Below, in pieces: positions 1 through 64,000 of a stretch of DNA of 64,000 bases. A program made the position numbers and the translations under genes. The stretch is taken from contig NC_059425.1 in the NCBI RefSeq assembly GCF_021028975.2, positions 19,778,001 to 19,842,000 on the forward strand. Reading direction: 5' to 3'. This DNA comes from Sphaerodactylus townsendi. Taxonomy: Eukaryota. How positions within the stretch are numbered: the stretch's first letter is position 1; each line of letters begins with the position of its first letter. Below the pieces are notes generated by a model that saw only the letters and a list, made by a program, of their open reading frames with translations, did no database searches and was not told the DNA's origin.

Positions 1-299
1 AACCGCTACGCCACACTCTTTATGATCTGCTCGAGGCTAAGAGTGGGCTGACCTCAATTTTGCTTGGCACACTGTATGAAGCAGCCTACAGTCCTACTGT
101 ATGCAAACCAAGGCTACCTCCTGGCGATCCCCCCAAAAAACCTATATATATCTCTCCTTAATTCATTTATAACTCCTTTTCTTCACTGAATCTTGCTGAA
201 ACAGCTGGTTTGGGTCATGCTATCCTGAGCAGGTTCTTGAGCCAGAAGTCATAGGAAGCTCCCTACTGGATCAGACCAAGAACCACAAACCCACCAGAA

Positions 300-1130
300 A
301 GGCGCCCTTGCCTCCCTCCTCCTCCTCGCTCGCTCGCGCTTGGGATCCCCTCGACCCCGCAGCGGTCTCTCACCTGTTGCCGGTCCCCACCTTCCAGAGC
401 GCGCTCTACGACCCGCTTCTGCGTCTCCCGCAGCAGATCCAGCTCCAACAGCCCGGCCAGGCTGGCCTGCAGGCGCTCCCCGATGCGGAGCCGCTCGTTG
501 CCGGACCACAGCGGGGGCGGCACGGCTCGGCGGACCATGACCACGGCGGGGCCCCCGGGCAGAGGGTCCGCGCCCCCCACCGCCCGCCTCTTGGCCAGAG
601 GAGGCTGCATGCGGGGCAGGTGGAGGCGGCGGGCAGAGCTACCGGCAGCGACCCTGGGGGGAGCCAAGGGGGGGGGGGCACCTGGACCGGTTCCGAGCAA
701 TAATCGCGCCCGCCTTGAGCCGGCCCCGGGGAAAAGCTCCGAGCCGCCACTCGGGCGACTTCGCGTCTTGCTGGGCTAAGAAGCAAAGAGCAGCTCAGAC
801 AAAGGGGACGGGTTTGAAAGAGTCACGTGGAGCCAGGTTCGCGCCCCCCCTCCCCAGTTTCCCGTGTTCTGATTGGCTCGAGCTGGATAAAACAAAACAT
901 TCTTAAAGAGCGGAAAAGTTTCCCTGCGGAAAGAGAGACGCCAGATGGCCTCGAGGTGCGGGGGGTCGTTTTCTTTCATCCCCCGTTCTGAACGGGACTT
1001 TACAGAAAAACCCTTAAGGGCGAAAGCAAGGAGTAGAGTTTGCTCCCCGTCGCGGGAGGAAGAGCCAGCCGGGGGTCGTTTGCTGAGGGAACCAGGAGGG
1101 GATGGGTCGGGTTGCCAACGGAGCAGGAGA
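300..1130. promoter_or_regulatory. CpG island / putative bidirectional promoter of the DACT and LC3C-like genes
   Basis: GC- and CpG-rich. E-box GTCACGTG at 822-829; inverted CCAAT (GATTGG) at about 871-876. Genes diverge on either side. Confidence 0.7.
374..610 (-). CDS. DACT4: First coding exon of a Dapper/DACT-family gene, probably DACT4; the gene continues off the left edge
   Basis: MQPPLAKRR...WSGNERLRIGERLQASLAGLLELDLLRETQKRVVERAL resembles the DACT N-terminal leucine-zipper block (DACT1 [29 protein letters not shown]). 79 codons end at a phase-0 donor CAG|GTGAGA at 374/373. Lies in a CpG island. Paralog assignment rests on synteny. Confidence 0.75.
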
Positions 1131-2401
1131 AAAATGCACTGTCCCTTTAAGAGAGGGTTTGCTGCGTGGAAATGGGCAGCTGAAGCTGGTCATGAAGGGG
1201 AGATCAATAATATCACCTGGTGAATCACGACCCTTTCAGCTGTTGTTAAAGGGAAAAGGCTTTTTATTTCTCCAGGCCAGTTGGCAACCCTGCCTTTTCG
1301 ATGGTCTGTGTCTCATTTATACCCGCTTTTCTCCCTAGTGAGGACCCAAGGCAGCTTTTAACCATTCTCCTCTCCATGTTATTCTCACAATAACCCTGTG
1401 AGGTAGGTTAGACAAAGTCAACCAGTGAGTTTTCATGCAGATTCAAACCTGGGATTTCTAGATTCCGGTAGAATATTCTAACCCTTACACCACACTGGCA
1501 CAACTATTAATTGAATACATTTCTGACCCTCCCAGTTCAGAGGTAGTACATGATTGGCCAGAGGAACTCCTTTCAACATAATGTTGCTAGACTTCAGGAG
1601 TATCTATCTGGTGTTCTAACAATCGGTGGGTCGGACACTTCCTTCAGGTACACTGCCTCAGACTATGGAAGCTCCTATGCTTTGTGGTTCAGAAGACAAT
1701 CTCCGTCCCCTGTAGCACCACCTCTTCCTTCTTCATATTAGCATGTATTGAACGCTTTTGATCATCACAAGCGTAATCCTTACAACACCCCAGTACGGTA
1801 GGTCAGCATTAGTACTCCCATATTATAGATGGAGCACCTGCGATTGATAGCCAATAGCTTGTACAGTCACCTAATTAATAAACAGTAGAGACAATTCAAA
1901 CCAGAGAACTTCCCGATTTGCAGATCTGTCTCCTAGTTAGTATACCGAACAGGAACTCAGAGATACACTAGCTCAGGGAGATTCTGTTTATCAAGAAGAT
2001 CAATGGACTTTGAGAGACCTTTCCTCTGTGCGTTTGTCTTCTCTTCCCAGACCATTTAACTCAACACCCATCATTACATATTGTGGCAATGAGTTCCAAC
2101 AGTTCATAGTGCAATGGTGAGGAAAGGCTTCCTTATACCAGGTGCTGATCTAGGGCCAATCAGTTGCATTGCAGACTATAAAAGCAACCTGATGGCCAAC
2201 CCTTCAGGCCCATTCTGCTTCCATCCACCTGAAACACATCTTCAGGGTTTAGATTTTGAAATTGCTGCCTCTCCTGTCCTCACCTGCAAATTTAAGCGGT
2301 AGTAAATTTGTTGGTAAAGGTGAATTTAGGGTTCTTCCTTTTCCTTCCAGCTCTCCCCCCTCCCAAAGGAGGTTTCTTTTGTCTCCCCTTTTCTAAGTAA
2401 G

Positions 2402-5400
2402 ATGGATCCGCTCCCTTCATTCAAACACAGAAAATCCTTTGGTAAGGTGTCCTAGCCAATGTAAATGTTCCTTATTTTGCAGTGTGACTTTTTTCCCCAG
2501 CTGGGAGCGCTCCCTGCTGGTTAGAGAGGTTGCAGTGAACTGTGGGGTGGGGGCTGTGATATATTTTCTGTGGCCTTTTTTGCTGGCTGAGAGAAAACTA
2601 ATTTGAAGGTGGGAGGGTGTTTTCCCTATTGTTGCTGAAGATTTATTTTTTCTGTTCTAGCTGCTAGGAAAAGTGAAGTAGCTTCTATTCGGATCAAGTT
2701 TACCAACAAGCTACCGGTATGTGGGGTTGGGTCTACTCTTATTTGTTGCAATGGGTAATGTCTACTTGGGGGAGGGTGATGAAAATCTGCTCTGTTAAGC
2801 CTGGTGGTAGGAGACTGCTATAAAAGATGATTAAATGGAATTTTTCACTCAAGTTGCATTGGACAGTTCATAGGAGACTGTTCCTAAGGTGCATTGAAAT
2901 CCCTAACCAGTTCACTAATTTTCTGTATTGGTGAATTGTTGTTATTAATACATCTAACTTTCAATGTGGATGAAGCAGTGGATGCTTAAATCCACAGAGT
3001 GGAGCCATGAACAAACAAGTCAGTTTTTCCCCCTAGAACAGTGAAGGCGAACCTTTTTGAGACCGAGTGCCCAAATTACAACCCAAAACCCACTTATTTA
3101 TTGCAAAGTGCCAACACGACAATCTAACCTGAATACTGAGGTTTTAGTTAAGAAAAAACAGTTGGCTCCGAGGTGTGCGTTACTTGGGAGTAAGCTTGGT
3201 GATAGTCGGCTTTGAAGCAACCGTGCAACTCTTCCCACGGGTGAATCACGACCCTAGGAGGGTTTGCTCAAAAGCAAGTCCCATTGCCAGCAACTGAGCT
3301 TACTCCCAGGTAAAGGATCGCACTTTAGTTCTTCGCATGAAAATCAGTGGGGTTTAACAGCACTTAACAGGGTTACCTACACTGCTTCCCCAAAACTAGG
3401 TCTTAGGTTTAATGCTAATAATCGAGGCCAGCCTAGATGTGGGCGGGGGGGCAACTCTGTTTGTGCGTGCCCACAGAGAGGGCTCTGAGTGCCACCTCTG
3501 GCACCCGTGCCATAGGTTCGCCACCACTGCCCTAGAATTACTCTGTACTCTGAAAACCTCAGGAAGGAATGGGCTCACAAAACCCCAATCTTCCAGGTTA
3601 GTCCCTGGGAGGTTAGAAACCCTGCAGACAGCCCAAGTGTCTGTTTGATGCTGCTATCCCTTTTCACTCCCTGGGGTGCCAAAAACAAACTGGGTACTCC
3701 TTGCTGCCACCACTGAGTCTGAAAATATCACCTGCTAAAAAGAGTTGTATGCCTTTCACTCCATATCTGCATTGCCAACTAGAGGCTCTGCCTGGTTGCT
3801 GCACCTGCCAGCTTTGCTCTTACAAGCTTTTGCAACTTTGAAATTTGAAGGGAGTGTGCTCCTGAGACGGCAACTTTACACATTGCGCCCCCCCCCCCCC
3901 CCCCATTACTGCACTTTTCACAGCAAGACCAAATAGGTGAGATGTAGTCCCAGGAATTAGGTTTCGAGCATTCAAAGCATAAGCAAGTTAATAAACAAAT
4001 TCGTGTTGTACACCGCCCAGAGCCCCTAGGGGATGGGGCGGTCTAAAAATCTGAAAAATAAATAAATAAGTAAATAACAGTAATATCTGTGGTTGGTCCA
4101 AGTATTTGGGAGTCAGAAGGAAAGGCAGGCAGAAAATCTACCCTTGTGACTTCATCCTACCTGGGGATTATTTTTTATCTTTTTGCTTCAGGAAGAAGGA
4201 AATGTATTGTAGCAATTATGCTGTTCCCCTCTCTATCCTTTTGGTTGTCATCTTCCAGTAGGGTGTGGGGCGGACACCCATTGTCCTGTTTTTGCCAGAT
4301 CCATTAGCATAACCAAGAGTTGGAGTGCTCTATGCTTCGGGCTGGATGGTTCCTTGCCCCCACCCCAGTGTGGTGTAGTGGTTAAAAATAGGTGGACTCT
4401 AGTCTGGAGAATTGCGTTTGATTCTCCACTCCTCCATATGAGGAGCGGACTCTAATCTAGTGAACCAGGATTGTTTCCTTGCTCCTACAAATGCTGCTGG
4501 CTGAGTGACCTTGGGCTAGTCCCAGTTCTCTCAGAACTCTCTTGGCCACACCTATCTCACAGGGTGTCTGTTGTGAGGAGAGGATGGGAAGAAGTTTTTA
4601 AGCCATTTTGAGATTCCTTACAACTGATAAAAGTCAGGTATAAACCCAAACTCCTTCTCTTCCTTTCTGCTGCATGTGCAATGCAGATGGGTTCCTGAGT
4701 GCACAAAGTGCAGTCACAATGACTGAAATATTGGGATGGATTCTTGGGTAGGGGTCATTTCTCTCCACTCCTTAAGGAAACACACTTCTGTTGACCTTCA
4801 GAGCACAGGGGGTGGCATGCTTTGTATCTTAAGTTTTCCAGATGCTTCCAGGAGACCTTTAATGGAATCTATTCCCTTCAGTCCTCATTTCTGCATTCCT
4901 TTTTGTTCACCATCAAATTGGGATTGATTTGGGATGTTTTATCTGATAAATGAGATATCTGTATGTGTGGATGGGTGCTGTAAAACCCATCCAGAATCTT
5001 GACAGTTGTACCTGGACACTCTGAAACCAATTGTTTGTGCCTGCTGCGGCTTCCTAAAACCCAGTTTTCAGCAACTGGTACAACCACTGGGCCAAGCAAA
5101 TATGGAAAGATACCCTGTTTCCCCTAATATAAGACATCCCCGAAAAATAAGACATAGTAGAGGTTTTGCTGAAATGCGAAATATAAGGCATCCCCCGAAA
5201 GTAAGACATAGCAAAGTTTTTGTTTGGAAGCATGCCCGACGAAAGGAACACAGGAAAAATAAGACATCCCCTGAAAATAAGACATAGCACATCTTTGGGA
5301 GCAAAAATTAATATAAGACACTATCTTATATTCATATTGGGAGGGAGTGGTATTGACTTTACCAACAATTGATCTATGAATCATGGTGGGGGCAAACAGA

Positions 5401-6846
5401 AGACTCTGTCCATTCCCTGTTTGTCTAGAGACAAGTGGTTCCTCCTGCTGGAGCCAAAACATGGAGTGAGCTGGACAGCTGGATTTATCAAACAAACTGA
5501 CTGCCTCCGTGATCCTTCCTACTTTATAGGTGATCCTAGAGCGCTATCCCAAGGAGAAAATATTGCCAGTCTTGAACAAGATCAAATTTCTTGTTCCAGA
5601 AGACTTCACTATGGGCCAGTTTGTTTCTATTATACGGTAAGATTGGTTTATCCATGGCATGAATCCCAGTTGGCAGGAGTGGTGCTTTTAGGTGATCCAA
5701 GTTATCACCAGTCTTATCTACTCACTTAGCTCACCTAAGTACAAGGTAAGCCACAAACTTAAGCCTCTTGTATTGGTGAGAAGTCCTCTTGATTCACTTT
5801 TCAATTGCTGTGGGCTTTGGTGAATCCATGGCAGCTACCTCAAGATCTCTACTTCCTGGTGGCGTACATTATTGTGATTTGAGTCGGACACGGGAAGCTG
5901 GCCCATGCACAAAATACGTCACAGATGACTTATGGCAACTCCACAGGGTTTTCAAGGCAACAGATGTCCAGAAATGGTTTGCCATTGCCCGCCTCTGAGT
6001 TGCAACCTTGATATTCCTTCGTGGTCTCCCATCCAAATATTGACCATGGCCAATCCAGCTTAGCTTTCTAGATCTGATGCGGTTGGGGTAGCCTGAGCTA
6101 TCCAGGTCAGGGCATCTCAGGTCCAACTCAAATCTCTCCTCTGTTCTTCTCCTGTCGGGGTGGTCTTGGCCAAACTCCTCTTTCCCTAAACTGCAGTTTA
6201 TTCATCCTATCAATGAACAAAATGGCAGCCTGCTCGGTGAGATGGTATGAAGCATAACTTATATAGTGCTTATATTTATGTCCATTATCACCAAGTGTTT
6301 CTGCACTTTGCTTTTGGAAGACTGCATTCACTTGAGCATGTTCTTGGTGCTGCTATTTTATCCTGAAGAAATAAGGTGTCCAGATGGCTCCAACAGGTTA
6401 TACAACCAAGGGTTAAGTATCTGGAAGGCTGCAAGTATTTCCACGTGGTATGTAGGGCCTGGTTTAAGCTGCAGATATATTAATGGGATTTAAAAGACTC
6501 TGGTTTGGTGGAGAGGAAGAATCTTGTCATGCGTAGAATGGGGTAAGAGAACTGGTATGATTACAAGCCTTCTTAAAAATACTTTGTTGCCTGCTTTTCT
6601 CACTGAGACCCCAGGAATATTACAGAATAAAAACAACATACTCTCATTGCATAAAACATGATATTTCTTGCTCTTTTCCCCAGAAACAGAATGTCCATCA
6701 GCTCTACCCAAGCCTTCTACTTCCTGGCTGATAATAACCGCAGTATGGTTAACATGTCATCCCCCATGTCTGAAGTGTATTCAACTTACAAAGATGAAGA
6801 TGGCTTCCTGTACATGACCTACGCTTCACAGGAAATGTTTGGCTGA
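2402..6846 (+). CDS. MAP1LC3CL: MAP1LC3C-like ATG8 protein, 4 coding exons, 121 aa
   Basis: Exons 2402-2441, 2661-2716, 5530-5636 and 6684-6846 (40+56+107+163=366 nt), all GT-AG and phase-consistent. Protein MDPLPSFKHRKSFAARKSEVASIRIKFTNKLPVILERYPKEKILPVLNKIKFLVPEDFTMGQFVSIIRNRMSISSTQAFYFLADNNRSMVNMSSPMSEVYSTYKDEDGFLYMTYASQEMFG*, closest in pattern to LC3C. The 56- and 107-nt internal exons are typical of LC3 genes. The symbol is tentative. Confidence 0.92.
3039..3529. mobile_element. Non-autonomous hAT element
   Basis: TIRs CAGTGaaGGCGAACCT / AGGTTCGCCAcCACTG; perfect 8-bp TSD CCCTAGAA; same family as 32905-33385. Confidence 0.85.
4366..4660 (+). mobile_element. Squam3-like (MIR/Ther1-derived) tRNA SINE
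   Basis: tRNA-like head GTGGTGTAGTGGTTAA, CORE-like GTGACCTTGGGCTAGTC, 3' tail TATAAACCCAAACTCCTTCT; many copies in the window. Confidence 0.75.
5111..5332. mobile_element. Tc1/mariner-pogo (Tigger-like) MITE, truncated
   Basis: TA-CCCTGTTTCCCC end and internal AAAATAAGACA repeats; near-identical to 27370-27601. Confidence 0.7.
5905..6115 (-). mobile_element. 5S-Sauria-like SINE
   Basis: Reverse complement has the 5S-like segment AAAGCTAAGCTGG...TTGGATGGGAGACCAC followed by an RTE/Sauria-type GGCAATGGCAAACCA tail. Confidence 0.6.
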
Positions 6847-9180
6847 CAGCCCAAGATGTGCCAAGGATATGATTTGGTTAAAATTGGTTTGTGTCTCTCT
6901 GACCACACCACTCACCTTCTGTTATAAACCGGATTGCATTCTTCTCAAAATGGCTATGTGGATCTACTGCTCTTCTGCTGCGTTGCATGTAAACCCCTGG
7001 AGATCTTTCTGAAGGAGACCTGTCTCAACAATAGACAAGTAGATGTGTTGGGTGATGGGTTTAGGGAGGGGGATGCCACATTCTGGAAGGATCACAGAGG
7101 TTCCATTCAAAACTCTTTCTAGGCTCTCTGAAGTCTTCCTGGGCTGATCTGCATTCTGATACATCAAAGGATTACTTGGACACGGTTGATAAGGGGCTGT
7201 AGTTATGACCCTCTCAAGCATCATGGGTTGAGCTGGCTTTAGACGATGGCTTTTCATTGACTCAACCAAGAACGGATTCTAGGGAAGGCTTGTTTTGGGT
7301 GTTGGTTCTCACTAATTTAATAACCCTTCTAACAGTATGCTAAAATATTGATGCACTTTTAAAGAGCCTGCCTCCTCCCTTGGGTAGGTGGTGGCTTCTT
7401 GCAAGCTGCCGCGATTCTCATCGGTGGGTACTTTCTTTTAAAAGATGCAAATCCTACATGAAAGTGTGGAGGAGGGGATGCTTCACTGCAGACTGAGAAC
7501 CAGAGTTTAGAGAGCATTCTCACGCTGAAGAGGGAACGAATGGATTGGTTTAATTCGCAACAGTACTGTACATGTATGTTTTCTATAGTGCTGGAAAGAC
7601 TTGTTTTTGTCAGCCACTTTTTAAGGGAGAAACAATTGTTAACATGGGCAATTTCGAGTAGAAAATGCACATTTTTAAAGCTAGTCTTTGCACTGTGAAA
7701 TCTCTTTTCCTAATCTCACTTTTATGGATATGGTTCTCTTTTTGAAACATGTCTTAAACAGTATTGCTGACTGCTATGTATGTTTTTTAGGGTCTAAGCT
7801 TGCGGGAGCATAGTGGGCCTGAAAGCCAGTGCCTTGTCAAGACCTTAAAACAAGCTTTACAGAACATCAGTTGCTGGTTTACAGCAGAGCTCTTTGGGAG
7901 ATTTTTGACTCCTACACGGGCCTATATAGTAAACTTTGCAGTTCTACAGTTCTGGTCCAAAGTCTTTTGGCTAATCCCAACACTATTTACTGGGCTTTTA
8001 AGATTTGCATTGCTTTTTTTGTGGGGTTGGTTTTAATGTACTTGGAATTATCTAGCTTACTACAGCACACTTGGACTAGTGGAGATCAGAAGTTGATAAG
8101 GCGAAGTACCTGAGTCACGTGCTGCATGGCCAGAAACGGGAAGTTTAAACAGCTGCTCTTCCTTCTGGACCAACCTGTAATTGAAACCTAGGTTGAGCAG
8201 TCTGCCACAAATAGAGATGTCTCTCCTGCTAGTGGGGTTAGTCTGGAAGGAAAGCCCTTCTGGCTCACACGGGACGAGAACTGCCCCCATTTTGATGACC
8301 TAATACAGTGAATGAAGGAGCATTCTTGCAGTCAAATGTGGTGATGGGAGTTCCCTGTTCACAAGTGTTTTTCTTTGCAATTAATCATTTGGCAATTTGG
8401 ATTAAGACCATGGTATCTGGAAGGTGGCATTAACCATTTCACCTAGTCTGTTTTTGGGCCTTGCTATGTGCTCTGAGGTAATGGTAAGGCATGCTGTATG
8501 TTGCCTTATTTGCTTCAGCTGAGCAAATAGTGGCTCTGTGGGGCTGATTTAGTTGAGGGGGAAAGCAAGATAGTGTGGGAGGGGTGTAAGAGTTTAAAGA
8601 TGCTTTCAACGAAGCAGGAAGAGTTTAGAGGGTTTAAACCAAAACTCTCTATATCTTGCTTTGGCCCCTCAGCACAACAAGCATCTTTTAAGCGAAACAT
8701 CTTTTAAGGGAAGATGATTGCGGAGTTGTTCACTCTTGAGAGAAAGTTAAAAGTTTCAGTTGCAGTTTACATCTTAGGAATGCTGGAGAGACAGTTTGGC
8801 TGCATTTGGGCTTCATCAGGCTGAAATGCATTATGGGTACTAAGCAACTTATTCTTGTCAGATAAAGAGCTGCTTGTGCAAACTTATTGGCTCACATTTT
8901 CTTTTCTTTGGAGTGGGAAGAGGGAAGTGATAAGCAGGGAGGAGGCTTATTCCAAGTAAGAGGAGAAAGCAGTCTTGAGGGCCATGAAGGGCAAAGGGTG
9001 TACAATAAGGGACAATCCACAGGGATATTTTTCTGGAACAGCCCTAAAAAAAAGGCTAGCTTCACCAATGTCTTTTTTGATTCTTGTTTCTCTGAGGCTG
9101 ATGCAGGTGTATGTCCCTCTCAATAGTGCCCATTGTGTAGTTGGCAGTATCTTAACTGACTTGGACCATCCTCCTCACTC

Positions 9181-9829
9181 CCCCATCTTAAGTCAAATTA
9201 ATGCCAGACAACCACTGCAAGGGGGTGAATTTGATAAAATACTTTCAGACTGTTTGGCTTCTAAAAACTTCTGAAAACTGTAACACTGGGTTAGTCATCC
9301 CGTGGTTCACGAAAAGCCTCATGTGCAATCCCACCAATCCAAAAGAGCCATGTGGCTATTGAGAGCCAAAGTGGTGTAGTGCAGGTGGATTCTAATCTGG
9401 AGAACCGGTTTTGATTCCCCACTCCTCCACCTGAGTGGCAGAGGCTTATCTGGTGAACCAGATGTGTTTCTACACGCCTACATTCCTGCTGGGTGACCTT
9501 GGGCTAGTCACAGTTCTCTCAGAACTCTCTCAGCCCCTTACCTCACAAGGTGTCTGTTGTGGGGAGAGGAAGGGAAAGGAGCTGTAGGTCACCTTACAGG
9601 AGAGAAAGGTGGAGTATAAATCCAAAATCCTTCTTCCTTCTCCCTGCCCCCACCCCCCCATCTTGAAATCAAATTAATGCCAGACAGCCACTACATGGTG
9701 GTGAATGTGATGAAATGCTTTCAGACTGTTTGGCTTCTTAAAAACATCAGAAAGCTGTAACACTGGGGTAGTCATCCCGTGGTTCACGGAAAGACTCGTC
9801 TACAGTCCCCATCAATCAAAAGAGCCATG
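9181..9829 (+). repeat. About 175-bp direct repeats (9181-9352 and 9656-9829) flanking a Squam3-like SINE (9363-9640)
   Basis: CCCCATCTT...GTCATCCCGTGGTTCACG...AAAAGAGCCATGT occurs twice. Confidence 0.85.
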
Positions 9830-10408
9830 TTACCATTACATCCCCTGTGCATCACTCCCCACTCAAACACACACAATATTGGAATATGACATATGTATAA
9901 TGTAACCTTCTTATGAACCAGAGTACCTTTGAGTGTGTAGGATTTCTCTCCTCATCCCTGTTGAACATGAGCCAGCCTTTGTGTTTCTGGTGTGCAGGAA
10001 ACAGCTCACGAGTCAGTCTTGTGACACAAAACAATATACAACCTTCCAGGTCTTCACAATTCTATATCATGCTGGATACTAAAATAATAACATGCTTCCC
10101 CATATTAAACATTCCCTTCAGTTGAACTCTGGTAAGGCAAAAGACAGGGTGGTTAAATCCTCTTCATGCTAAGTTTTCCACTTCACATGAAGTTTTATGT
10201 GCTAGCATTTGACAGCAGTATTCCACCGTGAAGCTGCTGATATTGATCCAGCCTCTGCTGTAGAACCCTACTTCTCCACAACCTTGATAGAATCACGGAC
10301 AAGTGCTTTAGAAATAAAACTCAGTTTATCTTGCACCCCTATTAATGACGAAGCAGTCCCAATTTCTCCTACCTTTCTCTTCATCATCAAGATAGGACTT
10401 GATGATAG

Positions 10409-10693
10409 GAGCAGCAGTGGCGTAGTGGCGAAGAGCAGTGGCGAAGAGCAGGTGCACTCTGATCTGGAGGAATCGGGTTTGATTCCTCGCTCTGCCGCCT
10501 GAGCTGTGGAGGCTTATCTGGGGAATTCAGATTAGCCTGTACACTCCCACACACGCCAGCTGGGTGACCTTGGGCTCTCTTAGCCCCATCCACCTCACAG
10601 GGTGTTTGTTGTGAGGGGGGAAGGGCAAGGAGATTGTAAGCCCCTTTGAGTCTCCTACAGGAGAGAAAGGGGGGATATAAATCCAAACTCTAC
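10409..10693 (+). mobile_element. Squam3-like SINE
   Basis: Same head, CORE and tail as the other copies. Confidence 0.75.
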
Positions 10694-11627
10694 TCTACTA
10701 GATGGTTTGAGAAGCCACTAAATTTAAAGCCTCTCAACCCAGGGACTGTAGCTCAGTCAGTTCTCTGGAACCCCCTTGAGAAATTGGTCTGTGCGCTGAG
10801 GAGAGAGCAAAGGTGCCGAGATGGGAATGACGGGTACTCAGTTTTCTTGTTGCAGAACCAGGACTGCTGACTGGTTCAGAGCAGGGGGAAAGATGTGGGT
10901 CTTTCCCTTGCCGTCTCTGTGGCGTGAGCCCCACAGCTCCTATGGGAGAGCTGAGAGTACTCTCTCATGCCAGGGAGAGCAAGAAGGCAGCAAGAGAAGG
11001 ATATGTAAAAGTCCCAAGTCTGCTCTGGGCCACCTAAGCAATACTGTGAACCTCCTTTGGCAACAGAACAAGTTCTAATGTGGGAGGTCTGTGTGCCCTC
11101 TGCATAGGGTACAGCTCAGGTGAGACGGTAGGGAGTCAGGAAAAGAGCAGTCTGGCTATGAAAAAAGGGGTGAAACACGTATACACACAATATGGCCGGG
11201 TCGCTGGTTTCCTGGTGACGTCTACAGTGGTTTTATTTTTCTCTATGCTCCACTTGTCCTTCTCCTTGCACGTGCTCAGGTGGTAATGCAAAAGCTGCAG
11301 AGAAGGATGGTCCCTTTAGTTCCATCCCTGCCACAAGGCCTACATTTCAGGCCTACACCTGCCAGCCACAAGCCCTAAAGGGCTGTAGCCCACCCCACTA
11401 TCCTGACACATGGGACAGGTGCTATATTGGGGACCTAGAAGAGCCCCATGTAGTTTTCCAGCTGTAAGGGAAGTGGAGTTTGCAATCTTGTTTTGAATTA
11501 AGGTATCCCTGTTTGCCTATTTCCCTTTCACTCATGCGGCAGAAAGGCTGGGACTGAAGAGAACTACATAGGCATGCTCAGTGTGCAAGTACACCTCTAA
11601 GATGTCTTAAATTGCAAGGCTTTGGAC

Positions 11628-12018
11628 CAGTGGTGGGATCCAAAAATTTTAGTAACAGGTTTCCATGGTGGTGGGATTCAAACTGTAGCGTAGCACCAAT
11701 GGGGCTGGGCGGGGCACGACAGGGGTGTGGCCGGGCATTCCTGGGAGGGGCATTCCTGGGCGGGGCTGTGGCAAGGACTCCGCTGCTGCACCAGTCCTTG
11801 GGCAGGAAATGAATGCACGCAGGCGCAGGCTGCCATACACGCCGGTGCACCTCCTTCTAGACTGCTTCAAGTTCTGCGCGCTACTGCTGAGAGGAGGGGC
11901 GTAACTAAGGCAAAAATCACGTGGCAAAATCACCAATTAGTAACCCCCTCTCGGCACACACAAATAATTAGTAACCTACTCTTGGGAACCTGTGAGAACC
12001 TGCTGGATCCCACCTCTG
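11628..12018. mobile_element. Non-autonomous hAT element, about 390-bp family
   Basis: CAGTGGTGGGATCCA...TGGATCCCACCTCTG; 8-bp TSD CTTTGGAC; further copies at 21309-21700 and 29005-29396. Confidence 0.88.
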
Positions 12019-12094
12019 CTTTGGACCAAGGAACATGATTAGGAGCCTATACTTTCCAGATTCTTTGCCGGGGGAGGGGCGGGGTAGGCTCTAA

Positions 12095-12625
12095 GGCTGT
12101 TTTTTCATAGCTAAATTGTACCATTGCTAGCACAGGGAATATCCCAGTGCAGCCTGGAATTCTTCAGGGTCCTCAAAGCTGCACTGGGTCTGCCCCTCTG
12201 TTGCGCTGCCCTTTCCCCCTGGCTTTCGAAAACTGCCAAATTGGAGGTTCTTTTGAAATGCCCCTGTGCTTCCGTTGACGTCAAAACACTATAGCAGCAG
12301 AAACAAGGCAACTTTTCCTGCCTCGCTGCTCTGCCCGCCCCACCGATCAACAGGCGCTGGGTGTTTGACAGAATTGGCGCCCTCCACCCATTTAAAATCC
12401 ATGTGTGTTTGTAAGAATCTCTTCCCTCCCATTCGGGGCACTTTCAAACCCACCCATCCCTGTTTAAAATCCATGTGAGTTTGAGAGAATTGCTTCTCTC
12501 CCGTTCGGGGCACTTTCAACCTCCCGTCTAAAATCAAAACCCACGGTTTCTCCCTCACGCCCACCAAAAACCGGGGAAAAAGCACCTCAGCATGTATGGG
12601 GCATTATGACCACGCCAAAACAGCC
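12095..12625. mobile_element. PIF/Harbinger-like MITE
   Basis: TIR GGCTGTTTT / AAAACAGCC with TAA target duplication. Confidence 0.65.
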
Positions 12626-13844
12626 TAAGTGAACCAAATCCAGTTTAAAGAAGAGAAAATGAAAGCACTGTGTAGTTTGAACTCCTTTTGGTCATGGTTC
12701 GTTGCAGTGTGACACTGCTCTCTCCCTTTGCCTTTGTAAGTTGAAAGGTCTAATTGCTTTGTACTGGAAATGGAGTGGGGGACGACACCCAGTTCAGTTT
12801 TGAACTGCAAGCACAAAGGAAGTTTTTGACAATGTGGATAACCTTCGGAAAATAAGTCTACTGGATCAGACCAGCCTCTTGTAGTTCAGTGGCCAACAGC
12901 AACATACTTTAAAAAGTTCACAAGCAGGGCCTGAAGATCGGAGCTCACCCACACTGCTTGGCTCCAGGCAACTAACGTATGGACAGCTACTGTTTCTGAC
13001 CATGGAGGTTCTGTCTCGCCACCATGAATCATACTGTTTTTAAGCCATTTGAGTCCGGCTTTCATTCTCAGGCAATGAAGTGCTCTTCAGTTTTATTGGG
13101 TGATTCTAGTAGAAGAGACAGAAGAGGAAAAAACAAGAGGTATACCTGATAGTCTTCTGAAGTTCTAATACGCAAAAAAAAAATAACATGCTGCATTATT
13201 AAGTAAAAGATGCTTATGGTTTACATTTATATTGTAAGCACAATACACAGAGATAAGAACACACAACAGGAGACAGAGTGGCAAGACCCACTTGGTGATT
13301 TATTTATTTTTTTACTTGAGACAGTGAGTCTTTGGCAGTGAGGCCGCTGAGAGTTAACAGGCTGGAGGAATATACAACACATGTTGGGACAGTTACGGAG
13401 TCCTGGTGGGGAGAGCTGGAAATTGGCAGTGATGGCTCTGGATTGGCAGGCTTGAGAATCTGAAGCACAAAGATGGTGAAGAGCTGAGGGAAAAAAGGAG
13501 TTCAAATTCCCAGCTATGCCAGCTGTACAGGAGGACCCATTGGCCAAGCTCTTGCCTCCCTTCCTCCTTTTGTAACATGAAAACACTAGAATATGGGTAG
13601 TGCTGGGATGAGCTGGATGCAGCCCCGACGGAGACGGAGTCTGTGATAACATCAGTACATTAGTCCTTCCTACACTTCATATGCCAAAAAGGATCACCCA
13701 GCCCACTTTAGCCAATGTTTCCCTGCCCACACTACAGGAGTGAAAGATGTCACCAGGCCCAGGCAAGGGGCTTTCTCAGAGCTGTGCACAGAGATGTAAA
13801 ATTTCAGGAAATGTTGAAATTACAGGGAAAAAACTGATTATAAA

Positions 13845-14140
13845 AAAGGTTGATTTTTAATACCCTAATTTTTCCAACCAAAAGGAGCCTCAACGCGGCT
13901 TACAAACTCCTTAATTCCTTTCCTTCTCGTCCCCACAACAGGCACCTTGTGAGGTAGGCGGGGCCGAGAGAGTTCTGAGAGAACTGTGACTGGCCCAAGG
14001 TCACCCAGAAAGCTTCATGTGGAGGAGCGGAGAAAACAAACCTAGTTTACCAGATTAAAATCTACCACTCGTGTGAAGGAGTGAGGAATCAAACCCTGTT
14101 CTTTAGATTAGAGTCCTCCACTCTTAATTGCTACACCACA
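13845..14140 (-). mobile_element. Squam3-like SINE
   Basis: Reverse-complement copy (GTGACTGGCCCAAGGTCACCCAG ... CTACACCAC). Confidence 0.7.
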
Positions 14141-15520
14141 TTGCGGAGGGAGGTGAGGAAAAAATTGGAAAAATTTGAAGTACTTACTTTCATATCAAAC
14201 CTAACCCTATTTTACCGATTTAACAACACAAAATGCATAATCTGTCTTAGTTAACATACAAAATGTTACCATTTAGCATATTAGGGAATTTACATGTAGA
14301 AATTTCTTATTTTTTTGTAAGAAAAATTGTAAGCGTACCCAATATTTGAGAATGTTTTGCAAGCTGCTGCCCTTGTGCTACCACAGAACGAATATATTTA
14401 AAATTTGCCACCTGACAGGTAGGAAAAAATAAAATTTGAAGATAAAAACAAACTCTGTAGTAAATAGAAGAATGCATGTTAATTGGATTGAAACTTTCAT
14501 CCTGTTTTGATATGTAGAACTACAGTATATTTGTGTATTAAGTTAAACTCTAGAACATCAAGAACGCCAAGTTCTTGAGAAAGTTCTCAGATGTTTTTCA
14601 TGCTGTAAATTTGGAATGACTGAAATGCTTTGTAAGATTGTTCTCCTTCAAAAACAGAAAATATTTCATAAGGTGTTTTTTTTAAGTACTTCCCAAATTT
14701 CCCTTTGGAAAACCAGAAATCCATGGATTTTTTTCCCCATGCTGTTACATTTTGAGTACAAAAACCCCTTACCTCAAGAAGTATTTTACTCATTCTAAAA
14801 ATAGAAAATATTTCTTAGATTTTTATTTCCAGTTTCACGAAAATTTCTCAATCTTTCTGTTGGATAATTAGGGGGGGAAATCCTATGGAAACAACAGAGA
14901 AAAATACTTCCCCTTACATTTTCCTTTTTTCCCCCTGGGCCTTCACACCTCTTGGGGTGCTGTTCCCCCTTTGTGACATATTCTGAACAATCTGAACAAA
15001 CTACAAAGGGTTTTTTAAGTGAAATTGCAACCCCTACAAACTGCCATCATTAAAAAGCTTCCACGCCCTCTTTTGAGCAAAAACGAAGCCAGGATCACAT
15101 GTCTGGTGCAGCAAGAGATCTCCTTCCTCTTCCAGTCTCACGTTTCCTAAAGCCACTTGGTTTGCATATAAACAGATATGGAAAAAATCTTTCCAAGATA
15201 CTAACGGTTCCTACTGTGTGGCTTCTTCTGGACCATGTGCAGGATCCAAAGCCGGGATCTCAACTGTGTTGACCAAAAAACTGCCCTGTGGAAAAAACAA
15301 CACCAAATATTTGAGGCAAAAAGATGGAGCTACACTGAGAGACAGGGTAAGAAGGCTAAATCAAGAACAATACGAAGCAGTCAGTGAAAGGAGGCTTCTT
15401 TGTCACTTAGCTACAGATACTGTGGCTTTTTGCACAAAGTTCAAAAACGAGAAAAATTTTGGCCTTTGTACTGCGGAGCAATTGAGTGGAACTGCAGACT
15501 CCGGCCCAGATGTGGGCACC

Positions 15521-16900
15521 CTACAAGGGATTCTCCACATCCTGTTTGCAACGTTTAGCTGCCAGGTCTGCGTTGTGCGCCTTGCGGATGTGCCGGTAGA
15601 GGTCTCCGGACTGGGTGTAGCTCCGCATGCAATAGCGGCATTCATAGGGGCGCTCCCGGGTGTGGACTGTGGCATGGCGCCGGAGCGTGTAGGAGCACGA
15701 GAAGGTCTTTCCACATGTCTTACAAGTGGGCATGTCCTCTGTGAAGATGCCAAAGTTAGGGTGAACCTCGTAGTCCTGCAGATACATCTGTTCATGCAAT
15801 GATGGAATTGTCATGTTAGAGAAGCTTTGTCCACTGGGCACAGGGATCATGTGATAGGGAACAGGCTCCTGAGTCAGGAAGTTGCCTTCTGAAGATACCT
15901 CCTCCAGCCCACCAGGCTCCGGAAAGCTATCCAAGTGGCGGCTGCAGCCTCCAGCTGACCCTCCTTCCGCACTTTCCAGCCCCATCTCCAGGTTCTGGCC
16001 CTCTAGCTGCTCAGCCGTATCTGGTTCCTCATCAGAGATCACAATGGCTTCCATTTTGACTTTGACGGAGGACCTGTTTGGTTCCTTTTGGCAGAATACA
16101 CGGATGCTGCCTTCCCGCTGTTCCGCATACTTCTCCGGAGCAGTGTCTATACTAGAAGGCCCCTCAGCAATGTTCCCCAGAGGAAAGCAGCTGTGTGAGA
16201 TAGTTTCAGTGGAACTGCTGGGGCTGGAGAGGGAGATGTCAACGATAGCTGGCTGGAGGGGTCTGGTTGGGGGAAGAGCCTGCGGGGAATCGCCTTCCAT
16301 GCCAGGCTGGGTGGTGTCCGCAGCATCCAGCGTGGAGGCCAGCGGTTTCTCAGAACCAGCTTTCTCGACTCCTTTCCATTCCTCTGCATTTTTCTTCTCT
16401 GCTTCACAAGGCTGCAGGGGTGCAGAGGGCAACAGCTGTGCCCTGGGGGCCTGCAGTTGGCACTTAGAAGTGCTGGGTAGAAGTTCTGAACTGGCCGGGG
16501 ACTCTTCTTCCTTTTTGGTGCTGTCTGCTTCAGCCATACCCCGGGCCTGCAGTTTCTTTTTACACACCTTCACAATGTCATTCATGTGCAGGTAACTGGC
16601 AGCAGCGAGAACGTCCTCCACCGGAGTATCGTTGAAGGAGAGACCACCTTGGTACATGAATTCCAGGAGCAGTTCAAACGCTGGGGGGGTGACAATCTCA
16701 TTGTTGATGCACACGAAGTCCCCCTTATCCAGCCCTTCCTTGTAGAACATGTGGAAAAAGGCACTGCACGAGGCCAGCACGGCTCGATGGGCCAGGAACT
16801 GGGTGCTGCCCACCAGCACTGTGCAATCGCAAAGGAAACCCTCGTGTTGCTGATTCCGCAGACTCTGCAACAGGTTCTTGCTGTGGTCGGGGAAATCCAT
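15521..16900 (-). CDS. ZBTB3: Zinc finger and BTB domain-containing protein 3, 459 aa, single coding exon
   Basis: BTB domain [46 protein letters not shown] and two C2H2 fingers ([43 protein letters not shown]) match ZBTB3. Acceptor AG at 16947-16946 lies upstream of the ATG. Confidence 0.95.
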
Positions 16901-18118
16901 CCTGGTGGGGTACCTTTTTCAGGACTGTGTTAGAGCCCTTACAGCCTTGGGATGCAAGAAAAAGAAGAGGGGGACAGAATAACTTTATGGGAAGGGCTAG
17001 GAAAGGTTGAGTTTTCAACTTCTGGGTCACATTCTGAATCCTAGTTGAGGTGAACTGTTGGCTTATATAGTTCATTGGGTCCAAATTATCTCATCTAACT
17101 GGCAGAAGGTCTCCAGGGTCTGAGATAAAAAGGAATTTTTTTTCCAGTCAGGCTCCCAGAGATGCTTTGAAATGACCTGGGACCTTTGTGGGGTAGCACC
17201 TCACCTCTGCTGTCTGGGGGTCTACTATCTACCCTCAAGCAACCAACCTTTGCCATTTGAGGGTCAGAAAAATGGGACTCAAAAGTCTCCTGCTGGTTTT
17301 GACTACAATTGTACATCTCTTTCATTTGGATTACTATACCATCCCTGACCCAACAGATATCAAGAGAGACAGGCTGATGCCAAGACCTTTCTCCTCCCCA
17401 ATCCCCCCACAAATCTCACCCCAAATGACCACCATAACGTGGGCACCCTTCCAAAATATCCCAAGCGATGCCAATAGCTAAATGTGAGCCTGACTTTGAT
17501 ATTTTACAAATACATGCTGTGGACTCTCTCCATCTTGATTTTGAGTTTCAGATATGCGGGGACTCCCTCCGCAAATACTTTTATCAAAAGCCCTCCTCCA
17601 TTGACAATTCAATTAATGGTGCCCCAAACAAGAATGCCCCTTGCTCTAAGCTCCATTCACTAGGCTCTTCCTCATTGTCCAACACCTCCGTCCTTTAAAA
17701 CTGCCTCTGAAATTAATTGCCTTCAGCATATTTTCTTCTCTGACCTCAAATAATATCTGTTCCATCCCTCCTCCTCCACCCCCATAAGTAATCCACCATC
17801 CTGGGTGCATGTTTACCTCCCTCCAATTTGCATCTTTTCTCTGCTTCTTCCCATTATACCTGCCCCTATAAGGACCCCCTTCCCAAACACCGACTCCCCC
17901 CTAGATCACCTCTCCCCCACCCTGACCCCCGCACACTTCATGGCCTCCCCAGGCCCCGCCCCCAATGGGAAGGGGGATCTCATGCATATAATATCCCTTT
18001 GGCAATGCAACATATATATCATAAATGAAGCCATATCATATATCTTTCTCTCCTCCCCCCCCCCCACCCCCGGTGTGCATTGGGCGGTGTTGGAGCCCCT
18101 TCTTTTCCCCCCACTTAC

Positions 18119-18560
18119 CCACCACAAAGCAGAGGCCTCCGGGCGCCCGCCCCCTCCTCTTGATTGGCTGCTCTTCTCTGTCAGTTCCCTCCCGCGCCTT
18201 CGAAAGGCGTGGCTTTGCAGTGCCCATCTGTCACTCTCCTACCGACTGGCTCTCTGCCTGCCCGCCCACTCGCGACGTTCATTGGGTCGCTGTGTTCGTC
18301 CGTAGTCGCGCTCGCCCAATCGTTATTCCAAAGGGTTTGAATGAGGTTGCCTTCAAAACAGAGAAAGGGGAGATAGTGGGAGGGCGGGTCTTTTGCCGTC
18401 CAAATATATCCTCCCATTGGCCTACCCGATCTCTGTCAATCTCGAACGGCTCCAAATCTTTTGATTGGAGGAGCTACGTAACGGTAACGTCTCCCGAGAC
18501 TGAACTGTCTGTTTACGCCTGCGTTGATTGAGGGAACTCTCCTTGAAGCGATCCGTAGGA
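18119..18560 (-). promoter_or_regulatory. ZBTB3 promoter and non-coding first exon
   Basis: CpG-rich, with several CCAAT/ATTGG boxes (about 18164, 18281, 18316, 18416, 18464) and a GC box. Minus-strand donor G|GTAAGT at 18119/18118. Confidence 0.7.
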
Positions 18561-18894
18561 AGATTTGGTTTCTATAGTTACTGGGAGTTGTGGGAAGGGA
18601 GGGGGGATCTAGTCAAGTCGTATTTTCACTTATGTGATTACCTATACTTACGCATTGCTAATATAACGTATATCTGAGTAGAAAAAAAACTCATACGTAC
18701 ATCTATGATCATTTTAAAATATATTTCATTTTATTTAGTAAATTTCTATTCCATCTTTCAAATACATCCCAGGACAGGTTACCTAATACAAGCATGCCTC
18801 CCCCATAACCCGTTACCATAAAAACGTCATCATAAACAAATATAAATTATCTCCTAAAAAATACCTAAAAACAAACCAATATGCAAAAACCCAC

Positions 18895-18934
<40 letters not shown>
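18895..18934. repeat. (GATT)n microsatellite
   Basis: About 10 tandem ATTG units. Confidence 0.95.
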
Positions 18935-18935
<1 letters not shown>

Positions 18936-20536
18936 CCACCCTCCTCCTCCTCCTGCCTAACCCCTAGGCACAGGTGGAGGGTAGGTTCCAAAAAAAGCCA
19001 GTGGCCTGGGAGTAGATGGCATGAATCAGTGAAATATATACAGAGATATATTTGTAATACATTTTTTATCCCAACCAGGATACTACAAATTATTTTCTCT
19101 TCCTCTATTTTATATGCACAACAGCCCTCTGAGGTAGGACAGGCTGTGGAAGTGCTAGGTCCAAGGTCACCCAGCAAGTTTTCATGACACACCAGAATTC
19201 TAGTCTGGCACCCTGACTGCTACGTTACAGTGCCTTTTCATATTACAATATGTTACTATAATATGGTCATTATTTATAATATACAAGAAAGCCAGCCTCT
19301 CCCTGATTCATACCAAGTTATATACGCAGCTCATGCTAAAGCGTGACAGAATGTCAGGAAAACAATGCAATGCAAGAAACTGAGTTAGATGCAGATGAGG
19401 CAATCAGAGCAAGAGCTAGTTTTCCTTTCTAGTTGGACTGCCCAGTTTCCAGATTGAGCTTCAAAACAATGAAGGAGAATCAGATATTTATTTGTAATGG
19501 GCTGTTGTTTTGCGAGCCCAGTTATTTTCTTTGGACTGCCTATGATGCTAGCATCACAAATGTATACATTGAATACAATCTTATTTTTAAGTTCAGAAGC
19601 TTTTATCTCCTCATGACAACATCAGGGTCAGGCCTTGGCCATTATGCCCCGTTGGTTGGGTACGGTGTGAAAAGGATGCCCAACTAGATGGACTTTGGGC
19701 CTTGGGTTACCAATTTCCAGTGGCTGGAGATTTCTGGCTATTACAACTGATCTCCAGGTCAGTCCTCCTGGAGAAAACAGCCACTTTTAAAGGTGGACTC
19801 TATGGCATTATACCCCATTAAAGTCCCTCCCCTTCCCAAACCCCATACTCCTCAGGCTCCACCTCCAGAATCTCCTAATTTTTCAGCCTGGAGCTGGCAA
19901 CCCTGATGGTCTGATGTTCTTATGGACAATTTCCTTAAATGAACAAGCCATTCCTTTGACCCTTTGAGTCTTCTGCTTAGGAATGCGACCAGTAACTCCA
20001 TTTTGGGACATTCCTGTAGATTTGAGGGCAGAGCCTGGAAAGTGAGTGCTCAACAGGGATGTGATGATGCCTTAGAAGCCACCCTCTGAAGAAGCCATTT
20101 TCTCCAGGTGAACTGGTCTTGGTAGCCTGGAGAGCAGTTAAAATTCCAGAAGAACTGCAGTCCCTACCTGAAGGTTCTACAGAAACCACTCTGCACCAAT
20201 AGCTTTAGGTTAAGGTAACCGGTTTAGTTTTCAAATGTTTGATATATGCAATTCAAAATTAACAATGGTTTTTGTTTTGTTTGTTCCTCACGTTCCAATC
20301 AGACATATGGGAGTACAGGAAAAAAACTCTTTCATATTCATGTCATTTTTCAAAGAATGTAAATTTCAATATAAATGCTTCCTCTCCCTTTCCAATAACC
20401 GTACACAAAAAGTGAAGAAATCCTAAAGAAAGAATTTCTTTGTGAGCTTACCTCTTCTAAGCCCACCTTTAGGAAATCAAATAAGTCACAAAGTTAAATG
20501 AAGCCATTCGGCGTAGCTATGACCTCACCTCTTACA

Positions 20537-20656
20537 TTGTCATGTCTGCATAGGAGCTTCAAACCACTTACTTAGTTAAAGCTCTTCTGTGTGCTGTTGT
20601 CACGTCTGCATAGGAGCTTCAAACCACTTACTTAGTTAAAGCTCTTCTGTGTGCTG
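20537..20656. repeat. 60-bp tandem duplication
   Basis: TTGTCA(T/C)GTCTGCATAGGAGC...CTGTGTGCTG present twice with 1 mismatch. Confidence 0.9.
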
Positions 20657-20959
20657 TACCACTGTACCACTGTGTGCTGTACCACTTTCTCAGCCACTAA
20701 AGCCTTACGCTCCTGCTTTTCTAAACCAAACAGTAAATCAATAAGTTATCCATATAAGAAATGTCAATTTTTCAATACAATATAACATAACCTTAGAAAA
20801 TCCACCAGCCTTACAGTCCAAAGCATGCTGGGACAGGCTTCTGACATTTGTTCTCAGGCTGTGCTATTGTCCTTTGCTGTAAACAACGTTGCCGTTAGGC
20901 ACTCCCAATTTAAAGGGAAAGTCCATATAATGGAAACATCTGTTACTATCCTAAACAAA

Positions 20960-21290
20960 GGCAGCCAAATCCATACTATGGTTTAACCCTCAGGGTTGTG
21001 CTGTTCCAAGCTGAAACACATATTTCACCTCCAATTGCCTCAATCTTTGTTTGATGTGTATTTGAGTGAACTTAAAATAATCTGGTACATGCTTCTGTTG
21101 TAGAAAATATTCTACCAGTGGTGCCTCAGAAACCTTATTCTTGATTCTTGGCATGTGTTCAAGCATTCTCCTTGCATTCCTTGACACGTGTTCAAGCAAC
21201 ACGTAATTTTCTTGAGGTTTCCTGCATGTACAACTTTTCACGTTCACATTTCAGAAGATACACCACATTAGATGTGTTACAATTAGAGAG
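20960..21290 (-). mobile_element. Penelope-like element, GIY-YIG endonuclease C-terminal fragment
   Basis: RRMLEHMPRIKNKVSEAPLVEYFLQQKH...LRQLEVKYVFQLGTAQP*GLN resembles the end of a Penelope ORF. Confidence 0.65.
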
Positions 21291-21308
21291 CAAATTAAGC
21301 GATTTAGG

Positions 21309-21700
21309 CAGTACTGGGATCCAAAAATTTTAGTAACAGGTTCCCATGGTGGTGGGATTCAAACTGTGGCGTAGCGCCAATGGGGCTGGGCGGGGCATGA
21401 CGGGGCGGGGGCAGGGCATTTCAGGGGCGGGGCATTCCTGGGCGGGGCTGTGGCAAGGACGCAGCCGCTGCGCCGGTCCTTGGGTGGGAAATGAATGCAC
21501 GCAGGCACAGGCTGCCACACACGCCGATGCACCTCCTGCTAGACTGCTTCAAGTTCTGTGCGCTACTGCTGAGAGGAGGGGCGTAACTAAGGCAAAAATC
21601 ACGTGGCAAAATCACCAATTAGCAACCCCCTCTCGGCACACACAAATAATTAGTAACCTACTCTCGGGAACCTGTGAGAACCTGCTGGATTCCACCTCTG
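21309..21700. mobile_element. Non-autonomous hAT element
   Basis: Same family as 11628-12018; TSD GATTTAGG. Confidence 0.88.
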
Positions 21701-21865
21701 GATTTAGGCCACCCCCTAAATTCAATTTTAATTTCTTTGCCTTCCCAGACCATTTTGCAGGTGGCACCCCCTGCCCCAATCTGTGATGCCCAACTAATAC
21801 TGAACTGCCGCATGTAACTGTTATGAGATCTGTCCTAACAATATGACTCCCGGCCTATTGTCTTC

Positions 21866-22101
21866 AGCTTGTTTGGAGGTTGTAGCAGGGGAGCGCAGCT
21901 ATCGTATACCCTTGACCAAAGAACGGTACACTCGTTCTATCTGGGATGGTCGTCCTCTCCCACCGAGCATGCAGCTTCGGGAGGGACACACATGAAGCGG
22001 CGAGGGAGGTAGGGGTCACCCCCCTAGCCAGCCAGATCATCCAAATCAACCCTGGCGATCAACGGGGTGACAGATGTTGCAGCCAGATCGCCCTCTCGTC
22101 C
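21866..22101 (-). pseudogene. RN7SK: 7SK snRNA retrocopy, nt 1 to about 235, 3'-truncated
   Basis: Minus strand reads GGACGAGAGGGCGATCTGGCTGCAACATCTGTCACCCCGTTGATCGCCAGGGTTGAT...GGTCAAGGGTATACGATAGCTGCGCTCCCCTGCTACAACCTCCAAACAAGCT, colinear with vertebrate 7SK. Flanked by the imperfect direct repeat GACTCC..CTATTGTCTT. Confidence 0.92.
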
Positions 22102-22734
22102 AGACTCCCTATTGTCTTAGTCTTCCTTAAACCTAATAATGGTGGGAGTTGGCAACCTCCTTCCTGGAAGTTGGCAAGCCTAACTTCTGGTGAATCACAG
22201 TAACTATACGGGAGATTTGCTTCAGGGTTACTTAGGGAAAAGAGTGCCAATGACCTTAAAGAATCCACCTTGACCCAGGTGGAATTGCAGCTTGGCAGAA
22301 CTGAGTAGGGCAAACAGATAAAGTGTGGCGTTCATCTGCTTTTAGGCCAACAGCCACCATGCTCTTCTATTTTAAAAATTCCACACACAACCTTTTTGAA
22401 TTCTTAAAAAGTCTATTCTTTAAAAACGTCTATTCTTTAAAAACAGAAACTCTCACCACAAAATTCAAGTTTCCATGATTAAAAAAGCATATTGAATTAG
22501 TGGTTCAAACAGAGCACAGGAATTGCTGTCTGCCCCCCCCCCCCCGATTTAGTGAGAATGTAGTGCTTTCCAAATGGTAAGATCTTTCCTTTCCATTTTA
22601 GATACGTGGTTATGTATGATATTTATACATCGGTTTTGACACAAGTGTTCTTGAAACAGCTTATGCTCCGCCCCCTCTGATAGTCTTCATTGAGAATTGA
22701 GTTGGGGGCTGTCATCTGGAGGACAGTTGGATAG

Positions 22735-23170
22735 TACCTGCTTAGAGACCAACAAGATTTTGAGTGTATAAGCTTCGGAGAAATCAACGCTCCCTTCATC
22801 AGATACAGATTGGAATGGAGATCTCACAGTCTTTGTATCTCAATCAAAAGGCGGGAGGTGTAAAGAAGGAACCTACAATGTAAAGATACAATGAACATTG
22901 TAATTAGGTTGATTACAGCAGAGAGGAAATGCTCAGGGCCAGAACATCGGCATCTTCAATGACTTAAGAATCTTATATCCCTATTTAGGCCGGGGCGGGG
23001 GGGGGGGGGGGGCCTGATGTCCTGAACTTGTGAATGAACTCAAGTTCAGCAATCTTGCACTGAAATCTCCTCTTGAAGCCTCTCTGTTTGAGGACAGCCA
23101 CTCTTAGGTCAGCAGTGGAATGACCTGGGAGACTAAAGTATTCCCCCACTTTTTTTTCCAGTGGTGTGGG
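22735..23170 (-). mobile_element. Penelope-like element 3' end (GIY-YIG C-terminus plus degenerate hammerhead core)
   Basis: VGEYFSLPGHSTADLRVAVLKQRGFKRRFQCKIAELEFIHKFRT followed by CTGATGAAGGGAGC...CCGAAGCTT at 22802-22770. Confidence 0.75.
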
Positions 23171-23224
23171 TTTTTTAAATGTCAGATTTATGTCCACATT
23201 CCGGAGGTTGGTGGCTGCTGCTTC

Positions 23225-23432
23225 CCCTCCCTCTCCTCCCTTACATGCCACCCCTCACTCTCTCCCCTCCCTCACTCCTCTTCCCTTGCATGCCACCCCT
23301 CCCCCCTTCCTTCTTCCTCCGCTAGGGTGGGTGGGTCATGTCCAGATGCCGGGCCCCCTCCCTCCCCTCCCTTGCATGCCACCCCTCACTCTCTCCCCTC
23401 CCGCCCTCCTCTTCCCTTGCATGCCACCCCAT
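23225..23432. repeat. C-rich minisatellite
   Basis: CCTTGCATGCCACCCC(TCACTCTCTCCCCTCCC) repeated about 4 times. Confidence 0.8.
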
Positions 23433-23699
23433 GTTTAGGATCCTCCATGTTTGTTTTATGCTTGAGTGTTTTGTTTTTATATTTATTTATGATGTTTTAT
23501 TGTATTGTATTTGTTAGTAAACCGCCTTGACAGGATTCAGAATGGCAACAGTTAGGTGGTGGCTGCTGCCTCCCCTCCCTAAAATGTGCCTGTCAGTGGC
23601 AGCTACAGATTGGAGGGAGGGGGGTTCTCATCCGGCACAGCACAGAGCTGCCTGGTTGCGGCTCAAGGGCATCGCAAACCCTGAAGCCTGGTTTCACTG

Positions 23700-24060
23700 A
23701 CTGGCATTCTTGCTTGCTTTTTTTGCGACAGCAGCCGCTAGGCGGATGAAGCTTCAAAGCAGCCAGCCCAGCCAATTGCCAGCTGTGGTTTCAAATCCAT
23801 CCAGCAGGTTTGAACTGTTAACGTCTCTGCGTGGTCGGAGCGGAGCTGAAAAGTTTCAGTGGGAGTTCGGATCGGCCCTTTCTGGTGAGGGAGGGAGAGA
23901 GAGAGAGTGCTGCCGGTGGGCATCGCCAGGTGCCTTCCCTCCCACCCTGATGCAATATGAGGAAGAGAGAGCCTGTGAGAGGGAATACTCCTCTGAGAAG
24001 ATCTACCCGCCTGCAGCAAGAGAGAACAGAGGCAGAGGTGAGGACTGGCGGCGGGAAATA
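23700..24060 (+). promoter_or_regulatory. Candidate promoter / non-coding first exon of the PLD gene
   Basis: Local CpG enrichment, CCAAT at about 23772, donor-like CTG|GTGAGG at 23884/23885. The PLD ATG exon starts directly after an acceptor, so an upstream exon is required. Confidence 0.4.
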
Positions 24061-25014
24061 AACCTGCCATGGAGGGGGCATGGGTCAGCGGCACAGGATT
24101 GGCAGGCACAAGGTCCTAGTTTTGGTCTTGGGCAACCATGTAGGCTCCTGCAATGGGAAAACTGAGTAACAGGATCTCAGAGTACTCTTTTTCAAAGCAG
24201 CTTTGGGTTAGAGTAGATTGCTAGGGCTAAATGAAGCACGAGGCCGAGCTGGTGTAAAGCGGAGTTCTATAACAGCTAGACAGCTCCATCTGCAACACTT
24301 ATGAGCACGGATGGGAAAATAATATTACAAATATCCAACGACCATAATTACGATTCGGTGCAAGCGTCAGTCTTTTTTAAGGTGTGTGTATGACCGAGGA
24401 GCTTAATTTCCTGTATTTCTGGTCACTTTTGCATAGGGGAGATGTGAAATCTAAAGGCAGGTGACCAGCTAATTCCCTTTGCCAGCATTTTTTCCGCATT
24501 TGTGGGGCATGGGAAGCAGGAAACTTATCATATCTTGAGCATTTACAGTGTGTTAGACTGGCAACGTATGCCTTAATTCATTTTTGATGAAATTAAAGGT
24601 TTTTTTAATTTGAGGATAAACCACGGCGAAGGGCGAGTAGCTCAGATTTTGTCTTTGATCGCAGTACCTTTGTTCTTATCAGCCAGAACACCCGGAAGGC
24701 GGGAACAGCTTGAATAATTCTGAAGACGTTTGTCCACCTTCCTATTTTATTTTTTTATATATCATCCAAAGTAAGGAGGATAGAGACTTACTGCTTTAAT
24801 CAATGAAAGCTGCAGATTCAAAGAAGGAACCAAGGAAAAATTTGAGTGTGACGGGTTTTCATAGATTCCTGTATTTAGGACCTTAAAAAAAAGAAGAAAA
24901 AAACAGGCCTTTCACCAAACTAATAATATATTAAAGGCCTTAAACCTTGACATTTTAGGAAGCACTGAATCCTGTATTGCACACTTTGGACACATTTGAA
25001 GATTGTTGTTCATG

Positions 25015-25152
25015 GGGTGTTGCAGGCTGTATGGCTGTGTTCCAGTAGCATTTTCTCCTGACGTCAGGAGAAAATGCTACTGGAAAGCGGCCATGCAGCC
25101 CGGAAACCCCACAACACCCCAGTGATTCCGGCCGTGAAAACCTTCGACAATA
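25015..25152. mobile_element. Penelope-derived short palindromic element
   Basis: Hairpin TTCCAGTAGCATTTTCTCCTGAC-GTCAGGAGAAAATGCTACTGGAA with tail GTGATTCCGGCCGTGAAAACCTTCGACAATAC. Relatives at 48688-48870, 49451-49870, 57315-57562 and 62853-63100. Confidence 0.65.
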
Positions 25153-26639
25153 CGTTATTGTTCATGTTTGTCTTGCAGAAAAATGTAGCTGAAATCCTCA
25201 GTGGCACCTCTTCTTTGGAATGCCCACCCCCACCCCCCCTTTGAGGTTTACCCCGTGCCTGCCCTCTTCTCTTCTGGGAGCCAGGCCAAAACTTTCCTTC
25301 TTAATGAAAGGATTGATCTTTTCACGTCGCATTCATAGCTTGTGTCTATCCGAGGATGTGTTACACGAGCCTCATTTTAAACCTCTCGTCCTTCTGTGCC
25401 GTGTTTATACTCAGGCTGAGTTTTTAATGCCATATTTGAAATAGTTGATTAATTGCCAACAACTCTGTTAGTTTTTTTTTTACATTTGTATTATGTTTTC
25501 CTTTGTAAGTCTCCCCTGGAGTGGCAGCACAGACATTTTCTACTTAAATATATGCATATATGTATAGATGGTAAAAAGTATCCGAGGTAGCAGGCGCTGT
25601 GAAATAACTTTCCCTGCTATAGACGTGAAAAACCATCTCCAGGCGAAATAGATGGTACAAGGCTTTTATATGAATGCTGCCATTTTGGAAGAAAATATAA
25701 CTCAGTGGTTGAATTTGCATGCACTTTTGCATGCAGAAGTTTCCAGGATCACACCCTAGTATCCTCAATTGAGGAAGTAAAGTTGTCGGTGTTGGGGGTG
25801 GGGGGGGAGCCTTTCTCTGCCTGAGAGCGAGGAAAGTCGCTGCCATTGAGAGTTGAGGATGCTAAGACACCCCCCCCTCCCCGCCACCATCGTAGTCGAC
25901 TCAGTACAAAGTATCTTCCTGTGTTCCTTGCGAAGGCAGGAAGTTGGCTGTCAGTGGCTGAGGAGGTGGGGAGAGACCTTCTTGAAGCTGCTATCTCTTT
26001 GTAATGGTAGAAACATCTGTGCAGCTCGCCTGCAAGAGGAAACTCCCAAGAGAGCTCAGCTGCCTTCACATCAGCTTTTTAACAGTTGCAAAAGGCAGTC
26101 TCTGTTTACTCTCCGCAGGGGCTTTCTTGCACCATCTGTCAAAGCATTGCTGATCACATTTTGCGTGACAGTCCTGCACGTCTTTTTTTCAGCGACGCCT
26201 GTGTAATATTTTTGATCGCTTGCCAAGACCTTTTGAATTGCAACAGGTCCTTTGCTCTTTTTTAATGAAATGTGATCTTTCCGCACAGACTGTTGGGTGG
26301 CTTTTATTTATTGATAGGGATCTATGCTGATTTTCTTGTTTTATGCATAATTTGTAAAGTGTCCTTGGGGCTTTTTTAACAAACTCAGAAAGTGGGAGTT
26401 TTAAAAAAAAATCCCTAAGACAGAAATATGAAAAGCATCGTTCTTACCAGCATTTACAATATGAAGAGCAGACAGGTTTCTGCTGTTTGGCATCGCTGAA
26501 CATTATAGGGGGAAATAAGCTGCAGTAGCCCTTAATAAGAAGAAGGCACTCAGACGGTTAGTTTGTAAATATTCATGTACCGCTAAATATAGAAGTGGGT
26601 GGTATATGGGATACTCTTATGCAGTACTAGCAGAACTCA

Positions 26640-27050
26640 GGGAAGCTGTGGAAACTGTGAACAGGTGTCTGGAGGCACTTTTGGAAGGCTAACAAGATGA
26701 AACATAATCCCGACAAAAGGGAGATGCTACTGGGGGCGGGGAAGATGACCCGGGAAATGCGTTATCCCCCATTCTAGATGGGTTTGCACACCTATAAAGG
26801 AGCAAGTTCACAGCTTGGGGGTGCTCCTGAACCCTGGCATCCTGTTAGAATAGATAAACAGGTCACAGCAGTGGCCAGCGGTGTCTTTTATCAACTTTGG
26901 CTTGTGAGCCAGCTGTGGCTTTTCCTGAATAGAAAAGAGGTTGCCATTGTGGTGCATGCCCTGGTAAACTTTAGATTAGATTACCACAACACACTGTATG
27001 TGGGGCTGCCCTTGGAGATTGTTCGGAAATTACAGTCAGTTCAGAATGAC
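26640..27050 (+). mobile_element. L2 LINE ORF2 fragment
   Basis: FYQLWLVSQL...VVHALVNFRLDYHNTLYVGLPLEIVRKLQSVQN matches the L2 post-RT motif (HALVxSRLDYCNxLxxGLP...KLQLVQN). Confidence 0.8.
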
Positions 27051-27369
27051 AATCAAATGCATATCCCTGGGAAGCCCACAAGCTTAAAAATGGTAGCCAG
27101 CCCTACCCTGCTATGCCCAGTAACTGGTATTCAAAGATATTGCCATCTGTTCTCCTGTTTGAGGGTCCCTTGACATCTTTGGGACCCACCGTGCCCCCCT
27201 CCTCCTTGTTAGGAGGATTTTTAGGTAGGGTTTTGCGGAGCGCTGTTTTTATGTACTAATCGCTGTTTTAAATTAGTTTTTAAAGTCTATGGGGCTTTAT
27301 TAGCTTAAACTGTTATAGTTAATGTTAGGTATTCATTGCCCCTTTTGTTATTGTGCTGTATGATGACTA

Positions 27370-27601
27370 CCCTGTTTCCCCGAATATAAGACGTCCCCTG
27401 AAAATAAGACATAGTAGAGGTTTTGCTGAAGTGCGAAATATAAGGCATCCCCCGAAAGTAAGACGTAGCAAAGTTTTTGTTTGGAAACATGCCTGACGAA
27501 CAGAACACAGAAAAATAAGACATCCCCTGAAAATAAGACATAGCGCATCTTTGGGAGCAAAAATTAATATAAGACAGTGTCTTATTTTCGGGGAAACACG
27601 A
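27370..27601. mobile_element. Tigger/pogo-like MITE, full length
   Basis: TIR CCCTGTTTCCCCGAATATAAGAC / GTCTTATTTTCGGGGAAACACGA with TA flanks. Confidence 0.75.
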
Positions 27602-29004
27602 TATGTTGTACACCGCCCAGAGCCCCTTGGGGATGGGGCGGTATACGAAAATCGAACAAATAAATAAATAAATAGTCTCAGTACTTGAAAGTACCATTTA
27701 GCTATCATGACTTTTATTAATACCTCCTCCATTAACTTGTCCAAAGTCTTTTTATAGTCACCTAAGATGGTGGCCATTGTTATATTCTTTTGCTGCAAAT
27801 TCTGCCAATTCATTCTGTGTTGTTTTAAGCAGCACTTCAGATAAGGCATTTAGAGACTCAAGATAGTGGGGTGGATGGATCCTATTCCTATCCAACCCTA
27901 TTTAGGAGTTCATTTGTGGGAAATTACCCCTTGTTTTCCTTTTGGCTTGGGTCTGAATCTTTCCTCTAAGCTAAGGAGACCTCGTGAAGTTGGTCTCATA
28001 TTGGATGAAGAGCCACTTAAGCTGGGGGAGGATCCTTAGGCTGGTAGAAGGCGACTTGCTGGATGGTGAGACCTACCCCATTCTGAAGTCATTTTTAAAA
28101 AGCCACGAGAGCTTGATCCTGCACTTTCCCGCTTTTCATGAGTTGAAACAGCGGGAAAGGGTTTTGTAACCATTTGGGCATTTTTTAAAGGGTACAAGAG
28201 CACCTTAGCACAGCCTGATCAAGACCAGACCCTCACAGTATTTTAAATGACTTCAAAATGAAGGCACGGTTCTTGTGTTGGCCACGAGGACACTTTCATG
28301 CCAAGGCATGCTAAATAAGGTTGCCGGCTGGCCTGGTCCCATTTAGAGAGTGGATATTAGGGATGCCAATGATGGGGAATCCTGACCCCATGGGAGGCGG
28401 GGCTCCGTCAACCAGCTACTTGACCCCAAAGGTTCAGACATGCCTAAGGCCTACGTATTCAGGTCTTCCCCTTCACCAGCCTCGTGGTGGGAAACCACTG
28501 GAATTACAGTTCATCTCCAGACAACCAAAACCAGTTCACCTGCTTTGCAAGGCATTGTACCCCACTGTTGTCCCTGTCTTTCCTAGGATCCATTCACAAA
28601 TCTCCAGAAAATTCCCATCCTGGATCTGGAAACCCAACCTCCACCCCCCACCAGTGGCGAGAGGGGAGCTGGCCACCCTAGCGGAGATGAGCACATGAAG
28701 TTTACCAAGGTATGACATTAAATAACTGCCCCTGATATCTGCACGCTGGTCACGCCAACAGAGCTGGCAACCCTCATGCTAATGCAATGGAAAAACGGAG
28801 AGGTTCTGGCTGTTCTGGGATTTACAGGAGGAGGAAGGCAAGCTGCAGCCCCTTCTATAGCCTGCACGGCACAGGGGTGCCCGAGCTCCCTGTTTGTCTT
28901 CATTAGGAAGAAGAGTTGGTTTTTATGCTCTGCCTTTATTTCCCGTAAAGTGGCTTGCAATCGCCTTCCCTTCCCCACAACAGACACCTAGTGAGGGAGG
29001 TGGG

Positions 29005-29396
29005 CAGTGGTGGGATCCAAAAATTTTAGTAACAGGTTCCCATGGTGGTGGGATTCAAACTGTGGCATAGCGCCAATGGGGCGGGGCGGGGCACAACGGG
29101 GGCGTGGCCGGGAATTCCGGGGGCGGGGCATTCCTGGGCGGGGCTGTGGCAAGGACGCAGCCGCTGCACCGGTCCTTGGGTGGGAAACGAATGCACGCAG
29201 GCGCAGGCTGCCACGCACGCCGGTGCACCTCCTGCTAGACTGCTTCAAGTTCTGTACGCTACTGCTGAGAGGAGGGGCGTAACTAAGGCAAAAATCACGT
29301 GGCAAAATCACCCATTAGTATCCCCCTCTGGGCACACACAAATAATTAGTAACCTACTCTCAGGAACCTGTGAGAACCTGCAGGATCCCACCTCTG
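29005..29396. mobile_element. hAT element nested in a minus-strand Squam3-like SINE
   Basis: TSD GAGGTGGG; SINE sequence resumes on both sides (about 28960-29470). Confidence 0.85.
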
Positions 29397-30101
29397 GAGG
29401 TGGGGCTGAGAGAGTTCTGAGAGGACTGGGACTTTCGCAAGGTCACCCAGCAGGCTTTGTGTGGAGGAATCTTGAGTTTGCTGGATGCCACTTCGCTGCA
29501 GCTGATTTGTGGGGAGGGAGGAAAAAGCAGGAAGAGAAAAATCCTCCCTATGAGAAATTAAAATAAACATGAGCTGAACTGACGAGAGAAGAAAGAGAGT
29601 GAAGCATTTATGTTCCCTGCTTCGCCAGCCAGGGAAATTGACCCCAGCTTACTAGCAACTGCCACACCCATCCACGCACAATCCTGTTGTGCGCAGACTT
29701 TCGGACTCCTCAGTATTGCCTTCAGGTGAATTCTCCTAACAAGAGTCCCCAAACCTGCGGAGACTTGCAAGTAGTAACTAAAGCTATCCATCATTTATTA
29801 GAACTGGATAAATGGCTGTGCATGGGACATGTGGTAACTACACCTAAAGTTTTCCTGCCACCCTACCACTGAAATCTGTCAATTCCCCCACCCCAGAGCA
29901 TTTCATTTAATTGAAATTTATTTTTCAATACATATATTTGGGAGAGCTAGGGTTACTTTCTTTCCCATCTTGGCAGCCACTTGGTGTGTGGGGCCTAATA
30001 ACCTACCTCATAATTCCAAAGTGCTTGCAGGACCCCTGGCCTATTCATAGTGCCCCCATTTCATAATTGCAAAATGTTTTCATGGCCTTCCTTTTTTAAA
30101 G

Positions 30102-30425
30102 AGCCAGTGTAATGTAGTGGTTAAGACCAGGTGCACTCTAATCTGGAGAACTGGGTTTGATTCCCCGCTCTGTCACTTGAACTGTGGAGGCTTATTGGTG
30201 AACCAGATTAGCTTGTGCACATGCCAGGTGGGTGACATGTGCTAGTCACTAACTGGGCTAGTCACAGTTCTTTGGAGCTCTCTCAGCCCCACTGACCTCA
30301 CATGGTGTTTGGTGGGGGTGGGGGAGGGAAAGGAGATTGTAAGCCCCTTTGAATCTCCTTACAGGAGAGAAAGAGCGGGTATAAATCCAAGCTCCTCCTC
30401 CTCTTCTCTTCCTCCTCCTCCTTCT
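30102..30425 (+). mobile_element. Squam3-like SINE
   Basis: Family head, CORE and tail. Confidence 0.7.
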
Positions 30426-30429
30426 TTTA

Positions 30430-31990
30430 AAGCATTTATTTACAAATATACAAAAAAAAACAAAAAAAGATATACAATGATCATATTTCTTGCTACATCT
30501 TATAGGATCTATACCAGGGGTAGGGAACCTGCAAATCAAGAGCAGCATAGATATCTGTCCCCGCAAAACGGCTCCACGGGCCGAAGCCGCCAGCTTCATC
30601 GCCGCCTGCCCTGGAGTCAGCGGGGCAGGCGCACCGGTGCCTCGCGACCCGGCTGGGCCGCGGCGTGGGCGACTTCCCCTATAAACTGCCCCGTTAGAGC
30701 CAGGCGGGCACTTTCAACAATGGCCCGAGGCGAGGCCGAGCCGCCGGCTGTCCATCCTTGCCCGCCCTGCAGGTAGCAGGGCGGGTGCATCCATGCGCTT
30801 CTCAGAATGAGCGGAGTAAAAGGTAAAAAAAACCCAATATATACAGTGTTATCTTTATTTTAAATGTCAAAAATTATTTGCGGCTCCAAGTGTTTTCTTT
30901 TCCCGTGGAAAACGGGTCCAAATGGCTCTTTGAGTGTTAAAGGTTCCCTACCCCTGATCTATACACTTGATTCCAATAACCAATAAATGGATACTTTTGT
31001 TCTGCAAACATTTCTTGTCTACAGTTTTCTCCTCCCTTAGATGCTTGGCAGCTGTTCTTTAATTCATTAACAATATACACCATATTTTCCTGAGTCTGAC
31101 TGAGTCTTCTTCTTTCACGCACATCTGATTGGGTGCGGTCATAACGCAGGACTTAACAGGCTTGAAGCCGGAATGCTGCTAACGTATTTAGTATTTATGT
31201 TCTAAATTTACACGGCATCACCACAGATGAAACCCCCTGAAAGAGCCAAACTGTTTCTTTAAACTTGCTAATTCAGAATCATATGTACACTCAAATATCT
31301 TACGCCATACACTTGGATGTGTGAGCATTCCACCAGATAGGAAGGAAGATTCCAGTAAGCTCGTCACATCTCCAACATTTATTGTAAACTGTTCAATATT
31401 CTTGCCAATCTGACAGAGGTCTAATACCACCTATATAGCAATTTGATCCCATTCTCTTGAGTTCCTACATGCCCAGTAATTGTGTACATAAGTTTATGCA
31501 ACTTGTACCATTCCAGTATTGATTTAGTGGCAGGCAAATCTTCCTCATTTTTTCTTAAGTGGTAATACTGGCGTGGCATGCTCCACAAGAGCTCTGTAGA
31601 ATTTCTTTAGCGATTTAGTGATCAAGAAGGTAGTTTCAGATGGCAGCCATTGTTCAAACTTTGTATGATCCTACAATACGTTTAACTTCCTACCCAGAAC
31701 TTGTATAAAACTTCTTCATGGCATATATTGGTAGATACTTTTTCTGGGTTACATTTTCATTTCACAAAGAGTATGATCGATTGGGTCCCTCTGAAATATA
31801 TTAACTTGATCCAACCGTTTTTTACCCACATGCTAAAATTACCAATTCAACTAGCCACTTTAAATTTAACCAGGATAGTCAATGACTGATTCCAATGGGG
31901 ACATCAAAAGTGCCATTTATGGGCTGTGTTGATCCCAGAATTCAGTCATTCAAATCAGATTGGTTATCGATTTCCTCGTATCCCTTTTCA
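30430..31990 (-). mobile_element. Degenerate L1-clade LINE 3' end, interrupted by a hAT MITE (30515-30956)
   Basis: Minus frames give ENGIKLLYRWY*TSVRLARI, KCWRC and WWEC-like zinc-knuckle motifs; AATAAA near 30440. The MITE has TSD ATCTATAC. Confidence 0.7.
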
Positions 31991-32037
31991 CTACCACATC
32001 AAGGCCTTCTTTGCCACATTTATATGTGCATTCTCAG

Positions 32038-35000
32038 ATGCAGGCTTCAAAGGATCGCCACTCAAAAGCAAGGAGAACTGTTGATATCCTGCAGCCCCGG
32101 GAGAGCATTAAAGCTCACAGACAAGTTATCCCAACTAAGGAGCCATCACCTCCTCCTCTATCCAGTGGCCCTGTATTGGTATTAGGGCCAGAAGCTCCAA
32201 GAGACAGCAAGCAAGCCATGCCGGAAAAAGACAATCTGTTGGTGAGTACTGGTACCCCATCTTGGCTGGTTTGGATTTGGCATTTTATATAAGGCTGTTT
32301 CCCTACAAGTGTTTTGGTTCCCCTTAGCTTTCTTACTGCCGCACCCTTTTAGGGAGCATCTGCACAATGTCAGTCTCTGTTCATCCTGCTTCTGTGTGTC
32401 CCCCTTCCCACCCCACACTTTGCTGCAGTATTTCCAAAACCTAGTTTGGTAAAAAGATCTCAGGTCCTAGTATTTTCCTTAGCTCAGGCCTTGCACACTG
32501 TTCTCCAGCACCAATCACAGAAGAACTAATTGACATTTTACTATAAGTCTCTAGTTCTTTTCCTTGATGGAGAATAAGGGAAAACATAGAGGCTGCATAT
32601 TTCCCCTTATATCTTAGCAATGAAAAGGGCTAGAGAGTCACATTTTGGAAAATGAAACCTGGAATTACTGCACTGTCATACAAGGTCATTATAATGCTAT
32701 AGTTATATAGCAATTCTTGATTTTTCAAGTGGTGGAAAAATGGTGACAGGGAGGTACTGAAGCAAGAAAAGTCTGGGGGATGTTACTGAGTTGATGCTCA
32801 ATGCTACTCCCATGGTTTCTTCATTCTGCATCACAGAGAAGCAGCTATAATAAGCAACAGAGTTGGCTGGAGACATTTTGCTGCATGGGATGGAATGTTT
32901 AGATCAGTGATGGCGAACCTATGGCACGGGTGCCAGAGGTGGCACTCGGAGCCCTCTCTGTGGGCACGCGCACACAGAGTTCGTCATGTGGGGGGCAGAG
33001 AATCACCACCACCACCCCAAACACGCATCCTATGGAGCCCAGCCTGGGCCACTGGGCAGTGTCTAATGCGCGCACTCACGGTGAGCAGGAGGGGACCTAG
33101 GACTGGCCGGACCTGAGGTGAAACACTTGCTGCCTGGGGGGGGGGGGTGCAGAGGAGGCAGAGATGCTAGAGAGGCACAGAGCAGTGCGTGTGGGACTTG
33201 CTGGAGGCTAGAGCAGGCTGGCCCCTGCTCGAGCAGGAGGGGCAGAGGAAGAGGGAGCCAACCGGTTTTTTCTAAACTAAAACCTCAGCATTCAGGTTAA
33301 ATGGCCGTGTCGGCACTTTGCGATAAATAAGCGGGGTTTGGGTTGCAGTTTGGGCACTCGGTCTCGAAAAGGTTCGCCATCGCTGGTTTAGATGCTAAAT
33401 TGAAGGCCACCTGGAAAGTATGTGAAGGTGCTTTTCATTGTAAAGCCAGTCATCCAGTGTGTGTTGGTGTGTTAATTTGATGAGAGCAGGCATGGAATAT
33501 AATGAGGGCACTTAATCTTTTCCCTGCTAACACTCTCCTCTCTTTCAATTGCTTTTCTCTTCACAAGGAAAAAGGTATGGGGGCAGTACCTTTCCAGGTG
33601 GAAAGACAGCTGGGGCAGGGGGTGACTTTGACTGTTAACCCCTCCTTTGATCTCACTGCTTCTCTGATCAGATTCATACCCCCTCTGTAGCTGCTAAGAT
33701 TTTTTTTAAAGCTTCTTGGGAGATGCTTTTGCATTGCCTCTTGTTGGGTTTTACCATGGAACACAATTTACAGGGACCTGCACAGCACTCAGACATAGAA
33801 CAGCCCTCACAACTATAATTTGTTTCAGTGGGGTTTGTGCAGGAGAATTTCTCCGCGGATTGTGCACGCAGGCACTTCAGTCAGATCTAAGGTTGCCCAG
33901 CCTCCAGGTGGAACCTGGCGATCTCCTAGGTTTACAGCTGATTTCTGGACTACCAGAGTTCAGTTTCCCTGCAGAAAAGGGCTGCTTTGAAGGGTGGACT
34001 CTATGGAATTACATGCTGCTGAGGTCGTTTCTTTCCCTTCTCCAAGCCCCTCCTGCTGCAGGCTTCACCCCACCCCACCCTCCAAAAAAATCTCCTGGAA
34101 TTTCCCAACCAGGAAGTGCAACCTTAGATTTTGCTTTGCTTTGTTTAAGGACCTGGACTGGCCGCTTTTCGGAAGGCAGATTTATGGCCTTCTAAGCCTT
34201 CTGGCAGCAGCTTGACACAAATGAGTTGAGCAGGTGAACCAGGCCCTTAGAAATACCTGCTACTTTGATGTTTGTGAGTCGGCTGCTGTCATAGGCACGG
34301 TAAACAAAGAGGGCCGTTACAGCTGGGTGCATTGAATGGAAAAGAAGACATACCTCCATTTTCCTTTTCAGCCCCCTTTTGTCAGGCTGAAGAGACTGGA
34401 CATCCCACCGGAAGAGGAGTCTTCCCCACACCAAAACAGGCCCAAAGAGGTAACCAGGGCTGAATGAAATGGTGTGCAAATCAGGGGCTCTTTGGAAGTC
34501 TAATTTATCTGAGGAAAACTCTTGCTGTCTTCTTCTTGCCCTCAGTAGGGTTGCTGGCACGAGGCTAACAATTGGTGGGAGTCATTGCATCACCAGCAGC
34601 ATGCTGATGTCAGTGCATCACTGATGGTGCTCTAGCATTTATCTGAAACTCTATGGTTTAACCATAGAGTTTTGACTGAACACTGGAGCGGTGCTCTGAT
34701 GTCAGGAGGTTGATAATCCCCCCCCTCATTTTGCCCTTATTCTTCTCTCTCCCCCCCACCCAGCTGAGCAGTGGAGGGAAGTGCCCTCTGGTGGTGGGAG
34801 ACCCTCCACCCCAGTGAGAAAATGGCAACCCTAGACTGATCAGGCAAAACCTGCTGAAGGTGCAGGCAAAGCTTTTCCCCAAAGTGGGAAAAGATTCACC
34901 TGGTGAATTTCTACCTCCAAGGCTGGGAGAAAACTGTAGCAATTCTGATTCTCATCTATCTAACATTTCACAGCTGAAAGTAAAGTCATGCTTCCAACTC

Positions 35001-38000
35001 TCTTATGATCTTAGAGAGGGTCACAAGCCCTCAATACATGGCATTATGCACATTGAAATAAGCATGCATGGGTGTGCGAGCGTAAGCATATTGAGCCGGC
35101 CTACTCCACCTATGTGCAATTGCTGGCTCATGAGCCCAGAGGGCCAGCCTGCACAATACAAAGTCTTTCTGTTTTGTAATTGAAGCGGCGCTGGGACTTC
35201 CAATGTCCCGGCATGCCACTGGCTCTGTAAGCTGAGGGGGGGGGGAGTGGGTGTAATCTTCGCCAGACAGCCCACTGCAACTCCATGCTAGAGGCTGCGA
35301 AAAGAGCCAGAAGGCTAAACCTCCTCTGCTTTCTCACCCCATGGTTGTGAACAGAAAAAGGGGGGTGTACACCTGAGAGATCCAGAACTCCAAAGTCACA
35401 TCTGAAACTGTTTAGGGATGGCGCCAGTGAGGTTGGCTCCACATCTGGCATTGGCTAGGGCCCAACCTCAGGGAAGCCCCGCTGAGGCATCCACGTCTGG
35501 AGCCACAAAGGAACTGAGATGGAGGCAGGAAAAATTATTCCATACCACCAGCAGCTGAGGCACTGAGGCCTGGGGAAAGCAGGAGAGGGCCCAGAGGCCT
35601 ATGACAGGGTTGTAGCTGGGCCAGAGTGCGCCTGGTGCACACTCTATGTTTTCCACCCCCGCCCCCCCCCCCACACTCTGTGGCACCCCCCTACATTTAC
35701 CTTACTTCAGCCTGGAAAAGCGACCTGTTCCCTCCAGGCTTCAAACGGCCTGTGGGAACTACACTACCCATGAGACCTTGGGGCTCGCAAGGTCTCCGGG
35801 GAAATGTAGTTCCCACCAGGCCATTTGCAGCCTGAAGGGAACAGGCCACTTCTCCAGCCTGCACTGTTTCTATAAGGGGGGCACTGCAGGGGGGAGTGGG
35901 GTGTCATCGGGGGGCGATTTTCCGCCCCCACCCAGGCATGTGCCCGGTGCAATGCACACACCCCCCAACCCCCTGGTAGCTCTGCCTCTGACCCTGGCCT
36001 CTGACATACCTCAGCCAGACCCAGGGCACACAGCCTATGAGAGGAGGAAGGAAAGTAGGCAGTGTTGCAGGCCGAAATGGAGGACAGAGCAATGTCCATC
36101 TCCCCAGGAGTATGGGGAGGAAATCAGCAGGTAGTGATGAAGGCTGGGGCTATACCAGAGTTGCCAGCTCCAAGTTGGGAACTTCCTGGAGATTTTGGGA
36201 TAGTGCCTGAGGAGGACAGGGTTTAGGAAGGAGGAGGACTCACATGGGGTATAATAATGCCATAGAGTCCACCTTCCAGAGTGGCCATTTTCTCCAGAGG
36301 AACTGAGCTCTATTGCCTGGAGGTGAGTTGTAGTTGCAAGAGATCTCCAGCTACTACCTGGAGACTGGCAACCCCAGGCTAGACAGCTTCTTTAAAATGG
36401 GCTAATGTTATAAGCCGAGGAGAAAGGAAGGAGGCATATCTGTGCTTGAGAGGAGCTGCTGTCCTGGGACAAAAAGTGACTCATCTTTCTGTTTTCCATC
36501 AAATTCCGTTTCTAAGTCCCCCAGGTCACTTGCAGGGGTTGGGTCGGGGGAAGAAGAGGAAGAGTTTGGATTTATACCCCCCTGTAAGGAGACTCAAAGG
36601 GGCTTACAATCTCCTTTCCCTCCCCCCCACAACAAACACCCTGTGAGGTGGGTGGGGCTGAGAGAGCTCAGAAGAGCTGTGACTCTCCCAAGGTTACCCA
36701 GCTGGCGTGTGTTGGAGTGCACAGGCTAATCTGGTTCACCAGATAAGCCTCTGCAGCTCAAGATGCCGAGCGTGGAATCAAACCTGGTTCTCAAGAGTGT
36801 ACCACGCTTAACCACTTCACCACTGCTGCTAGGCTTTCCAGATCCAGGTTGGGAAACTGATGGAGATTTGGGGATGGAACCTAGTCAGGACAGGGACCTC
36901 AGTGGGATACAGTGCTGCAGAGTGCCCCCCCCCCTCTCCAAAGCATCCATTTCCTCCAGAGGATTTGATCTCTGTAGTCTGGGGATAAGCTGTAATTCCA
37001 GGGGATCCCTAGATCCAACCTGGAGGCTGGCATTCCTATTCTGAGGCCTTGGGATTCCCACCAAAGGGGTCCAGTGGAACAGCCAAGCTGAAGACGCCCA
37101 CAGAAACAATCCTTATACCAAACATACAAGCTCTGCACGTAGATTTGCGCTGGAGTCTGAATGTGGAGGAAATGATCTGAAATGTTCACTGTGTGTGCAG
37201 ACATCATGCTCATGACCTGGCTGTTCTGTGTATGCAGAAGGCTGGGGCTATATGTTTATACACATCGATTTCAGTGCACATAGTGGAAAGTCAAGCATCT
37301 AGTGCAGTGGTTCTCAATTTGTGGATTGTGACAGGTTGAAACTAACCCCATTAGTTTCAAGGGTGCTTAGTTCCAGGTGAGAAACTTTCTGTCCAGCATT
37401 TTGCTGTTTGCAAAACCTGGAGGGCCCAGTAAGAAGTCACTTATGTATGTAGCGGCCAACCCATCTACAATACAATCCTAAGCAGAGTTACACTCTTCTA
37501 ATGTGATTGATGGGCTTAGAAGGGTTGCTGTTTTGGTATCTTAAAGGTCAACAAAGCTGCAACTGGCCCCTGAGTATTAATCAAAAGCTAGTGCAGCCAT
37601 CTTGAAAAAGGGTGAAGAAGTTTATGATTTATGTGGAACAACTGGAGCTTCCAAACACCCTTTAGAGCAGTGGTCCTCAACCTGGGGGTCGAACAACCCT
37701 TTCACAGGGGTCGCCTAAGACTCTCTGCATCAGTGTTCTCCATCTGTAAAATGGATAAATGTTAGGGTTGGGGGTCACCACAACATTAAGAACTGTATTA
37801 AAGTGTCGCGGCATTAGGAAGGTTGCAAACCACTGATCTAGTCCATCTATGTGTAAATGCAGTAAATCCTTTACTCCGCCTTCTTTATGCTGCATCAGTT
37901 TACTGTCCCATAAGCTATCATCCGCCGATTTGAAAAACCAAGACAGACCTTCTTTCCAAAGACACTTTTGAAAAACCTAAATATCGATTCAAATGATACC

Positions 38001-41000
38001 TGAACTGTTGCAGGCTATGCACTGGCAGGCTACACGGGCTTAGAGCCTTAATGCTCACGTCCATTTGTTGACAAGCACATGTGCTACAGATGAAATGCTG
38101 CCATCCCTCAGTAAGAGGGAGCCGAACCCTGAACGCTCCCAATTCACACAACATTTTAACAAGACATCCTCCCCCAGCAAAAACAAAAGCCAAAATCAAG
38201 GCAGCAATTTACCAGACAGAGGTGCTAGATCACCAGAACCATCCTAGCTGGAGCATGTGATATATCTCCTCTTTCTATTTCGGGAAGCAGTTGTTGAAGT
38301 GGTCAAGGTAGGTGGGCATTCAGCCATGCTCCCGGTACCAGTTGGGGTCTTTTTATCTGTCCCTGGAGGAAAGAGCCTCGTGAGTCACGCCTCTGTTTCT
38401 AGCGAGAAAGAACAGCCTTCTGGTCTGCTTCTCCCCACAGCCACAGGACCCGAACGTCGACTGGGAAGTGGTGAAAGACCTAGCCCAGAGAGGAAACCCG
38501 TGCTCTTGAGGTCCAGGAGACCAGATCGGAGGCGCTTGAGAAGTGCAGACAACCTTGTGTGGAACAAAGGAGAGGCACCAAGGCAGCAAGGCATGGTGGC
38601 AAACAGGACTGTAAGGAAGCAGGGCAGGGTGGGGCACGCATCTCAGTGGTGGAGCCCCACCTTTCAAGCCCAAGCCAGGAAGGAGGCTGACCCGCACAAG
38701 CTGCCGAGTACGGTTTTGCCGGCCAAAACAGCCGGACGAAGATGGGCCAAGGTATCAGAAGATTATTATTTCTGTGGGTTTTTGAGCCCCAGGGAGTTCT
38801 CTGGTATGAGTTCTGTTGAAATTAATGTCCTCCTGCATAACAGTGTGTGTATGCAGGTAGGTGGGCACCAGGAACATTATACTCTCACCTTTTTTCTTGA
38901 TGAGGAAGAGGGATGCTAGTGGAATTTACACACTATAAATAGGACTTAAGTGTACTGAATAACAATAAATAAAAACACCTCCAGCCCTGCTGCTTAAGAA
39001 CACAACACACAAACTTCAGTACTTACTAGCTAATTTACTAAGTGAATTGGAAAGTGAAAATAAGTGCACTACTGTCTAAAACAGCTATGAACATATATAA
39101 AGCCCTTCGGGGATGGGGTGGTATATCAAACTGAATAAATAATAATAATAATAATAAAAATACAAAAAGTTACAAAAAATACAAACCACTAATAATATAC
39201 ATATACAGGAAGTACAATTGTATACATAGGAACAATTATGATCTAGGAATTCTTTTTGTTTTTACTGTGTAGTGAAACACAGATTGAATTTAAAGATACA
39301 GTCCTTTACTGTCAGCATACCTGAAGGACTTAGTGGTTACAGTAGATGTACACCTTTCGGAGTGCAAAAATATCCAGAATAAGACATTCTAAAACGCCAT
39401 TCACGATAATGAGACATTTTCGTGAGCTCTTCTTCAGTAGAATGCAGTAACCATTAGGTACAGTCATAGTTCTCTGCGATTGGTTAATCCAATGCCATGT
39501 CAACGCAGCAACTTTCTTTTTTTTTTAATTAAAGTTTTATTTTATTAAAGATTAGAATCATATTTGTACAGTAAAAATAAGATTTACAGTTGTCTCACTG
39601 TTTCTTTTTCAAGAAAGTTGCCAGGACTTTACATTCCTACAAAGATCCTAATTGTACATATCTGGAGCGTTTCCTCAATTACATAATATCGCCCGTTATA
39701 TAAAGAATAGATAGCCCATCAAATTTGTGAGACATAAAAAGAGTTATCGTATATATGAGACTATAAGAGGGAAATTAAGCATATGTAGGTGGATAAGAAG
39801 AAAAAGAAGAAAGTGTGAGCTAACAAGGAAGATCAGAAGAAGATAAGAGAGAAAAGAGAAGATCACACCCTGTGGGGTGGGCACTGTGACAGAACCTGAG
39901 AATTCCTGCTCGTGGCAGACACAGAGGCTGACATCTCTGATTCTTCATTCTCTTCGTAGCGGTTCCTGTCTGTGCCCTGTCTCTGCCTTCTCCTGTTTCT
40001 GCTCATCCTGGGCTTCGCTTGCTGGTTCATCTGGAAACACGGAAGCCCTGTCTCTTCCCTGGAGCTGGCTGCTTATGGGCAGTGGGGGCTGGGCAGCATT
40101 CCGACGCTGTGGAGCAGGACAGAAGAATGTGGAACTCAGTGCAGGTAGGGGGCGTTTGTGTGCATGCACACTGGCTGCTGGTATGTGTGTGTGTGGTGTG
40201 GGATGTGGTGGTTGCTGAAGAAGTATGTGCTAGATGAGAGGAGGATGAGGGAGATCGAACTGAGAGAGTGATTATTATGGAGGTACTGGTTTAGTATCTT
40301 TCTTTTGCACAATAGAGCTCGTGATATACTTAAAAACCTTATCCGCTTAAAATTCCAGATGGCACTTTTAAAAACCTTAGATTACAATTCCAGGGAAGAC
40401 CAAACAGAGAATAACCAGTAAAAGGGGTGGTGGGGGCAGAGAAGATTAAAGGAAAAGGGAGCGACAGGAACAGGAACAAACAACTACAGAGATGGGGGCA
40501 GAGGTAGAGAGGCCAGTTAAGATGAAAATCATTGCTGCCTCAATCTTATAGGCCCTGTGAAACTGAGCCAAGACCCACAGAGCCTGGGTCTCACTCAATG
40601 GAGAGTTCCAACAGACGGGGGCCAGAGCAGAAAAGGCTCTGGCTCTGGCTGACAACAGCCAGAGACTTCTTGGGGCAGGGACCACCAGTAGGCTGTTACC
40701 AGCTGATCGTAATGCTCTTTGTGTGATGTATCAGAAGAGGCGGTCCCACAAGTACAATGTTTAGGGCTAACATTCCTACTTGTTGCGGCCTGCAGTGACC
40801 GCTTTACTTTAAAAAAAAAGAATTAGGAGAGTTGCATAGATTTCTGTATAATGGGATACAAGCTTTAGGAGAAGGTCCGAAAACACCAGAATATATTCAT
40901 TTATGTTCATTAGAATATTTTATCCTGGGTTTTGTTTGATTAACCATGTTTCAAGGTGACTCCCCTCCCCCCCACATCACAGGCTCGAACAAATTGTGAC

Positions 41001-44000
41001 AATGACAGTAGCAAACCAAATAAAATGGCAGATCAATCCAACAGTAGTATAATCAGGATTGCAGCTTTGCAGCTTTGCAGCAGGAGCAGCAGTGGCGTAG
41101 TGGTTAAGAACAGGTGCACTCTAATCTGGAGAACCGGGTTTGATTCCCCGCTCTGCTGCCTGAGCTGTGAAGGCTTATCTGGGGAATTCAGATTAGCCTG
41201 TACACTCCAACACATGCCAGCTGGGTGACCTTGGGCTAGTCACAGTTCTTCGGAGCTCTCTCAGCCCCACCTACCTCACAGGGTGTTTGTTGTGGGGAGA
41301 GAAAGGGAAAGGAGTTTGTAAGCCCATTTGAGTCTCCTACAGGAGAGAAAGGGGGGATATAAACCCAACTCTTCTTCTTCTTTTGTCAGACCAATCCAGA
41401 GGCTTTATAACAGTGGTTCTCAACTTGGGGGTCGGGACCCCTTTTGGGGTCGAACGACCCTTTCACAGGGGTCACCTAAGACTCTCTGCATCAGTGTTCT
41501 CCATCTGTAAAATGGATAAATGTTAGGGTTGGGGGTCACCACAGCATGAGGAACTGTATTAAAGGGTCGCGGCATTAGGAAGGTTGAGAACCACTGTTCT
41601 ATAATGTGGAGCTGGCTTCTGATTTAGCAAGGTGAACATCCTGGAACTAACACTGCCATTTTCTTCCTTTCCCTTCGTTGGCTCCAGCCTCGTATTGGTG
41701 GAGAGCATTCCAGACACATTGGAATACCAACCGGAGGACCCTCGTCATCTGAGCATCTACCAGGCTTGGATGGACCTTCTGGCTGGAGCCAACAGCAGTG
41801 TGGATATTGCCGCTTTCTACTTCACTCTCCGAGACTCCGATATTAAGGTGCAGGATCCCTCTGCTCAGCAGGTCAGTTGCGCTTCTAGGATCCAGCACAG
41901 CAGTAGGGGGAAGAAGCATGAAAGCCACAAACCCTTTGTTGAGGGTGGGGATAGAAGTGCGGCAGAGACGGCCCAACCGATTAGGCAGGGCGGCTGACAG
42001 TGGGACACTAAGGTTGTCAGCTCCAGGTTGATAAATACGTGGAGGTTTTGGGGGTGGAGCCTGAGGAGGGTGAGGTTTAGGGAGGAGAGAGACTTTAGTG
42101 GGGCATTATGCCATAGAGCAGTGGTGGTGAACCTTTGGCACTCCAGATGTTATGGACTATAATTCCCATCAGCCCCTGCCAGCATGGCCAATTGACCATG
42201 CTGGAAGGGGCTGATGGGAATTGTAGTCCATAACATCTGGAGTGCCAAAGGTTCGCCACCACGGCCATAGAGCCTGCCTTCCAAAGCAGCCGTTTTCTAC
42301 ATGTGAACTGATCTCTGGCTCATTCCGCACTTGCAGAATAATGCACTTTCAAACTGCTTTCAGGGCTCTTTGAAGCTGTGCGGAATAGCAAAATCCACTT
42401 GCAAACAGTTGTGAAAATGGTTTGAAAATGCATTATTTTGCGTGTGCGGAAGGGGCCTCTGTCACTTGGAGATCAGATGTAATCCCAGGAGAGCCCCTGA
42501 AACACAACCTGCAGTGCCCCCAGGGTTTTGAAGGACAACAAAATCTGTTTTTCTCAGCTCAAAGGGGAGTCTGCAGAGGGGTGTCTGGGTGGAGGCCTCC
42601 ATTACCATTATAATTACCCCACTTGCTGCCGCCGCCACCTTGGTTCTTTGCCCCTATCTGCAAGCAACTTTAGTGAGAAGGTGGATTATTAAATGAACAG
42701 CCAGGTTCAACCCTCAGCCAAGTTCACATTCCACATTTCTTCCCTGGGCAGTCCAATGCTCACACTACTGTTTAAATTGGCACTGCTAGTCCTGCTGCAC
42801 TGGTACTGGTACTCCTAATAATCCTAGCCCTGTGCCATTATTGCTCACCCTGTCCTTCTGTTCAGTACTCCTAATTCTCCTGCATTGTTCATTCCATGCC
42901 CTAAACTGTAGTACATTTCTACTCAACCCCCTTCTGAGCTCTGTAATCCACCTTGAGTCTCAGTGAAAATGCAGGCTTTCAATAAAACACATGACATTTT
43001 AATGTAAAATAAATACCCCAGCTAAAGACAATTTTACAACCAAGAAAAGATCTTTACCCGGGCCTTGGATAACCAGCCTTTTCCCAGCAATATGGAGCAA
43101 CAGAGGTATTAATCCTGGAGCTACCTTGCAGGGGTGTTGTAAGGAAAGCTGGCAAAGTACAAAATGTGTTCTGTAAATACAAAATATCACTGTACTGTTG
43201 TTCTGCAGGGCAGAGATGTGTTTGACTCACTGCTGGGCCTGCCTTCTCTGGGCGTGAAGCTCAGCATCGCCGTGAATAGCCCTCAGATGTCCAAGGACGA
43301 CACAGAGGAGTTCGCCAACCGAGGTAATGCCAAACGGTGTTCTAATAATGGCAGTCATCTTCTGAGTCTTTCGAGAGCCAATGAGGTGCAGTGTAGTGGT
43401 TTGTGTGTTGGACTACAATGGAAGAAACATGGGTTTGAATCCCAGAGCTCAGCCACAAAGCTTATTGCGTAACTTTGGGCCCGTTGCTCTTTCTTACCCT
43501 GACTTACCTAACAGGATCATTGAGAGAATAAAATAGGGGTGGAGGAGCCTGAACATCTGGGAGGAAAGGTAGGACTTAGTGGTACAAATACAACCGTGGT
43601 GACCTTGATCAAAATTAAAATCGTAGTCAGAAAAACCTAAATAATGAATTTAATGCAAGGAGGTGTTTTCCCAGTTTTAAAGGCACTGCAAGGTAAACTT
43701 TGAAATTGCAACAGGTTTTGTTATTATTTGTAACAAGGGCAGTGAAAGGAACTTATTTAAGAACATAAGATAGAGCCTGCTGGATCAGACCAGAGTCCAT
43801 CTAGTCCAGCACTCTGCTACTTGCAGTGGCCCACCAGGTACCTTTGGGAGTTCACGTGCAGGATGTGAAAGCAATGGCCTTCTGCTGCTGCTGCTCCTGA
43901 GCACCTGGTCTGCTAAGGCATTTGCAATCTCAGATCAAGGAGGATCAAGATTGGTAGCCATAGATCGACTTCTCCTCCATAAATCTGTCCAAGCCCCTTT

Positions 44001-47000
44001 TAACGCTATCCAGGTTAGTGGCCATCACCACCTCCTGTGGCAGCATATTTCAAACAGCATATTCCAATTTCCCCAAAAAAGTTTTGTATATGCTAAAATT
44101 AAGGGGTTTTTTTTGTTTTCTTCATAACTGTGTGGAGTCCTCATTAGTTGTAATCCATTTGTAGTACAGTGCATTACACACAGGTTGTTTTTCTGCCAGC
44201 TAACTTATGTTTTATTGTTGAAGCCCAGAGAAGCATTTGTTACGTTACATTAAATTTGTTATTTAGGTCTTTCTGGAGGCGTGGGTGGTGGGTGGGTGGG
44301 GCCTGGGGATAACTCCTTCTCTGGGCACCCCCCTCCCAGGGGCTTGGTGTCCCTGAGCTATGCCCCCGAGCCCAGGGGGGCACAGCCCCGTGTTCTGCCG
44401 GCTGTCTCCTGCCATTCCCAGGCCCTGGAGATGGCTTGCAGGGAGGTGGCGGGGTGGGGGCTCAGAGGTGTGTGGCCGGGGCACACGCCTTTCATCACGT
44501 GGGGGTGTGTGCTTGGCACCCCCCATGTGACCAAAAGGCATGCGCCCAGGACATGGGTGACCTCATGTCCTTAGGGCGGTATGCCACTGGGTCTTTCTGA
44601 CTACAATTTAATTGCGACAGAGGTCAACACGGTTGTATTTGAATTGTTCCATCCCTGTTGCCATTACTTTATCACCTTAGCCCCGAAGAGGTAGCTGGAG
44701 ATTTTCTGCTATTAAAACTGATATCCAGGTACCAGACATCAGTTAACCTGGAGCGCAGTTAACCAATGGCTGCGTTGGAAGGCAGACTTTATGGCATTAC
44801 ACCCCATTGAAGGTGCTCCCCAAATCCCGCCTTTCCTAGCCTTTGCCCCCCAAATCTCCAGGTATTTTCCAACCCAGAGCTGGCAGCCCTAACTGGAGAG
44901 ATGGAGAGGTCGTCCTCCATGGGGCCATGACTTACTTGATTTTGTTCCAGAATCTAATTATGTGTATCATTGTGAAAAACACAGAGCCTTGTGATTAAGG
45001 TGACCTGGTGAACGAGGGATGAAGAACACGGGGGCACAGATCGTTTGCCAGAGTAAATTGAATGTATTCCCTGCATCCTCCACAGGTGCAGACGTACAAT
45101 ATGTCAACATGAAGAATTTGACCGGGGGGATCGTGCACACCAAGTTCTGGGTAGTAGATCAGAAGCATGTCTACATAGGCAGCGCCAACATGGACTGGCG
45201 CTCACTCACTCAGGTATCTTCTGGGTGTGGGGTGAGTTTGCTCCAGAGAAGCACATTGCCAGAGGAGAGGATGGTTGGAGAGAAAGAGGCCATCTTTGTT
45301 CTTTACGTGACAGGTCAAGGAACTGGGTGCTGTCCTGTACAACTGCAGCTGTCTGGCTCAGGATCTGGGTCGTATCTTTACTATGTACCACATGCTGGGA
45401 GGAGAAGAGGCTTCCATCCCTGCAGCATGGCCAGCCAGCCTTGCGGCAAAGTCCAGCCTAAACAGCCCCTTGAAGCTTCAACTCAACGGCTCCAGTGCCG
45501 AACTCTACATTTCTGTAAGCCTGGCTATTGTTCCGTTCTCTTTGTTCCCTTGAGCATCTGGAAGTTCTGGGATAGGTCAGTTTCCTTGCAAGTAAAAAGC
45601 ATCGGAAACCCTTTTGTACTGTCAGGTTCTGCACTGGTAGACGAGTTGAGCAGGTGGAGGCACAGGCAAAGTCCCAGGCAGGCGGTACTCTTGAAAGTAG
45701 TCAGTAGTGCCCCAAAATCAAGGGGTGTATCTACTAGCCAGCGTGGCATAGTGGTTAAGAGCAGGTGCACTCTAATCTGGAGGAACCGGGTTTGATTCCC
45801 TGCTCTGCCACTTGAGCTGTGGGGGCTTATCTGGGGAACCAGATTAGCTTGTGCACTCAAACACATGCCAGCTGGGTGACCTTGAGCTAGTCACAGTTCT
45901 TCGGAGCTCTCTTAGCCCCATCCACCTCACAAGGTGTTTGTTGGGGGGCAGGGGAGGGAAAGGAGATTGTAAGCCCCTTTGAGCCTCCTTACAGGAGAGA
46001 AAGGGGGGATATAAATCCAGACTCTTCTTCTTCTTCTAAAGTTGGCACCCAGGTCAAGCACTGTGGGCTTTAAACTGTGGGCTCTGCCTCCTAAACTCCA
46101 CCTCCAAAGTCATGTGGACTTCGGAGGCAGAGCCAGCAGTATAAAGCTGGACCCAGCCAGGCTGAGCCTGTAGTTCAAGGCTGGCCTCTGCCTGACCAGG
46201 TGCAGCTTTAAATTGTGAGCTTCAAGGCAGAGCCTGCAATTTAAAGCTAGACTCAGTTGAACCCAGCCTTGAACTCCACTCCTCCCCACCCCAATTCCAC
46301 CTGGAATTCAGGGGCAGGGCATGCAGTTTAAGACAAAGAGCAGTTCAACAGTGTATTGCGGGGGGCAGGGGGTAGTAGCACCAAAAAACCCACAGCCAGA
46401 GGGAGGGGGGGTAGTAGCACCAAAAAACAAACCCCATTTGGTCTCTCTTGGTAGATCATGGGAGGAACCATAGGCCAGTGACAGCGCAGGTGTTTCATGT
46501 GTGTAATCCCTGCTGATATTAGAATATAAGAAGAGCCCTGCTGGATTAGACCTGTGATCCATCTAGTCCAGTACAAGAAAGGGCTGTGGACGGTGGCAGA
46601 GCACTTGCTTGGCATGCAGAAGGACCCAGGTTCAGTTCCCACCATCTCCATTATCAGGTTGGAGGTGACGCAAGAGACTCCTTCCTGAGAGTTGCTACCA
46701 GTCAGAGTAGGCGGACCTTTATGGCCCAGTGGTCAAATTCAGTGCAAGGCACCTCCATCCCATTTGGTTTCACGCAATGGCCAGCAAACAAGGCACAAAG
46801 GCCAAGATCTCCCCCTGATATTGCCCCCTGGCACTGGTATTCAGAGGGCTACTGCCTCAAGGCATGGAGGTTCCCTTTAGTTCTTGTGGTCAGTGGCCAT
46901 TCATGAATTACTTCTCCACAAATCTGTCCAATCCGCCTTTAAATCTAAGTGGCCATCTGTCAGGATGTGTATGCCCCTTCCATAACATGTGGCAGTCAAT

Positions 47001-50000
47001 TCCCCAGTTATCTACTAAGTGAAGAATTTTCTGTTCTGTACTTTCCTTATAGGCTTTCCAGGGGCACCTGGCTGACTGCGTTGTGAAACAGGATATTGGA
47101 CTAGATGGACCATTGGTCCAACCCAGCATGGCTGCTCTTATCATCAATCCCCTGCATTTTCAGAGTATTTAGAGCAGGCCGTGCCAGGAAAAGGCTTCCC
47201 TGTCCCTCAGTTCATGGAGAACCACTGTTAAACTATTCAGGGCACCTCTGACAAGGGGACTGGGACATCTCTCCTTCTCCCAGCCCCCAACACTGTGGTT
47301 TTCTGTTGTTTCTGCAGAGTTCCCCGCCAGCCCTGTGTTCAGAAGGCCGCACCTCCGATCTCATGGCTATTGTGCGCACGATTGAGGATGCCCGGGCTTT
47401 CGTCTACATTGCTGTGATGGACTATGAGCCACAGTGCTCATTCTGCAAACCCAAGAGGTGTGAGCAGGGGGTATGGTAGCTGGGATTGAGGGCTAAAATA
47501 ACTCCTGGACCCTTTTTGCTTCTTCTGTGATGAAGGGAAAGGGCGCTTTCTCCCATGCCAAATAATCTGCTTTCAATGCACTTTGCAGCTGGAGTTTACT
47601 GTGTGAAATGGCACTTTCGCACATGCAGAACAATGCACTTTCAATTCACTTTCGATGCACTTTGCAGCTGGATTTTACTGTGTGAAATCGCAAAATCCAC
47701 TTGCAAACAATTGTGAAAGTGGATTGAAAGTGCAGTATTCTGCGTGTGTGAAAGTGCCCAAAGCTACTTGCAAGCAATTGTTAAAGTGGACTGGAAGTGC
47801 ATTATTCAATATGTGGAAAAGTGTCCAAAGAATGTGGTTTCCACAGTTGTGGATAAGGGAATTGGTGTGGGAGGGCAGATTGGAAGAAACAGCCACAATA
47901 AAGAACATCAGTGAACCACAGTGCTAGGACTAATCTTCAGCTGCTACTCATGCTTTAGTTTGCCACCTAATAAATCAGCAGAGTTGAGTTACAATTGTGT
48001 GAACAGAAAGCCAGATCTAGCAGTAGCGTCATATTTGCAGTCAGTCAGTTTCTGTTTTCAGGCTCAGCAGCTGGGATTGACTCCAGTGCGGTTGTGTGTG
48101 GTTCCCCCCCACAGGTACTGGCCCGTTATCGACGACGCCTTGCGTGCCGCCGCCTGTGACAGAAGAGTAAATGTGCGCCTTCTCATCAGTTGCTGGCCAC
48201 ACTCGCATCGTGACATGTTTGTCTTCCTGGAGTCGCTCATCATCCTCAGCCAGAAGCCACTGAGTTGCCCCATCGAGGTGGTGAGTCCTAGGATCAAAAG
48301 GGGAAAGCTAGGGACCCTTCCCATGGACCCTTTTTCTTGATCCAGATATGTGCAGCTTGACTTTTGGAGGTCTCGGTTTGGAGGTCCTGGTTTGACTGGT
48401 CACCCAGTCAAACCAGGCATGGGAGGGCTGTCTCCATTCACTCGCTTGTCTGCTTCCTCAGCCTTTTATTGCACGCCAAATGCAGTAGACATCGGAAGTT
48501 AAGCAGGATGAATCCTGTCTAGTACTTGGATGGGACCCCCCGCCCCCCCAAGGAATACCAGGCTGCTACGCAGAGGCAGGCAATGGCAAACCACTTATGT
48601 TAGTCTCTTGCCTTGAAAACCCTACAGGGCCACCATAAGTTGGCTGCAACTTGACTGCGCTTTATGCAGACAGATGTGTTAGGTGGAGTGTTGTGGGGTT
48701 CCTGGGCTGTACGGCCGTGTTCCAGTAGCATTTTCTCCTGACGTTTTGCCTGCATCTGTGGCTGGCATCTTCAGAAACGTCAGGAGAAAACGCTACTGGA
48801 ACACGCCCATACAGCCCGGAAAACCCACAACACTCCAGTGATTCCGGCCGTGAAAGCCTTCGACAATACAATGTGTTAGGTGTTGGCGAGCCCCTGCCTC
48901 TCAGCAGGAGCCCCTTTGCATGTTGGATAGAACCACTGCCTCTTACAGACGAATTGTAAGAATTCCTGGGATAATGCCTTGTCTTTGATCACTGTGAAGC
49001 TCTAAATCAGAGGTGGCCAAATTGTGGCCCGTGAGCCATATGTGACTCGCTGGGGAGGCTCAAGATGGTGCAGATCTCCCCCTCTGCGCATCCTTGCCTC
49101 TGGACGCAATGCCACGCTTTGCTATGGGAGCAGGAAGCCTGGAAGGGGCTGTGACAGCCTGACCATGGGAATAGGCAGCAGGAGTGCCCAGGGGCCCCCT
49201 AGCAAACTGTGGCAGCATGGCAAGAGACTAGTACGTGCATAGGGAGACATTCAGGTAGGCTGTGTTTAGCCAATATTCTGAGGCAGGGCAAGGAGAGAAC
49301 GGAGTATGGGCATTAGCTGTGCTCAGCTCTCCTGACTGTCCCACTGCCTCCCAAGCCCACTCAACATTCTCATCTGCCCACAAAAATTGACAGATGAGAA
49401 AGGAAGGTTCTTCTTACTTACTGAAATCCATAATAAATAGAGAAATGCCTTGTTGTTGTGGGTTTTCCAGGCTGTGTGGCCATGGTCTTGTTCCTAACGA
49501 TTTGCCTGCATCTATGGCTGGCATGTTCAGAGGTGTATCACAGAGAGAAGTCTGTTACTGTGTATAACACACTTCGAAAAGCTGTGACTTAGAGCTCTGA
49601 AAAGCTGTGACTAGCCCAAGGTCACCCAGCTGGCGTGTGTGGGAGTGCACAGGCTAATCTGAATTCCCCAGATAAGCCTCCACACCTCAAGCAGCAGAGC
49701 GGGGAATCAAACCCGGTTTCCCCAGATTAGAATGCACCTGCATTCTTCTTAACCACTTCGCCACTGCTGCTCCTGCAGGTTAGGAAGAAGATCTACCAGA
49801 CCACGGCCACACAGCCCGGAAAACCCACAACAACCAGTTGAATCTGGCGTGAAAGCCTTCAACAATACAGAGAAATAGCTTCTTGGCTTGAACGTTTTGT
49901 TTTTATGCTTCATATTTTAAACTGCCTTAGCCCAGTTGTCCATCTTGGCCTAGTACTGTCTCCTCTGACAGGCAGCCATTCTTCCGAGCCTCAGGCAGAG

Positions 50001-51864
50001 AAAGGTCTCTGCCGATACCGTCTACCTGAGATCCTTTAACTGGAAATGGTGGGAATAGAACCTGGGACCTTCCACATGCTGTGAACATTCCATGCCATTG
50101 AGCCTCAGCCCCTCCCCCCCTTGAAAGTGACCCCCCACTAGGCTGTAATGTCTGTTTTCCTTTCAGAATCTTTTTGTTGTTCCTGGAGAGGGAGAACAAC
50201 CTCCGATTCCATACACACACGTCAATCACAACAAGTACATGGTGACTGACCGCCTGGCCTACATTGGTACATACCTCTCTGATTAGGGTTTGCCAGCTCT
50301 GGGCTGGGAATACCTGGAGATTTTGAGGGTGGAGCCTGTGGAGGGTGAGGTTTGGGAAGGGGAGGGACTTCAATGGGGTATAATGGCATAGAGGCTATTT
50401 CCCAAAGGAGCCATTTACTCCAGTTGACCTGATTGCCCTGGGTCAGGAATGATAGCCCCCTGAGTGGAATGACTACTCCTGGGAGAAAACAGAAGTGTTC
50501 TGGGACTGGAATGACAGCCCCTGTGATTGAAATCAGGGTTCTGCCCTGATAATCGCAAGCCTTCGAGTGGAATGAAATACCTTACACCAATTTCAATTGA
50601 AGGAGCCATCATTCCACCCTTGTGTCTGTCATTCCAGGCCCAAAACACTTCTCTTACTCCCAGGGGTTCTCATTCCGCTCTGGGATTTGGCATGTTCTGT
50701 CCATGCTGGTAAAGGTCAAGAAGTCAGGTATCTCTGTCTATACCTTTGATAGCAGAAAGCTGACAGCTGAGAAGGCTTGGTACTACTTGGTGAAGCTTCA
50801 GGTTTTGTACACAAACCAGGGGCCCAGTTATCCTCTCTCGTCCAGGGCCTACAGAAACCTGGAAGAGGCTCTGCAAGGCAACATTACAGAATCCTTCTTG
50901 ACAGATTTATTTTCACAAAAGCCCTTTGAGCTGAGAGACTGGGTAAAACATTTTTAAAACAGTTTCAAAATAGTTCTCTTTTTGCCATCTCACTGCCAAC
51001 TGCTAGTGGTCCGTGTTCGCTGTGGTAGGCTCATTTACTCTTTTGAGTGCCTTTTACAAATAATTTCTTGTTCACAAATATACAGGGGGAGGCAGTGGAA
51101 TTAAGCAGGCCAGCAAGCAGTTATTCGTGCAACATCAACCCAGCCTGTCAGTACCTCCCAATGCCACTTTCTGGATGACTTCCTGTGCTCTTGATCCTAC
51201 AGGAAGCTCTTAATTCTGTGCGGGTTATGTTTGATAGTAAATGAGTAGTAAGCTGCAGTATTGCAGCAAAATCTCTGTTCCTAACCTGAGTTGGATCTCA
51301 ACAGGGGTGGGTATCAGGCAGGCGACTCAAGGCTGACTCCGCCTTCCATCCTTCTGAGGTCGGTAAAACCCGTTTGCCGGAGGTAGTGTAGACAGCTGGA
51401 AAAGGCAGCGGTGAACTACCTATAAATAAAGTTTGCCTACCAGGGGTCTGCAACCTGCAGCTCTCCAGATGTTCATGGTCTACAAATCCCATCGGCCATG
51501 CTGGCAGGGGCTGATGGGAATTGTAGTCCATGAACATCTGGAGAGCTGCAGGTTGCAGACCCTGGGCCCTAGTAAATGTTGCAATGTGACATCACCCCAC
51601 AGGTCAGCGATGAACCAGTGCTTGCCTTTGCCTTTAATGCGTGCATATCTTTTTGACCCTCCAGGTACCTCCAACTGGTCTGAAGATTATTTTACCCAGA
51701 CTGCAGGGGTGGGGTTGATCGTCAACCAGAGCGACCATGACAGTATTACGGCAGGCCAGGAATTCACCCTGCGCCGCCAGCTGGAGCAAGTGTTCCTCCG
51801 GGACTGGGATTCCTCCCACGTTGTGCCACTCGACAGTCATAGAAGTTGCACTAGGAGAAATTAG
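32038..51864 (+). CDS. PLD7: PLD3/PLD4-like type II membrane phospholipase D-family 5' exonuclease, probably PLD7, about 707 aa
   Basis: Confident exons: 39960-40144 (TM: [24 protein letters not shown]), 41688-41871 (LVLVESIP...[12 protein letters not shown]), 43209-43323, 45086-45213 (HTKFWVVD...[10 protein letters not shown]), 45314-45514, 47318-47457 (SSPP), 48115-48280 ([10 protein letters not shown]), 50167-50266 (HNKYMVTD), 51665-51864 ([10 protein letters not shown]). Tentative N-terminal exons: 32038-32241, 34372-34449, 36019-36130, 38441-38751. All are GT-AG and the phases close to 2124 nt. The family call is firm; the paralog name comes from synteny. Confidence 0.88.
32905..33385. 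mobile_element. Non-autonomous hAT element
   Basis: Inverted relative of 3039-3529; TSD GTTTAGAT. Confidence 0.85.
35355..36130 (+). pseudogene. Decayed PLD coding exon split by a hAT-like insertion (35605-35996)
   Basis: One frame runs from the acceptor at 35354/35355 to the donor at 36130/36131 once the insertion and one TSD (GCCTATGA/GCCTCTGA) are removed: 376 nt, phase 0 to 1. In-frame TGA at 35403 and 35556. Confidence 0.6.
36158..36376. mobile_element. Representative of an abundant MITE-like family with (A)GGGTTGCCA termini
   Basis: GTTGCCAGCTCC...TGGCAACCC. Related copies near 19700-19905, 19990-20190, 33890-34125, 36830-37035, 42010-42490, 44690-44890, 50284-50430 and 54473-54990. 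Confidence 0.65.
36551..36825 (-). mobile_element. Squam3-like SINE
   Basis: Reverse-complement family copy. Confidence 0.72.
37668..37835. mobile_element. hAT/Charlie-like MITE (CAGTGGTTCTCAACC family)
   Basis: TIRs present. Copies at 41411-41596, 53846-54031 (TSD GTTTACAG), 57986-58118 and 63499-63610; the last two are cut by an LTR. Confidence 0.8.
41082..41381 (+). mobile_element. Squam3-like SINE
   Basis: Full-length family copy with a (TTC)n tail. Confidence 0.78.
42119..42264. mobile_element. Fully palindromic hAT MITE, about 146 bp
   Basis: Near-perfect hairpin, TSD CCATAGAG. Copy at 54545-54690 (TSD GGCTAGGG); relative at 51441-51564. Confidence 0.85.
42317..42457. mobile_element. 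Harbinger-like MITE
   Basis: GGCTCATTCCGCAC...GTGCGGAAGGGGCC inverted ends; related nested copies at 47540-47826. Confidence 0.6.
43758..44065 (-). mobile_element. CR1 LINE 3' end
   Basis: TAAGAACATAAGA tail and CTGCTGGATCAGACC...CCATCTAGTCCAGC; older related pieces at 46520-47145. Confidence 0.75.
45737..46036 (+). mobile_element. Squam3-like SINE
   Basis: Full-length family copy. Confidence 0.78.
48490..48664 (+). mobile_element. 5S-Sauria-like SINE
   Basis: 5S-like GGAAGTTAAGCAGG...TAGTACTTGGATGGGA followed by the GGCAATGGCAAACCAC tail. Confidence 0.6.
51300..51636 (+). mobile_element. Sauria SINE fragment interrupted by a palindromic MITE
   Basis: GGCTGACTCCGCCTTCCATCCTTCTGAGGTCGGTAAAA core; (GCCTTT)n tail. 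Confidence 0.65.
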
Positions 51865-54352
51865 GACAGCAGATGGCCCTGCCCTGAACACCCCTGCTAT
51901 GGGCTTCCCAAAAGCATCTGATTGGCTGCTGCTGGAAGCAGGATACTGGACTAGGTGGACTTTTGACCTGAGCCTGCAGAACTCTCGTGATGTTCTCAAG
52001 CAGCCACCAATCGGCAAATCCTCAAGGAACAGATTGGGCATCTCACAAGGGGCGCCTGAAAGAACAGCTGTGGCCAGCATAGCCACAGGATGTGGAATGC
52101 TTGTGTGGGGGGGGGGGGATGCAAATAGTTCCTGTCAGCAACCATGTGGACTCTGGGCAGTAAAAGGGTGGGATATGTGTGTGCTGCAAACCATGTAGCA
52201 AAAAGGGAATTAATGTACAGGGAAGATTTTTTTTAAACTACAGTATTTCTTTTTTTTTAATTTGCCAGCCCAAATTTGCCAGGTTTTGGTTGTGGATTTT
52301 GAAGCACTGCTGGGGAAAGGAGGCAGCTGATGCTACTCTTGGCTTGAATCCAAGCTCTGTTGGCCTTGGGTGTTAATAAAGTGTTGGGTAGCTCTTTTGG
52401 GGGGGCTGGGGGGGAGGAAGCTGGGACTCAGCAGGTGTCTTTTGGGAAATAGTGGAGAGGGATGCATAATAGGTATGTATATAATAGGGATACATAATAT
52501 TTGTGGTCTATTCTAGACAGTTTCTGGAGATGGGAGAACTGTATGAAAGTTCTTTTAAAAACACAAGTATTTATGTTGGTACAGAAGAATTCTGTACATA
52601 GGTGCAGTAATAGGTGCATAAATGTTCAAAAATGGCAAAGGACTCTGCAAGCTTGGGAGTCTGTCAGAAGTTTCCCTCAAGCTGGATGTTGAAACAATAA
52701 CACAAATAATAAAAACTTGGGGGATAGGGGAGAGAGACAGTGTCCACTGGATGTCTCTTTCTGCAGTCTTCAGATAGAATGGAAGAGGTTGTTTGCAGAA
52801 TTAAACAAAGTGCTTGATAGGAAAAGGTCACAGGCTGCAGAAAGGATAATGGGAGAGAAGCCAGTGCTCACTGATCCCAGCATACCTTGCTACACCTAAA
52901 TATCTTTTTGAACCCCTCACTGATGAAGTCTGCAAACTGCCCCCCCCCCCCCACCATTCCAGCTATTGCAACTGCCGAGTGGACATTTGCCATACTTAGC
53001 AACATCCTCTCCCATCTACTTAAAAAAGAGATTCGATGGCTTATAAAAACTTTGCATGCCATAGTTTTTTGCTGATTCTAATACAGGTGCTGTTTTGTTA
53101 TACCTTTGTGGAAAAATGAATGCAACGCCATCTAGATCTAGACGAGCTATTCTGAGGAACCTGCTTTTCTTTCCTGTACCTGTTTATTTTGACCACCTGA
53201 GAATACCTGAGCGGGAACACAACTCCTCCCAAGAATTTTGCAGGTGGATCCCGCTAGGGTTGGGGAAGGGGTTAACTTTGTGTTTGCCTTTTTGAAAGAT
53301 GCTTTTATTTAGGGGCATGAGGGGAGCTTGTTTGGGGAAGGGGAATGCATTTCTGTTTGTGTTCAGCAGTGCAGTTGTGTGTCGGTCTGTCTTTGCTCTT
53401 ATAAAGCACATGTGTGTTTCGTTAGTACCAGGAAAGCATAACTTCAGGCTTCAATAGCTTCTTCCCACCCTCATCTTTGTCTATGAAGTCTTAGCTACAG
53501 TCCCCTAATCATTATATATCTGCAACCCATTCTGTATACTATTTGAAAACTCTACAAATTGCAGACTTGTGCCATTTTCCCAATAACCTGAAAATATTTT
53601 TCCCCTTCCCACCATCAGCCTTTAACAATGTTTTGCCTCCAACTACCCAGCCTGATGAATAATCCTGGAGAACGAAAAACTTTGCTCACTGTTTTTGTGG
53701 TGTTTGGGACACACACACGTCTTCCACAGATAACATAGAACAGTGAGCAAAGTTTTGAGTTCTCCAGGATTATTCATCAGGCTTGGGAGCAGATCTAGGA
53801 ATTGTTCTCTGGGTCAGTATAGTTCTCTATAACCCTTGTTTACAGCAGTAGTTCTCAACCTCTGGGTCACAACCCCTTTGGGGGTCGAACGACCCTTTCA
53901 CAGGGGTCGCCTAAGACTCTTTGCATCAGTGTTCTACATCTGTAAAATGGATAAATGTTAGGGTTGGGGGTCACCACAACATGAGGAGCTGTATTAAAGG
54001 GTCGCGGCGTTAGGAAGGTTGAGAACCACTGGTTTACAGGTATGGACTGACTGAGAAGAGGGACTGTATTATAATGTTGTCCTTGTGATATTCTGTATTG
54101 TAATATCCAGGGGCCTGTCAGTGATGACTGCCCAAAAATCCCTTGCCATTGTGGTCTTTCCAATTAGCCTACCTTTTTACTCAGGGATTTTTGTTTTTAG
54201 TTAAGCAACTGTGTGTCTTTTATCCACACGCGCTTTAAGCAACAGGCAAGAGAGCACCCCTCTGCTGAGTCTGTGAAAGGGAAGCTGTGGGATGAGGGAA
54301 TTGGGGGGTTTGCTTTCTATTGCAGAATTTATATTTTTATATGATCGTTTTT

Positions 54353-54358
54353 AATAAA
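54353..54358 (+). terminator. Candidate distal polyadenylation signal of the PLD gene (proximal candidate at 52375-52380)
   Basis: AATAAA with U-rich upstream and GT-rich downstream sequence. Confidence 0.5.
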
Positions 54359-56059
54359 ATGTTTGAATGATGTTGACACGTACGCAGCGCTTTTGTTCTT
54401 TGTGATATACACATGGCATGAATGAATGCCCTCCATCACTCGGCAGATTAAAAAAGGGGCATTTGTGCAATTAGGGTTGCTGACTCTGGGTTGGGAAACT
54501 CCGAGTGATTTGGGGATGGAGCCGGGGGAGGGCAGGGGCTAGGGCCGTGGTGGTGAACCTTTGGCACTCCAGATGTTATGGACTACAATTCCCATCAGCC
54601 CCTGCCATCATGGCCAATTGGCCATGCCAGCAGGGGCTGATGGGAATTGTAGTCCATAACATCTGGAGTGCCAAAGGTTCGCCACCACTGGGCTAGGGCC
54701 TTAACAAGGCATAATGCCATAATGTCCACCCTCCAAAACAGCCATGTTCTTCAGAGGAACTCATCTCTGTCTTTTAGAGACCAGTTACAACTCCAGATGG
54801 GCAGACCCAGTGGTGGGATTCAGCAAGTTCGCACCACTTCGGCAGAACCGGTTGTTAAAATGGTGCTTGTAAACAACCAGTTGTTAAATTATTTGAATCC
54901 TACCACCAGAACTGGTGGTTAAATGATTTGAATCCCACCACTGGGCAGACCCACCCCCCCCCACCCCCCCGGAAAGGTGGCACAACCTTATTTAATTTGG
55001 CTGATTTAGTTTTATTTTAATTGATTTTTTATTTAGTTTGGATGATTTCCTCCCCACCTCCACTGGGATGGGGGGGGGGGATTGAGGTGTCCTATACACT
55101 CCTCCCACTTTGGGGGGGGATGGTTGGGGTGGAAGTATTAAGAGTCTAGAATGTTTTATGGTTTTAGGATTGGTTTTATAGAGGTTACTGTTGTATAGGA
55201 TTTTATTATGCCTTTTATTGTAACCTGTCCTAAGACTGTCATGAAGGGCAGGGAATAAATCTAAAATTATTCTATGTAGTGTTTTAATTGTTTGTAAGCT
55301 GCCCCAAGCCTGGCCAAGGTCAGGGTTGGAGGGTGTATAAATATAATAAATTAAAACACCCTTTGTCTGTTTTCAAGGCCACTTTACCATTTAATTTGTT
55401 TTGCTAGTTAATGCATCTGTACTCCAGCCTTTCTCCCACTGAATACCCAATGCTGCTTACAACATCAATTTTGCCTGAACAACCACCCTGTGAAGTAGAT
55501 CAGTCTGAAAGTGTGTGACTGGCCCAAGGACACCCAGTAAGCTTCCATGGCAGAGTGGGGATCCGAACCTATCATTGTCAGGCCCTCTAACCACTATACC
55601 CACTACCCTTCACGTGCCCCCCCCCCTTCACACTGTTGGAAGGCTGTTCGCTTAGAGCCCTATGCTGTGTTCAGTTTGCAACAGCCCATTCCTCCGCTGA
55701 CTTGAACATCACGAAGGGAGCGATTCGTAAATTTACTAGAAAACCATGATTTGCCCATCCAGAGATTAAATTTTTAAATTAAACTAGAGTTCTCTGGGCA
55801 GGGAACTAAACGCAACAGCAAAAGTGATCAATTCCACCCAGAGACAGGAATCAGAAAATGCTGGATAAACGCTGCTAACTTTTTTTCCAAAGGACCTGAA
55901 AATCACGCCCCCTCCCCCTCTTAAAATCCCACCTCTGCCCAGATGGTTTTTGGATTCGTTGACAATCCTGTAACAGATACCGCTGTGCTTACCATAGTGA
56001 ATATTTATTTCTATAGAGCACTCCCCATTACCTTTTCCCGACCACTACCACACGCTCTC

Positions 56060-56250
56060 TCTAACCATCGACAGCGCGTGCGCATGCAGACAACTGCAAT
56101 TGGTCGGCGCGTGTTTCTTCAAAGAACCGTAGGGTTCTTATGGGCCGCTTAGCAGCCAATCGGTAAGCAGCTGGTATGCAACAGCCTGTCTCTAGTGTCT
56201 GAGCGTTCCTTCCGGTCTAGAAAGAAAAGAGGGGGAAAGAGACGAAGAGG
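56060..56250 (+). promoter_or_regulatory. POLR2G housekeeping-type promoter (copy 1; copy 2 at about 61565-61754)
   Basis: NRF1-like GCGCGTGCGCATGC at 56074-56087, ATTGG/CCAAT pair at about 56099 and 56156, ETS-like CTTCCGG at 56209-56215. Confidence 0.7.
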
Positions 56251-56262
56251 ATGTTTTACCAC
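56251..56262 (+). CDS. POLR2G: RNA polymerase II subunit RPB7, first coding exon (MFYH), copy 1
   Basis: ATGTTTTACCAC|GTGAGT gives MFYH plus a consensus donor. RPB7 begins MFYHISLEHE, and POLR2G neighbours ZBTB3 in human. Confidence 0.75.
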
Positions 56263-56711
56263 GTGAGTAATGTAAAGGCGTGGGGGTTGCCTGTGGTTTC
56301 CCACCCGCTTCTCCTCATTTTAATTCTGCTACGGATGGGGACGGGGTAATGGTGGGCAAAATTAGGGAGCAGATTTGTTCTTCCTCTGGCATTACTCTGG
56401 GGATGTGTGTAGGGCATGCGAAAAACAACCGGTGAAAAACGGGAGGCTTATCTAATTTGCCAGATGATGTGGCTACTAACTTAGACGGCTTCATAGTGGG
56501 AAAGAGTGTAATCGTCAGCGGTTCCTAAAAGGGAAAAACCTCCATGTCTAGGAGCAGGATATCTCTATCAGATACTGGAGAGATGCAGAAGAGAAGGCTT
56601 TGGCTTTGGCGCCCTCCTTGTGTATGCCCACAGCCATTATTTGTTGGAACACAAATCTGATCCCGCAGGCTTTGCATAGCTTCCTAGACAGCCCCAGAGC
56701 CAGTAATTTGA

Positions 56712-57000
56712 GAGCCAGCGTGGTGTAGTGGTTAAGAGCAGGTGGATTCTAATCTGGAGAATTGGGTTTGATTCCCCACTCCTCCACCTGAGTGGAGGTG
56801 AACCAGATATATTTCCCCGCTCCTATACATTCCTGCTGGGTGACCTTGGGCTAGTCACAGTTCTTCAGAACTCTCTCAGCCCCACCTACCTCACCAGGTG
56901 TCTGTTGTGGGGAGAGGAAAGGAAGGGAGTTTGTAGGCCACTTTGAGTCTCCTTACAGGAGAGAAAGGTGGGGTATAAATCCAAACTCTTCTTTTTCTTC
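56712..57000 (+). mobile_element. Squam3-like SINE (duplicate at 62232-62530)
   Basis: Family copy. Confidence 0.75.
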
Positions 57001-58118
57001 TTTAGACTCTTGCAACTTGGTCCTATGCGAACAAGCCCTGGCTCAGCAGCTTAGCATGCAGAATATTCTCTCATTAGAAGGATCAGGTAGCAGGTGTAGA
57101 GAGACGCCTTTGCACGAGACCCTGGAAAGCTACTACTGGTTTGAGCAGACAATACTGACCTAGCATAAAGCAGCTTCATATGCATCCATACTGCATTCAG
57201 CAGGTCTGACTCTTGTGTGATTATGTGCATAGAGTTGGATCTCTAGATAATGAACTTTTGTGTAATTTTTCTCTGCTTGTGCAGTCCCCCAGAAAAAGAG
57301 AATCTAGGACTTGGCTTTTGTGGGTTTGCTGGGCTGTGTGGCCGTGGTCTGGTAGTTTTTGCTCCTAATATTTCACTGGCATCTATGGCAGGCATCTTCA
57401 GAAAGAAGATGGAGAGAACCACATCTTATCATGTCATGCCTCTGGTGATGCCAGCCATAGATGTAGGTGAAATGTTAGAAGCAAAAATCACCAGACCACG
57501 GCTGCACAACCCAGAAAACAAAACAGCCAGTTGATTCTGGCCATAAAAGCCTTCCAACAGTACAATCTAGGACTTGAATTGGATCAATTTCTTGCAGCCA
57601 AAAGGTCAAAGGTACACTTTTAATGCCCCGTTAGTTTTCAAGGGTGCTTAGTTCCAGGTGAGAAACTTTCTGTCCAGCATTTTGCTGTTTTTGCAAAACT
57701 TCTGGAGGGGCCCAGTAGAGAAGTCACTTTATGTAATGTAGGGGCCAAACCATCTACAATACAATCCCTAAGTCCCATAGAGTTACACTCGTCTAATGGG
57801 ATTGAAGTTGATGGGCTTAGAAGGGTATAACTCTTTTTAGGGTTGCTGTTTTGGTATCTTAAAGGTCAACAAAACTGTGACTGGCCCCTGAGTGTTAATC
57901 AGAAGCTAGTGCAGCCATCTTGAAAAAGGGTGAAGAAGTTTATGATTTATGTGGAACAACTGGAGCTTCCAAACACCTTTTAGAGCAGTGGTTCTCCAAC
58001 CTGGGGGGTCGAGCGACCCTTTCGCGGGAATTGAAACGCCCTGGAAGACCTCTCTCTGCATCAGGTGTTCTCCATCTGTAAGAAATGGACTAAATGTTAG
58101 GGGTTGGGGAGTCACCAC

Positions 58119-60148
58119 CGTAGTAATGCACTGCTATTGACCCCAGCAGCACCGTGAGTAGAAACGTTGGGACGCGTAACAGCGGACCTATCTACGGCCT
58201 TGCTGGTCGCAGCACCAAGCACCCCCCACTCCCTCAGTCCCCCCCTATGAGTCCGCGGGTCATGAACTGTCTGGCTCAGTCACATCGAGCGCAGGGACAA
58301 TGGTCTTGCCCCCAGGTGAGGATTAGGCTTCCAGGCAGCTGCACGCTCCTTCCTCGCGCCGTAGCCAGGTGAGGATCATGCATCACATGATGATCTCCAG
58401 GTCTCCCGGTCTCCAGCTCATCACTCCCTACCCACCTCCTTTGCTGCATACAATGAAACCCTAATAAAAAAGGGTGCCAGAGACCAGCACAGGGCAGGAG
58501 TTGTCAGGATCCACGCGAAATCCTCACAGCTTCCTGTTAAGCTGGCGGCTCCACCAGATGAAACCTCCCTCCAGCTGGTCTCCCCGCCTATTCTTAGCGA
58601 GCGAGCCCTGCGGGGATGACGCTACAAGCTGGTGCCGAAACCGGGGAATCCCTCGAATCCTCCACCCTGCTCACCGTGCGCACTGGGAAAGGGCAGCGAT
58701 AACCCGTAGAGATCCGGCTGGGATCTGAGCGCGATCCAGGGACCACCCGTTCCCGTATATCGCCTGTCCCTCTGGATCGGCGCGATCCAGAGACCGCAGC
58801 GATCCTAAGGACACTCTCGTCCGACGGAACACCCTGGTGGAGTATGGGGAGCTTGCAAAAGCAGGGCCTTATGACAAGCATCGCGTTGGCGAACTGAAAG
58901 CGTTAGCGAAATGCGGCAGGGGTCCCCGTAAAGAGAAGGGGAGCTCGGGCAAAATTGGTTGAGGAAGATTGAAGACTCAGTGTCCATGGTACCCAGAGGG
59001 GGGGACGGTGAATCTTAAGGAACTGGGAAAACATCGGGCGCATCTCCTTTCGCTGCACAGAGTCTGTAGCGCCCGATGTACCAAGCTGCACTACTGGCCG
59101 TGGAGACAATGTTTTGTAGCCATCAGCCTGCTACAGACCTATGGCTCCCTTTGGGCTGTAGGTCAGCCTCTCCTTCGGACATCTTTCACCTTCAATTTCA
59201 ACCCGAGAATTTTCTCTATCCACTAAAAATTTGGGCCATCTGTCTCCTTCTGCACCTTATGCTGCCTTCTTCACCCATTCTCAAACTCCTCCAGCGGCTC
59301 CAGCAGCGCCGCCTCTACTGCTCCGCCTTCATATTTTCCGAAGCCACTGGGCACCTCCGGTCGAAGCCATGCGTAATGCGGCGGGTTTCTAAAACTTCTG
59401 GAAGCTGTATTAGCCACGATCTGCAAAGGAAAAGCAGAAACCCTGACCGAGAAGGCGATGCCGATATTCTACGCGTATTGTGCCCCGGTCCATTTCACAG
59501 TGAGAGGATACCGGAGGGGAGGGACATAGGCGTTGTTATTTGCGGGTTCGAGTTCTAGGCACCGCCCACTTAAGCTTATGGCAACATCCTCCTCACTGGA
59601 GCTCCGCCGCCAAAAGCGATGCCGGGACGTGGAGTCACCAGCCCCTATGTGAGAGGAGCATGCTGCTAGAGGCGGTCGCCGAGGGAATCACTTAATGGTT
59701 CCGGACTCGACTGGAAGACCACCTTCCAGCATGCTCCCTGAGCCCTGCACCAATTTGTGATCTGGGAGAGCTGAAGTTCCATGCCTAGCAATGCTTTAGC
59801 AGGGCAGGCGCCTCAGCGGCGCCTACACTACGCCACGCTACAGCTTTAACACGGCCCGATGCGCTTCAGTAACCCCAACAATCAGATTGTCCTGCCGGGT
59901 GCTTCACCCGCACACGGTTGCAGATAAGCCTCTGAATGCATGCACAGGCGCTTTTTTGAAAGTCCCCAATACCCGGACAGCCAGCCCAAAGTTTTCTAGC
60001 ACCTCGGCCAGAAGCCACTCAAAAGAGCCCTATGCTGAGTTTTGTGAACAGGCTCCAGGAGGCCCCTCAAGAGGCAGGTTGACAACGAGGAGGCCCAGGA
60101 AGCCGAACTCAGCAAGCGCCTTGCCAAGGAGAGCAGCCTCCGCTGAGT
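58119..60148 (+). mobile_element. Betaretrovirus-like (class II) ERV: 5' LTR, tRNA-Phe PBS and frameshifted gag
   Basis: LTR 58119-58626 (cGTAG...CTACA, AATAAA at about 58463). PBS TGGTGCCGAAACCgGGGA at 58630-58647. Gag starts MGS at 58844; matrix motif CPWYPEGGTVNLK at about 58981; capsid MHR-like KEPYAEF(VNRLQEA) at about 60022. Confidence 0.85.
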
Positions 60149-61754
60149 TAGTCCATAACATCTGGAGTGCCAAAGGTTCGCCACCACTGGGCTAGGGCCT
60201 TAACAAGGCATAATGCCATAATGTCCACCCTCCAAAACAGCCATGTTCTTCAGAGGAACTCATCTCTGTCTTTTAGAGACCAGTTACAACTCCAGATGGG
60301 CAGACCCAGTGAAATTCAGATTCAGCAAGAAGTTAGCACCACTTAGTAAGAACAGTTTGTTAAAATGGTGCTTGTAAACAACCAGTTCTTCCCCAAAGAT
60401 GTTGAATCCTACCACCAGAACTGAGGTAGTTAAATGGTCTGGAATCCCACCACTGGGCAGACGAATACCCCCACGGAAAGGTGGCACAACCTTATTTAAT
60501 TTGGCTGATTTAGTTTTATTTTAATTGATTTTTTATTTAGTTTGGATGATTTCCTCCCCACCTCCACTGGGATGGGGGGGGGGGATTGAGGTGTCCTATA
60601 CACTCCTCCCACTTTGGGGGGGGGTGGTTGGGGGGGAAGTATTAAGAGTCTAGAATGTTTTATGGTTTTAGGATTGGTTTTATAGAGGTTACTGTTGTAT
60701 AGGATTTTATTATGCCTTTTATTGTAACCTGTCCTAAGACTGTCATGAAGGGCAGGGAATAAATCTAAAATTATTCTATGTAGTGTTTTAATTGTTTGTA
60801 AGCTGCCCCAAGCCTGGCCAAGGTCAGGGTTGGAGGGTGTATAAATATAATAAATTAAAACACCCTTTGTCTGTTTTCAAGGCCACTTTACCATTTAATT
60901 TGTTTTGCTAGTTAATGCATCTGTACTCCAGCCTTTCTCCCACTGAATACCCAATGCTGCTTACAACATCAATTTTGCCTGAACAACCACCCTGTGAAGT
61001 AGATCAGTCTGAAAGTGTGTGACTGGCCCAAGGACACCCAGTAAGCTTCCATGCCAGAGTGGGGATCCAGACCTATCATTTGTCAGACCCCTCTAACCAC
61101 TATGCCACTACCCTTCACGTGCCCCCCCCCCTTCACACTTTTGGAAGGCTGTTCGCTTAGAGCCCTATGCTGTGTTCAGTTTGCAACAGCCCATTCCTCC
61201 CCTGACTTGAACATCACGAAGGGAGCGATTCGTAAATTTACTAGAAAACCATGATTTGCCCATCCAGAGATTAAATTTTTAAATTAAACTAGAGTTCTCT
61301 GGGCAGGGAACTAAACGCAACAGCAAAAGTGATCAATTCCACCCAGAGACAGGAATCAGAAAATGCTGGATAAACGCTGCTAACTTTTTTTCCAAAGGAC
61401 CTGAAAATCACGCCCCCTCCCCCTCTTAAAATCCCACCTCTGCCCAGATGGTTTTTGGATTCGTTGACAATCCTGTAACAGATACCGCTGTGCTTACCAT
61501 AGTGAATATTTATTTCTATAGAGCACTCCCCATTACCTTTTCCCGACCACTACCACACGCTCTCTCTAACCATCGACAGCGCGTGCGCATGCAGACAACT
61601 GCAATTGGTCGGCGCGTGTTTCTTCAAAGAACCGTAGGGTTCTTATGGGCCAACAGCAGCCAATCGGTAAGCAGCTGGTATGCAACAGCCTGTCTCTAGT
61701 GTCTGAGCGTTCCTTCCGGTCTAGAAAGAAAAGAGGGGGAAAGAGACGAAGAGG

Positions 61755-61766
61755 ATGTTTTACCAC
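61755..61766 (+). CDS. POLR2G: POLR2G first coding exon (MFYH), copy 2
   Basis: Identical ATGTTTTACCAC|GTGAGT within the duplicated block. Confidence 0.72.
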
Positions 61767-63610
61767 GTGAGTAATGTAAAGGCGTGGGGGTTGCCTGTGG
61801 TTTCCCACCCGCTTCTCCTCATTTTAATTCTGCTACGGATGGGGACGGGGCAATGGTGAGCAAAATTAAGGAACAGATTTCTGTTCTTCCTCTCGCATTA
61901 CTCTGGGGATATTAGTGTAGGGCATTACGAAAAACAACCGGTGAAAAACGGGAGACTTATCTAATTTGCCAGATGAGGTAATGACTACTAACTGTAGACG
62001 GCTTCATGGTAAGGAAAGAGTGTAATCGTCCAACTTGGTTCCTAAAAGGGAAAAACCTCCATGTCTAGGAGTGGGATGTCTCTATCAGATACTGGAGAGA
62101 TGCAGAAGAGAAGGCTTTGGCTTTAGCGCCCACTCCTTGTGTATGCCCACAGCCATTTATTTGTTTGGAACACAAATCTGATCCCATGAGCTTTGCGCGC
62201 TTCCTAGGTGGCCCAAGAGGCAGTAATTTGAGAGCCAGCGTGGTGTAAGTGGTTAAGAGCAGATGGATTCTGATCTGGAGGTGGGTTTGATTCCCCACTC
62301 CTCCACCTGAGTGGAGGTGGGCTCAGATATATTTCCCCGCTCCTGCCACATTTCCTGCTGGGTGACCTTGGGCTAGTCACGGTTCTTCAGAACTCTCTCC
62401 AGCCCCACCTACCTCACCAGGGGTGTCTGTTGTGGGGAGAGGAAAGGAAGGGAGTTTGTAGGCCACTTTGAGTCTCGCCCTGGGAGGAGAGAAAGGTGGG
62501 GGTATAAATCCAAACTCTTCTTTTTCTTCTTTAGACTCTTGCAACAACGGACCTATCACGAGACAAGCCCTGGCTCAGCAACTTAGCATGCAAGATATTC
62601 TCTCATTAGAAGGATCAGGTAGCAGGTGTAGAGAGGCAGCACTTTGCACGAGACCCTGGAAAGCTACTACTGGTTTGAACGAGACTAATGCTGACCCTAG
62701 CATAAAACGGCTTCCTTATGCATCCATACTGCATTCAGCAGGTCTGACTCTTGTGTGATTATGTGCATAGAGTTGGATCTCTAGATAATGAACTTTTGTG
62801 TAATTTTTCTCTGCTTGTGCAGTCCCCCAGAAAAAGAGAATCTAGGACTTGGCTTTTGTGGGTTTGCTGGGCTGTGTGGCCGTGGTCTGGTAGTTTTTGC
62901 TCCTAATATTTCACTGGCATCTATGGCAGGCATCTTCAGAAAGAAGATGGAGAGAACCACATCTTATCATGTCATGCCTCTGGTGATGCCAGCCATAGAT
63001 GTAGGTGAAATGTTAGAAGCAAAAATCACCAGACCACGGCTGCACAACCCAGAAAACAAAACAGCCAGTTGATTCTGGCCATAAAAGCCTTCAACAATGC
63101 AATCTAGGACTTAATTGGATCAATTCTGCAGCCAAAGGTCAAGGTACTTTAATGCCCCGTTAGTTTCAGGGTGCTTAGTTCCAGGTGAGAAACTTTCTGT
63201 CCAGCATTTTGCTGTTTGCAAAACCTGGAGGGCCCAGTAAGAAGTCACTTATGTATGTAGGGGCCAACCCATCTACAATACAATCCTAAGCAGAGTTACA
63301 CTCTTCTAATGTGATTGAAGTTGATGGGCTTAGAAGGGTATAACTCTTTTTAGGGTTGCTGTTTTGGTATCTTAAAGGTCAACAAAACTGTGACTGGCCC
63401 CTGAGTGTTAATCAGAAGCTAGTGCAGCCATCTTGAAAAAGGGTGAAGAAGTTTATGATTTATGTGGAACAACTGGAGCTTCCAAACACCCTTTAGAGCA
63501 GTGGTTCTCAACCTGGGGGTCGAACGACCCTTTCACGGGTCGCCTAAGACTCTCTGCATCAGTGTTCTCCATCTGTAAAATGGATAAATGTTAGGGTTGG
63601 GGGTCACCAC

Positions 63611-64000
63611 CGTAGTAATGCACTGCTGACCCAGCAGCACCGTGGGGTGAAACGTTGGGGCCTTCAACGGACCTCCTGACCTTGCTGAGTCGCTTTCCGC
63701 TACCCCCACTCCTCATCCCCCTATGAGTCACGGGTCATGAACTGTCTGGCTCAGTCACCGGGCGCAGGGACAATGGTCTTGCCCCCAGGTGAGGATTAGG
63801 CTCAGACGCTTACGCTCCTCTCCGCACGTAGCCAGGTGAGATCATGCATCACATGATGATCTCCAGGTCTCCCGGTCTCCCGCTCATCTCCCTACCCACC
63901 TCCTTTACACGCCCACAATGAAACCCTAATAAAAGGTGCCAGAGACCAGCACAGGGCAGAGTTGTCAGGATCACGAAATCCCGCGCTTCCTGTTGCTGAC
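63611..64000 (+). mobile_element. ERV LTR, second copy, running off the window
   Basis: Same sequence and same insertion junction (GGTCACCAC|CGTAGTAATG) as 58119. Confidence 0.85.

Follow-up and report, generated by a model that had tools for sequence, protein, structure and literature searches.

The Dact4 locus of the gecko Sphaerodactylus townsendi and its PLD7-type member of the PLD3/PLD4 family

The gecko locus and the published Dact4 linkage

The linkage of Dact4, Map1lc3c, Zbtb3 and Polr2g has been known since Schubert et al. 2014 (BMC Evol Biol 14:157, PMC4236578), who described the Dact4 locus for reptiles and the coelacanth, and reported that mammals and frogs kept the locus with the Dact gene absent. 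According to these authors, the Dact4 locus is a 2R paralogue. The regions of their Dact paralogon lie on chr14, 6, 19 and 11, with chr14/chr19 (Dact1/3) paired against chr11 (Dact4). Neither this chr11/14/19 paralogon nor a 2R origin for Dact4 is therefore a new proposal. The ATG8 gene was taken as Map1lc3c, and no paralogue question was raised. A PLD gene is unmentioned in the running text of paper and supplement, the synteny figures being images.

We analyzed a window of 64,000 nucleotides from S. townsendi chromosome CM037614.2, in which window position equals record position − 19,778,000. Five genes follow each other on this stretch (Table 1): DACT4 (−), an LC3C-type ATG8 gene (+), ZBTB3 (−), a PLD gene of PLD7 type (+), and POLR2G (+). 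This order and these orientations had been proposed in the initial annotation and are borne out here. They include the same linkage of Dact4 to Map1lc3c, Zbtb3 and Polr2g that was published in 2014 (PMC4236578). The linkage of DACT4, LC3C, ZBTB3 and POLR2G is not new, and the block mainly confirms the published paralogon. Most probably, what the window shows is the vertebrate "Dact4 locus" as it exists in this gecko; this assessment is a joint one, extending to PLD7 as a fourth family member and to retained linkage, both discussed below. The region would be orthologous to human 11q12.3 around TTC9C-ZBTB3-POLR2G, and the gecko would still hold DACT4, the LC3C-type ATG8 gene and PLD7, which various tetrapod lineages would have dropped singly.

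Table 1. Positions of the features in the window. PLD7 exon boundaries are approximate.
Feature	Position	Strand	Remarks
DACT4 exon 1	374..610	−	ATG 610 (alternative 538), GTGAG donor after 374
LC3C-type ATG8 gene	2402..6846	+	exons 2402-2441, 2661-2716, 5530-5636, 6684-6846
ZBTB3	15521..16900	−	single coding exon, 459 aa; BTB and C2H2 zinc fingers
PLD7-type PLD3/4-family gene	23957..51864	+	tblastn with P0121 and P0272, annotation, Pfam
PLD7 exons, first part	23957-24040, 32032-32241, 34336-34449, 38438-38751, 39960-40142	+	transmembrane segment in 39960-40142
PLD7 exon 4 stretch	38481..38571	+	two reading-frame breaks in assembly; three-frame reading
PLD7 exons, middle	41686-41871, 43206-43325, about 45080-45213, 45311-45520	+	HKD1 in about 45080-45213
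PLD7 exons, last part	47306-47458, 48107-48280, 50167-50271, 51664-51864	+	HKD2 in 50167-50271
Tandem duplication	54650..63994	+	period about 5.5 kb; POLR2G exon 1 in each copy
POLR2G first coding exon, upstream copy	56251..56262	+	MFYH, 12 nt; end coordinate of the initial annotation
POLR2G first coding exon, downstream copy	61755..61766	+	annotated gene start (L002 position 33163)

Of DACT4, exon 1 alone lies within the window, while the remaining gene, exons 2-4, is located to its left. The Pfam Dapper match in this exon reaches 27.3 bits at a cutoff of 27. Its stretch LWSGNERLRIGERLQASLAGLLELDLL agrees with the Dact4-specific motif 1 (Schubert 2014, supplement 9): the window reads PLWSGNERLRIGERLQASLAGLLELDLL against SLWSG..RVRIGERL.A.LAG.LELEL. 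This motif supports the assignment of the exon to DACT4. The start coordinate given in the initial annotation, 374, is the donor boundary of the same exon. DACT4 and the LC3C-type gene stand head to head, 1.8 kb apart, and a shared promoter region may help to keep the two paired.

The ZBTB3 ORF is identical to the database protein P0001, its C2H2 fingers are C-terminal to the BTB domain, and all named matches among the best 120 are ZBTB3. No paper naming ZBTB3, ZBTB18 and ZBTB42 together was found in the literature searched.

POLR2G is represented in the window by just its first coding exon of four codons, which occurs twice; the gene continues past the window end. Both copies are part of a tandem duplication, where 54650-58538 and 60149-63994 reveal 93% identity including gaps. 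In the NCBI annotation POLR2G starts at the second copy (61755), outside the range of the initial annotation, and not at 56251. The annotated product of 172 aa carries the SHS2_Rpb7-N and S1 domains of an RPB7.

The LC3C-type gene and human MAP1LC3C

The four exons of the LC3C-type gene total 366 nt, i.e., 121 aa and a stop codon. This length matches that of the ATG8 product of 121 aa annotated at the same place, which carries PF02991. The protein ends in ...EMFG, with the stop directly after the glycine. Similarity was searched exon by exon: in the PDB, the scores of exon 3 are 40 bits with LC3C and 31 with LC3A/B, and those of exon 4 are 63 bits with LC3C and 57 with LC3B. The stop-to-stop ORF around exon 4 comprises 63 aa, and for this exon the ESM Atlas returned only generic ATG8 clusters. 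With an ATG8 domain, LC3C as the closest relative in the exon-wise PDB matches, and a C-terminal glycine, the protein is placed in the LC3C subfamily of ATG8.

Human MAP1LC3C (PDB 2NCN, 3VVW), a member of the common ATG8 fold family, is the best match for both large gecko exons. In comparison with it, the gecko protein of 121 aa has its terminal glycine and no propeptide, and holds one residue more (FLADNN vs LLV-NN). The gecko gene might be a plain orthologue of human MAP1LC3C and not a separate "LC3C-like" ohnologue, a reading we consider possible, albeit doubtful. Apart from the human protein topping the matches, it draws on the name Map1lc3c given to the gene at this locus in the 2014 paper (PMC4236578), and on the fact that no further LC3C-type gene turned up for this gecko. 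However, identity to the same-locus Xenopus gene amounts to just 69% in exon 3 and 43% in exon 4, and zebrafish gene symbols include both map1lc3c and map1lc3cl. Furthermore, human MAP1LC3C is adjacent to PLD5 on 1q43, in the paralogous region. Since the LC3C-type gene evolves fast, as the Xenopus values reveal, similarity alone cannot settle its orthology.

PLD7 and its place in the PLD family

The NCBI model of the PLD gene, P0272 (525 aa), begins at 38593 and has exons to 51864. Further upstream, the Paroedura orthologue, whose N-terminus is longer, finds its counterparts in exons at 23957, 32032, 34336 and 38438. The frame breaks that the assembly has in exon 4 are not shared by independent DNA contigs: those from the runs X1, X2 and X6 have 68 letters in place of the 91 at 38481-38571, and this version joins 38438-38480 and 38572-38751 in one frame. 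No RNA run was listed among the reads; contigs from four read runs are continuous across introns and thus behave as DNA.

Pfam detects PLDc (5e-11) and PLDc_3 (8.6e-8) in the protein, and both HKD motifs (HxKxxxxD...G(S/T)xN) are intact in P0272. The same holds for HKD1 and HKD2 in 11 out of 11 other pld7-clade members checked, marsupials among them. N-terminal to the catalytic domain, the clade members show a hydrophobic stretch and, after it, GW(F/Y)xW. From these features we infer a type II membrane protein, whose N-terminal tail would be cytosolic and whose luminal domain, with both HKDs, would follow a single transmembrane segment. Judging by the intact motifs and the identity of ~50% to PLD3, PLD7 most likely shares the endolysosomal 5'-3' exonuclease activity of PLD3 and PLD4.

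We placed the gene in the family by a careful maximum-likelihood (ML) tree of 45 sequences and 483 columns. PLD5 is absent from this tree, and PLD4 is represented by mammals only, with hagfish as sister; two human PLD4 records were left out. The protein of the window falls into a pld7 clade (100/100) together with the named fish pld7 ("phospholipase D family, member 7"), a symbol already in use. Members of this clade come from sharks, ray-finned fish, coelacanth, lungfish, amphibians, reptiles and marsupials, and the protein search revealed no eutherian protein scoring near it. The PLD3 clade (99/95) holds the gecko's own PLD3 (P0174), which is encoded on a different chromosome. The PLD4 clade is recovered at 100/100, joined by the hagfish sequences on a long branch, PLD3 and PLD4 are sisters at 92/84, and vertebrates are separated from invertebrates at 100/98. 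The sister relation of PLD3 and PLD4 matches the published pairing of chr14/chr19 (Dact1/3) versus chr11 (Dact4).

The initial annotation had claimed a separate PLD paralogue, to be abandoned if the protein grouped within PLD3 and the genome held no other copy. The ML tree sustains the claim: the window's protein stands outside the canonical PLD3 and PLD4 clades, and a canonical PLD3 exists elsewhere in the gecko genome. The NCBI name "PLD3-like" suggests instead a recent, lineage-specific copy of PLD3, and identity to PLD3 is indeed about 50-54%. We give this origin next to no credence, and the ML tree refutes it, as a clade at 100/100 reaches from sharks to marsupials and excludes the PLD3 of the same species. 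Both the PLD7 and the PLD3 clade contain cartilaginous as well as bony vertebrates, with the invertebrates as a single outgroup, as is characteristic of ohnologues. For PLD, a putative 2R origin is supported on this basis, within a four-clade picture that is incomplete without PLD5. In gnathostomes, PLD7 would then come fourth in the family, next to PLD3, PLD4 and PLD5. It is an old vertebrate paralogue and the least-studied gene of the block; in the literature searched, pld7 appears in gene lists only.

Gene losses, probable retained linkage and comparison with PLD3 and PLD4

ZBTB3 and PLD7 are found on equal-length scaffolds in nine squamates, one caecilian, two salamanders and four marsupials. 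The Tasmanian devil (Sarcophilus) reveals the order TTC9C–ZBTB3–PLD7–POLR2G, with no LC3 or DACT relic at the locus at the thresholds used, and the PLD7 of four marsupials has intact HKD motifs. The initial annotation had counted three genes of this locus as missing in mammals; this has to be revised, as the marsupial PLD7 is located exactly between ZBTB3 and POLR2G. A loss of PLD7 "in mammals" is true for platypus and placentals only. At the loci of Xenopus (POLR2G-ZBTB3-ATG8), platypus (POLR2G-ZBTB3-TTC9C-like) and kiwi (rearranged), there is no PLD gene, and no PLD7 relic was detected at the thresholds used. A Crotalus gene model fuses the PLD and Rpb7 domains. In the teleost Nelusetta, the neighbors of pld7 are gpr137 and fam199x, whereas zbtb3 and polr2g lie elsewhere, in contrast to the ZBTB3/POLR2G flanks of the gecko gene. 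The losses are independent: of the three genes, Xenopus retains ATG8 alone and the marsupials PLD7 alone.

Because the three genes were lost independently by lineage, we prefer retained linkage to a functional module as the explanation of their adjacency: the genes would be neighbors since an ancestral pre-2R linkage persisted, not as a functional unit. The initial annotation had raised a module touching the autophagy-lysosome axis as one option, and simple retained linkage as the other. In such a module, DACT4, the LC3C-like gene and PLD7 would be held together by selection for joint function or regulation. The gecko has all three next to each other, and the proximity of PLD and LC3C genes would be old, given that human PLD5 and MAP1LC3C are neighbors as well. 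In addition, lepidosaurs and the alligator have W-x-V-V, a motif resembling LC3-interaction sites, in the tail of their PLD7, with a looser form W-R-M-L in one caecilian; it was not found in the PLD7 of the turtles, salamanders and fish checked. Nevertheless, co-retention is not observed, with ATG8 kept in Xenopus without PLD7 and, according to Schubert (PMC4236578), without dact4, and with PLD7 kept in marsupials without ATG8 and DACT4. Dact4 itself possesses neither a leucine zipper nor the C-terminal PDZ-binding motif needed for Dvl interaction, and the authors considered that Dishevelled binding may be absent (PMC4236578). Together with the remote position of teleost pld7, these observations render such a module very improbable, and the idea is not upheld.

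PLD3 and PLD4 restrain TLR9/TLR7 activation via lysosomal nucleic-acid degradation. It is conceivable, if rather unlikely, that PLD7 acts as an active fourth endolysosomal nucleic-acid exonuclease whose long cytosolic tail opens a route for sorting or ATG8 binding not available to PLD3 and PLD4; a conserved sauropsid W-x-V-V in the tail would fit such a route. If this were true, vertebrate lineages would differ in nucleic-acid clearance before TLR7/9 sensing, as PLD7 would have been kept in marsupials and lost in placentals, monotremes, frogs and birds. Present from sharks to marsupials and endowed with intact catalytic motifs, this putative fourth member of the PLD3/4-type family offers comparative studies of innate immunity a concrete and inexpensive subject, e.g., as pld7 of zebrafish or in cells of the opossum.

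The closest characterized relatives of gecko PLD7 are the endolysosomal 5'-3' exonucleases PLD3 and PLD4 (PDB 8V05, 8Q1K, 8V08, 9VBJ), which it matches at 46-54% identity. Common to all are two HKD motifs, a PLDc_3 domain, and a transmembrane segment that precedes the catalytic domain. In contrast to PLD3 and PLD4, the region before the luminal domain, i.e., cytosolic tail and transmembrane segment, is much longer in the non-mammalian PLD7 sequences checked, with roughly 150-490 aa.

Gene content of the window

The gene order and strands proposed by the initial annotation were borne out, as DACT4, ATG8, ZBTB3, PLD7 and POLR2G were all found, in a window with an N count of 0. P0001, the gecko ZBTB3 protein, and the PLD product are both encoded on CM037614.2 of GCA_021028975.2, a 196.6-Mb record from which 19,778,000 is subtracted to obtain window positions. 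The DACT exon scores 27.3 bits against Pfam Dapper, right at the cutoff of 27. Its sequence, PLWSGNERLRIGERLQASLAGLLELDLL, agrees with motif 1 in the form specific to Dact4 and not with the forms of Dact1, Dact2 or Dact3 (supplement 9 of Schubert et al. 2014, PMC4236578). In an exon-by-exon search, exons 3 and 4 of the ATG8 gene matched human LC3C best, with 40 bits versus 31 for LC3A/B and 63 bits versus 57 for LC3B, respectively. Compared with human LC3C, the gecko protein has one additional residue (FLADNN); its C-terminus is the conjugation glycine, without a propeptide. All named matches among the best 120 for ZBTB3 are ZBTB3.

Features of the window (positions in nt)
Feature	Position	Strand	Remarks
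DACT4 exon 1	ATG 610 or 538; GTGAG donor after 374	−	sole DACT exon within the window
LC3C-type ATG8 gene		+	four exons, total 121 aa, as in the annotated ATG8 product
ATG8 C-terminus and FLADNN	6684-6846
ZBTB3		−	single exon, 459 aa; BTB and C2H2 domains; ORF equals P0001 (gecko ZBTB3)
PLD7 gene	23957-51864	+	NCBI 525-aa product P0272 begins at 38593
PLD7 tail motif	38462-38476		residues 129-133 of P0121
PLD7 exon 4, two frame changes	between 38491 and 38572
PLD7 exon 4, length difference	38481-38571		91 letters in the assembly, 68 in contigs
POLR2G first coding exon	56251 and 61755 (two copies, 12 nt)	+	sole POLR2G coding part within the window; annotated start 61755
Tandem duplication, 5.5-kb period	54650-58538 and 60149-63994
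Stretch in the 3' part of the first repeat unit	58119-60148		second-copy counterpart would fall past the window end
Interspersed repeat, three copies	11694-12035, 21337-21783, 29033-29563

The start exon of POLR2G and its upstream region are present in each copy of the tandem duplication (93% identity including gaps, 97-100% in ungapped segments), and the second exon copy is where the 172-aa Rpb7 gene begins in the annotation. This duplication may be an assembly fault. An open frame spanning about 110-175 aa is similar in all copies of the interspersed repeat, two of which lie inside PLD7 introns.

The PLD7 exons match P0272 at 94-100% identity, and the exons upstream of it align to P0121, a longer orthologue from Paroedura, at 58-68%. 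DNA contigs from three runs, including one under another organism code, show the shorter form of exon 4. By its length, this form brings the two frames together, although it may contain an internal stop. An assembly fault probably accounts for the frame breaks, and the actual gecko protein probably comprises about 690 aa. The predicted cytosolic tail carries the motif W(E/Q)VV(K/R)D, which by its sequence resembles an LC3-interaction motif. PLD7 of squamates, tuatara and alligator has this motif, and one caecilian has a looser version; no such motif turned up in turtles, salamanders, fish or marsupials.

Identity of the PLD gene

When a single PLD exon was searched against 1.84 billion representatives, the best matches were long proteins. 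The closest full-length match, used in turn as the query of a word search, recovered the window's own PLD product, together with orthologues in geckos, other squamates, tuatara, turtles, alligator, caecilians, salamanders, lungfish, coelacanth, sharks, rays, bichir, sturgeon and gar, as well as teleost proteins named pld7 and marsupial "PLD3-like" proteins.

A careful maximum likelihood tree was built from 45 sequences and 483 columns, in which the gecko protein is the database record P0272 rather than a self-joined model and clade representatives were named via cluster look-up; it covers three of the four clades (PLD3, PLD4 and pld7), the fourth being PLD5. P0272 falls into the pld7 clade (support 100/100), while P0174, encoded on a separate 158.9-Mb record of the same gecko, belongs to the PLD3 clade (99/95). 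As initially proposed, the gene is thus a paralogue of its own and not canonical PLD3. PLD4 forms a further clade (100/100), and the vertebrates are separated from snail, coral and springtail (100/98). In all pld7-clade members checked, the two HKD motifs are intact, and a hydrophobic segment precedes the predicted luminal domain. PLD7 shares 50-54% identity with PLD3 and 46% with PLD4. The sole cyclostome PLD3/4-type proteins recovered, P0167 and P0397 from hagfish, cluster with PLD4 (96/91), a placement that is unsure given their branch length of 1.17.

In the searched literature the symbol pld7 appeared in gene lists only, and no treatment of it as a vertebrate paralogue was found; likewise, a second LC3C-type gene goes unmentioned in a 2026 survey of ATG duplications.

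The locus in other lineages

Gene content around ZBTB3 or pld7
Lineage	Genes	PLD7	LC3C-type ATG8
Gecko (window)	DACT4, ATG8, ZBTB3, PLD7, POLR2G	present	present
Tasmanian devil	TTC9C, ZBTB3, PLD7, POLR2G	present	absent
Platypus	POLR2G, ZBTB3, TTC9C-like gene	absent	absent
Xenopus laevis	POLR2G, ZBTB3, 152-aa ATG8	absent	present
Kiwi	GANAB-type gene, ZBTB3, RCE1-type gene	absent	absent
Filefish Nelusetta	pld7 between gpr137 and fam199x, beside syvn1	present, elsewhere	not seen

The initial annotation had held that mammals lack three of the genes here. For PLD7 this does not apply, since the Tasmanian devil has a 514-aa PLD (+) between ZBTB3 (−) and POLR2G (+), with TTC9C on the plus strand and orientations as in the gecko; at the devil locus it does apply to LC3 and DACT, of which no trace was found. 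ZBTB3 and PLD lie on equal-length records in all four marsupials (Sarcophilus, Sminthopsis, Dromiciops, Monodelphis). Within the pld7 clade, the marsupial proteins (P0348, P0131, P0426, P0341) nest among the amniote sequences, where their branch is long (0.81); their N-terminal tails are short, at about 30-100 aa. With devil PLD7 as query, high scores came from these four genera only and fell from 766 bits (last marsupial-type match) to 564 bits (turtle PLD7), with no placental, monotreme or diprotodont protein in between. As this search gave no PLD7 from koala, wombat, possum or kangaroo, a loss in Diprotodontia is possible.

No PLD relics were found at the ZBTB3 loci of platypus, Xenopus and kiwi. 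The Xenopus ATG8 exons share 69% and 43% identity with those of the window. An 835-aa protein of Crotalus adamanteus (P0316), annotated as "phospholipase D3-like", also contains SHS2_Rpb7-N and S1 domains. This gene model reads through from PLD7 into POLR2G, which shows that both genes are adjacent on one strand in the rattlesnake, too. In Nelusetta ayraudi the order is syvn1, gpr137, pld7, a UPF0697 gene and fam199x, and a hypoxia gene list from pompano (PMC12903247) includes several genes of this neighbourhood, too.

Origin of the block

Schubert et al. (2014, PMC4236578) found Dact4 in reptiles, coelacanth and ray-finned fish, in linkage with Ttc9 and mostly also with Map1lc3c, which Zbtb3 and Polr2g adjoin in sarcopterygians; human chromosome 11 keeps the locus without a Dact gene. 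They assigned the origin of all four Dact loci to 2R, with trees pairing the Dact1/3-locus genes and likewise the Dact2/4-locus genes, and mention no PLD gene. For DACT4, the initially proposed fourth 2R copy is therefore already published (PMC4236578). Neither the leucine zipper nor the PDZ-binding motif is present in Dact4, which may therefore be unable to bind Dvl (PMC4236578).

It had also been suggested that DACT4, the LC3C-like gene and PLD7 form a selected module of the autophagy-lysosome axis. Several points argue against this: gene losses differ lineage by lineage (the devil has PLD7 without ATG8, Xenopus ATG8 without PLD7), teleost pld7 was relocated, and the Dvl-binding parts are missing from Dact4. 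For these reasons we prefer retained ancestral linkage, the alternative offered at the outset, as the simpler reading of how the block was held together.

That PLD7 is the fourth 2R copy is well supported; the LC3C-like gene and ZBTB3 may be such copies, too. In the tree, PLD3 and PLD4 are paired (92/84) with pld7 outside. Given the human map positions of PLD3 and PLD4, this topology is in line with the published trees, which group genes of chr14 with those of chr19, versus genes of chr11.

Follow-up and report, generated by a model that had tools for sequence, protein, structure and literature searches.

We analysed a window of 64,000 nucleotides from the genome of the gecko Sphaerodactylus townsendi, the window being the whole stretch of DNA. 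It contains a gene of four coding exons, with GT-AG at all exon borders, whose product is a 121-residue ATG8-family protein (Table 1). The start of exon 1 agrees with the start of the called gene at the locus, and the exon lengths plus the two codons split by exon borders sum to 121 residues. The exon peptides, which were compared singly without joining the exons, were identical to the 121-residue RefSeq "MAP1LC3C-like" protein of S. townsendi (P0162) at 13/13, 18/18, 35/35, and 53/53 positions. The four-exon model equals the public RefSeq annotation, and the gene is therein already annotated. Over the entire gene, the locus in GCA_021028975.2 (CM037614.2) does not differ from the window. The queries of all searches were single exons or database proteins. 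Exon 3 matched the Pfam ATG8 profile (PF02991) at profile positions 20 to 53 with an E value of 8.4e-9, above the gathering score.

Table 1. Features of the locus, in window coordinates.
Feature	Position	Strand	Details
Dapper/Dact-family gene, 5' part (Dact4-type)	1..610	-	PF15268; ends at 610, which is 8209 of the fetched locus
Coding exon 1	2402..2441	+	ATG start; 13-residue peptide MDPLPSFKHRKSF plus 1 base; donor GT 2442-2443
Coding exon 2	2661..2716	+	56 nt, ..ARKSEVASIRIKFTNKLP; acceptor AG 2659-2660, donor GT 2717-2718
Coding exon 3	5530..5636	+	107 nt, VILERYPKEK...FVSII plus 2 bases; acceptor AG 5528-5529, donor GT 5637-5638
Coding exon 4	6684..6846	+	1 base, 53 codons to ...YASQEMFG, then stop
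Gly121 (conjugation glycine) and stop	6841..6846	+	GGC 6841-6843, TGA 6844-6846; no codon between
BTB zinc-finger gene (Zbtb3-like), downstream	15521..16846	-	PF00651; range is the part within the fetched locus (23120-24445)

Exon 4 is preceded by CCAG at 6680-6683 on its acceptor side and is read from 6684 in phase 1, which gives (R)NRMSISSTQAFYFLADNNRSMVNMSSPMSEVYSTYKDEDGFLYMTYASQEMFG. This exon matched PF02991 with an E value of 1.2e-13, above the gathering score, over profile positions 55 to 104 of 104. Because exon 4 reaches the last position of the ATG8 profile, its terminal Gly is the conserved conjugation glycine. The preliminary description of this DNA had stated that no residue follows the conserved Gly in the coding sequence, and both the juxtaposed Gly and stop codons and the extent of the Pfam match bear this out. 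The primary translation product of the gene has its conjugation Gly as the last residue. No AATAAA or ATTAAA was found in the 2.6 kb 3' of the gecko stop.

We compared four sequencing runs with the window over positions 5400 to 7000. All are represented by DNA-like assembled contigs, which prove the presence of a sequence and not the absence of a variant. Two samples came from the same organism: a contig from one spans 6017-7000 with 1 difference, the sole one listed being at position 6648, and a contig from the other spans 6024-7000 with 0 differences, so that none falls at the stop. A contig from one related organism runs over 6730-6964 without any difference from the window, and one from another runs over 6724-6890 with a single difference, at position 6763. 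For the latter organism, the 4 listed differences in exon 4 comprise 3 synonymous third-position changes and 1 Pro>Thr change. One of the same-organism samples is possibly the source of the assembly itself, which leaves the other sample and the two relatives as independent support. The contigs of all four runs agree with GGC TGA at 6841-6846, and the stop noted in the preliminary description is thereby confirmed in sequencing data.

The gene lies between a Dapper-family gene and a BTB zinc-finger gene, for which we use the names Dact4 and Zbtb3 on the basis of synteny and Pfam domains and not of trees of those genes. The end of the Dapper gene falls in a CpG-rich stretch (GC of 0.56-0.66 over positions 1-1000). 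Gecko and turtle have the same gene order, namely, Dapper (minus strand), ATG8, BTB zinc finger (minus strand), and a PLD-domain gene. In the alligator, the zinc-finger gene and then the PLD gene follow the ATG8 gene, and the upstream neighbour is without a Pfam match on record. The fetched part of the Pogona locus has the Dapper neighbour as in the gecko, and the fetched part of the snake locus has the BTB zinc-finger neighbour as in the gecko. Dact4 is reported to be restricted to reptiles, Latimeria, and ray-finned fishes and to be linked with a gene named "Map1lc3c" and, in sarcopterygians, also with Zbtb3 and Polr2g (Schubert et al. 2014, PMC4236578). The gecko gene, with a Dact4-type gene upstream and a BTB zinc-finger gene downstream, has the surroundings of this Dact4-linked "Map1lc3c."

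Sequence and structure searches placed the gene among LC3-type proteins. The solved structure nearest to exon 4 was human LC3C (E value of 7e-17), followed by LC3B and LC3A (∼4e-15), and LGG-2 structures from Caenorhabditis elegans matched at 1e-9. LC3-type proteins were also obtained when exon 4 was searched against 1.84 billion representatives, and the three nearest (70 to 79% identical) all end in Gly and all carry a one-residue insertion. When the Rhineura protein was used as query in a word search, 121-residue LC3C-like proteins were found in the gekkotans Sphaerodactylus, Euleptes, Gekko, and Heteronotia. Proteins of the same length are present in Lerista (a skink), Podarcis (a lacertid), Rhineura (an amphisbaenian), Hemicordylus (a cordylid), Pogona (an agamid), and Varanus. 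Among snakes, the models of Pituophis and Erythrolamprus also have 121 residues, while further snake models and one model of Tiliqua differ in length. The turtle proteins (Carettochelys, Lepidochelys, Pangshura, and Emydura) have 128 residues. Alligator, lungfish, and bichir had one LC3C-like protein each among the matches listed. A canonical MAP1LC3C of 137 to 148 residues is also present in other squamates, turtles, lungfish, and bichir.

A maximum-likelihood tree, built on ∼127 columns with the tails removed, recovered the LC3C-like proteins as a clade with support of 99/98. This clade is nested in a vertebrate LC3C clade (100/98), with LC3A/B-type proteins as the outgroup, and the canonical tetrapod LC3C proteins form their own clade (98/90) apart from it. 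The gecko gene falls outside the canonical tetrapod clade and is therefore not the orthologue of human MAP1LC3C. Gekko, Podarcis, Carettochelys, Protopterus, and Erpetoichthys each have one gene in each of the two LC3C clades. The label of LC3C-like ATG8 given in the preliminary description thus stands insofar as the gene is of LC3C type, on the structure match and the 100/98 clade, but the gene is not LC3C itself, being a separate paralogue that exists beside the tailed LC3C in other squamates. On the basis of the tree clade and the Dact4-linked locus together, we regard the gene as an old duplicate of LC3C.

The LC3C-like clade has longer branches than canonical LC3C, which points to faster evolution. 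Further, the one-residue insertion is common to turtles and squamates and is absent in lungfish and bichir, so that on present sampling the insertion and the loss of the tail have the same distribution. The faster evolution and the insertion make a change of function in the LC3C-like proteins possible. No LC3C-like protein from mammals or birds was found among the best 120 matches; from the match lists and the paper on Dact4, the gene appears to have been lost in both groups, and it appears to be missing in amphibians too.

The Gly followed directly by a stop is not peculiar to the gecko genome, as the preliminary description might have suggested, but is common to every squamate and turtle orthologue that we saw. 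No residue follows the Gly in 12/12 squamate and 4/4 turtle LC3C-like proteins on the tree, and six more squamate models and one more turtle model beyond the tree are Gly-terminal as well. One residue follows the Gly in lungfish (Thr) and one in bichir (Ala). The alligator model has a 15-residue tail, but this lies behind a run of N, so its C terminus is not readable. A single state change on the tree covers all 16 reptile sequences, out of a total of four changes over 54 scored tips. Directly after the Gly codon, the gecko, Pogona, Pituophis, and Carettochelys have TGA; Emydura, another turtle genome (GCA_020497125.1), and one turtle RNA contig have TAA. Since the stop occupies the same codon despite this exchange of TGA and TAA, it is the position of the stop itself that has been preserved. 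These distributions suggest that the reading frame already ended at the Gly in the ancestor shared by turtles and squamates and that this state has persisted.

The 16-sequence alignment also showed which parts of the protein are held constant. The segments KFLVP, IIRNR, and YASQEMFG were invariant or nearly so, and the aromatic residue and Gly at the end (F120-G121) were invariant. R10, L53, P55, R68, and R70 were invariant and K51, F52, and V54 nearly so; from structural knowledge of LC3, we take R10, K51 to P55, R68, and R70 to be LIR-docking positions. The gecko protein thus has the features expected of an ATG8, with a basic N-terminal extension (FKxRK) and the LIR-docking residues (KFLVP and IIRxR).

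In the Atg8 pathway, tailed forms are cut by ATG4 before they are activated by ATG7. We consider it likely that the gecko gene is a functional LC3C duplicate in which the stop has followed the Gly since the ancestor of turtles and squamates, and that its product has a free Gly121 and needs no priming by ATG4. The protein would be made directly as "form I," with Gly121 free at translation. ATG7, ATG3, and ATG12-ATG5-ATG16L1 would then attach Gly121 to lipid without a prior cut, which would leave ATG4 a role in removal from membranes only. That no ATG4 cut should be needed before ATG7 follows from the established pathway and from the precedent of engineered Atg8-G forms. These human constructs are reported to bypass ATG4 and to be lipidated in cells without any ATG4 (bioRxiv 10.1101/2020.12.17.422596). 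By analogy with them, the reptile protein is probably competent for conjugation and independent of ATG4 priming, and the pre-primed state proposed in the preliminary description is a sound reading of the sequence.

However, an exposed Gly is no guarantee of efficient conjugation, because LGG-2 of C. elegans, which is Gly-terminal, is reported to be mostly unlipidated in embryo extracts (PMC7615515). The free Gly could thus be real and the protein still be mainly an unlipidated adaptor or scaffold, or be conjugated to proteins and not to lipid. Roles of unlipidated Atg8 have been described (PMC7615515), as has ATG8ylation of proteins, antagonised by ATG4 (PMC8532562). The fast evolution of the clade and its one-residue insertion would also fit such a departure. 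In contrast, the invariant YASQEMFG and the strictly kept stop speak for conjugation of some kind, and since both are retained, the free Gly carboxylate is arguably itself under selection. We therefore regard a mainly unlipidated or protein-conjugated product as rather unlikely.

We also considered whether the gene is decaying or non-functional, with the stop as a truncating mutation of no consequence. Mammals and birds have lost the set of genes to which it belongs, as described for the Dact4 region (PMC4236578 and PMC5901865), it sits on longer branches than canonical LC3C, and the runs on record for the gecko are DNA only. Yet the frame is intact and the splice sites are canonical in every species examined, and a length of 121 residues has been kept over gekkotans, skinks, lacertids, an amphisbaenian, an agamid, a varanid, and snakes. 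Summed exon by exon, comparisons of the window with turtle, Pogona, and snake gave pN values of 0.12 to 0.14 and pS values of 0.69 to 0.80. The resulting dN/dS was about 0.06 to 0.07 for the gecko against these three, with dS saturated against the snake. Moreover, the stop position survives the exchange of TGA and TAA. The turtle orthologue is represented by a Logan contig of 1,346 bases (run SRR27880514) from which introns 2 and 3 have been removed and in which intron 1 is retained; exons 2 to 4 run in one frame to Gly-TAA, and an AATAAA lies ∼530 bases further. The missing introns show that this orthologue gives rise to a spliced transcript in turtles, which is also at odds with decay. Given the purifying selection and the intact frame, the gecko gene is probably functional, and with a dN/dS of ∼0.06 and intact splice sites we hold the reading as a decaying gene or pseudogene to be very unlikely.

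Another way in which the protein might still depend on ATG4 is for the TGA to be read as selenocysteine or to be read through, yielding a tailed precursor. Exchange of selenocysteine for Cys is a known pattern, and mammals, birds, and turtles have Cys at this position in their canonical LC3C. The gecko stop is also followed by C, which is a weak termination context. However, the base after the stop varies by species (C, G, G, and T), and the downstream frame is unconserved in gecko, snake, agamid, and turtle and closes at varying distances. A search of window positions 1-12000 gave no SECIS element or other convincing Rfam match at an E value of ≤1, and the TAA of three turtle sequences cannot encode selenocysteine. 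The absence of a SECIS match, the unconserved downstream frame, and the turtle TAA speak against this reading, and we give it scarcely any weight. Finally, the Gly and stop might stem from a fault in sequencing or assembly or be private to one individual, as the feature spans a single codon and the assembly may have been made from one of the same-organism samples. This has next to no credibility: the second sample and the two related organisms agree at 6841-6846, and in independent assemblies of at least six further species the frame stops at this codon as well, so that the contigs from four runs and the assemblies of other species together exclude it.

We compared the pre-primed duplicate, as we read it, with known systems. 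Human MAP1LC3C resembles the gecko protein in its ATG8 fold, its ...YASQE.FG end, and its place in the vertebrate LC3C clade, and it has the same layout of four coding exons as we inferred for the gecko gene. Human LC3C has a long tail after Gly126 that is cut by ATG4, whereas the gecko protein has no tail. The gecko gene further differs from human LC3C in belonging to a separate clade (99/98) at a locus beside Dact4 and a Zbtb3-like gene, and its protein has a one-residue insertion (VDGN/ADNN versus VN-N) and a shorter N terminus. The canonical reptile MAP1LC3C proteins (for instance, those of Gekko japonicus [P0208], Podarcis muralis [P0194], and Trachemys [P0203]) are ∼58 to 63% identical to the gecko protein. 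In squamates and turtles, the canonical proteins have 143 to 148 residues, with a tail of 17 to 18 residues after the Gly, and evolve slowly, whereas the LC3C-like proteins of reptiles have 121 residues (128 in turtles), are tailless, and evolve faster.

The principle of a Gly-terminal ATG8 is already known from plants, nematodes, and many invertebrates. LGG-2 ends in Gly like the gecko protein, but it is a nematode protein that lost its tail independently. The Arabidopsis clade II proteins ATG8h and ATG8i have nothing after their C-terminal Gly and still associate with ATG4 (PMC7615515); they share the Gly end with the gecko protein but belong to a different subfamily and are of independent origin. 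Many invertebrate LC3C-like proteins among the matches listed, including those of starfish, hemichordates, and sponges, are Gly-terminal as well. The engineered human Atg8-G forms reach the same end state, but as laboratory constructs, whereas the reptile state is natural and would predate the split of turtles and squamates. In a partial coverage of the literature, we found no paper on a Gly-terminal vertebrate ATG8 or on the missing tail of the reptile gene.

Atg8 proteins have been reviewed as being made as pro-forms that need the ATG4 cut (PMC7615515), and this vertebrate ATG8, which is not made as a pro-form, is an exception to this usual account of vertebrate autophagy, one that is conserved over a large clade and no accident of a single genome. 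We lean towards the broader reading that, since before the turtle-squamate split, these reptiles have had a dedicated LC3C duplicate that is conjugation ready at birth and whose attachment could not be gated by ATG4 priming. If this is true, the loss of the gene in mammals and birds leaves those lineages with tailed ATG8s only. The gene would also be a natural counterpart to the Atg8-G constructs used for separating the two jobs of ATG4, and if it is lipidated or attached to proteins efficiently without ATG4, it would provide a natural vertebrate tool for separating priming from removal. Further, it is a concrete addition to the early-vertebrate duplicates kept in reptiles and lost in mammals and birds. 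Its practical weight is modest, as the gene is in RefSeq for many reptiles and the principle is established.

The preliminary description had derived the gecko stop from a Cys codon by a TGY>TGA change. This route is conjectural, as the nearest outgroups within the clade have Thr (lungfish) and Ala (bichir) at the position. In canonical LC3C, the residue after the Gly varies by lineage and may be Cys, Gly, Tyr, Ser, or Leu; it is Cys in mammals, birds, and turtles and Gly, Cys, or Tyr in squamates. As a separate observation, the canonical LC3C of the greater horseshoe bat assembly reads GGC TGA, and its frame past the TGA still spells a remnant of the mammalian tail (...PCHPL). The change from a Cys codon to TGA that had been proposed for the gecko thus seems, from this assembly, to have occurred in the horseshoe bat LC3C.

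The LC3C-like gene lies on the plus strand between two minus-strand neighbors, a Dact4-type gene encoding a Dapper domain and a BTB zinc-finger gene, and PLD-family exons are found farther downstream (see the table). In turtle and alligator, a PLD-domain gene occupies the equivalent place, with the ATG8 gene and the zinc-finger gene both upstream of it. Since the PLD gene is at the matching position in both, the block made up of the Dact4-type, LC3C-like, BTB zinc-finger, and PLD genes is conserved. Within this block, a CpG-rich stretch overlaps the 5' end of the Dapper-domain gene, and the ATG of the LC3C-like gene follows about 1.4 to 2.4 kb downstream of it. This stretch may be a divergent promoter region common to the two genes.

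Features located in the window
Feature	Window position	Strand	Properties
CpG-rich stretch	1-1000		GC 0.56-0.66; CpG observed/expected 0.68-0.83
Repeat in intron 3 of the LC3C-like gene	5886-6155		very high copy
PLD-family exons	45004-50283	+	two H.K....D motifs

Within the LC3C-like gene, the intron 3 repeat stood out in all four runs (DNA-like Logan contigs from two same-organism samples and two related organisms), where the summed contig depth climbed from about 85 to >200,000 and the contigs had numerous joints and loose ends. A search of Rfam returned a weak, subthreshold match to 5S rRNA on the minus strand (window 5997-6117; 22.6 bits, E = 0.64), and the repeat may be a 5S-derived SINE. 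On the 3' side of the gene, neither AATAAA nor ATTAAA was found in the 2.6 kb that follow the stop (window 6847-9500). Over window 6730-6850, one of the runs, X4, contained a second contig of 702 bases alongside an identical one. The second contig had 8 differences across these 121 bases; it may come from a divergent allele, from an additional copy, or from a different organism within the run.

The alligator LC3C-like model (locus L003, Alligator sinensis KE696650.1, about 6795-6856) crosses a stretch of N within its last exon, which makes both the 15-residue "tail" of this model and the long branch on which it sits in the tree unreliable. GGC TGA also ends the canonical LC3C model of the horseshoe bat Rhinolophus ferrumequinum (P0233, 126 amino acids; locus L008, GCA_004115265.3, around 4195-4290). 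Past the bat stop, the frame still spells out what is left of the tail found in mammalian LC3C (...PCHPL), and judging from the sequence, this stop looks like a recent change of a Cys codon to a stop in a mammal. Further, three LC3C-related proteins from Lepidoptera (P0001, P0154, and P0155; 211 to 247 amino acids) are tandem two-domain proteins in which the second unit comes after the ...FG of the first ATG8 unit, matching the BmLC3 type of silkworm described in PMC13658554.
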